A stretch of DNA of 43,189 nt from Rhizaria sp. SCN 62-66. Its lineage: Eukaryota. How positions within the stretch are numbered: position 1 is the first letter of the stretch; each line of letters begins with the position of its first letter. Location: positions 1-43,189 of the forward strand of contig MEDY01000350.1 in the NCBI GenBank assembly GCA_001724265.1. The letters run 5' to 3'. This document shows, in pieces, positions 1 to 43,189 of this stretch. Both the position numbers and the translations under genes were made by a program. Below the pieces are notes generated by a model. It worked only from the letters and a program-made list of their open reading frames with translations, was not told the origin of the DNA and did no database searches.

Positions 1-44
<44 letters not shown>

Positions 45-62
45 CACACACACACACACACA
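1..62. repeat. (CA)n microsatellite with one CG interruption, probably inside the first intron of the TypA/BipA gene
   Basis: Directly visible dinucleotide run, truncated by the window edge. Confidence 0.97.
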
Positions 63-153
63 AAGAAAAAGACAAATGAAAGAAAAAAAGTGAGTTCAAA
101 GTCCAGAGTTAAGTCAATTGATTGTGAGAGATTAGATTCTCTTGTTTCGTAAT

Positions 154-180
154 AAAGATAGCAAAGATAGCAAAGATAGC
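154..180. repeat. Three perfect tandem copies of AAAGATAGC just inside the intron 5' end
   Basis: aaagatagc at 154, 163 and 172. It explains the spurious 'AIFAIFAIF' tail in the ORF track. Confidence 0.9.
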
Positions 181-184
181 GTAC

Positions 185-936
185 CTGTCGGTGGCCCAGC
201 CGGCACGGCCCGACGCATAGACGACGGGGTACTCGAGCTGCTCGTCGTTGGCGTCAAGGTGCACGAACAGGTCAAAGATCTCGTTCTCAACCTCACCGAG
301 GCGAGCCGACGCGCGGTCCACCTTGTTGATGACGACGATGGGGCGGAGACCCTGCGCAAGGGCCTTCTTGAGCACGAACTTGGTCTGCGCCATGGGCCCC
401 TCGGTGGCGTCGACGATGAGGCAGACGCCGTCGACCATGGTCATAATACGCTCGACCTCGCCGCCGAAGTCGGCGTGACCGGGCGTGTCGACGATGTTGA
501 TCTGGAACTTGTCGTCAGGCGCGTCGGGGCGGTTGTAAACGATTGAGGTGGCCTTGGCGAGGATGGTGATACCGCGCTCACGCTCGAGGGTGTTACTGTC
601 CATGAGACGGACCTCGCCCGCGGCGCTAGCGGTGCCGACCGTCGACAGCAGAGAGTCAACCATCGTGGTCTTGCCGTGATCGACGTGGGCGATGACGGCG
701 ACGTTGCGCAGCTGCTTCACGGGGAGCTGCATCGTGTCCGCGGCGGTGCCCGTGGAGCTCGCGGCCGTCGCGTCAGTCGCGAACGAACGGGCGTTGGCGT
801 TGGTAGCGGCAGCGACGACAGCAGAACGGACGGACGAGCTGCGAGAGAGCTTAGCAGCAGTGCTCAGGAGAGAGCTGCTGCAACCGCTGGAGCGCGCGAC
901 GGCAGAGGTGGCCGCCTTGGAAAGCCCACGGAACAT
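185..936 (-). CDS. typA: TypA/BipA translational GTPase, exon 1 (3'-partial), with a probable mitochondrial presequence
   Basis: [15 protein letters not shown] (G1), [17 protein letters not shown] (G2), [14 protein letters not shown] (G3), NKVD (G4) and the BipA-typical [31 protein letters not shown] at 936 gives MFRGLSKAA..., Arg/Ser/Ala-rich with no acidic residue for about 50 aa. Donor AG|GTACGC at 184. Confidence 0.93.
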
Positions 937-1612
937 CGTCTGGCTGTACACGACAACAGAGCAAAAGAAACGAAAAGAATCAGAGCCGGGGTTGCGGGGA
1001 GTTGGAGTCGCAGCGGAAGGTTGAGGTTTGGAGGAATATAGCACGAGTGGAGGAGTGCGGAGAAAGGGCAGAAGAATAAGTAGATAGAAACAAGAACGGT
1101 CAAAAGATTGGTAAGAAAACAGAAAGGGAATGAGAGGAAAGGAAAGAAGGCGGATGGAAAAGCGGGAAATGCAAACGGAGGAGTGTGAAAGTGCGAAGGG
1201 GACGCGCTTTTACAGAAGTCTTAAGGGCATAGACAAGTGAACACCACAGCGTGAAAATACACGGCATACAAAACACGACAAAAAGGCTATTCCCATCATC
1301 TCCATGCTTGTCATTCAATGATACAGCCAGATAAATCATACCCGAGAAGTGCCGAGAGAGCTCTGACTGAGAGCACGCCTACTTCATTCGGTCAAACGCA
1401 ATTCGACTAAAAGGATTACACGATCGGCCTGTCAACGGCTGTGGCGGCAAGGCCAAGACTGTTTGTGGTGGGGATGACCTTGACACATTTCTTGAAAGCA
1501 CCTCGCCGTGAAATCTCCGTCTATCGCTATGTGACTGACATAACATGTATATAATAGCTTAAACGCGTTTTTTTATTCTCAAAACCGTGTTTCCCTGCTT
1601 TAGCCGCGCGCC

Positions 1613-2992
1613 ATGTCATCAGAAAAGGACTCGCCGCCCCACGCCGCAGTTATCACCCCCTGTGCATCCCTCCGCACGTCACCGCGCGGTCTCACCGTGC
1701 GCCCTATCTCCCTGGCCGACGCGCCGGCCATTTTTGCCTACTCGCGCAACAACCGCGTGGCCGATATGGCTGGTTTCCCCGCCGCGCGCAGTGTGGCCGA
1801 CACGGACGCGTTTCTGGAGGGAGCTCTCAGTCGGCCCCCGCTGCGTCTCTATGGGATCGTCGTCCCCACAGCGACGGTCAAACCCACCACAACTGCGGCG
1901 TTGACAGCCAGCAAAGCGTTGTTGGGTGCGTCCGGCAGTACGAAAGAGCGGTTGGTCGGCACAGTTTCGGTCGAGAGGGCTAAATGCCCCATCTTCCGCA
2001 AAAACAAGAGCAATTCGACCACTCTTTCCACAGCCACAACCACAACAACGAGCAGCAACATGTGCCCCAGCGAGTTTAAGTACGACATCCCAGCTGAGCT
2101 GCAGCAGTACAAGAGCCTACCGCAGCTGTGCATCGGGTATGCGCTTGATGAGGCTTACTGGGGCCAAGGCATCGCGACCGAGGCCATCTCGACCGTGCTC
2201 ACCGCGCTCTTCGCGTCTAAGGGCGTACTTACATTGCCCGAGGATCACGACGACGACGCTGCTGTTGAGGAACGCTCTTCCGGTGTGAAGAGCGAGAAAT
2301 GGGAGTGTATTAGCGACGGTCCGGTGTTGCTGTGGGCCTCTGTGTTCACGGATAACCCCGCTTCACAGAATGTGCTGCGGAAAATGGGCCTGAAACAAGT
2401 CCTCACGCAGCAACCAAAGAAGAGTCATGATGGCAGCAGTGGCCGTAGTAACAAGTGCAGATGTGAGTGCCACGACAAGAGCAAGAGCTCTGCAACTACT
2501 GATGCTGCGACGAAAGACTCAGAATCATCATCATCGTCGTCATCGTCATCGTCGTCGTCGTCGTCGTTTTTGTCGTCACTGTTTTGCTGCTGCTCACAGT
2601 CACCTCCCGACGACGACTCACAGTCATTCGCGAAGAGCAGCTCACAGTCAGCATGTTGTCCCAAGTGCGCACAGTCGCAGGCAGGATCACAATCCCAGTC
2701 CCAGCCGCAGCCGCAGTCAGCTGAGTCTGCAGCGGCCGCGAAGGCTGAGTCAGTGGAGATTGAGTTATTGCCGGTGACGACTGCGGCGGCCACCGCGACG
2801 ACTGCGACCGGGAATACGACTGGGACTGGGACGGGGACGAGAGCTAATGCTGGGAGTAAGTCTGTTGAGGCTGGGTTTGAGCCGGTGACTGTGACGCTGA
2901 GCCAGGCGTGGTGGCCAGCGCCGAAGGATGTGTACATTTACGCTGCGGTGATCACGAAACCGACGGTTTTCCCTCTCGGAGGTGCAAAGTGA
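1613..2992 (+). CDS. GNAT acetyltransferase of RimJ/RimL (Acetyltransf_3) type with low-complexity inserts; no intron needed
   Basis: LTVRPISLADAPAIF, IGYALDEAYWGQGIATEA (acetyl-CoA motif A) and VFTDNPASQNVLRKMGLK (motif B). Ends in TGA. Confidence 0.85.
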   Translation: MSSEKDSPPHAAVITPCASLRTSPRGLTVRPISLADAPAIFAYSRNNRVADMAGFPAARSVADTDAFLEGALSRPPLRLYGIVVPTATVKPTTTAALTASKALLGASGSTKERLVGTVSVERAKCPIFRKNKSNSTTLSTATTTTTSSNMCPSEFKYDIPAELQQYKSLPQLCIGYALDEAYWGQGIATEAISTVLTALFASKGVLTLPEDHDDDAAVEERSSGVKSEKWECISDGPVLLWASVFTDNPASQNVLRKMGLKQVLTQQPKKSHDGSSGRSNKCRCECHDKSKSSATTDAATKDSESSSSSSSSSSSSSSFLSSLFCCCSQSPPDDDSQSFAKSSSQSACCPKCAQSQAGSQSQSQPQPQSAESAAAAKAESVEIELLPVTTAAATATTATGNTTGTGTGTRANAGSKSVEAGFEPVTVTLSQAWWPAPKDVYIYAAVITKPTVFPLGGAK

Positions 2993-3360
2993 AGAGAATG
3001 ACCGATGATGTGACGATTTACACTGTTGTGGTCACGAAAGCGTGTTTAATAGCACGCACGCAAGACGTCGCTTGATAACTTGAAGTCAGCTTAATTGCAC
3101 GACTCAACATTGTTTTATAAACGAAATAATTGTTTAAACTGTCCAACTGTGTATTTCCATTTAATGTCGTTGTCTTGCGTAGCAAAGCAGGCACAGATAG
3201 ATGTTCATGATATTTTACAGGGTGATGAATGTATCTGCATTCGAAAGACTAAATAAAACAAATAGTAATATAAACTGGACATGAAAGAAATCAAAAAAAC
3301 AAACACTAACTTCAACAAAAGCGATACGCCTGACATGGTGAGCTCTGGCAACGCGCTGCT

Positions 3361-3803
3361 TTAATTGTACTTTTTGCGCGGATTTTGCAGCGGATTCGGC
3401 CTTGATTCATAATTCTTCCGCATCCGATTGCGAAACGCCTCGAACTCATCCACATCCTCACCCGCCTTGTCATCACGCTCACTATTGCTCGCAGTAACGT
3501 TGCTACTGGTCGCGTGACCGGCGTTGTGGGCGTGCGAAGTGTTGTTCTGTGGAGAGTGTGCGTTGTTTTGCTCGTAACGCCGTGCCTGTTGCGCGTACTG
3601 CTTGTCGGCCGCGGCTCGACCCAGACCGGCGTGGTGAGGGCGTTGAAAGACCTCCACGATCCCCAAGTCACGCCTCTGCTGCTGGTACTGCTGGTACTGC
3701 TGGGACGGCTGGCCGTGACCGTGAGCAGCGGAGTGACCGTGAGCGATGCCATGGGGACGTACATGAGATGCACTTGGAGTGGCATCAGAATCAATAGCAG
3801 CAT

Positions 3804-3834
<31 letters not shown>

Positions 3835-6597
3835 CGGAGACGCATTCACATGAATGCTATTGAGACTACTACTGCTAATGCTGCTGCCGCGAGCACTAGC
3901 GGGGCTGGGACTGTGACTCTGGCTCTGACCAGTGTCACCTGTCGCTGTCTCAGTCGTCGTAGCGGGAGTGACTGTGAGCACGTAGCCACTTACACCAGCC
4001 CCACTTACATTCTCACCCCCACCTACATTCTCGCCACTAGTCGCACTTACATGAGCAGCACTTCCATGCGTACCATCTGCACGAGTCCCTTCACGATTAC
4101 TGGAGTTGTGATGAGAAGTATAGCCGCCGCTAGTGGCCGTGGGCAGGAGGGGTTTGCCCAGCCCTTGCCCCTCCCGCCACCCCATTTTGAGCATCAGCAT
4201 CCGGCCTTTGTTGTGGGGATCGGTCAACCTCGCGCCGCCGGGGGCCGCGAGGGGCGCGGTTGCAAGCGGGGGCACACTCGATTGCGACTGCAACTGCGAG
4301 GCGTTCGAAGCTTCGGTCGCAGTAGCAGTCGCCGCAGGAGTTTTAGCAGTTGCGGTTGCGTTGGCAGCGAGGGAGTTTGCGATTGCGAGGGCCTTGGCCA
4401 ACGCGTCATCAGTGTTGGCCTTCGCCGAGCCCACACTCGGACTCGCAGACGCAGGCGCATTGGGATGGGCATTCACAGTCGCATCCACGGGCGCAGTAGC
4501 AGAAGCATTATTAGCAGAAGCATGATTAGCAAAAGCATTATCAGCGTGAACGTTCACGTGACCGTGACCGTTAGCGTCAACAGCGTTTGCGAGAATGTGA
4601 GTGCGAATATTGGAAGAATCAGCGTCTTGATACAGCCCAGGGTACTGAGGGTTGCTCGGCATGAAAGTACCCTGACCATGATGGTAAGTACCCTGCGGGT
4701 AAGCACCCTGCGGCGGAGGCGGCGGGTAAGCACCTTGGTTGTAAGGGCTTTGAGGGTAAGCACCCTGCTGCGGGTAAGGACCCTGATGGTTGTTGTAAGG
4801 ACCCTGCGGCGGGTAAATACCCTGCACAGGGTAAGGACCAGAAGGGTAAGTACCAGGAGGGTAAGTCGCAGAAACAGGATGGCCCTGATTATACCCCTGA
4901 GCACTTACAGGCTGTAAGTAATGGTGGTGGTGCGGCGGGTAGGTAGCTTGGTTGGAAGGGTAAGGGTAATGGTGAGGGTGCGCATGGCCGTAATTGTAAG
5001 TACCCTGCTGCTGCTGATGCAGCTGCTGCTGCTGCAGCTGCTGCTGCTGCAGCTGCTGCTGCTGTTGCTGATGATGAGGATAGTAAGGACCCTGGGGAGG
5101 GTAAGGGTACTGTTGCTGCTGTTGTTGCTGCGGCCAATAAGGCGGCTGCAGCTGCGGCTGCTGATGTTGATTCATATACGCATTCGGAGCACTGGTATCA
5201 TGCTGATTTGAGTGAATCGCTTGATGCTGCTTTTTAGGCTGAAACGCTTGTGAATTGAGTGCATTATAGTCTAAAAAGCCGATATTCACACCCCGCACCA
5301 TCCCCGTCTCCTCATCACGGTCGACGCGCACCGAAGTTAAGCCGCTCAGACGAGAAACTAAGCCGCGGTCGTCGTCGGAAGTCAGGCCGCCGCCGCACTT
5401 GTGGCGGCTTCGGTAGTCGTAATAATCATCGTCATCATCACTATCAGCGTTGCTGCTGTTGTTGTTGTTACTCGAGTCGTATTCATAGTTAAACTTATCA
5501 GTAGCATTCTTGCTTTTGCTCGAAATGAGGCCGAGGCCAGCCCTGCTTTTACTCGAGCTGTTATTGGTATTGTTATTATTGTTGCTGCTGTTGTTGCTGA
5601 TACTAGCATTAGCAATGCTGCTGCTGCGGCCAAACCAACTACTAGTGCTACTGCTACTGCTACTGCCATTATTAGTATTATTGATGTTGTCGTTGTCGGT
5701 ATTATTAGTGCTTGACTCGCCCTTAGACGTTGCCGATGTAAGTACCCCTTGTTGTTGTAAGTAGTTCTCGAACCGTGCCCCCCGCCTCCGTAATACGACG
5801 TCAACATCGTCGCCATCTGCTGGCTCAGCAGTTTCCCCATTGCTCATAGTCGCAGTTGCAGTTGCAGTCGTAGCAGCAGCAGCGGCAGTTGCAGCAGTTA
5901 GAGCAGAAACAGCAGCAGTATTAGCCTGAGCAGTAGCACTAGCGTTGACTCTATCACTGGAAACAGGGTTATTGTCACTGGTAGCATTGGCGATAGAGTT
6001 ATTCGCTGTGATTAATGATTGAAAGTAGAGATATCCTACTGATTCGGTGTCAAATAGCCACTTAAACAGTGGGTTATCAGCGTTCTTTTGCTTGACGACT
6101 TGAATGAAAGCCGGCCCCTTAGATTTGACGAAGTTGGCTAAGTGTTCGATGGAACCACGTTCTTTCGCGTCAGAAGGAGGCTGCGGAAGCTGTGGCACAG
6201 ATGCTGCCGTGGCTGGTGTCTCAACAGGAGCAGCAGCAGTCGAAACAGGAGCAGTAGAGGCAGCAGGAGCAGGAGCGAAAGCCTAGAGAAGAGAAACAAA
6301 AGACACACTTATGAGAGCATACAAAGGCTTATATGTACAAATTCATTATAAAACATATTTTAACAAGTCTAGAACACTATGTCCATGCGTTGTTATAAAA
6401 TGCTGCCATTAAGACTCTTAAACATGGTATAAAGTGAAACGCACCTGAAAGACTGCGGCGGTGCCAGCTTTGACTGGGGGCCGGGCCGCATTTGTGCCTG
6501 CCGCCGAGCTGAGGTTAATGCGCAGCTTTACGGGCTGTTGCGGCGGGGGCGCGGGGGCCGCGGGTGGGGGCGAGGAAGGGTTTGGTGTTGGCTGCAT
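3361..6597 (-). CDS. SUGP1: SURP and G-patch domain splicing factor (SUGP1/SF4-like); exons 6597-6445 and 6282-3361
   Basis: SURP IEHLANFVKSKGPAF...NPLFKWLFD, G-patch NKGRMLMLKMGWREGQGLG, and the SUGP1-type C-terminus DEFEAFRNRMRKNYESRPNPLQNPRKKY. A phase-0 intron joins a 51-codon first exon in frame. Ends in TAA. Confidence 0.9.
4684..4920 (-). repeat. Degenerate coding tandem repeat encoding QG[A/P/T]YP units
   Basis: Repeated ggtaag(c/t/g)accc units on the + strand translate on the - strand as QGAYP/QGPYP/QGTYH. Confidence 0.8.
6283..6444 (-). other. Spliceosomal intron, 162 nt, phase 0
   Basis: CAG|GTGCGT...TTCTCTTCTCTAG|GCT; AT-rich; frame conserved. Confidence 0.88.
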
Positions 6598-7283
6598 AGA
6601 GCAAAGCGGGGCGTGACACGATCACGCGAAGATGGGATCAAACAACAAGGACGAGATAGAAAAACAAAGAGTGTACGCGAAATACAAACGAAAATAGCGC
6701 TAAATATGCGCTTGTGGTACTGAATATCGCTTTAGAACTAATGGAAAGAAAGGAAAATGCAAAGGGTTCAAGTTATCGTGGCCAAAGCCGAAGGGAAAGA
6801 GAAGCTGCTTCGAGAGCAAGAGTGGGGAGGTTGGGGGTAACAGGGGGTGGATTTGAGCTTCATAAACACAAACAGAAAACGCATGAAGCAAGTAAAAGCA
6901 TGAAAGCTAATTATTCTCTATCATACTCGCGCGCTATGCGCACAGCACGACGGGAATACTGTTTTTAGCATGTGATTTAGTCCGTGATTGCTCGGTCCGT
7001 GTGACTGTGGGGGCTGGCGACCGTTTGGAGGCTGCGGGCGGGGGAGCATCGAAGAGGGTTTCATTTGCAGCAATCTGGCGTCATTCCGCCGACAATACCG
7101 TCGAAGGTCGTCTCATTGTATATCACCTCTACCGATCTGATATAACTTTTGATTAAACCTCTCCACGACCTTTGCTTCCTGGTCTCCAGCCAAGTAGCGG
7201 AATCCGTCTCGCAGAGCAAGCCCCTCGCCCCCCGCCCCCCGCGCGCGCTTTTCAATATCCACGCCCTCACGTCAGCAACCCCG

Positions 7284-9029
7284 ATGTCCTCGTCGTTCCC
7301 CCTGCTCGCGCGTGACCTCCCGGCGCTGTTTCTCGCCAACGCGATTTCGGCCCGCGAGACCTACTCGTCTCTCTACGCCCGTCCCGCCCCAGAACTCCCA
7401 GAGTCGTACGTCACTTTGCCTCGATATATCGCAACAATCCCTTCTCTTCTTCACATCCTAACGGGCCTAAATCAACTGTTCACTCACTTTTGTTTTCATT
7501 TCCGTTTGATTTATTTCGCTTTGGGGATATCTTAAAGACATCTGAGTTATGCCGTGATGCTCAACAGCGAGTATGGCGAAGTCAAAGACTCGAAACGCCC
7601 CACTGCCGCAACGGCCTCCAAAGCCTCTGTCGCATCCGCTTCTTCTGCCTTTGTAGCCGACGGCGATGACGAGGAGGACTATGACACCTCCCGCAGCGGC
7701 TCTAAACGCTCCAAGGCCACCGCTAACAACAACAGCAGCAGCAGTAAGACTGACGTAGTCACTGCGGACTCCATCTCTGCTCTGTTTGCGACCCTTCCCG
7801 GCGCCGCCTCAGCCGCCTCCGCCGCCAACAACAACGCGACTGCGAGTACTCATAGCTCGAGCTCAAGCTCAGTTGTTCTCCGTGGTAGTAGCAATGGAAC
7901 CTCTGCCGCCCACGGTCACTCACTCGTTCTCTCCAACACGGACCCCAGCAGCTCCAGCAGTAGCAGTAGTAGCTTGGTGCCGAGGGGCGCTGCGACCGAC
8001 GCCATCGCCCGCAAACGCGCCCTCCGGTCCCGTCAGCCGCAGTGGCACGCGCCGTGGGAGCTGCGCCGCGTCATCACCGGCGGCCACCAGGGCTGGGTGC
8101 GATGCATCGCCGTGGACCCAGCGAACGAGTGGTTCGCCACGGGCGCCGCCGACCGGATGATCAAAATCTGGGATCTGGCGTCGGGGACGCTGAAGCTTTC
8201 GCTCACGGGCCACGTGGCGACTGTAAGGGGGCTGGATGTAAGTACCCGACACCCGTACCTGTTCTCCGCGTCGGAGGATAAAGAGGTCAAATGCTGGGAT
8301 TTGGAGCAGAACCACGTCGTGCGTAACTATCATGGCCACATCTCCGCCGTCACCACAGTCAAAGTCCACCCTGAGCTCGATCTCATCGTCACCGGCGGCC
8401 GCGACTCAAGTGTGAGGGTCTGGGACATGCGGTCTAAGCATTGCGTCCGCACGCTCGTCGGTCACAAGGGCGCCATCTCCTCGCTCGCGGCGCTGCCGAC
8501 AGACCCCCAGGTCGTCTCGGGCAGCGCGGACGGAACCGTCCGGCTCTGGGACATCGCCAGCGGCAAAACCGCCGTCACCCTAACCCACCACAAGAAGTCA
8601 GTCCGCGCCCTCGCGGTCCACCCGACGCAAAACGCCTTCATCTCCGCCTCCACGGACAGCATTCGGGCCTGGAAGCTGCCCGAGGGGGCCTTCATGCGGC
8701 AATGCGCCGGTCACGACGACGTCGTCAACGGCGTCGCAGTCAACAGCGGCGGCGTCCTAGCGGCCGGCTGCGACAACGGCCGCATTTCGCTCTGGGACTG
8801 GAGCACCGGCCACTGCTTCCAGACCCTGTGGATGCCACCGCAGCCCGGGTCCCTCGAGTCTGAACGCGGCATTTTTGACTGCGTGTTTGACCGCACGGGT
8901 ACCCGCCTGATCACGGCTGAGGCAGATAAGACAATCAAGGTTTTTGGTGAGAACCTGAAAGCCACGGAGCAGAGCCACCCAGTCAAGTTCGACGCTGCCG
9001 CGCACGTGCGCAAGATGCGCGGCGAGTGA
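7284..9029 (+). CDS. PLRG1: Pleiotropic regulator 1 / Prp46, WD40 subunit of the Prp19/NTC complex; exons 7284-7405 and 7538-9029
   Basis: [59 protein letters not shown] and [13 protein letters not shown]...[12 protein letters not shown] are family hallmarks. Splicing gives [21 protein letters not shown], resembling the PLRG1 N-terminus. Ends in TGA. Confidence 0.96.
7406..7537 (+). other. Spliceosomal intron, 132 nt, phase 2
   Basis: TC|GTACGT...TTAAAG|A; removes the in-frame TAA at 7533. Confidence 0.82.
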
Positions 9030-9660
9030 GCAAATGTAAGTGTATTTGTAAGGTGGTACTTACATACGTAAAGGGGCTGGCGACTTGAAAAACGCATTCG
9101 ACTTGAAGTTATGATAGAAAATAACAACGAATGTATTGTTTTAGAAGATGGCCAGGGAGGTGATATAAACTGGAAAGTCTATGTTTATTTGTGGAATACA
9201 AAGAATAATGTTTTATTATAAGTCAGTCAAGCGATGCTTTGTAATTCTATGGTTAACTTGTGATTAAGCACGTCGTTCGTATTATGAGAGTGTATTTAGG
9301 AGTCCTTAAGAAAAGAGACGAAACACAAGAAAGAAAGAATAACGAAAAATAAAGAACAAACTCTGGCCATACAACAGTAACTTGTTGTAACAGCGAAGCA
9401 AAGATACATGCAAAGTCAAACGAGAACGAAAAAGTCTGCTGCTTTTGTGTTCCAGTCAAAACATCAGACTTTTCACAAACGTACTTAAGTATTCACAATA
9501 AAAATCGCTTCTGCCAAACCACTTTGCGGATCTTTGTTTGCCGTCATTATTGCCACAATGCTGCGTTATATCCCACCGCAAAGTGGACATTGATCGCGTT
9601 TTCGAGTGATTTAGCGCACGTTGAGCGTGTTCCTTGTGTTTTCACTGCGTTTTTCTCACC

Positions 9661-9760
9661 AGTCACGGTCACTCCGTGTGTTTAGTGTTTAACTCACGGT
9701 CACTCAGTGTGTTTTCACGGTGCTTTCACTTAGTCAGTGTGTGTTGCTCACGGTCACTCA
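9661..9760. repeat. Degenerate ~25-30 bp tandem repeat (TCACGGTCACTCAGTGTGTT-like) in the Sec62 3' flank
   Basis: tcacggtcactc at 9663, 9694 and 9748; partial copy at 9715. Confidence 0.75.
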
Positions 9761-9767
9761 CCACCTC

Positions 9768-11359
9768 TCAGTCAAGCTCGATGTCAACGGGCTCAGCCTT
9801 AGCCGAGGAGGCCGGACGGGGCGAATCACTGGTGCTGCTGGGCTCGGGGTTGTGGGGCGTCTCGGCGTTGTTTTCGGCCGTAGGAGGAGCAAGAGAGGGG
9901 AACATATCGTAGAGCTCCGTCGGCGACAGAATGAAGCCTAATGAAGATCAACGCAAGAGCAAGAGCAAACGGCGGCGAAAGTTAGAAAAGGATATACACA
10001 GACCAAGATGATTGAATTACGGAATAACACTTTAGGAATAGATAGAAGATAGCGAATAAATGCGTGATATAGGAGTTATTTGTCGTTAGGCTTGATAGGA
10101 AGGATATATCTCGCGATTTAGGCTTGACGTACCGGGGACATTCTCGGGCATAAAGAGTCCGAGCCAGTTGGACACTGCAATGCCAACGACGATGAACACA
10201 GCGGCGTTGAGATAGCCGAACTGCCAGCCCGACATGCCGCGGAGGTACGCCTGGACGCGGCCGGCGCAGCCAGTCGCGGGCTTAGCAGCGGTGGCGGATG
10301 ACGCGTCCTTGCTTCCGGAGAGCTTGTTGGAGGCCTCGGCAGCGATGGCGGCCTCCTCCTCGGGCGTAAGTGCGGCGCCGTCCTTCTTCTTGAGCAGGCG
10401 GAGACGTGCGGCGCGCTGAGCCTCGCGCTCCTCGCGCCAGCGCTGCTGGTGTTCGCCGCCGTAGCCGAAGAGAGGGGAGAAGGTATCGAAAAAGTCGACT
10501 TCTTCATCAAAGAGGTTGGGCATGAAGAAGAGCCCACGGAGGCCGATGATGAAGAAGCAGGGGCCAGAGACAACGTGGAAGACGATCATCGACACCAGGG
10601 TGACTAAAAAATGAAAAGAAACAAAGGGAAAAAGTGAGAGACAGAAAGCGCCAGAAGAGAGAAATGTGAGTGCGACGAGCCTCTCAGGACTAGGAGGAAG
10701 CTCACAGAGCGAAGATGGCAAGAGCGAAAATAATGATACAATAGAGTATATAGGTAACATTACAGAGATACGTGGGGGCATGTGAAGATAGTAAACGTAC
10801 TGAGGAGGATCATGGAGAGCCACCAGACAACGATGCGCATCCACACCGGCCAAATCTTGAAGCAGCAGACGAAGATGATGAACGCAATAGTGCCCAGGGC
10901 CTTGACCAGGGGAACCGACGACTTGACCTCGTACGTCCACATAAAGACGGCGTCGACGTCAAACGTCTTCTCCGAGTCGAGCTGCACGCGCAGCTCCTGC
11001 GGGGTGTCCTGCTGGCCCGCGGCAGCGGCGGCGGCGGCGGCCTTCTTGGTCAGCGTCGTTTGCTCGATGATGGGGACGACGCGGACGAAAAACTGGTCCG
11101 CGATCATCTTATCGAAAACTTCGATAACTTCATCGCGTGTGGCCGACGCGTAGGTCTTGAGAGCGGGAAAGTGGCTGACGTTGGCGTTCATGACGGCGTC
11201 GAGGATCTGCTGGCCGTGGAAGCACTCGACACGGCGGCCGAAGTTCATAATGATGCTTTCGGTCCACTTAAGACGAGAGTCCTTGCTGCGAAGCCACTCA
11301 GCCAGGGGCTGATACTGCGACACTGCGGGCGCAGCGTTTACAGGGGAAGTAGAAGACAT
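9768..11359 (-). CDS. SEC62: ER translocation protein Sec62; exons 11359-10801, 10603-10133 and 9937-9768
   Basis: RRVECFHG N-domain motif, FMWTYE...CCFKIWPVWMRIVVWWLS and FFMPNLFDEEVDFFDTFSPLF around the TM helices. Both introns are phase 1 and restore a continuous frame ending VDIELD-TGA. Confidence 0.9.
9938..10132 (-). other. Spliceosomal intron, 195 nt, phase 1
   Basis: G|GTACGT...TTCATTAG|GC; contains the in-frame TAA at 10086. Confidence 0.82.
10604..10800 (-). other. Spliceosomal intron, 197 nt, phase 1
   Basis: A|GTACGT...CATTTTTTAG|TC; joins the two Sec62-like ORFs. Confidence 0.88.
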
Positions 11360-12429
11360 GATGGGATGTCTTTGGATAAAATTGCAAAAGTAACAACGGC
11401 CTCGTTGAAACGTGCAATCTTGCGCAAGATCAGGGTCAGACCCTCTCGATGCGCTGCTGACCGACCACAAAAAATCCCACCGGCCGACCGTGGGCGACGA
11501 AGACGAAGGCAACTCGGACCGAAAAAAGGCGAAGGGGACTGACTCGAAAAACTGAGAAAGTGTCTATCCTGCACTATGAATATGGGAAATAAAGATAAAC
11601 TAATAAGGGTCGTGTAGACAAAGTTTGTTTATATGCGAAAATGTACTGTGCTGTCCAGAAAACTGAAGATATAAGTGGGAAAAGGCATGTCGGAGGTGTG
11701 CGTGGTGGGCTGTTTAGTTGGGCTTAACCGCGCCTTGCCCGTTCGAGAATCGCCGAAAAGAAGGGCTTCAAGCGGGCGCGGGGAATCATAAAATTGTTTA
11801 TGGAAGTTTGTTTATGCCGTAAATGCGCGTGTTCGTCTTACTTTTTTTTATTAAACTCTAATTGGAATAGCACCAACGGCACAGGAGCTCTTTTAGAGAC
11901 CCCTATTGTTGTTCTTGTCGACCGTCGCTGGAGCCCTTTTTAGCCTGCACGGGACGAGCTCACGCTTCCCTTTGCCAGCCAATACCGGATTTGTCTCAAC
12001 GATCTTAACTCACAAAATAGGCTTCTCCGCCACCGCCCTCTGTTTTCACCCTATAATCTCCTTTCCTCAGCTCTCTATACCGGAAGATTCGTCTCCCCCG
12101 CTCTTATCCTCGAAACCCAACCACTCTCTCGCCGGCCCTCCCTCGCCCGTCCTGTCGCCCGCGCCCGCCCGCCACGCCCCGCGGACCGCGCGCGCTCGCT
12201 TTTGTCGCAGAGAATCTACCCCCGCACGCCCCTGATACCGCGCGCAGCGCCAATTTGGCCTCGCCACTGCCTGTTTTCTAACCGCTAAAGTCAGCAACCC
12301 CACCGGTGCCTCTTTGCGAGTGGATTGTCGTAACTGACCCCTGTCATTCTTCCTTGGCTTTATAACGGCGCGTGCCGTCGCCCTCTGCGTTGTCTAAGCT
12401 CTTTGTGGCGGTAGTAACTGCTCCAACTA

Positions 12430-13977
12430 ATGCCTCCTGTCACCCGCCCCCTCTCAGCAGCAGCAGCCGCCGCCGCCGCCGCTGCTCCCAACCAACAACA
12501 ACAGCAACAGCAACAGCAACAACCGAGCACTAGTGCGACTAACAATGCGGGTGTGACAGGGACGCGTGCCTCATCCCGCCGCTCCACCGCCGCTACCGCT
12601 GCCGCTGCCACTGCCGCTGCCGCCGCCAGCGCAAGCATTTCCACCACAGCTTCCCCTGCGACGACTGGGCTCGTTGCGACTGCCAACTACGCCAACACTC
12701 TCACGGGCCGCAGCAGCAGCAACAGTAACAACAACAACAACAACAACAGCAGCATTAATGCGCACTCGAACGGTAGCGTTACCTCCGGTAATAATAACAA
12801 CAACAGTAGCAACAGCAGCAGTGACAGTGTTGTAGTGCCGCCACAGCATTTCGCCCGCAGCTCCCTTAGGCCCCTCGCCCCGCGGCCACGGCAAATCGCC
12901 TCAGCGGCGCATATTGGCGCGATTGCACTGTCACCGCCGCCGCTGGCTACGATTGCTGAAACAACAGCAACAACAACAACAACATCAGCAACAGCTAATG
13001 ATGATGCGACCGTGCCAAGAGGAACAGTGAACGAAAGTGTCAATGCACCTGCTGTTTCTGCTGCTGCTGCTGTTGGGGCTGCTGTTAGTAGTGTTGGTGC
13101 AGCAATTGCTCGCACCGGCTCTGGATCAAGCGTTAGTGGCAGTAGTAGTACTGCTGCTGCTGCTGGAAAAGGCCGGACGAGGGCGAACAAGTCAAGCAAC
13201 GCTGCTGTATCTACTAATGCCACCGCTAGCGCGACTGTAAGTGCAAAGAAGCAGGGACTGCAGCAACAACAGCAGCAGCAGCAGCAGATTGTCAGCTCTG
13301 GGAGTCGCAGTCCAAACGTTGCTATGACCGCTGACAGCAACAACAACAACAACAACAACGACAACAACGGAATCGATGATGCTAGCGAGGAAGATGAAAC
13401 TGACACCTTCCATGTCACTGACTTCAACCATCATGGACACAGCCACTTAAGCACGTTTCAACGCATGAGCATTAACGTCGACCTTCGCACTCCAACTAGT
13501 AGCAGCGCCAGCAGCAGCAGCAGCAGTGTCAGTACCAGTCCTAATGTCAGTGCTGCAAACAGTGTCAATGCGAGCACTAATGTAAGTGCGGGTGTAAGTG
13601 TGAATGCGAGCCCGAGTGTGACAACGTGGTCAATGCGCAGTGCGACTGTCAACAGCACAAGCCGTAGCATTCGCAATAGCAGCCCTCAGAACAACAGCAG
13701 CAGCAGTAACAACAGCATTCGCAGCAGTCCCAACAACATCAACAACAGCAGCAGCAACAACAACGCTAAAACGAATACTAGCGTCAACAACAACAGCAAC
13801 AGCGACATGTTGATTCCTCCTAATCATATTCATACTACTCACGGCAACCGCACCACATATACGAACGCTGCTGCAACTACTGCTAATACTGCGAACTCGA
13901 GTCCTAACGCGGCTAATGTTACGGCTAGCGGCTTAACTTCGATTCCTGGCTCACAGTCACTCCCTCGTCAGAGCCAG

Positions 13978-14010
<33 letters not shown>

Positions 14011-17000
14011 AGCAATGCTGCGCAAAGCCCGTCCTTAGCTCACAGTCACTCTGCCCACAGTCACCCCACGGGTTCCGGGACCTCTGCTGCTCACGGTCAC
14101 TCCGCGAGTGCGCATAGTCACCTGCACTCTCATAATAACTCAGCATCATCGTCGTCCTCTACAACTGCCTCGGCCGCCTCTGCCTCAGCCTCAGCCTCTG
14201 GTTCAATGTCATCTATGGCGACATCGCTGGCGGCGGCAAATGCGGCTCGTTTGACTGCAGGCCTGCCCACCCCGCTGGCCATCACCCTCGCGACCCCGGA
14301 GACGGCGACCGTCGCCGACGCTCTGCTCCCGCGGCAGCTCGTCGCGGCACTCAACATCACGCTCGCCCGCGCCTGCGCGTTGGCCCCGGCGACTGCTCTG
14401 TCGCGGTACGCGCCGGCGCATCCCCAGAGCCACTCTCAGCATCACCACCAGAGCACCAACAACAATAACAAGAGCAACAACAGCAGCTACAGTTATTGCG
14501 CACAGAACGGTCCTTGTGCTGCTGCTGCGGTTATGGTGTCGAATAGTAGTCATTATAGCGACAGGCGTGGTGGTGGGGTGTCGGACAGTGGAAGGACCCC
14601 CTTAGACGGGGTGAGTTCCCCCTTACCCAGCGACGACATCCCGCACAGGCCGCACGCGCCAAGCCCTTACCTCCCGCTCACTCAAAGTCAAGCCGCATCC
14701 GCGTCTGCAACTGCGACGGCGACGATGGGTACTCAGAATAGTTCAAGCACCCTCCTGCCACTCAGTGACACTGCTATGAATCAACCACACCAGCAGCAGC
14801 ACTTGCAGCCCCACATGTCCCTTCGCCGTCTCCGCACTCTCCTGCACTCGGCGAAGCGGCTCGATCGTGACTGCCGCCGCGCCGCCGCCGCCACCGCTCT
14901 GGCGCGCAAGCTCTCCGGGCTGATCGGAGACCTGGTGCGGTTGGGGGCCTCGGCGGCGGGCGCGTCGGCGGCGGCGGGCGCGGCGGGGGGGCTGGGAGCG
15001 GCACTGTCCTCGCTCAAGACGCCTGAGGCGGAGACCTTGCTGAGGGCTTCGGCGAACCAGCAACGGCTCCGTCAGCAGCAGCAGCAGCAACAACAGACAC
15101 AGGCGCAGTTTCAGTCGCAGCAATCGCAGAGTCAGACGCAGAGTCAGAGGGCAGAGGTACTCAGCGCCCATGTAAGTACCCTAAGTCCTGAAGCGACCGC
15201 TGCTGGCTTGGCCTCCACAGCCGCCTCTGCCGCCGCCAACGCCAGCGCGAGTGCTGTGAATACGATGATGGGTGACTATGACCACTAGCAGCAGCAAGAG
15301 AGCTCTCCAGTTTCTGCCGCGCTGCCGGAAATGGAGATGTTCACCCATCCTGACCCCACCGCGCCCGCAATCGCGAGTCAAATGCCTTATTCGCGGCCTC
15401 AGGCGCTGGCGCTGTCGATTCGTTCTGACTTGCTCGAGCTCAGCAACAACAACAACAACAACAATACCGGCACGAACGGCAGCAACACACCGCAGCAGCA
15501 GCAGCAGCAGCAGCAAGGTGCAGCTGCGTTTTCCCTGTCGCCCACTGCAACAATGCCGAGCACAGGCAACAACAACGGCAGCAGCAGTAGCGCTGTGAAC
15601 AACGACCTGTCCCCGGCTTTGGCGCGGTCAACCCTCGCCCACTTGTTCGAGGCCACCCGCATCGGCCTCATCCGCCTCGTCGAGTCCGAGCGCATCGCGA
15701 TCAAAACCCTTCTGGGCCGGGCCAACGAGGCGCAGACCGAGCCAGTTGGCATTCCGCTGCTGCGGATCGAGCGGGAAGTCGCCGCTCTGCATGCAGCGTT
15801 CGCGTTCTTCCGCGGCATGCCGTCGGCGGGCGCAGTGCTGGCCTCGCTGTTGCACGGCACAAGCCCCACTCCCGCTTCCGTTCCTCCAGCCCCTGCCACT
15901 GCCGCCGCTGCCACTGCCGCCGCCGCCGCTGCCACTGCGAACGATGCGACTGCTAGCTACAATAATATTATGAGTCTGAGCGGCAGCCATCACAACGGCA
16001 GCAGCGGGGGCGTGGAGAGTCCCAGTGACGCTAGCAGCGCTGGCGGTGGCAGAATGAGTATGCTGATTGCTAGCGGAGCCCTGCCTGTCGCTGAGGAAGC
16101 TGCTGCTGCCGCGGTCAGTGCAGCTGCGCTGTGCGCCGCGACGGCAGCGGCCGAGGCTGACCACCTGCAGCAGCAACAGCAGCATGTGCCGCAGATGCAG
16201 CAGCATGAGATGCTGTATCAGCATATGCAGCAACAGTACTCCAGCGCTGGCGATAATGTCAGTGCCGACGGTCTGAGTACCTCTGCCAGTGTCAGCGAGA
16301 GTGTAAGTGCTGCTTTGGGGAAGCGTGCCCGTGTGGCCGCCACCGGAACCGCCGCCGCCACTGCCGCTGCCGCTGCCACTGCTACTGCCACTGCCACTGC
16401 GACAGCTGCTGCGAACAAGGCAAAGACTGCAAAGGCCGCGAAAGCGAGCTCTAAGGCGACAACCAAGTCTCCCAACCCTAAGACGAATCGTTCCACCAAC
16501 AGCAGCAGGAGTTCCGGTGAAGACCCTGCTGCTGCGGCTGCTGCTGATGGTAGCAGCGGCTTTGGTGCAGCTCCAAACAACGGGGGCACTCCTCTGGTGT
16601 TCACTGCAACCGTTACTGGTGGCGCTCAGGTGAAGGCGAGTGCGGGTGTGAAGTCTCGTAAGGCCAGCTCAGTCGTTAAAAACAGCAGCAACGATGATGA
16701 CGATGACGATGATGGCAGTGAGGATGATGAGGGCGATGTAAGTACCTTGGTCCACTTACCCGCTCCCACAGTCGATAACACCACGAGCACGAGTACGATC
16801 GGCGGAAGCGGCACTCTAAGGGGCGGCAATCTAAGGGGGCTGAAGCGTCCACTTAGCTCGCCTGACTCACACTCAGCCGCTGCTGCTGCTGCCGCCGCTG
16901 TAGCTGCAGTGACTGCCGCCGCCGCGTCTCTGTCCACTGCAAACGAGTCTTCCCTTAACGGCGTCGATAATCCTAACCTCGTGGACTACGACAGCGAGAA

Positions 17001-17433
17001 CGCGTTTGCCAACTTTGACAACATCAACAACTCTGCTATCGACGTCAACACCACAGCTGCCACTGCTGCTGGTGGTGAGTTTGACTTGAGTCTGAACGTT
17101 GCCGCCGCCGCAACCGCCGGTGCCGCCGCTGGGGTAGATCCTGGCGCAGACGCCGCTGACGCTTTGATCACGGAGCTACAGCCTCAAAACACTCAACACC
17201 CAGTTACGGCCGCCTTCTTAGACGTCATCACTTCGCGCATGCTGCTGTTCTGCAACGCGACGGATGCTTTGCGTGTTCTCACGCGCCGCCGCATCTACTT
17301 AGCCGCGCTGCTGAAGCGGCTGCTCGTTGTAAGGGGGTACTTAGCGGGCGTCTCTGTCCGCATGTCACATACAGTCGCTCAGATCCGCTGGCTGGCACAA
17401 ACACTACTCGCCTCTGCCCCCCCAGTACAACAA

Positions 17434-17467
<34 letters not shown>

Positions 17468-20400
17468 GAGAACTCGTGGGTGCTTCTGACGTCAGTACTC
17501 GTGCGCCCCCGAGCGTGAGTTACAACATCGGCAATGCGTGGGGACTCGCAGATGCGCTTGAATTAGCACACCCCACGTCTTTCACTCTCAGCGCGTGCAA
17601 CAACAACAGCAACAGCAATAGTGGTGGCAACGGCACCGGAGCCTCGGCCTCGACCTCAGCCTCGGCCCCTGTCTCAGCCTCTGCAAGCCCTGGTAACAGC
17701 AATGGTGGCAGTGACCCTTGCTCCCTGTTAGCCTGCTCCACAGCTCGGACTGGGAGCACTGGTGGTTTCATCCCTTTCGCCACCGCCGCACACAGCGACG
17801 TCGTCGTCGCACTGAACCACTTCCCGCAGCCGGCTTCACAGCACGGCGGCGCTGGCCCCGGGTTAGACCCCTTTGCGTCCCCCATCCTTACGGTCAGTAG
17901 CGGCGGCAGTAATCAGGGGTCTGTGGCGACGGCGCCTGCGGCGGCTTCGGCGGCGGCAGCAGCGGTGGCCGCGGCGGCGGCCGCGGCGATTAGCGCATCC
18001 GCCACTCGCGCCAACAGCTCCTCCCTCTGCCCCGCAACAGAAGCCAACGCCCACGCATTCGGCCTCATCGCCCACCACTCCCCGTGTCCCGCCGCCATCG
18101 CCATCGGGCCGCTGGACGTGACCGCCACTGCGGCGGCCACCAGCGCGCCCGCGCCCTCGACCTCCGCCCTTATGACGACGCACCATGCTCACACCCACGC
18201 TATAGACAACGCGGCAGACGCAGCAGGTGCGACTGCGGTCACCACGAGTACCAGCAGTTCTCTCCCGGTCTGCGATGGTGTTCATACCACCGGCGACGAT
18301 CAATCATTTTTCGCGTCCCCCAGCGAAGCCGATTTTTTCGGCCCCGCCGACGCCGCTTCGCTCGCCGCGGCACTCGTCCTGCCGACAGCCCCCACGGCCC
18401 CGCGCGCGCACCCGCTGCTGCTGGCGCGCGCATACGCCAACGACACCGCCGCCACGGCCGCGGCGTCCGCGCTGGCTCAGTCGGCGCTGAGTCTGGTGCC
18501 TCAGCGCGCGTTCAGGCATCCGCCGGTGAGTTTGGCGCGGGTCGGAGCGCCGGCGGCGGACAGGAAGTGCCGCGTCTGCCACGGCCGGGGCGCTATGGCG
18601 CTGCAGCGACTGGACAACAGCAACGCTCTTCGCAACAATCTTAGTAATAACAACGATGACGACCACGAAGACGAGAGCTCCGCGAAGTCGACTTCTTCTA
18701 AGGGTGTACTTCGAGGTGTAAGTGGAGGGTGGGAAGATGCTGGTGACCCGCTCGGCGCGCTGCCACTGCGTCACGTTGCTGTCTTTATCACTGAAGCCTG
18801 GGGCAACAACACTGATTCCCTTATCAACGACATTAGTCAGAAGAATTCTCTCTCTCGTAACACTCGCACTCACTCTCTTCTGGTTCAGAGCAAGAATGGC
18901 GGCGACTGCGAGGCCGATGCGTCACTGGCGGCTCTGGCAGCGCCGTACCGCTGCCACTGCGAGCTGCCTCCTCTGCCGGCCTCAGTCTGGACGCGGGTGC
19001 AGAACATCGCCTCAGAGCCCCTGACAGCGACTGCGTCCCCCTTAGACGCGCCCGTCGGCACCCCTCAGATCGCGGCCGACTCCAACACCAACGCCAACGC
19101 GTTGTCAGCGGCGGCCGAGGCGCTGGTGACTGCGCTGGCGCCAGACCCGCGGGTGCGCACGGTCACGGGTACCCAGAAAAGCAAGACGGGGGTGACTGGG
19201 GTGGGTAATAGCAAGCAGAGGAAGAATCGTAAACTCAAGAGCCAGAGCCAGAGTCATAGCCAGCAACAAAAGAGTCAAGTGGCTGCTGTTGTTGCTGCTG
19301 CTTTCGGTGATATCGACGACGATGATGATGAGGATGACAGTGTCAGCCACAGTAGCAATGACGGTAGTCATGGCAGTGGCAGTGACGACAGCCGGCAGAA
19401 TGCAAGTACCCCCTTGGACGACGAGGATTCGACGGTAATGCTGCCGTCTGGCAGCGCTGCGCTGTGGAGCCAACCTGGGCAGTCGCTACTGACCCACGCT
19501 ACCAAGGCCCTTACACTGCAACAACAAAGCAATAGCAACGTTGCTACATCCTTGAACAGCTCTTCTGTTGTTTCTGGGTCTAATGCTGGTCGTTGCGTGA
19601 TTGCAACGCCCCAGTTTGGCACGATTGCAGCCGCGTCTGTCGCTTTGGTGCCGTTTGTCCGCCGTGCGAAGGCCAAGGAAGTGGCAACGCAGGTGTCCCA
19701 CTCGCACCAGCGTCTAAGTACCCCTGCTGATCTAAGTATCCCCTCAGCCTCAGTCAAGAAGACCTCCGTGGTTACGACGACGACCACTGTCACCGCGACC
19801 GCGACGACAGTTGCGACGACTGAGCTGGCCCTGCTGGCCCTATCAGCGCGGGCTCAGGTCACCACAGCGCTGGCGGCGGGCGCGAATGCCGCGGATGCGT
19901 GGCTCGCTGCGACCGCGACGGCTCTCGTCGAAGCGCAGTGGCTCCCGCGGTCGCTGCTGAACGCACAGCCATCGCCCCAGTCGTCGTATGCGACCAACGA
20001 GCACCCCATGAGTGCGCTGTTGCGTGCGCTGCGCACGAAAGTTAAGCCGCCTCGCCACAACAACAATGACAATCACAAGACTAGCAGTTCTGCTAACGCT
20101 GCGAAGACTGCGACTGTCAATGACGACGATGACGCAATTGCATCTGCTTCTGTGTTGTCGCCATCTTCATCCAAGGGCGCTGCCAGTGAGTTTGGCACTT
20201 ACCCACAGCCGCAGTGGGCGTGGGACACTTACAAGGGCGACGATGACCCTTTAGACTCAGCGCAACCTGTGCGCACTGCAGCTCAAGAAGCGCAGAGGAG
20301 GGCGTTCCCGTGTGGCCGGCTCCGGTTGCGGCGTCACACTGGCGCACAGTCACGCTCAGAGGCACAGTTTGTCAAGTCACAGCCACAATCGCATGCACAG

Positions 20401-23400
20401 TCTGCTGCGGGTGTTGATGGTAGCTCTGAGAGTGAGCGCAAAGAGGATGACATTCAGAGTGCCAGCGCTAATGCGAGTAGTAACGATGTTGGCGACGCGT
20501 GTTTTGACAGCGATATTGATGATGACGACGCTTTTATTCTCAATATCACGAACAAAGCGAATACTAACAAGCGTGTTACTACCTTTGGCGATGATCTCAG
20601 TCCTTTTGGCGAGGATGTCAGCACTCTGTCGACCCCTTACGTGGACTCGGACCCTTACAGCGCCGGGTACTTAGACCATATCGAGGCCCTTACATCCCTG
20701 CTCGACTCGGGCCACGCTCTCGCATCAACTGCGGCCCGCCTGCTCACCCTTACCCCGTCTAAGTACCCTCTTAGCCCGCGTAAGTGTTCCTCCGCGCGCC
20801 GCTTAGCCGCGTTCCTGGTCGCCCGCTACTGCTTTTGTGACCGCTGCTGCGCCCAGTTAGGGCTCAGCTTTGTCCTGCCGGACTCGGGGCCGGTGCCGAC
20901 GGGGGCCACGTTGACTGGCGTTGGAGCACGCTCGGTGCAAGTCATCACGACAACAACGCAAAATACCACTGCGTTCACGAACGCAACCTCGAGTTTGAGT
21001 AGCGCTCGTGCCGGTGCCTCAGCGATGAGCGATGACTCTGCCGTGAGTGCAAGCATGAGTGCTGGCGCGACCCCCTTAGACAGTGTAAGGGTGACCGTGA
21101 GCCGCCGCGTGCGCCGCACCGCTTCCGCTCCCCCCATCGCGGGCTTCGCAGTGACTGACTATGCGGCCAACTCGATCGTGCTGCCGCTGCCGACGCCGCG
21201 ACTCGCGCCGTTGCCTATCGCGGGCTCTGCTGTCACATCCACGAACAACAACAGTGGCAGCAACAACAACAGCAGCGGCTATAGTGTTAGCAGCAACAAT
21301 CCGGATGCCATGACTGCGAATGTCAACGGCGGTGCGTTGACCGAAGTCACTGCTCTCCGCGGAACCACTGACGGCTTAGCTTTGATGATACCCCACGGTC
21401 ACCACCACAGTCGCAATGCCAGTGGCGGCGGCGGCGGTGTGGGCACCGGTGGCGCTCACGGTCACTCTGGTAGTAGTTTCAGCGCGCCTGAGAAAGGTTC
21501 GCTCCGGTCACTGGCGTCATCGCGCCGCTCTTCACTCTCCAACAGCACTACCAACAACAGCAACAACAACAGCAGCGCCAACGCTCCCGAAGTGCAGAGC
21601 GCTGTGCCGCAGTTGCAGCTGCAGCTGCTATCCCCGGTGCTCGTGCGGGCGCAAGCGGCGAAGATGATGTCTATGCTGCGCCTTGCACACTCGCTCCCGT
21701 TCATCGTCACCAACTACGCCAACAACAACAAGGCCCGTTTGCGCTCACAACAACAGCAACGATTGCGACAGCAAGCCTTCTGTCTGTCACTGTCGCAGGC
21801 ACAAGCGTCGTCGGTGCTGCCGCTGTGGCAGCCGATGCCAGCGTCGAACGGCTTCATCGTCCTCGCACCACCCGAGTCTGTTGAGCTCACATTCAGCAAC
21901 GACTCCAGCTTCTGCTCTGACCCCGCCAGCAACGGCTACGATGGCAAACGCTCTCGCACCCGTGCCAGTGCCAGTAGCGCGGGCTCGAGCTCGAGCTCGA
22001 GTGGTGTTGCTTCAGCGTCTGATCGCAAGCAACAGCTGCGGCGGCAGAAGCAACAGGAGCGGCGGCAGAAGCAGCAGCAGCAGCGGTTGCTGTTGCAGTC
22101 GCTGCTCGGTGATGAAGGCCAGGGCGCGGCGAAGATCTCACAGCTTTCCTTTGCCAACGCTGTGATTAACGGTACGATTGACATCAGTCACGAAGACCAA
22201 GGCGTTGCCTACCAAGCTGGAAACGAAAACAAGAGCGATGAAGAGCAAAAAGTCAAGCCGCCTTCTGGTGTCAACACTGCGAATGACTGTGAGCTCTGTG
22301 ACTGTGGCAGCTGCCACTCGTTCAACAACAACAGCGCTGACAGCGGCTCTAGTGCGAGTGCGAATGCAATGAGTGACGATGTTGTTGTTGTGACGAGGAC
22401 TTGTACAGATGCGTGTAAGTACCCCTTAGACTCTGACCTTGTCGCTCTAGACACGCTTTACCTGCCCTTGTCCAACACCAGCAACGATAACGAAAGCATC
22501 ACCACTCTGAACACCCTCCTCCGCAATACCTCCAGCAGCAACGCATCGTCTTTAAGTCCTCACAGCGACAACGTGGCCGCTGCGAGCACTGCGTTATCGG
22601 CCGCGCTGCACTCCGCCGCCGCCCCTGTGCCCGCCGCGGCCGCTCTGCTCACAGTCACCCACTCTCTATCCAGTCTCTGCACGCTGGCGAGCACGTTCGC
22701 GGCCGCCGCCGATCTGTGGTGCTGCGACGATCCCGCCATCGACGCCGCCGCCGCCGCGCTCGTGTCGACCTCGTTCGCGATCCAGAGCATTGGCAACGTC
22801 CACGGCACGCTCGGCGTCGCGAGTATTTACGACACCCCGCGCACGCCGCTGCATTTATCGCGGCATGATACTTTCTTGTTCCCTGGACTGGCGGAAATCG
22901 GACTGGGCAGCGCGTCTGCGGCCGCTGCAGTCGCGGCCGCGGCGGCGCAGGCGACCAGCGCGAGCAGCATCAACGCGAGAACTAGCAGTAGAAACGCTCA
23001 CAACAACGCAAACGATGGCAACGATAAAGACGACGATCCTCTGGACGAGAACGCTGCTACGAGTGCGAATGCGAGAGTCTTTGACTCGCCTGTCGTCGTC
23101 GCAGTCACCACGACCGCAGCCACTCCGTCTTTCACGCCCATCAACGCCGCCGCCGCCAACATCGCCACCAACATCGCCACTACCAGCAGCGCCGCCGCTG
23201 CCAACGCGCCTCTCAACGACCTCGCTGCCTCAAGCTCTGGCTCCGGCTCTGACGCTGGCGCTAGCGGCGGCGTTGGGGCTGGGTCGAGCACCACTGGCAC
23301 GACGGCCAATAGCATCCTCTACACGGTCGCCGATCTCGTGCTCATGTGCTACGCTGAGGCCGCCGCCAGTCTGCGCGACCTCGAGCAGGCCTCTCTGCTG

Positions 23401-26400
23401 CGGCAGCTCCACCTGGCCTCCGCGTTGCCGCCCGCCGCGTGGCAGGTCGAGTCCGCGGCGGCGGCGCGCGCGCTGGGGGACATGCGCGCCGAGGCGACGA
23501 GCCAGGACTACGCCATCGCCGTCCGCGAGTCTGCTGCGCGCCGCGACCTCGAGGCGCTTAAGGTCACGTTCCACCTCGTTCTGCAGGCCACGCACTCGCT
23601 GGCGCCACACAGCACCGCGTATTCGTCCCTGGCGCGCGCGCTGACGAGGCTGCCGCCCGTGGTGATCCAGTCGGGGCTGATTCGCTGCCGCGCTCTGGCG
23701 CAGTACCAGCTACTGTCGCCGCCGATCCCGCTGCCGGGGCTCGGCGGCAACGGCGGCTGCAGGTTCTATGCGGCCTACGAAGGGCGCGTTTTCGTCATCG
23801 AGAAACTCGCGAATGCTCTCAAGCAGCTTCCCCTGCTGACGAATGCGAGTGGCATCAACGCGCTATCGGGAGGGGAGTTTGCGAACGGGAATAGCTTTGC
23901 TGAGACTGATGCTGCTGTGAAGACTGAGGCTGGTGATGCTTCTGCTGCTTCTGAAGAGCAACAGAGTCCTAGTGCTCAGGCTTTGAACCAGAGTCAAAAC
24001 TTAGGTGGTCTCGGCAGCCAGTCACCCTCAACTCTCTCCCCCACCGCCTCCAACAACTCTGGCGCCGGCTCTGGCTCTGGCTCTGGCTTGACAGCTCACA
24101 GCGCCATTGACGGCTCTGCGGCCGCCAACGGTGAAGAGAGCGGTTTCACGCTCCCGTCATCAGCGCTGCAGCAGCTATCCAACGTGTTGTGCATGCGCAT
24201 CCTCCCTCTCGGCCAGCAGTCGACTCTGGTTGCGGCGTCCCGTGTGGCCACCAGCTCCGCCTCCTGGGGCGCGCCGGCCTCAAGCAGCACTGTCCGGTCA
24301 AACTTCGCTGATTTCAACATCGCGCCGATCCCCGTGCCGTCGCGGCCGCAGATCCCCGTCGCCGTGTCTATCAGCCTCGCCGGCACCAACAACAGCGGCG
24401 GCGGCGGCAGTCTCGGTCAGTCTGGAATGGGGCCGTGCTCAGCCGCCGCTAGCGCCGCTGCGGGCTCGATGGCCGCGGCGACGGCGGCGATTGCGGCTGG
24501 TTCCAGCGCGGCCGCCTCGTCTCTGCTGCTCGACAACCCGCCCGCGCCGGTGGTTATCGTGCCGCACCACGTCTTCGCCGACGGCGACGACATCTTCATC
24601 GCGACGCAAACCCCACCGCTGGGCACGCTCGACGCGCTGCTGCTCTCGCGCGCCGTGGCGCCCATGTCGGCGCGGCTGACGTTTGATCCGCTCGCGGTCG
24701 AAGATTACGACTACGGGTTTGATGTCGAGAGTAACGACAATGATGGCGACGACGAAAACGCGGATAACAACGCAAAACACGCGAATGTCGCAGCAGCTTC
24801 AAGTCGCAACAACAGCGGCAAGAGAACTGGTTCCGGCTACAGTTACGACAAGAATAAGACTGGATACAACGTGTTTATCATGCAAAACAGCCACTCTAGC
24901 TCTTCTTCAAGTCGCGATAAGACTGTCTCCGCTGGTGTTGCGAAACAGCGGTCTGCAATGTCGTCGCACTTGCGCCTGCTGCCCCCCTTTGCCTTGCCCC
25001 GTGGCATCGCACCCCAACTACGCACGTCCCGCGCCCCCGCACACCTGCTGCGGCTGCTTTTCCACCGCTTGCTCACGGCACTCGCGTCTCTGCACCGTGC
25101 GGGCGCTAGTCACGGCAATTTGCACCCGGGAGCAGTGGCGTTGATTCCGCCTCGTCTCTCTGCTCTCGTCCAGGTCCGTTCACAAATCATCCACTCAACT
25201 TCTCCCGATATTAATATCAATTAATCAATTTTAATTTGTAGATGTGTCTTTAAATGATCTATATAATATCACTAAACACTTGTTCTCGCTTCCATATATC
25301 CCCACTTTGTTTGCTGGCTTCAGGACGGCGCCGCGACGCCCCTCGGCTGCCTCCCCACCCGCGCCGCCGCGACACCGATTGGGCTCCCCGCCGTCTCTGG
25401 CCCCGTGCGCTGGCACGCCGCTGACCCCGAGACCGCGCTGCGGGCGCCGGCCACCGCGGCGGCCCCCGGTGCCGCAAGCGCGTCTGGGGGCGTGTTGACG
25501 CGCTACAACGACTGGTTTGCGCTCCTCGACAGTCAAAACAAGAACAACGGCACCGACGCCACGACAGCTAATCCTGCGATGCGGCCAGGCGTCGTTGGCG
25601 GGCTGTTGGGCGGCTGGTGCGAGTGCAAGGACTACAGCGACGGCGACGACAGCAGCACGACAAACAGCAGCGGCAACGGCAGCAGCAGCGGCAGCGCCAG
25701 CGACATCGACGACTGCGATGACTCGGATTCGGACTCGGACTCGAGCAGCAACCGCGTTGTTTCCTTCAGCACCAACGCTAATGACATCAACAGTGACGAT
25801 GACGGCGACGTGTACTATGCGAGCGCGATCACCACGAGCAAGAGTCGTCACCTCAATGCCAATGCAAGCGACGCTGACGCTGATGACACTGATGACACTG
25901 ATGGCGACAAGGATGACGACGATGACGACTGTGAGACTGCTGCTCTGGCCCCCTCATTGCTCTTGGCCCGCGCACGCCGCCACTCCCGCCCCACCCCCGC
26001 CACCACGGACGTCTTAACGATCGCTCTCGGGACCAGTGAGTCTTCTCGCCTCGTCCCAACGGCTCACCTACGGCCGCAGTGGGCGCCGCCGCTGCCGCCC
26101 GCGGCCGCACGTAAGTTCGACAGCGCGCTCCCCTGGGGCTGTCCGCTGCTCAACTTCAAGAACTCGAAGAAGAAGAACAAATCGTCTTCCATCAAGTCTT
26201 CATCCAATAATGGCGACGACTTAACAGGCGGATTAACTAAGATTAACGCCGCGTCTAAGCGCCGCGGCATGCGCCGTCCGATCGCTGCCTGTCGCCGCTG
26301 CTCTGCGCTGCTGTCAACCGCAGGCAGCGCTGTCGGCGCCGTGGCGACTGAGAACGAGTTCGCTGACACGGTCGCGAGCGTTCTGCCGTCGTTTCATCAT

Positions 26401-29400
26401 TATGCAGTGCCAGTGCTGACGGATTTGCGCTTTAGCTCGATGCACAACCCGACTGGCACTGTGTCGACACTCTCTGCCGCGCTTGATAACAACCACTATA
26501 ACTCCACAAGCCTGAACTCTGTGGCCGCCAGCATCTCTGCGAACGCGAGTGGTCAGAGCGTGCACTCGCCTTTGCATAGCAACAGCAGCGGCAGCGCCAG
26601 TAATCTCAACAGCGGCGGACTCAGTCCCCCCGCCCCTTCGCCGATCAGCTCTGGCGCTGGCGCCGGCATTGGTCTAAGTACCCCGGGCTTCGGTGTAAGT
26701 GCTGGTGGCGTTGGTGGTGCCGGCAGCGGCTTTTATTTGAAGCAAGGCCAGAAATGCCCTTTCTGCACCCCCAACATCGACAATACCAGTGGCCATAGCA
26801 ACGCACTGTTAGCTAACTCTATCGCGAGCGCGAACGCGACGGTGACGTCGGGTCAATTCGGCCCCAGCGTCGTTGTCCCCGCCGTCACCACCACCGCCCC
26901 AACCGCCCACGGCCAGCAGCACCCTTACCCGACCCCGACCGATGTAAGTACCCTCCCGCACCCGCACCCGCTCTTCGCGGCCCCCGAGCTCACCTACACC
27001 CACGTCCACGCCGCCGCCGCCGGTGTCGGCGGCGTGTTGCGCCCGGGGCTCGGCGTTTCGCTCGCAGCAACGCCGCACACGGCGGGCTCGTGCTGCCCGC
27101 TGTGCGGCGGCGGCCCCACCGTGCTGGCGCTGACGCCGACGCCCGCGGCAGACGTGTGGTCGTACGGCATGATTTTATATCTAGCCGCGTTTGGGGACGC
27201 CGACGCGCTGGAGTCGAAGTACTCGCCGGCGTCGGCGTCGTCCAAGGGGGCCGCGGCGGCGGGCTCAAAATCGTCTAAGGGGGCGGCGGGGCACTGGCCG
27301 CCTCGCATCCACTACAGCCTTAGCGCGACTGCGGCAGTGACGGGCGGCAAGAACAGCTCCGGCAGCGGCGGCAGTGCGAGTCTGAATGCGGGCTTGAGCC
27401 ACGGTTTCGTGGTTATCCCGCCCCACCCGGATCCGCTGCTCACTGATCTGCTGTCCAAGTGTCTCATCGTGGACCCCGCGCAACGCGCCACGACTGACAG
27501 CCTGTTGCAGCACCCGTGGTTTTCGTCCAGTACGCGCGACACTCCAGCTCCGGCGTCGCTGGCGCTGCAGACGCCCACGGTCACCCCGGCGGTTCGCCTC
27601 GCGGCCTATCAGCGCACGCCGACCACCGCCGTTGCGCCCGCCGCCGTCGCTGCCGCCGCGGTGCAGGCCTTGGGCTTTGTCGGCACTCCCAGTGCCAGTG
27701 TGAGCCCGTACTACGGCGCTGTCGCCGCGCCCAAGGGCAAGAGAGGCCGTGTGCGCTCGTTCACGACGACTGCGGCCAACAGTCTCCGCTACTCACTCAC
27801 CTGCAGTCGCAGTAACAACAACAGCAATAGCTCTGCGATGAACGCGGGCCGGAGTGGCGTTGTTCCGAAGCTAAGCCGCCACGTGTCCCCTCGGCTTGGC
27901 ATCCGTCTGCTCACTCTGGCCATCACGCCGTCACTGGTTCCCGCCGCCGCCGCGCTGCCGGCGGCGCCGCGTCTGCGCCCGGCGCTCATCCCGTCGATCC
28001 CGACGTCGCTGGCGTCGAACCCGCTGTGTTTATCGCTCGCACTCAAGGACTGGCTGTCTGCGTCGTCCGTAGCACTGCTGTCCCGCGGAGGGTTCTCCTA
28101 CGGGGGAGTCGGCAGCGTGCGCGTGCGACTTCACCCGGCACCCATGTTCCCCGGAGGACTTGCTGCGGTGCTCTTCGCCATCCCCAAGGGCTCGCCTGCC
28201 GCAGCGGGCACGGCGGGAACGGTGGGCAGCGCCACGGGTCGTGGGTTCGTCAGGAATGACATGGCGCTCAGTGTCGGCGAGCGAATGGCTCTCGATGAAG
28301 AAGAAGTACGTGCTTTCCTTTACCGCGTTAACTCACTTTAATTCAATTATAACTTTAACCTTAAATAATTAACGTGTTTTATTTCATAATCTCTTTGTTT
28401 TATTGTTATAAATGCATATCTCACACTTTTCTCTTCAATATTGACTCTTGGTGTCTTTGTTTCCTAACAGTCGGCTCCTGCGTGCTTGGCAGTGCCGCTG
28501 CCGCTGTTGCTGGGTCTGCAGTCGCTATGGCCCAAGCAGGGCCCACAGCTGGTACTCATGGGCACCGGCTCCCACTCACACTATCTCAACCGCGCCAATC
28601 TCTATAATACCGGCGGCAACACGAACACTGGCTTTTTAGGCAATATTCTCAGTGCAAGCGGCGTCAGTGTCGTGAACCTCGCTCCCGGTCTCCCTGACCC
28701 AACGCCGATCCCTCTGTCTACGTCCACGACCGCGACTACGCCCCTTACATCGATGCGCAGTCTGAGTACCCCGTTGTCCGCGTCATCGCTCAGCAGCTTC
28801 AACGTTGATAACAACAGCAACAACAGTCCCAGTCTCCTCAGCGCCAACGCCAACGACCTCAGCCCTTCCGCGACTGTCACTTCTTTCTCATCTTCTTCAG
28901 CATCCACAACGGTGACTAGGGCTGTTGTCAGTGGCAAAGCGCGTCGCCAGCTGCGCCGCGCCGCCGCCGCCGCGGCCGCCACCTTTTTCTCGCTGCCACA
29001 GCTGCTCAAAGCCCGCGCCGGCGCAGCACACGCCGCGAGCTGCGGTGCCCAGGGCGTGGCCGCGGCCGCCGCAGCGATGGCGCTGGCCCCTGGCGTTGCC
29101 CAGACGCGCGCGCTGGACATCTCCATCGCGGTCGGCGCCGCGCTGTCGCCCACGTCGCTGCTGGCGTCTGCGTCGACCGCCGCGCTCGCCAGTCTCAACA
29201 GCGCCAGCAACGCCGCGATCGCCAATGCAGGCGGCGCGGCGGGCGGCGGTCACGGCGGCGGCGCCGCGGGCGGGTCGGCCGCGGCGACTAGCGGCACAGC
29301 GGCCGCCGTCGTCGCGTCGGGCGCGCTGGCGGCGGCGATCTTCCCCAACGTCACCACTGTTGCGCCGGCCACTCCGCTCCTCCTCGGTACGCTTTGTTTT

Positions 29401-32400
29401 CAACATATGTCGCATTTGAAGTCATATATTTTATCTAATTAAACCAAAAACTTGCTATTTTATCAATTCTTGTATTTTATATATTTGGTCAAAATTTTAT
29501 ATCATAACTATTTTTTCTTTGTTATCAATTTCTACTCGTTAACTATAGGTATCGGCGACACTGTGGCAGGTACCGGCGTCTCCCAGTCAGCCGCCCTCAA
29601 CGCCCTCGCCGTTGCCACCGCGGCCCCTTCCGCCGGTGCGGCCTCCCTCGGCCGATCGCTGCCGCCGCCTCCACGCTCCCTTCGCCCGCTCCTCGAGGCT
29701 GCGCTGGACTCGGGCTCCACGGCCAACGTGCCCGCGATCATCGACGGCATCCGCGCAGTGGCCCGCGCCGCGCTGCTGCGCGCGGGCAGGCTGTCCGTGC
29801 CGATCCCGCTGCTGCTGCCGCAGACGCCCGCCAGCAGCGAGGGCACCAGCCTCGCCGCCGCCGCCGTCGCCGCGGGCGCCGCGGGCGCGGGTGTCGGCTC
29901 TGGCGCCGGCGCCGGCCTCGCGTCCGCCACAGCCACCCACGCGCTGCGGTTCCGCCTCCCGCGCGCCGCCTGCGTGGCGCCGCTGCTCTCGCAGCTGACC
30001 GGGGTCGAGGGCGCCGATCTCGCCCTCCCGCCCCGGACGAGCTACACCGACGACCTCAGCGCGGCCGCGGACACGGGCGGCGTCACGGCCGACCTGCTCA
30101 CCGTCGCGTTTGAGCAGCTTGTGGCGGACGCGCACAGGCAGAACAGCAGCTCCAGCTCCAGCTCGAGCTCAGAGTCGGACGAGTCGGACTTTGGGGAAGG
30201 CTGGTTGGGCGCTGGAGCCGCAGCTCGCTTTAAACAGCAACAACGCAAGGCTGCGGCTGCTGACAGCGACAGCGACGACGACGGCGACGAAGACGACAAG
30301 AACGACAATAATGAGCCTGTGTGCACGTGTACTAACGACGCCAGCGCTAGCTCTCGCGCCAACGCAATGACTGACGATGACGACACCGCCACGAACACTA
30401 GCGAGAGCTTAACTGCCGCTGCTGCGGACGAAAACAGGAACGGGAGCAAGAAGATTAAGTGCCGCCACTGTTTCCCTCGTTTGCCGAAGCATCTCCGGCT
30501 CCTGCGCAAGCAGCAGCAGCAGCAGAAGATGTTGCGCCAGCAGCAGCGCGCTGCCCGCCGCGCCGCGCGCGCGGGCCCCAGTCTGTTCGAAGTGTGCGAA
30601 CTGGAGACCTCTCCTGCTCACGGCCACCAGAACCTCTCCACTTCCGGCGGAGACGGTGCGGCTGGTGCGCCCAAGGGTGTGGTGTCGTACTTGCCGCGTG
30701 CGTGGGACCCGGATGAGAGGGCGAGGACCGAAAAAAGGCGCCAGAACCGCCGTGAGTGGAAGAAGGAGATCAAGAATCGCAGAAAGCTCAACAGGAGCAA
30801 GTTTTACAACGACTTTGACGAAAGCTCGACAACGACGACTCCTGCGACTGCCAAGAGCAGTGCTGAGATCAACGAGGAAGAAGAAGAGAAGAACAACAAC
30901 AACTCTACAAACACTCTAAACTCTCAGAAGCAGCAAACGCACTCGAAGACTAAGACCAAGACTCAAAGCAAAAACAGCAACTCTACCACGACCTCGAGCA
31001 GCACTGCAAGTGCAAATGCGAGTGCGAGCGCTAGCAGCAGCTTGGAGGGCTGGCTGGAGCAGTTCCGCGCCGTCGGCAAGCTTCTGTTCCTGTCTGTCTA
31101 CCACGGCATTCCTCTGCCGGCCGCGCAAGCGCTGCACCCGGCGATCTGGCGCACGCTTGTCTCACCGGCGCCCGTGCCGCGCAGTCAAAACGGCTATTGG
31201 CACGAGCGGTGCGACGGGTATGCGGAGCAGAGTGAGACTGTGGAGGTCACGGTACCCGGTCTCGTTCCCAATCACGGTCTCGGTCTAGGTGGCAACTCTG
31301 CGTCGGCGTCGCTTAGTGGCGGACTGAGCGCCTCGTACACGAGTCTAAGTGGGCCCTTCAGCTCTGCGCACACTGCCTCTCATACTGGTGGCTTTGCGAG
31401 TGCGGATGACAGCGATGGCGGTAGTGAGCTGTGGGTGGCCGCCGTTGCTGCTGCGGCAACCGCGGTCGCCAAGGCGAATTCGCAGGCGCACACAGAGACT
31501 GCGGCTAGCATCGACAACAGCAACAAAGCTCTAGCGAACGCGAACACAGCTACTAAGACTAAACCACCTAGTAATAGCAGTAGTAATCACAACACGAGCA
31601 ACAATGTGAGTGAAAGCGAGGTTATCGACAGTGACAATGAGAACTCTCAGTCTCACTACCACAACGCGAAGCCGAAGTCTCAGCTCAGGCTGATCTTGAC
31701 CGACATCCTCACAGCCACTGTCTCCGACTCCCCAACTGCTTCGCCTGTAAGTACCCCCTTAGACCGGACGACCGTGAGCTACAGCACGTCCCGCTCCTCC
31801 CACCTCCGCTTCGGTCTCCCCTCGGGCCCTAAGTCCTGCTCCATCTCTGACGCACGGCTCGCCCTCTGGCTGCCTGCGCCGCTGCGCACCTCGGCCCCCA
31901 CGGCGCTGCGCAACGCGCTCACGCACTCGCACCGCGTCTCGGGCTTTGGGCCCGTCACGCTGTCCGCGTCCATCGCCGCTGTCAGCGCCGCCACGGCCGC
32001 GGCGGCCGTGGCGGCGCGCGGCGGACCAGCTCGGCGGCGGGCTCGAGCTGTGGCGCTGCCTCAAGGCCGCGGCGATCGCGAAACCCACCGAGGCTGCCAC
32101 AGCGGCCGCGGCCGCGGCGGCGGCGGAGGCGGCGGCAGCGGTAGTCACGGCCGCCGCGGCTGCCGCTGCAGGCTCTAACAACGCCAGTATGGGTGGCGGC
32201 AGGAGCTCTAACGCTGCGGCCGCAGCTGGCGATGCCTACGCTGACTCCGCCTCTGCTGCTGCCGCTGCCGCCGCTGCTGCTGCTGCCGCTGCGAGCGGTA
32301 GCGCAACTGCCATGTCCGCGACCGCGCCCCCCGAAGGCTTCCAGTGTCCCTACTCTCTGCAGTCCTTCAGCAGCCCCGGTGGGCTGGAGGTGGCGACCAC

Positions 32401-34918
32401 GCCGTCGTGGCTGCGGCAGCTGCTGCGGCTGTCAGGCGCCGAGCTGCGTGCGCTGAACCTCACGTTCGCTGATTTACCGCTTGACGTGCTCGAGCTGCTG
32501 TCGCCCGCGGCGGCTGGCGTCGCTGCGCTGACATCGCTCAGCCCTGACCTGGCTCTCAACAGCGCCGCGGGGGCATGCCCGGCGGATGGCGCCGGCGCGC
32601 ACGCTTCGGGCAGTGGCCTCGGCAACCGTGCTGCCGGCGCCGCGAGAGGGAGCTCAAGCAGCGGCAGCGGCGGTGCTGGCGCTGTAGGGCTCGGCTTCGG
32701 GCTTAACGGCCTCGGCGACGTGAATCGAGCTGCGGCGGCGATCGCTGAAGAGCCGGCGTGTCTCAGCGGCACCAACAGCAGCGGATGCTTCATGCTGCTT
32801 CCGCCCTCGGCAGCGCACGCATTGCTACGGATTCCTGTCAGCGCTCGTGCAGAGGCGTTTGGCACCAGCTCCACGGCGGACTCGCTCATGGCCTCGTCCC
32901 TTTACACGGATCTAAGTACCACGCCCGGTCACAGCGCTGCCTCTTATAACAACAACGGCAACAAAGCCAACGCCAACGGCAACGGTAACAGCCATCACAG
33001 TAGCTCTTTGTTGGCCACGAGCAATGCTAATTCGACGACAACAGCACATTACACTCTGTCTGTGAACGCAACCACGCGCACCATTACAGTGCGCCGGCTC
33101 GTTTCCCGTTACAGTCCAGCGCATATCTATTCGTATCCGCCGCCATTGATCGCGCACGCGCTGCCAGGACCTGGGCCTGGGCCACAGGTACGTACATCGA
33201 ACGCCCGCTATCTGTCAATGCCTATATGTCTGGCTAATTGAACTCTGGAATTGGTTTACTTTGTATGTCCATGTAATTGTTACGTTTATTGTAATTAATT
33301 TTGATTTTTTTCTATTTAACTTACTATTGTCCGATCTATCTGCTTTTGTGTTTTGTAGGGTCTGTCGGGCCTGACCGCGCCGTCAGCCACCCCGGCCCTT
33401 GCCGCGCCCATCTCCTGGGTTGCGGCCGTCGGGCCACGCCTCGCGCTCGGGGCAGCGGGCACCGCGGGCCTCACCCCGGTCTCTGTTAGGCTCTACGTCG
33501 CGCTGGCGTCGCTCTGGCACACTGTCGGTGCACGGGCGCCCGAGCTGGTCGCTCTGCGCGAGGGCTTCCACCAAATCGCAGAGGTACGTTCTTGACGACA
33601 ACAACCCACTCGATATTATCTCTATACTCTCTATCTGTCTTTCTGATGTGTTTCAAATGTTTATTGTGTATCACCTTATTTGGCGTGTCTGAAATCGAAT
33701 ACGCTCACTTATATCTGTGCATATTCCTTACACGACCGCTCCTTTTGTGTCATTTTGATTCATTTTGTGTAGATTTACCCGCTGGTGTCTGCGCTCGGCT
33801 GGCAGCGGCTTCGCGACGTCATCTGCGGCAGCGGCCCCGGCAGCGCCCTGCACGGCAGCAACGGCGGCGGCGGCGACGCCGGTGTCGTCGCAGCTGCCGT
33901 CGCCGCGGCGACCGCAGCAGCGGAGGCAGAGGAAGAGGACGAAGCTCAGCTGTGGCAGCAAGCGAAGCGTATCAGCTCGAGTGCGAGCAAGACGAGCTTC
34001 AAGATCAACGGGCAGTCCCGCGGCGGCCGTCGCTCCCGTCCCCACGACGACGGTGCGAATACACACGGCAAAGACGCTGGCGACAATCACAATGACGGCG
34101 ACAGCGACAGCTATCACCGTCGTCGTGACTTGACCGCTCGTTCTAATGCGAGGAGTATGAGTGTGAACGGCGGTAGCGGGCTTAAGGCTGACGACATTCT
34201 GCGCTGTATCGTCTTCTCTGAAGAGTGGTTCCGTCCCCACCCTCGTCCTAACATCACTAGCACCACGCATAGCAGTAACAACAACAAGGCTGCAACCAAA
34301 TTAGTTTTCTCCCAGACTCCCAAGCACTTAGTCGAGGTCATCAAAGAGCTTTCTCCGATCGACCTCCGCCGTCTCCTGCGTCTCTGCACATCCCTCACAG
34401 CCTTGCCATCAGCGCCCCTGTTGCAGCCGCCGCTGCCGCCCGCCGCCGCCACGGCCGCCGTCGCCGTCGCCGCCGCCGCCGCTGCTGCCCCGCCTGCCCT
34501 CGCCTTCCCAGTTCCTGCCCCCTTCGCGTTCGGCACGTCGGGCGCCGCGGCGGCCGCGAGTCCCAGCGCGGCCGGCTCGAACGCCGGCCACATCCCTGAC
34601 GGCAGCGCCAACGGCGGCGACGGGTTCGGACTCGGGCTAGGACTGGGACTCGGAGGGCTGGGCGGCGCCGCGGCGGCCTCGGCGGCCGCGGCGGCCGCCG
34701 CCGCCGCGGCGGCGGCTGGTGCAGGCGCCGCTGTGGCAGTGCCTGGGCGGGGGCTGTTGATCAGCGTGATTCGTACCGGTGACACGAGCAGGTTACCCGT
34801 GGGTCTCACGTGCTCCAACACGCTCAACTTGCCCGACTACGGCTCCAAGAGCGAGCTGCGGCGGAAGCTGCGGATTGTGCTCGACCATGTTGACGCAACG
34901 GGGTTTGGCTATATCTAA
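12430..34918 (+). CDS. Giant (~7,200 aa) low-complexity protein with a dispersed pseudokinase domain and a C-terminal HECT ubiquitin ligase domain; exons 12430-25173, 25324-28305, 28471-29386, 29549-33187, 33359-33583 and 33773-34918; one in-frame TAG (15286) and one apparent +1 frameshift (~32017)
   Basis: Five AT-rich GT-AG introns join the ORFs in matching phase, and kinase and HECT motifs appear in canonical order. Ends TAA TGA. Including 12430-15288 depends on readthrough or splicing of the TAG. Confidence 0.75.
23731..27522 (+). other. Protein kinase-fold domain (probable pseudokinase) split by long inserts and one intron
   Basis: LGGNGG...RVFVIEK (I/II-like, ~23740), VFADGDDIFIATQTPPLGTL (IV-V), LTALASLHRAGASHGNLHPGAV (VIa/b, 25111), PVLTDLRF (VII, 26422), FAAPEL (VIII, 26980), ADVWSYGMILY (IX, 27151) and DLLSKCLIVDPAQRATTDSLLQHPWF (XI). 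Confidence 0.88.
25174..25323 (+). other. Spliceosomal intron, 150 nt, phase 0
   Basis: CAG|GTCCGT...CTTCAG|GAC; AT-rich; contains the in-frame TAA at 25222. Confidence 0.85.
28306..28470 (+). other. Spliceosomal intron, 165 nt, phase 0
   Basis: GAA|GTACGT...TTCCTAACAG|TCG. Confidence 0.87.
29387..29548 (+). other. Spliceosomal intron, 162 nt, phase 1
   Basis: G|GTACGC...AACTATAG|GT; very AT-rich. Confidence 0.87.
33188..33358 (+). other. Spliceosomal intron, 171 nt, phase 0
   Basis: CAG|GTACGT...TTTTGTAG|GGT. Confidence 0.87.
33584..33772 (+). other. Spliceosomal intron, 189 nt, phase 0
   Basis: GAG|GTACGT...TTTTGTGTAG|ATT; reconstitutes the HECT LREGF...ICG segment. Confidence 0.88.
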
Positions 34919-35406
34919 TGAGGTAATTTTTAGAACCTATGCATGATCACGTGCTGTGTTGTTGTTCTTGCTATCCACGAAATGTCAACTCTCGACTTTA
35001 ATATTTTGAAAGTACACATAAGTTACAAAGGTCCTTTTTGATAGAACAGATCTTGTCTACAACTAATCCTACTTTGATTACTCACAGTTGTCTCACAACT
35101 GTCAACTGTGAGGTAAAATTTGCACAGATTACGCGAATTTGTTTGAATAACTTAATTCTCATATCATTAATACATACATATGTCCCAGTATTTTTACTCA
35201 TGTAGAGTTGTCGAAGAATGTATTCGCATGTTGGACGAGCATGCTTTGGTGACTCTATACGTCGTGTCTTCGGCCGACTGACCGACAAGCTGCTTGTTTA
35301 AGAATGACTACAATGTCCTACGCTGACGGACTTCGAGTTGCACTTATTGTTATAAGTACTACCGGTTAGTCGTGTTTATCGAAACAAAACGCTGCGCCTG
35401 TGGCGC

Positions 35407-35916
35407 ATGTTGCTTCATGGCGCGTTGTCGAGCCCAGCGCATACAAATGTGGCGACTATGATGACGTGCTCGCAGTCACTCTTGCCCTCAGATCGGGCAA
35501 CATGTGGCATGGAACGCGCATTCGTAGCCAACACAAAACTGGAGGCCCAGGACGAATGTCAGCGATCCGAGACAGCAACAAAGACATGGAAAGCGGAGGG
35601 CCAGAGATGTTGCCTTCACAAGGATGAGAGTGGAGCGGGCGAGATGATGTCCGAAACAATATTGGCTTGGGGTATGCCCAAAGAAGCAGCTTCCGCTTTG
35701 GAGGAGCGGGTGCCCGACCTGATGAGACTAGCACAGAGAAACATGGGAATTGAGAGGGTCCAAGTCCAAGGTGGAAAAGGTCGATTAGACCAATTCCATC
35801 AGTTTGTTCTGGGGAATTCCAGAACTCTGGAATTGCTCACAGTCACTTTTCCGAACAGACGAAACTTCACAGAGTGGAATATGCAACATACCTGCTATTT
35901 CTCACCTCTTTTGTGA
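35407..35916 (+). other. Unassigned 169-codon ORF of atypical composition; possibly a small gene or a decayed element
   Basis: ATG-initiated and purine-rich, without the low-complexity style of neighbouring genes. No family recognised. Confidence 0.2.
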
Positions 35917-36628
35917 CACTTTGCGCCCCTTCGCCCTTCGCGAAGGCACGCGCCAACCACTGACGTGACGTGTCGCACTTTCTTTCCCGGACCATTACGC
36001 GAGTATGTATCGCTTAAGAGAAACGATACGGATTTGTTTCAATATATCACTACATAATACATGTTATAAACGCGCCTTCGTCGTGATTAAACTATTAAGA
36101 CTATTTTAATCACGTGTTGTGTCATTTTGAAGAGCCAGAAGTTTGAAACACCTCGAGGCCCCCTTCTCGCTTTTTCATAGTTGTCTTACAAGCTGTCAGA
36201 GGCGCGCCGAGCCATCCTGGCAGCATTTCTTAATGAAACTATACATTTACATTCGGATCATTTCACTCAGTCTTGTTTTTGATATGTTTTTCTGTCTAAT
36301 GGGTCGTCGCAAATGCTGGACCTGTTTTCGGCCCGATTACTTAGCCGCCAAAAAAACGCCCCCGCCCCTCACCAGACTGCAGTCAAAACTCGACTGTCAC
36401 CTTGCAAAGCCCAATAGATCTCTGTATTTGTGCACTTAGCCGATGTCATTTTGTGAAAAACTTTTTGGTGACTTTTTCTATGCAATTTCTTTCTGTCACC
36501 TTCGTTCTTTTTTGTAGGCCCTTGATAGACGGACTTTTATACCCCCTCCTCCTCCGAGAAGTTTTTCTCCTTTTGGAACGCTTAACTGCGTTGTCCTGCC
36601 TCCCAGACACCACATAGTGGCGCTTATA

Positions 36629-39600
36629 ATGAAGCTGGCTTTTTCCAGGGTTATAACACGCCTAGTGGTTATTGTGGCACTTTGGTGCACGATATCTGCG
36701 GCCACCAGCGTTCCTCGAGCGAGCTACAAGGCCGAGCTTGTGCCCACTTCAACGACCAGCTACCCGAAATCTGGGTTTACATTGATCACTCTCGGCGTCA
36801 ATGTCACCGGCATCCCGAATGCCCAAGACATTCGCGTTGAGCCCTTTTGGTCGTGCGCATCATCAAACGCAGAAGACCACCTTGATGTTTCGAGCGTCTC
36901 AGCCTTCGCCAAGACCTCCAACTGTCCTTCCGTCCACAAGCGCTCTGAGTCAGCCTACCTGCTCTGTAACTCGGCGACATCAACCTGGTTTACTCTGCGC
37001 GGCATCCGCGTCAATCACAAAGCGCACAACTCTACAACCGCTCCGCTGTCGATCATTGCAGACTGCTTCCGGCTCCGCGTCGGCGGCATCAACGCTGTCC
37101 CAGCGCCTGAGCTCACCATCGGCCCGATGGCCGAGATCAACAGGCTCCTCGCGCTGCCACCGCCCGTCACAGCCTTCACAGTCACCCGCGCCGCCGTCTC
37201 GCTTGCGCCCGTGATCCGCTCGCCCTTCGAGGCCGCCATGAACGCCGTGCTCGACCTTGCCTTCACGCTGCCCTACGCGGCGGACGCTTACACAGAGCTC
37301 GGCATCGTGCTCGCCACCGACTCCGGCCTCGCTTTCCGCGACGACGCCACCGACCCGAACTCGGGCGCGGGCTCCGGCGCTAGCGATGGCGCCGGCGTTG
37401 GCTTTAGTGGCGTGCGCTTGAGTCTTGTGTCGGGCGATACAGACCACTTTCTCGACAGCTGCGTCACTAAGCGAGTCAGCAAGCACCGCATCAACCTCCG
37501 CTGCGTTGGGCTCACTGCGGGTGACTGGGTCTTCCGCCTCAACCCCGTCACGATTGCACCCGCCGCTCACAGCAACGGTGCTCTCTCGGCGCTGCCCGCG
37601 AACGCAGTCACGCTGGTGCTCAACAACAAACTCACGTACACTGCAACGAGAACGACGACAGCGACTGATAACACGGAGGGTGCTGTCACGCTGACTGAGC
37701 TCCCTGCCCTGTTCGAGGACGACAAGGCCGACTCTAACACCTCCAGTTTTGTCACTCTTGATCGCAGTACCGCGCGTCTCACCGTCTACACCGCTGCTCT
37801 CGCCACTGATCCTATTCTTGACATAGACACTAACTCTGTCGCAAACAATGCTGCGACGCGTGTCGCCCACGTGCGCATCGCTCCGACTCGCGACGCGCAG
37901 CGCCTGGCGCGCTGCAACGCGCTCGAGCTCGAGTTTACCCCCGCGCTGGCGCTCACTACGGTCGCGGACGCTGCGATCAAGGCCTCCGCGTCGCCGTTTC
38001 TGCGGCCTGTGTGCCGCGAGGCTCGCAGTGTCGACCACGGCTCTGTCGCTGTGTTGGCATGCGACGTGCCGGCGGTCGCGGCTGTGACCATGTTCGTAGT
38101 CGCGCTCACGGGCGTCCGTGAGAACCACAGCAACGGCAAGAGCACGAACGGCAACGAAGACGTGAGCGCGTGCTTTGACGTCGCCGTCACTGTCGACGAA
38201 GCGCCACCGTTGGCGAGCTCTCACAGTCACGCGAGCGGCGCGCGCGGACTGGGGATGAAGACGCAGGCCTTGGCACAGGCACGCGCGCAGGCACAGGCGC
38301 AGGCGCGAGTGGTGTCGTCGCAGCCGCTGGTAGACGCTGATTTTAAAATCGCCTGTGAGGCAGAGCAACAATTGTCGAATTCAACTGTGGTGAACATGTC
38401 GACTGCAGCCCTCAAGTCTGACAATGATAGCTATAATAGCGTTTCTGTTGCTGCAACAAAGCCGCATGGTCGGAAGTTTAAGACACTCTGTGGTGGTGGT
38501 GGTGGTAGCACTGTTACTCCTGAAATTGATGACACTGAAACGATTTATTTTTCTGTCATCCCGGAGTTCCAAAACGTGCGTGGCCTACGTCTGAGTGAAT
38601 TTTCGCGCATTGGTAAGCTATGGTTGTCTGTTTATCACTCGATATCGGGGAGTGCGCGCACAGTCAGTTTTGTTTCATCTTCCACTGCTACAACCCGGCT
38701 TAACTTCTCTTCAATCACGTCGGACTCTGTCTCGGGTGGCTGTACCTTAGACTCTCTTTCAACGTCAAAGATTATTCTAAAATCGTCGTCAGCTTATGGT
38801 GCGGCCGATCCATTTATATGCTATGTGGATAATGTCATCATCACATCGACAGTGCAGGAGATATCTTACACTATTGCGGCCAGTGATTTTTCGTTCACGG
38901 AGAGTACAGGAAGTGTTTCACCGACCGTGGCCCTGTCACTTGACTGCTGGTCTGCCTTCACGTTTAATTACGAGTATTTCCATGGTGGACCACCGCAAAA
39001 TTACTATTTCTCGCCCTATACGACAGCGAACTTTGCGTCCCGCTACACTAGTCGCACGTATTATTTGTATCTTGTTTTCCGCTTTATGCGTCTTGGAACC
39101 GCGCTTCCCAGCAGCACGACGACGATTACTATTACTGGAGCGTGTACTAGCATCTACGCACTACGATTATATGAATCCACGACCGACTTATCGTCGTACT
39201 CATTCACTTTTTCCACTTCTTCGAAGATGCCGACGACTGATACGCTTTATCTTCACGCGAAGGTTGGCGCCATTATCGGTCCTGTGCCAATGTCGTGCTT
39301 TTCCATTTATGATGTTGGTACATCGGCCACTCAGTCACCGACGTTGCCAACCGAAACCTGGGGCTTGTCGACGACGCCGGGCGCGTTTGTGTACCATGTC
39401 AACGGCGCAGCCGCTGTGAACACTGTTGACCAGCCCACAGCGACCATGATTTCCCTCACGCGCGAGTTCGGTTTCAATCCTTCGCTCGTGGGGACCCTTT
39501 CTACCTCACTGCTTACCGTGTCTATCGCAGGTTCAACCTGCTTTTGCCCGAGTCAATCTTCTGTCCTGGCTTCCGTTTCTACTGTGGGAACGTCCACCGC

Positions 39601-42600
39601 GGTCTCATGCAATATCGCCGCAACGTCGACAACAGTGGGCGTCACTCTCACGTGCCCTCCACTCTCGGGCTCGACGTGGAACATCTTTGCTATCACCTGT
39701 GTCGGCGGTTTTTCTCTCTCAGCGTTGGACTCGTGTCTTAGTAGCTCACTTATTGGCGCTGCGACGTTCAGCGGCACATATGCTGATGGCACGTCTTTTA
39801 CTCTCAGTGCCGCTGACCCTGTGACGATGGGTAATACCCCAGTCGGCTTCGCGACAGTGAAACTGAGCAAACGTGCTGCGTCGGCAGCAATTGTTACGAC
39901 TAATCCGGTTTCAACACCGACGACGGTGTTGGTAACGTTTTATCTCTACTACGTCAACTTACCCACTGGATCTAGTGGAATTGCGTTCAATTATGACTCG
40001 TCGTACTACTCGTACAGCTCGACCTCGATCACGTTTGGCTCGACCTATTTGTCGACAGGCTGCACAGTGAGCACGCAACTTAACATTACATGCAGCTCTG
40101 CATTTTCAAAACGCTATGACAGCGCGAGTAGTGATTATATCCCTAATTTTACCGCATCTATGCTTGAACCCAACGGTCTCAAAGCGGTGAATCCTCCTAG
40201 TTCCGCCCTCACTATCAGCTTGGGTGGCTCCTCTTATGGATCAGTGACAGGTATCTCGTGCGACCAAAGTGAGGTCCGATACGCGTATCTTGTCACTTCT
40301 GATGGTTACACACAGAGTGGCTCGACTTTTTATGACTCGATCAGGATTTTCTATTTGCCCCTCTCGCCCGCGGCATACGGCACGATGAATTTCTATTTGT
40401 CTACTCCGCCGAAACTCGACAGCACAGTCACATGGGTTGGCTCAACGACTAAGTCTGGCGTAACGCCCACGATCGCACAAGCATCGACCACTTCCGAAAA
40501 AATCACCATCACGAGCTCAATCTACGGCTACTACTCTGTCTGGACTGCTTCATCTGGTGTCAGCGTTACCTCCAGCGAAGCCGCATCCTACCCGAGCGGA
40601 TTTGATGGCAACTTCTACTATCTCGCGCTTGGCACTATGAATTTGACGGCATCTAGCGGCTCTGTTCTGGGTCCCTACGTTGACCAGAGTGTGGCCACAA
40701 CGTTCTCCTTTACCACGACCGCAGCCGCCGTGACGGGCTACACATCGGCGTCCAACCAGCGTACCATTACGGCCACGCTAACCGCAGTCATCGGTACGAA
40801 TGGCTCCTCGCGCATTTTGACGATTTCCGTGTTGGCGTCCTGTTCTCTGGACCTCTCTACCGCCACTGCGACGGGCACTTTGACCAAGACGGGCTCCGGG
40901 AGCACGTACATCTCGCTTACTGTCCCGGACTCGATCGCAAAGGGCATGACTGCCACGACATCGATTGCGGGCATGGTTGTAACCAGCACGGCTGGTGCCA
41001 CAACTTGGCCGTCGACAGCTCTTGCGACGAGTTGTTTTACCTCGCAAATCACAATCAGCGGCTCTGCTGTAGCCGGCACTGCGACAAGTGACAACACACT
41101 GCCACTGTTCCTTTCAGGCTCCCCGGTCACGTATAACTTCTTTGCGCCCGCGACCGTGGCTTTGAAGTTTACTGTACAGTTGTCGACGGCAACGTCAGTC
41201 TCGGCGCGCTTTACCCGCTATTATCATCTGTCACAGTTGACGATTATGTTTATTGCTTTGACTACAGGCACATCCGTGACTTACACGGTTGCAGCCACGT
41301 GCACAGGGTATTATTTTCTTGTCTCTGACGCTTATGTCAGCTCAACAACAGTCACTGTGTCGCACGCGTCAGCCCATGTTGTTTCTTCTTCATCCCTCTA
41401 CATTGCGATCGGCACTTAGTACTTGCCTTCGACGCTGCTTCTTAAGCAGAACTGTTTTACTATCACCGCCAGCAGCACCACCCTGACCGCAATCTACCCA
41501 AGTGCCACCGTGGCGATTGTGCGCCCATCGACATATGTCGCGATTAATCTTGCTTACGTCACGGCTCAAACGCTGACTAATCCCCCCGCGTCATCGACCT
41601 TCACGCCTAAGTACGATATCTACTTTTTGCCGGCGAGCGATGTCACGACGTCGAGCAAGATTACGTTTAAGGACTCACTCACGTGTGTGTGTAGCACCAT
41701 GACTGGTGTCTCACTCACCACGTCATCAGCAACGTCCAGTAGCTCAAACATCTTGGTGCCAACTATTTCGACGCAAATGGCGCTAAGCAACAGCACCGCG
41801 ACAACATTTGAACTTAAGAGCTCCGTGTCCAGTGCGGCCTTCAAGTGGATCATTTTTTCGCTTACGTGCCCGACTGGGATGACAATGACAGCGCTGCACA
41901 GCTGTTTCCCCACTCAGACCCCCCAAGCGCTGACCGTGACGATCGACAGCGAGTCGGCACAAACGTCGTATGATCCTCTCTATAACACCGGCAATCAAAT
42001 CTGTCATGCGTTCCGCTACGTCAGCCGCTCAACCAACTCGCCCGGTAGTTTGACCACAGATCTGGGAACGAACTCGATCGTCGTGAACAAACTACAGTTT
42101 GTGTTTTTCATCTTCACGCTCCCGAAGACGCAGTTCATAGTCACGATGAGCCTGCCTACGGGCCAGGTGACTTCTACGGCAGGCAAGGTGATTACCCCTG
42201 TGACGACGGCGCTGTCATCGCAGTGCACAGGGACTGCGACAGCGTTGAACTGCACACTCACGAGCAAGGATGTTGTCAACACGGTTGAGCTCGAAGGACT
42301 CACGGGCACTCTCAGTCAGACGAGCAACATGGCTAACGCAGGGCACATCACGCTTGCCTACACTGACGCAGTCGGCTATGGCATTCTTGCGTCGTACTAT
42401 GCCCCGGTGTCCGAGTACACTGGTCAGTATTTTGGCTTCCAAGCGTCTGCACGCAACCCAGTGAGTTTCTACGACTCAATCCGCTTTACACCCGTGTTTA
42501 TGATCGCGCCACTGCACCCCACACTCGCCGATGTTGCGACTGTGTACTATATCAACTACACCTGCTCCGGACTCACGGTCGACACGAGTGTCACACTTGT

Positions 42601-43189
42601 CTCAGAGCGCGCTACAGGCTTAGTTGGTACCACTGCGCTCAGTGCGGCGTATGCGGCATTCACGCTCACATCAGGCACTGGGGATTACTTCCAGTTTGCG
42701 GCTACTAACGCCATGGCTATTTCGCGCAGTAACTGGGCGTCGACCTATGTGTCTGGCTACGGCGCAAGCTGCTTCGCGGCGAGCGCAGGCGCTGCTGCAT
42801 ACTCCTCGTCGACGCCGCAGACTAGCATCTTCGGGCCCTATTCCCTCGCGCTGCCGCCGCCGCTGATCGCGAGCTTTGCAGCTGGTCTTGCATCTGCAAC
42901 AACAACTGCGACTCTGGCATCTTATGGTCTTAACATCATGCTCGCCCCGCGACTCCTCCTGCCGACTAAGACGAATTTCATCGTGTACATTGACGGCTCT
43001 GCTTGTGGACTTACCACGGCATCGTTGCTCACTTTTACAACTGCCAGTACGATCTCTGTCAAGAACATGGGCTCAGGGGCGATGGGATTCACTTGTTCGA
43101 AGACGACTTCGACAACCACGCAGTTCGGATTCACCTGTACGGGCACCTACAACTACTCCGTGAGTGGTGATTTGATGGTTGTGATTACG
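36629..43189 (+). CDS. Large secreted/cell-surface Ser/Thr-rich protein with degenerate Cys-containing repeats; 3'-partial; one in-frame TAG at 41417
   Basis: Signal-peptide-like MKLAFSRVITRLVVIVALWCTISA. Manual translation shows the same frame stays open for 590 codons after the TAG, to the window end, with unchanged amino-acid style. Confidence 0.8.

Follow-up and report, generated by a model that had tools for sequence, protein, structure and literature searches.

A near-palindromic 18-base word (GTAAGTACCCCCTTAGAC), together with both of its halves, recurs in coding exons across many mutually unrelated genes of an uncultured GC-rich, intron-poor eukaryote from wastewater. The word is a real, multi-copy, nucleotide-level feature of coding sequence. 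Our preferred interpretation, held tentatively and at somewhat less than even confidence, is that it is a recognition word in double-stranded DNA, maintained or driven at tolerant codons of gene bodies and read by a putative dimeric or bipartite protein. The window analysed here is a contig of 43,189 nucleotides from Rhizaria sp. SCN 62-66 (MEDY01000350.1). Its eukaryotic host is evident from the PLRG1, SURP/G-patch and HECT genes and from the introns. Among the named relatives of its PLRG1, the best belong to early-diverging fungi and animals, with identities of about 60% and none closer.

Copies of the word and their distribution

The exact 18-mer was found at 12 loci in one metagenome, one of them in the window and 11 elsewhere in unrelated genes. 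The ORFs carrying it include those with Thg1, zinc-knuckle, Dus, PRMT5 and TBCC domains. The flanks of 11 of the 12 had no match to the window; identical copies thus occupy unlinked loci. A search of the prokaryote-genome and viral collections returned zero matches to the 18-mer. Near-copies with 1 to 4 mismatches numbered 13, compared with 0.3 expected, and the copies form a graded decay series in which the letters lost are the AT letters of the arms. Over 18 to 21 bp the consensus reads (AG)T-GTAAGTACCCCCTTAGAC-(G): the base at -1 is T in 11 of the 12 exact-copy flanks, AGT is preferred (6/12), and junctions of the type CTTAGAC-AGT-GTAAG are present. Isolated halves, each consisting of an arm and the adjoining spacer, are about as frequent as whole copies. 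Several exact copies lie within lineage-specific, low-complexity stretches, and further dispersed word families are present in the same genome. In sample X4, 12 loose ends were observed at 31746, only a hint of other copies there. At the level of titles and abstracts, the literature on the 11-letter core and on in-frame palindromic repeats held nothing relevant.

Within the window (Table 1), every site listed in an earlier sequence-only reading was located: five of five full copies, the variant at 19402, all nine STAAGTACC half-sites, the reversed copy near 20665, and four of four CCCTTAGAC sites. That reading had overlooked copies at 2216-2235 (minus strand, 17/18 letters) and 14590-14607 (16/18) as well as half-sites at 4846 and 4996. 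The single copy outside an ORF probably lies within a 3' UTR, and hence no copy was found in clearly untranscribed DNA. A role as poly-A signal was rejected, TGTAA not being common to six 3' flanks. Tandem 21-base arrays of the word were not found beyond short arrays of 15-18 bases (SURP/G-patch gene; 16808-16838).

Table 1. Copies, halves and arms of the word in the window
Feature	Position	Strand	Reading or context
17/18 copy in GNAT gene	2216..2235	-	Sense strand S K G V L T; within Acetyltransf_3 match
A-type halves at 4684, 4846, 4996 and 5738, with GTAAG[C/G]ACCC relatives	4684..5745	+	Antisense to SURP/G-patch gene; partly inside 15-18 base tandem repeats
B-type half CCCTTAGAC	5720..5728	+	
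Two arms 15 bases apart, TGTAAGGGGG and GATGTAAGTACCC	8223..8247	+	PLRG1; conserved T-V-R-G and V-S-T-R
Sole copy outside an ORF	9048..9063	-	19 bases past PLRG1 stop codon; within longer palindrome ATGTAAGT...ACTTACAT at 9034-9066
16/18 variant GGAAGGACCCCCTTAGAC	14590..14607	+	Followed by another arm at 14611-14628
A-type half GTAAGTACCCTAAGT	15172..15186	+	V S T L S
A-type half and inverted arm 16 bases on	16738..16760	+	GTAAGTACCTTGGTCCACTTACC
Two B-type halves 15 bases apart	16815..16838	-	TCTAAGGGG, TCTAAGGGGG
Full copy, antisense to gene	17329..17344	-	Sense strand GTA AGG GGG TAC TTA = V R G Y L
B-type half CCCTTAGAC	19039..19047	+	S P L D
16/18 variant GCAAGTACCCCCTTGGAC	19402..19419	+	TA step altered in each arm
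Two direct A-type halves 18 bases apart	19714..19741	+	L S T P A D L S I P
Dense STAAG/CTTAS arm cluster	20636..20802		Includes reversed half GGGTACTTAGAC at 20664-20675
Full copy CTAAGTACCCTCTTAG	20759..20774	+	15/18 letters over 20759-20776; S K Y P L S
B-type half then arm, CCCTTAGACAGTGTAAGGG	21073..21091	+	CTTA-N7-TAAG
17-base version, one C fewer	22415..22431	+	Other frame upstream: TGT AAG TAC CCC TTA GAC = C K Y P L D
A-type half and TGTAAGTG arm 21 bases on	26674..26702	+	
A-type half	26944..26952	+	D V S T L
B-type half GTCTAAGGGGG	27274..27284	-	
Exact 18-mer GTAAGTACCCCCTTAGAC	31747..31764	+	GTA AGT ACC CCC TTA GAC = V S T P L D; giant HECT gene
A-type half CTAAGTACC	32912..32920	+	Poly-A RNA-library contig reads straight through

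Enrichment over chance

Under an order-3 Markov model, TAAGTACCC was observed 13 times with 0.15 expected and CCCTTAGAC 8 times with 0.17 expected. In 13 ORFs the shorter string TAAGTAC occurred 12 times in sense and 7 times in antisense orientation. A synonymous-codon shuffle gave 1.47 and 1.42, with none of 500 shuffles as high, and a third-base shuffle that holds the protein, the codon usage and all dinucleotides constant gave 1.33 and 1.71, with none of 1000 as high. A shuffle test of this kind had been named in the sequence-only reading, and the enrichment survived it under the dinucleotide-keeping null. With the same shuffle the STAAGK arm exceeded the null on both strands (41 vs 12.7 and 48 vs 30.3), and GTAAGT was found 19 times in sense (4.05 expected) and 14 times in antisense (9.05 expected). 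The tetramer TAAG, earlier thought to be unusual in these exons, is not rare (70 in sense vs 57 expected). The impression that copies cluster was borne out: 82 arm pairs, 11 of them ascertained, lie at most 40 bases apart, against roughly 18 estimated from 182 arms in 72,898 bases. Likewise, the gene at 36.5-43.2 kb, described before as poor in the motif, shows no arm excess over the null, with 1 and 4 arms vs 1.1 and 4.6 in 36518-41419 and 1 and 1 vs 0.6 and 2.1 in 41420-43189. For this orphan gene neither a Pfam family nor a useful Atlas neighbour was found. The gene richest in the word is about 22 kb long. Two further candidate causes were rejected. Restriction-type avoidance was not indicated, the observed/expected ratio of GTAC being an unremarkable 1.16, and 'hidden stop' selection found no support in the off-frame TAA/TAG codons, which lack overall enrichment (+1 frame, z = 0.8/0.0; +2 frame, z = -4.0/-5.2).

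Arm symmetry and folding

The word is composed of two inverted STAAG arms around the fixed spacer TACCCC, with arm centres one helical turn apart. Inverted arms occur at fixed spacings of 10 and 11 bases: there are 18 instances of TAAG-N6-CTTA, 7 of them unascertained, and 5 of CTTA-N7-TAAG, where 0.11 would be expected for each class. Both arrangements were also enriched over the shuffle null (4 vs 0.45 and 4 vs 0.32). In the region 20749-20785 they are chained as CTTA-N7-TAAG-N6-CTTA-N7-TAAG, with spacings of 11, 10 and 11. The word thus displays the inverted half-sites at fixed spacing that characterize a dyad-symmetric site. It is also asymmetric, the left arm being mostly GTAAG and the right mostly CTTAG, with a fixed, non-palindromic spacer.

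A stable hairpin was rejected as the conserved property. The fold of the dominant form has an energy of -2.7 kcal/mol (z = +0.44), matched by 132 of 200 shuffled sequences; good folds are limited to the minority CTAAG forms, e.g. at -11.4 kcal/mol. At the variable arm position the combinations G/G, C/G, C/C and G/C are all found and the mismatched G/G is commonest, so that compensatory changes are lacking and the stem does not covary. Hairpin strength is not what is kept.

Reading frame, strand and codon spelling

Ten of the 12 exact 18-mers are read in a single sense frame as V-S-T-P-L-D. The 29 unascertained A-halves comprise 14 in sense frame 0, 4 in sense frame 1, 10 in antisense and 1 in non-coding sequence; among the 22 unascertained B-halves, 9 are in sense frame 0, 1 is in sense frame 1, 11 are antisense and 1 is unassigned. 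Pooled, 21 of these 51 halves are antisense and 5 lie in the second sense frame. The earlier statement that the motif is placed regardless of frame and strand was too strong; halves do occur on both strands. Because one sense and one antisense frame of the word contain stop codons, this frame bias may only mirror the peptides that are tolerated.

The word is spelled with rare codons: GTA accounts for 47 of 682 Val codons, of which 18 are followed by AG, and TTA for 54 of 950 Leu codons. One rare-codon spelling is common to 8 of 36 [VL]-S-T and 5 of 10 P-L-D tripeptides. Together with the antisense copies, this agrees with the earlier view that the word is not a peptide motif. An origin as a by-product of a peptide motif or of codon pairs was rejected on the basis of the synonymous and the dinucleotide-keeping shuffles.

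Relation to protein sequence, introns and transcripts

The residues encoded by the arms in PLRG1 align without gaps to human PLRG1. At the TBCC-domain copy the alignment contains a one-residue gap and no six-residue insertion, and a single Pfam match (Acetyltransf_3) runs uninterrupted across the copy in the GNAT gene. The remaining loci fall in unalignable stretches. No duplicated letters that would represent a target-site duplication surround the word in the 12 flanks, and in four runs over 20 kb, where cover is partly thin, letters were seen to be neither gained nor lost at the copies. The alternative offered in the sequence-only reading, a tiny mobile element, is weakened by the missing insertion in PLRG1 and TBCC, the uninterrupted GNAT match and the missing target-site duplication.

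The first six letters of the word, GTAAGT, are the canonical splice-donor consensus. The real introns of this genome start with GTACGY, GTATGT or GTCCGT. Five introns of the HECT gene start with GTACGT (three), GTACGC or GTCCGT, are 150-189 bases long and have a GC content of 0.23-0.38. GTAAGT was found at an exon-to-AT-rich transition in only 1 of 64 cases. In 10 of the 12 loci the same frame remains open for hundreds of codons on either side of the word, and removing 16 bases at 31747 leads to a TGA after four codons. Judged from reading-frame continuity, the word is not spliced. A micro-intron of the form GTAAGT...TTAG was rejected in view of this continuity, the different real splice sites and the PLRG1 alignment. 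Neither a joint nor a small deletion was listed at a copy in the four runs. The RNA data, in the form of contigs, bridge only the 32912 half-site, through which a poly-A RNA-library contig covers 32607-32957; none spans a full copy. An apparent splice-like frame change between the ORFs at 29443-32178 and 31778-33241 proved to be an assembly difference: locus L005 has 64 extra bases within a GCC repeat, and its ORF is continuous. Real genes were noted to contain three in-frame TAG codons, two falling within CTTAG arms. Within the 73 kb of this genome that the analysis covered, no Rfam family, no tRNA and no U1 gene was detected.

Interpretation and alternative explanations

We tentatively regard the word as a lineage-specific DNA word of 18 to 21 bp with many copies in the genome, whole or as either half. 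It would have entered exons through codon choice, and through amino-acid choice where the protein tolerates it, with no added block. A dimeric or bipartite sequence-specific protein acting in gene bodies would read the double-stranded word, which selection or a conversion-type drive may hold against GC pressure and codon bias. Three steps here are inferred: the molecule being read is DNA and not RNA, it is bound by a protein, and this binding has an effect. The original proposal of a binding site for a dimeric protein is consistent with the two fixed inverted spacings and the halves on both strands; it is unproven, and the asymmetric arms and spacer, which a plain homodimer site would not need, speak against it. 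Also at odds with a DNA site are the shared sense frame of 10 of the 12 exact copies, the sense lean of the A-halves (18 vs 10), solitary halves about as common as whole copies, and only one copy outside an ORF. Frame bias and sense lean also fit an RNA-level role. A broader form of the DNA reading, which we consider doubtful, sees the word as the eukaryotic nuclear counterpart of uptake sequences, Chi sites or REP, that is, as a drive-spread word or a 'self' mark with a dedicated DNA-binding protein. Such a word would override codon bias and, where tolerated, protein sequence, and would be missing from some genes, e.g. the orphan gene at 36.5-43.2 kb.

An element of the mRNA, in which the sense word would be bound in the transcript by the U1 snRNP or another RNA-binding protein without splicing, seems unlikely to us. 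It could possibly shield very long intron-poor transcripts from premature 3' end formation, or mark them for export or stability. The sense orientation of 10 of the 12 exact copies, the GTAAGT excess being larger in sense than in antisense, the peak of word density in the gene of about 22 kb and the poly-A library contig across one half-site all agree with this. Furthermore, the word can stay unspliced in exons because real introns start otherwise and GTAAGT so seldom marks a transition to AT-rich sequence. However, the B-halves are as often antisense (11) as sense (10), 10 of the 29 A-halves are antisense, neither the CTAAG arms nor the B-half look like a splice donor, a stable hairpin is lacking in the dominant form, the arms do not covary, no U1 gene was found in the 73 kb, and peptide tolerance alone can account for the frame bias. 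A further alternative is that the word is a by-product of the peptide [VL]-S-T-P-L-D, such as a proline-directed phospho-site, together with codon usage that depends on context. This explanation is very improbable and largely refuted. The V/L-S-T frame in 10 of 12 exact copies and 14 of 18 sense A-halves, and the recurrence of P-L-D in one frame, would suit it. The word is nevertheless spelled with the rarest Val and Leu codons and identically every time, the enrichment outlasts shuffles that fix protein, codon usage and dinucleotides, about one third of the halves lie in antisense and some more use the second frame, and one copy is non-coding.

That the word of 18 to 21 bases is a self-propagating micro-element, spreading by copy-and-paste or short-patch conversion (molecular drive), with copies then decaying under GC pressure and surviving only at tolerated peptides, has in our view a low probability. 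It would account for 12 identical copies with unrelated flanks, the graded loss of AT letters from the arms, the length of 18 bases (six codons), AGT as the commonest 5' flank with its CTTAGAC-AGT-GTAAG junctions, the exact copies in lineage-specific low-complexity stretches, and the other dispersed word families of the genome. Against it, the PLRG1 and TBCC copies lack a six-residue insertion, the 12 flanks carry no target-site duplication, no letters were gained or lost at copies in the four runs over 20 kb (with partly thin cover), and overwriting 18 bases without longer homology corresponds to no known eukaryotic mechanism. A micro-intron of 15-16 bases excised from the mRNA is suggested by four of five full copies beginning with GT and four ending with AG, and by the need to explain the three in-frame TAG codons, but is extremely improbable. 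Removal of 16 bases would shift a frame that stays open to either side in 10 of the 12 loci, and at 31747 it would meet a TGA after four codons; the five real introns are AT-rich, far longer (150-189 bases) and start with GTACGY or GTCCGT; in PLRG1, the residues that the word encodes can be aligned with those of homologues; and no joint or small deletion was listed at copies in four runs, the RNA contigs having reached no full copy.

Comparison with known systems

Words over-represented throughout a genome and embedded in coding sequence are a classic bacterial feature and have revealed uptake, recombination or repeat-spreading machinery. We are not aware of any eukaryote with a single exact 18-base word repeated across exons of unrelated housekeeping genes. 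If the word binds a protein or is maintained by drive, it would point to a novel process in gene bodies, within a eukaryotic branch so far unsampled, and would offer a clear-cut example of selection on nucleotides prevailing over codon usage and protein sequence. In practice, it serves as a specific marker of the host organism in wastewater metagenomes.

The DUS/USS of Neisseria and Pasteurellaceae are words of 9-12 or more bases that occur far above chance in coding sequence on both strands, at tolerant positions, in preferred frames and often as inverted pairs; they are maintained by drive and not by the proteins that contain them, are bacterial and are tied to natural competence. Our word resembles them as an over-represented, coding-embedded word on both strands with preferred frames and inverted pairs, a likeness of pattern only. 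In contrast, it occurs in a eukaryote that possesses introns and spliceosome genes; it is also longer, and its asymmetric spacer is fixed. Rickettsia palindromic elements and bacterial REP-type repeats, of about 35-150 bases, are block insertions that add residues and form stable folds. Like these, our word is a palindromic repeat found in-frame within ORFs at many unlinked loci, whereas it measures only 18-21 bases, brings no inserted block in PLRG1 and TBCC, and is not stably folded in its dominant form.

At the RNA level, exonic binding of the U1 snRNP at GTAAGT-type 5' splice sites is known as 'telescripting'. The donor consensus in the first six letters of the word and the sense enrichment in a very long gene are reminiscent of it; however, the introns of this genome start with GTACGY, GTATGT or GTCCGT, the word is apparently unspliced and also occurs in antisense, and its second half is not donor-like. 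Finally, small-RNA target sites of plants are near-perfect and confined to the members of one gene family. They share with our word a nucleotide-level conservation over about 20 bases of the coding sense strand, synonymous positions included, whereas our word is spread over unrelated housekeeping genes, with antisense copies and half-sites being common.

Enrichment and anatomy of the word

Every position reported by the sequence-only reading proved correct on re-check. TAAGTACCC occurred in 11 plus-strand and 2 minus-strand copies in the window against 0.15 expected under an order-3 Markov model, and CCCTTAGAC in 8 copies against 0.17. Within 13 ORFs TAAGTAC was counted 12 times in sense and 7 times in antisense. 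Shuffling synonymous codons yielded 1.47 sense and 1.42 antisense copies and reached the observed count in none of 500 trials; a stricter shuffle preserving protein, codon usage and all dinucleotides yielded 1.33 and 1.71. None of 1000 such stricter shuffles reached the count, so the lack of enrichment over a null that would have refuted that reading was not observed. Enrichment differs by gene, being strong in the giant HECT gene, PLRG1 and the SURP gene and absent at 36.5-43.2 kb, in agreement with the scarcity of copies previously noted for the last gene.

Arms have the form (CG)T-S-TAAG. The A-half (left side) joins an arm to TACCC and the B-half (right side), read on the opposite strand, an arm to GGGGG. 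In the full word an A-half overlaps an inverted B-half. Exact copies are preceded by T in 11 of 12 cases, by AGT in 6 of 12, and frequently followed by G. At an expectation of 0.11 per class, TAAG-N6-CTTA arm pairs numbered 18, of which 7 were unascertained (besides the copies by which loci were chosen), and CTTA-N7-TAAG pairs 5. Direct arm pairs, spaced 12, 15, 18 and 21 bases, match the expectation for in-frame peptide repeats.

The word is a nucleotide-level feature. Val is spelled GTA least often (47 of 682 codons), yet 18 of these 47 GTA codons are followed by AG, and Val-Ser is most often spelled GTAAGT. A single spelling is shared by 8 of 36 [VL]-S-T and 5 of 10 P-L-D tripeptides, bearing out the view that this is not a peptide motif. 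The arms at 8223-8247 lie in PLRG1, where T-V-R-G and V-S-T-R, the residues they encode, are in gapless alignment with the human protein.

The longest ORF reads V-S-T-P-L-D in 10 of the 12 exact copies; of the remaining two, one runs antisense to an ORF of 2229 bases and the other is ambiguous. Unascertained A-halves comprised 14 in sense frame 0, 4 in sense frame 1, 10 antisense and 1 non-coding, and unascertained B-halves 9, 1 and 11, with 1 unassigned. The claim that the motif disregards frame and strand was thus only half right, because halves occupy both strands but one frame prevails. Read in one of its sense frames or in one of its antisense frames, the word contains stop codons, and V-S-T-P-L-D fits the Ser/Thr/Pro-rich character of the carrier proteins; a large part of the bias can thus be put down to which peptides are tolerated. 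An origin as a by-product of selection for off-frame stops was rejected.

Distribution across the genome

Searches with the exact 18-mer GTAAGTACCCCCTTAGAC found 12 loci in the metagenome collection, every one in a single assembly, and nothing in the collections of prokaryote genomes and viruses. At the 11 loci other than the window's own (L005), similarity to the window is limited to the word, and the ORFs carry Thg1, zinc-knuckle, Dus, PRMT5 or TBCC domains or no domain. The word is genome-wide. The 29.7 kb flanking exact copies hold 10 further A-halves and 10 B-halves, and 13 unascertained near-copies with 1 to 4 mismatches were found in 73 kb (the window and the flanks of the other loci) against 0.3 expected.

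Genes of the window

The window is eukaryotic, encoding full-length PLRG1/Prp46 (alignment with human PLRG1 at 1e-135), a SURP plus G-patch protein, a GNAT acetyltransferase, an EF-Tu-type GTPase and a HECT domain. The closest named PLRG1 relatives, early-diverging fungi and animals, share about 60% identity, and none nearer was found among named relatives. The DNA is present in bioreactor, wastewater and activated-sludge sequencing runs.

The ORFs at 12418-34918 form a single giant gene with the HECT domain at its end, and removal of five AT-rich introns (GC 0.23-0.38; starting GTACGT, GTACGC or GTCCGT) leaves frames without internal stops. All five intron lengths are divisible by three (chance about 0.004). 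The apparent frame change between ORFs 29443-32178 and 31778-33241 is false, reflecting a collapsed GCC-rich repeat, because L005 has 64 bases missing from the window at about 32021 and a single ORF. An orphan ORF at 36518-43189 (6.6 kb, GC 0.55, lower) is broken once, by an in-frame TAG; it matched no Pfam family, and the word is not in excess there. The contig begins with a (CA)31 microsatellite (1-62).

Real coding frames are interrupted by three isolated in-frame stops, each of them TAG. A CCCTTAG arm contains the stop at L006, another locus with the 18-mer, where the Dus Pfam score rises from 140.8 to 149.7 bits when the gene is read through this stop. The six gene ends examined use TGA (2) or TAA (4), never TAG. 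Together these observations suggest TAG read-through, or TAG as a sense codon.

Of two other dispersed words, (G)CTCAC[AG]GTCAC(TC) had 49 copies among the matches listed in the 73 kb, frequently as tandem arrays of 15-18 bases in coding and non-coding DNA, and GAAGT[TC]AAGCCGC had about 17.

Coordinates of features in the window and at other loci carrying the exact 18-mer (L003, L006, L007)
Feature	Position	Remarks
8-base perfect inverted repeat ATGTAAGT...ACTTACAT around a third arm	9034-9066	directly 3' of PLRG1 stop codon; sole non-coding copy of the motif
Giant HECT gene intron	25174-25323	150 bases
Giant HECT gene intron	28306-28470	165 bases
Giant HECT gene intron	29387-29548	162 bases
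Giant HECT gene intron	33188-33358	171 bases
Giant HECT gene intron	33584-33772	189 bases
Isolated in-frame TAG	15286-15288	
Isolated in-frame TAG	41417-41419	orphan ORF
Isolated in-frame TAG	L006 1152-1154	minus strand
Further dispersed words, example sites	9664-9757; 14041-14100; L007 3738-3800; L003 455-493	

Interpretation

Several readings were rejected. Removal of 16 bases as an intron would break the frame, yet the frame is continuous through the word, and the real introns of this genome are AT-rich and begin GTACGY or GTCCGT. One contig from a poly-A library reads through the half-site at 32912, and contigs of another sample, of unstated kind, span 19402-20774 and 22415 without any change; small deletions were absent from the differences listed between the sequencing-run contigs and the window. 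A stable hairpin was rejected, as the dominant form has no folding advantage over shuffled sequence and no covariation links the two arms. Aligned copies exclude an inserted block in conserved domains, the GNAT copy lying within one uninterrupted Pfam match.

We tentatively favour, at somewhat less than even chances, a word recognised as double-stranded DNA by a putative dimeric or bipartite protein and maintained or driven at gene-body codons that tolerate it. The arms are arranged as a dyad, both strands are used, and neither a hairpin nor a splicing function is seen, all of which speak for this reading. Weighing against it are a bias to the sense frame, arms and spacer that are not symmetric, many solitary halves, and the fact that none of the copies in the 73 kb lies in clearly untranscribed DNA. 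The main rival, an mRNA element in the form of a donor-like word unused by this genome's spliceosome, seems unlikely, and a conversion-type micro-element carries the same low weight. All three were weighed on the 73 kb of sequence, with RNA as contigs.

Titles and abstracts of the literature yielded no comparable eukaryotic word. In pattern the word is most like bacterial uptake sequences and less closely like Rickettsia palindromic elements; it would belong to neither family.

Follow-up and report, generated by a model that had tools for sequence, protein, structure and literature searches.

Is the TAG at 41417 of this contig an amino acid codon, or does it end a broken gene? The window (the whole stretch of 43,189 nucleotides that was analysed) carries a long reading frame, gene 7, which is interrupted by this codon, and the original prediction held that UAG alone among the stop codons may have become sense in this organism. 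Our analysis favours the reading, with a probability of roughly 0.55, that the code is standard and that this TAG and another one at 15286 are both genuine premature amber codons which have become fixed in a population that is nearly clonal. Two TAG cases cannot separate a changed code from broken genes; ordinary breakage is somewhat more likely. If UAG were sense, the window would represent one more of the rare nuclear codes that separate UAG from UAA, this time from a new eukaryotic lineage, and it would display the rare-codon stage that is debated by codon-capture and ambiguous-intermediate models and is hardly ever seen. As ordinary nonsense alleles, the two codons would be nothing unusual, and they would serve as a warning that a pair of in-frame stops in long, low-complexity genes gives weak backing to a claim about the code.

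The TAG is confirmed to lie in frame inside a long gene. It falls within the frame of a stop-to-stop ORF (36518..41419), and behind it the same frame continues without a stop for 590 codons up to the end of the window, as had been predicted. The other two frames of this stretch hold 23 stops in 589 codons and 22 in 589, so that the open frame behind the TAG is far beyond chance, and the GC pattern by codon position is retained in it. Counted from its first ATG, gene 7 comprises at least 2,187 codons. Its upstream part opens with a signal-peptide-like start, which is followed by an N-terminal region, by repeat module 1 and by one third of module 2, the first.

Table 1. Location of the two in-frame TAG codons, their genes and the gene ends in the window.
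Feature	Position	Strand	Remarks
In-frame TAG	41417..41419	+	context GGC ACT TAG TAC TTG; TAG in X1, X4 and X6 contigs
Gene 7, upstream part	36629..41416	+	1,596 codons before TAG; identical to database protein P0121 (1,596 aa)
Gene 7, downstream part	41420..43189	+	590 codons, same frame, open to window's end
Internal repeat copy 1	38636..40678	+	residues 707-1387 of translation from 36518
Internal repeat copy 2	40739..42841	+	residues 1408-2108; TAG is residue 1634
Second in-frame TAG	15286..15288	+	GAC CAC TAG CAG CAG CAA GAG; head of Gln run; this assembly's letters only
Low-complexity ORF before second TAG	12430..15285	+	952 codons
Exon after second TAG	15289..25173	+	3,295 codons; continues through introns 25174-25323, 28306-28470, 29387-29548
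TGA stop of GNAT gene	2990..2992	+	followed by AT-rich spacer 3067-3342
TAA stop of SURP/G-patch gene	3361..3363	-	
TGA stop of PLRG1/Prp46	9027..9029	+	
TGA stop of Sec62	9768..9770	-	last exon, after intron with GTACGT donor
TAA stop of HECT gene	34916..34918	+	2 residues beyond HECT domain end

An assembly error at 41417 is excluded. The TAG was found in both DNA and RNA-library contigs when the base was checked there. The X1 DNA contig spans 35823-42440 with no difference at a depth of 37 (35-41 in adjacent contigs), and a low-depth X4 DNA contig matches 40224-41437 without a difference; with 18 letters beyond the TAG, it does not count as bridging by the rule of the tool. The check for heterozygosity gave no signal, and with its full depth in X1 the TAG is not a heterozygous site. 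A contig from the polyA RNA library X6 (41284-41596, one difference, at 41328) retains the TAG; it is shallow (depth 4.3) and may derive from pre-mRNA or DNA. Another X6 contig (33587-33907) includes nearly all of intron 33584-33772, which means that this library holds unspliced RNA or DNA and does not prove the TAG in mature mRNA. X5 yielded short contigs only, none of them covering this TAG. Among the 15 of 547 joints listed, noise from GCG repeats was dominant. An ORF of 1,596 aa ending at this very TAG is recorded on four contigs of public assemblies, JGI contig L001 is identical to window positions 6598-10166 over 3,569 of 3,569 bases, and public-assembly contigs of 58,166 nt with P0121 and of 124,639 nt with P0122/P0123 appear to come from the same organism.

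Splicing offers no ready way out. Five introns are defined on the plus strand (150-189 nt, GC 0.23-0.38), with the donors GTACGT (3), GTCCGT (1) and GTACGC (1). The original prediction saw neither a GTNCGY donor nor an AT-rich intron-like block upstream of 41417, and we concur: within 600 nt there is no GTNCGY and no GTRNGY either, the surroundings are unlike the known introns, and no 3' splice-site signal was found at the TAG itself. The combination that characterizes a spliceosomal intron here (GTACGT-like donor, 150-189 nt, AT-rich, YAG acceptor) is present at neither TAG. It is highly improbable, then, that the codons are removed as the end of, or from within, an unconventional intron. TAG acceptors are common in the window (introns 29387-29548, 33188-33358 and 33584-33772 and the last Sec62 intron), and each codon closes an in-frame candidate, a 117-nt one from GTAAGT at 15172 to the TAG at 15286 and an 84-nt one from GTCAGC at 41336 to the TAG at 41417. 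Both candidates, however, have a GC content of about 0.5-0.61 (0.61 in the 117-nt one), are shorter than 150-189 nt and lack a pyrimidine tract, and about one in-frame GTRNGY within 600 nt is expected by chance. The 84-nt stretch moreover aligns as coding sequence with repeat copy 1 and with relatives, and the X6 contig runs unbroken across it. The stop at 41417 is real in genomic DNA, and it is neither an intron nor a frame error.

The predicted internal repeat with the TAG in its second copy exists, though the copies are very diverged: at an offset of 717 residues their local alignment scores 271, against 130.5 +/- 14.6 (maximum 168) for 60 shuffles. Gene 7 is a member of an orphan family, present in several copies, whose secreted, Ser/Thr-rich proteins consist of modules with conserved cysteines. 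The downstream part is homologous to P0123/P0130, P0124, P0125 and P0129, and the known members of the family are distant (22-28% identity). Three relatives read straight through the column of the TAG, which is a variable loop (I in repeat copy 1, P in P0122, I in P0126, Q in P0127); because of this variability no amino acid is assignable to the TAG. An AlphaFold2 model from a 6-row alignment of the family has a mean pLDDT of 50.5, which drops to less than 50 near the TAG. No Pfam family matched gene 7, its relatives or the giant gene parts 12430-25173 and 31778-33238, and the searches for known families by PDB profiles and in Rfam likewise gave no match.

All four invariant cysteines located behind the TAG are kept (C143, C220, C222 and C293 in the numbering of the aligned piece, in which the invariant C92 lies upstream of the TAG). 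Variants from a paralogue and from strains amount to 13 synonymous and 18 non-synonymous codon changes with no new stop; in these small counts the synonymous share is above the value of about 1 in 4 that would arise in the absence of selection. The stretch 42444-43090 has a second copy of about 94% identity, which occurs at single-copy depth in X1 and X4. P0122 and P0130 adjoin with exactly three alignment columns absent, and their junction looks like another in-frame stop in a probable paralogue; on these alignments the family looks prone to breakage and copying.

The second in-frame TAG, likewise part of the original prediction, is present in the letters of this assembly: it joins the ORFs 12418..15288 and 15289..25224 of a giant gene of about 7,000 codons. 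The low-complexity ORF before it has no stop in frame, as against 24 in 951 and 57 in 951 codons out of frame. Behind the two TAGs, 0 of 590 and 0 of 3,295 codons are stops, with 0.026-0.047 per codon out of frame. Exact protein look-ups with five candidate ORFs around 15286 found none on record. Could this TAG be an assembly error, a minority variant, or simply the regular end of one gene with another gene behind it? ATGs do follow it at 15331 and 15337, and the assembly has a frame break in the giant gene near 32015-32090, within a GCN repeat where there is no intron. The window nevertheless matched other data exactly wherever it was checked (X1, X4, L001), and the GC-rich spacer of about 42 nt that a gene end would leave is unlike the AT-rich spacers of the window, which measure 276 nt to about 1.7 kb. 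Either version would leave the TAG at 41417 alone to be accounted for; we regard both as quite improbable.

How genes end here is equally as predicted: the five visible gene ends comprise three TGA, two TAA and no TAG. The HECT profile match ends at 304/306, at residue 379 of 381, so the TAA just past the HECT domain terminates translation in this organism. For the absence of TAG, five gene ends have almost no power; even at an assumed TAG usage of 25%, none in five would be seen about 1 time in 4. Neither a tRNA gene (ARAGORN, Rfam) nor the eRF1 gene is located in the 43-kb window.

Among 11,910 modelled codons the frames contain two TAG, no TAA and no TGA. A Gln synonym at equilibrium would be expected about 120 times (CAG 333; TTG:CTG 122:330), which puts TAG about 60-fold below the level of an established synonymous codon. 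In the six gene models with Pfam domains (GNAT, PLRG1, SURP/G-patch, the GTPase exon, Sec62 exon 1 and the HECT part) TAG occurs in none of 3,354 codons, and across the 43 kb examined UAG does not recur in many conserved genes at positions of one amino acid. That both stops are TAG weighs little, since random nonsense mutation by itself favours this codon: calculated from codon content with a transition bias of 2, TAG results from 56% of single-base nonsense mutations in the window (58% for the giant gene and 49% for gene 7), and the chance of both stops being TAG is about 0.28.

These numbers speak for premature amber codons under the standard code. Each TAG would be one point mutation away from a sense codon, in a very long and fast-evolving gene. 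At 15286, where the context reads TAG CAG CAG CAA, a CAG-to-TAG transition at the head of the Gln run would most simply explain the stop. Gene 7 would end inside module 2 after 1,596 residues, and the 590 or more open codons behind that point would be a young relic or be reached by background leak only. The variable column at 41417, the apparent proneness of the family to breakage and the additional frame break of the giant gene all argue in the same direction. We infer that ribosomes stop at both TAGs, that these lesions arose recently and that the organism tolerates the shortened products. Nonsense-truncated members and pseudogenes occur in multi-copy families of surface or secreted proteins; gene 7 resembles them in that it belongs to a fast-evolving, repeat-built secreted family and has a single premature stop, a near-identical copy and relatives with interrupted ORFs. 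Unlike in such families, no downstream decay is visible (590 codons without a further stop or frameshift, cysteines retained), and the giant gene, which is unrelated, bears the same kind of lesion within the window. Two lesions among about seven genes in 43 kb are many for a working genome, and unless the parts behind the TAGs are translated, these lesions would have to be very young. The open downstream frames with their kept cysteines and synonymous-leaning variants, the full-depth TAG in X1, the ORF recorded on four contigs and the lack of TAG among the five gene ends count against premature amber codons as well.

The same observations count in favour of a genome-wide sense meaning of UAG, be it a rare or early reassignment or a standing suppressor tRNA, with UAA and UGA as the sole terminators and both genes intact. 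Only TAG interrupts the frames, no gene end uses it, the sequence behind it stays open with its GC pattern, and the codon, fixed at full depth, also turns up in an RNA-library contig. As a Gln codon, the TAG at 15286 would lengthen a Gln run; a probable paralogue seems to have another clean in-frame stop, and under this reading the other clean ORF breaks of the family would also be TAG. The lineage is unplaced, its PLRG1 grouping with metagenome proteins only. There are precedents for UAG changing alone in nuclear codes, namely the rhizarian exLh (UAG = Leu) and Iotanema spirale (UAG = Gln); for exLh, 384 in-frame UAGs are reported across 71 genes, with 82 of 86 at hyperconserved Leu positions, and the gene ends comprise 56 UAA and 15 UGA in exLh and 104 UAA and 15 UGA in I. 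spirale (PMC5304391). As in these two, only UAG lies inside frames here, UAA and UGA end the genes, and the in-frame codon is supported by reads. Unlike in exLh, the window has two TAGs among 11,910 codons; both lie outside conserved genes, at variable or low-complexity positions, whereas known UAG-only codes use the codon several times per gene (PMC5304391). Ciliates, too, illustrate that UAG can change meaning apart from UAA, with independent UAG reassignments in phyllopharyngeans (PMC11687900) and one species in which UAA and UAG code different amino acids (PMC10553269). The window itself is not ciliate-like (GC-rich exons, 150-189 nt introns with GTACGT donors, TAA as a proven stop). Given that TAG is some 60 times too rare and absent from the genes with known domains, that the 43 kb hold no tRNA and that the gene-end count is nearly powerless, an early low-usage UAG-only code change in an unplaced protist lineage widespread in wastewater reactors is unlikely, and so is a sense meaning of UAG altogether.

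Two further mechanisms would leave the genes functional under a standard code. Leaky termination confined to the two UAGs would yield a short and a long product per gene, and open, conserved downstream frames fit it. A C at position +4 followed by CAG is a leaky stop context. The TAG at 15286 has this C and CAG, and a local stem begins about 14 nt behind it. There is, however, no motif common to both sites (41417 continues with TAC TTG), the 120-nt folds after the TAGs are no stabler than shuffles (z +0.41 and +0.40), and readthrough into 590 to more than 6,000 codons would be unusual; we therefore consider it very unlikely. Restorative A-to-I editing would convert UAG to UGG in the mRNA, so that genomic "pseudogenes" are mended as RNA. 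In the sexual stage of filamentous ascomycetes such editing is reported to hit UAG and to restore genes with in-frame stops (PMC11156358, PMC10776026 and PMC5496914), and the situation resembles the one described for Fusarium and Neurospora, where genes are broken by UAG in the DNA and otherwise intact (PMC10776026, PMC11156358). Consistent with this, TAG alone interrupts the frames, and ascomycete editing targets an A after U. In contrast to Fusarium and Neurospora, the sole RNA-library contig over 41417 (shallow, depth 4.3) reads TAG and carries no edited base, neither TAG lies in a predicted hairpin loop, and PLRG1 does not put the organism among the ascomycetes. Editing could hardly be the explanation, although a form confined to particular stages could have escaped this one library.

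Further DNA of the organism and its taxonomic place were sought in other data. A metagenome scan with the downstream ORF of gene 7 for more DNA of the organism had no match, nor had a scan of viral contigs with P0130; a scan of genome contigs returned bacterial WD40 proteins only. Word-indexed protein searches across each TAG found no match, low-complexity words having probably swamped them, and in the literature no pertinent report of a wastewater eukaryote with a variant code was found. An Atlas look-up with the GTPase exon pointed to no useful taxon. In a FastTree phylogeny of PLRG1 from 31 of the 120 listed matches, for which no support values were printed, the window stands beside three metagenome proteins, outside the sampled fungi and animals. 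The metagenome scan with PLRG1 gave L001 as the sole identical match; other relatives reach about 55-60% overall, and L013 and L014 reach 72% in their best segment only.

The two in-frame TAGs of the window are slightly more likely than not to be premature amber codons of the usual kind in an organism with the standard code, a reading to which we assign a probability of roughly 0.55. In gene 7, TAG 41417-41419 lies in frame and is followed by 590 stop-free codons, as claimed in the original prediction; the other two frames of this stretch carry stops at 23/589 and 22/589 codons, and a frame this open would be met by chance with a probability of about 1e-10. This gene's internal repeat, with the TAG in its second copy, is genuine (alignment score 271 vs. 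130.5 +/- 14.6 in 60 shuffles; offset 717 residues) and old. The second in-frame TAG, at 15286, is likewise present in the window sequence and connects a 952-codon ORF with a 3,295-codon exon. The five gene ends had also been named correctly (TGA, TAA, TGA, TGA and TAA, with TAG in 0/5), and of these TAA 34916 is beyond doubt a true stop, since it comes two residues after the HECT profile has ended. All checkable factual statements of the original prediction held.

The base of the TAG at 41417 is real, a verdict that covers 41417 only. Contigs of 4 of 13 listed runs were compared over window positions 23190-43189. In DNA run X1 a contig spans 35823-42440 with 0 differences at a depth of 37 (adjoining contigs 35-41). 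Heterozygosity at 41417, raised as a concern beforehand, would split this contig and halve its depth; the unsplit contig at full depth contradicts it, and no sign of it was seen. X1 does not merely reproduce the data behind the window: at positions 42941, 42967 and 43027 its entire depth disagrees with the window sequence. A contig of DNA run X4, from a different study, spans 40224-41437 with 0 differences and stops 18 letters beyond the TAG. In the polyA RNA library X6, from a third study, a contig spanning 41284-41596 retains the TAG; its single difference (41328) changes Asp to Gly. Another X6 contig (33587-33907) starts 3 nt into intron 33584-33772 and continues into the next exon; the library therefore includes DNA, or RNA that is unspliced or part-way through splicing. 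Since X6 retains nearly a whole intron, the TAG is seen in an RNA library, unspliced in the contig that spans it, which does not imply mature mRNA. The database ORF P0121 (1,596 residues) terminates at TAG 41417 and is recorded on 4 assembled contigs, as are the relatives P0122 and P0123.

Gene 7 has no match in Pfam or PDB. HMMER, run in full against 1.84 billion representatives, returned 9 proteins at E up to 0.001, namely the gene's own upstream ORF and 8 relatives at 25-35% identity. Three relatives (P0122, P0126, P0127) are uninterrupted across the TAG column. P0126 begins with a signal peptide, and its N-terminal region resembles that of gene 7. In a six-row alignment C92, L98, C143, C220, C222, S233 and C293 are invariant and the TAG is position 131, with one invariant cysteine upstream and four, all retained, downstream. 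The TAG thus interrupts a conserved module midway and aligns to a variable loop flanked by conserved blocks (column: I in copy 1, the first repeat module, then P, I, Q), so that no amino acid is indicated for TAG 41417.

The family shows signs of frequent copying and breakage. A second version of 42444-43090, with ~6% base differences within 42541-42780, occurs at single-copy depth in X1 and X4 beside the window version and is therefore a second copy, not an allele; it probably represents a paralogue of recent origin, or else another repeat module past the window end. P0122 (740 aa) and P0123/P0130 (1,773/1,803 aa) have a common longest contig of 124,639 nt, and the contig pattern of P0122 and P0123 points to a paralogue in this organism. 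The last residues of P0122 are '...SFSFAG', the first of P0130 'MAPLTDFF...'; at this junction exactly three alignment columns of P0127 and P0125 are absent, with no junk tail. The gap looks like the product of another in-frame stop, with two further codons ahead of the next ATG.

That UAG is read as sense throughout the genome appears possible but doubtful. In its favour, TAG is the only stop interrupting the frames, no gene in the window ends in TAG, the TAG is fixed and the organism belongs to an orphan lineage; downstream, the frames stay open, with coding-like GC by codon position and the family cysteines retained, and the 31 variant codons downstream comprise 13 synonymous and 18 non-synonymous changes and 0 new stops. 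Against it, the 11,910 modelled codons include only 2 TAGs, whereas a settled Gln synonym should occur ~120 times, and the 3,354 codons of known-domain genes include 0. In the known UAG-only codes, as described in PMC5304391, UAG is frequent (~five per gene) and stands at conserved positions, whereas here it is rare. Furthermore, 56% of random nonsense mutations from this codon content yield TAG, so that the chance of both being TAG is about 0.28. The TAG at 15286 is a CAG-type codon heading CAG CAG CAA, five gene ends offer almost no statistical power, and the giant gene with this TAG also shows a frame break near 32015-32090.

Editing of UAG to UGG by A-to-I conversion, known in filamentous ascomycetes (PMC11156358, PMC10776026, PMC5496914), would likewise account for TAG-only breaks, but the lone RNA-library contig over 41417 shows TAG and no predicted hairpin loop contains either TAG; we consider it very improbable. 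Removal of the TAG by splicing is equally hard to credit: no GTRNGY donor lies within 600 nt upstream of 41417, and at 15286 the sole in-frame candidate, GTAAGT at 15172 (117 nt, GC 0.61), is no more than chance would supply and differs from real introns. Site-specific readthrough is unlikely, given no motif common to both sites and downstream folds at both not better than shuffles. A comparably low probability applies to the candidate TAG at 15286 being misread or not real, and a slim chance falls to explanations outside these readings. Judged from 43 kb, premature amber codons are the likeliest single reading of the two TAGs, though only slightly more likely than not.

The giant gene is apparently a single transcription unit of ~7,000 codons with at least 5 introns, rich in poly-Q, poly-N, poly-A and Ser/Thr runs; besides the C-terminal HECT domain, a kinase C-lobe is matched weakly, at 26.1 bits against a Pfam cut-off of 31.7. 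Its frame break, in window 31980-32300, is a switch from frame 0 to frame 1 within a GCN repeat of high GC content, where no AT-rich intron is present. Long X1 contigs end at 32020 and restart at 32299; frame 0 closes at TAA 32176, and frame 1 has an ATG at 32189. The break reflects either a repeat collapsed in assembly, a genuine frameshift (second lesion) or the border between two genes. A local stem of ~16 pairs occurs at 15300-15342, beginning ~14 nt past TAG 15286; over the full 120 nt after this TAG, the fold does not exceed shuffles in stability.

The window is eukaryotic nuclear DNA (GC 0.47-0.66) with genes on both strands; no tRNA or other Rfam family was found within it. Introns are readily recognisable (150-189 nt, GC 0.23-0.38), with donors GTACGT (3), GTCCGT and GTACGC, YAG acceptors, a CTAAC-like branch site in at least two and consistent phase in all.

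Genes of the window, with the source of the name
Feature	Position	Strand	Source
EF-Tu-type GTPase exon	112-1209	-	Pfam
GNAT acetyltransferase	1604-2992		Pfam
SURP/G-patch protein	3361-6282	-	Pfam
PLRG1/Prp46	7536-9029		Pfam
Sec62	about 9768-11563	-	Pfam
Giant low-complexity gene, HECT domain at end	~12430 to 34918
Gene 7	ATG 36629 to beyond window end

The GTPase exon has a 164-residue N-terminal extension ahead of the G domain, a layout we take to be reminiscent of eRF3/Hbs1-type factors; after an intron, the gene extends off the left end of the window. The organism has no close relative among named ones: database proteins reach no more than 50-63% identity to its PLRG1. In a rapid tree built from 31 of the 120 listed matches, PLRG1 groups only with three metagenome proteins and falls outside the fungi and animals sampled, a weak placement in a tree without support values. 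Shared 31-mers place the stretch in 11 bioreactor, wastewater and activated-sludge runs from 7 studies, with most of it present in 4 of them. The 3,569-nt JGI metagenome contig L001 equals window 6598-10166 at 100% identity; the organism is therefore present unchanged in yet another data set.
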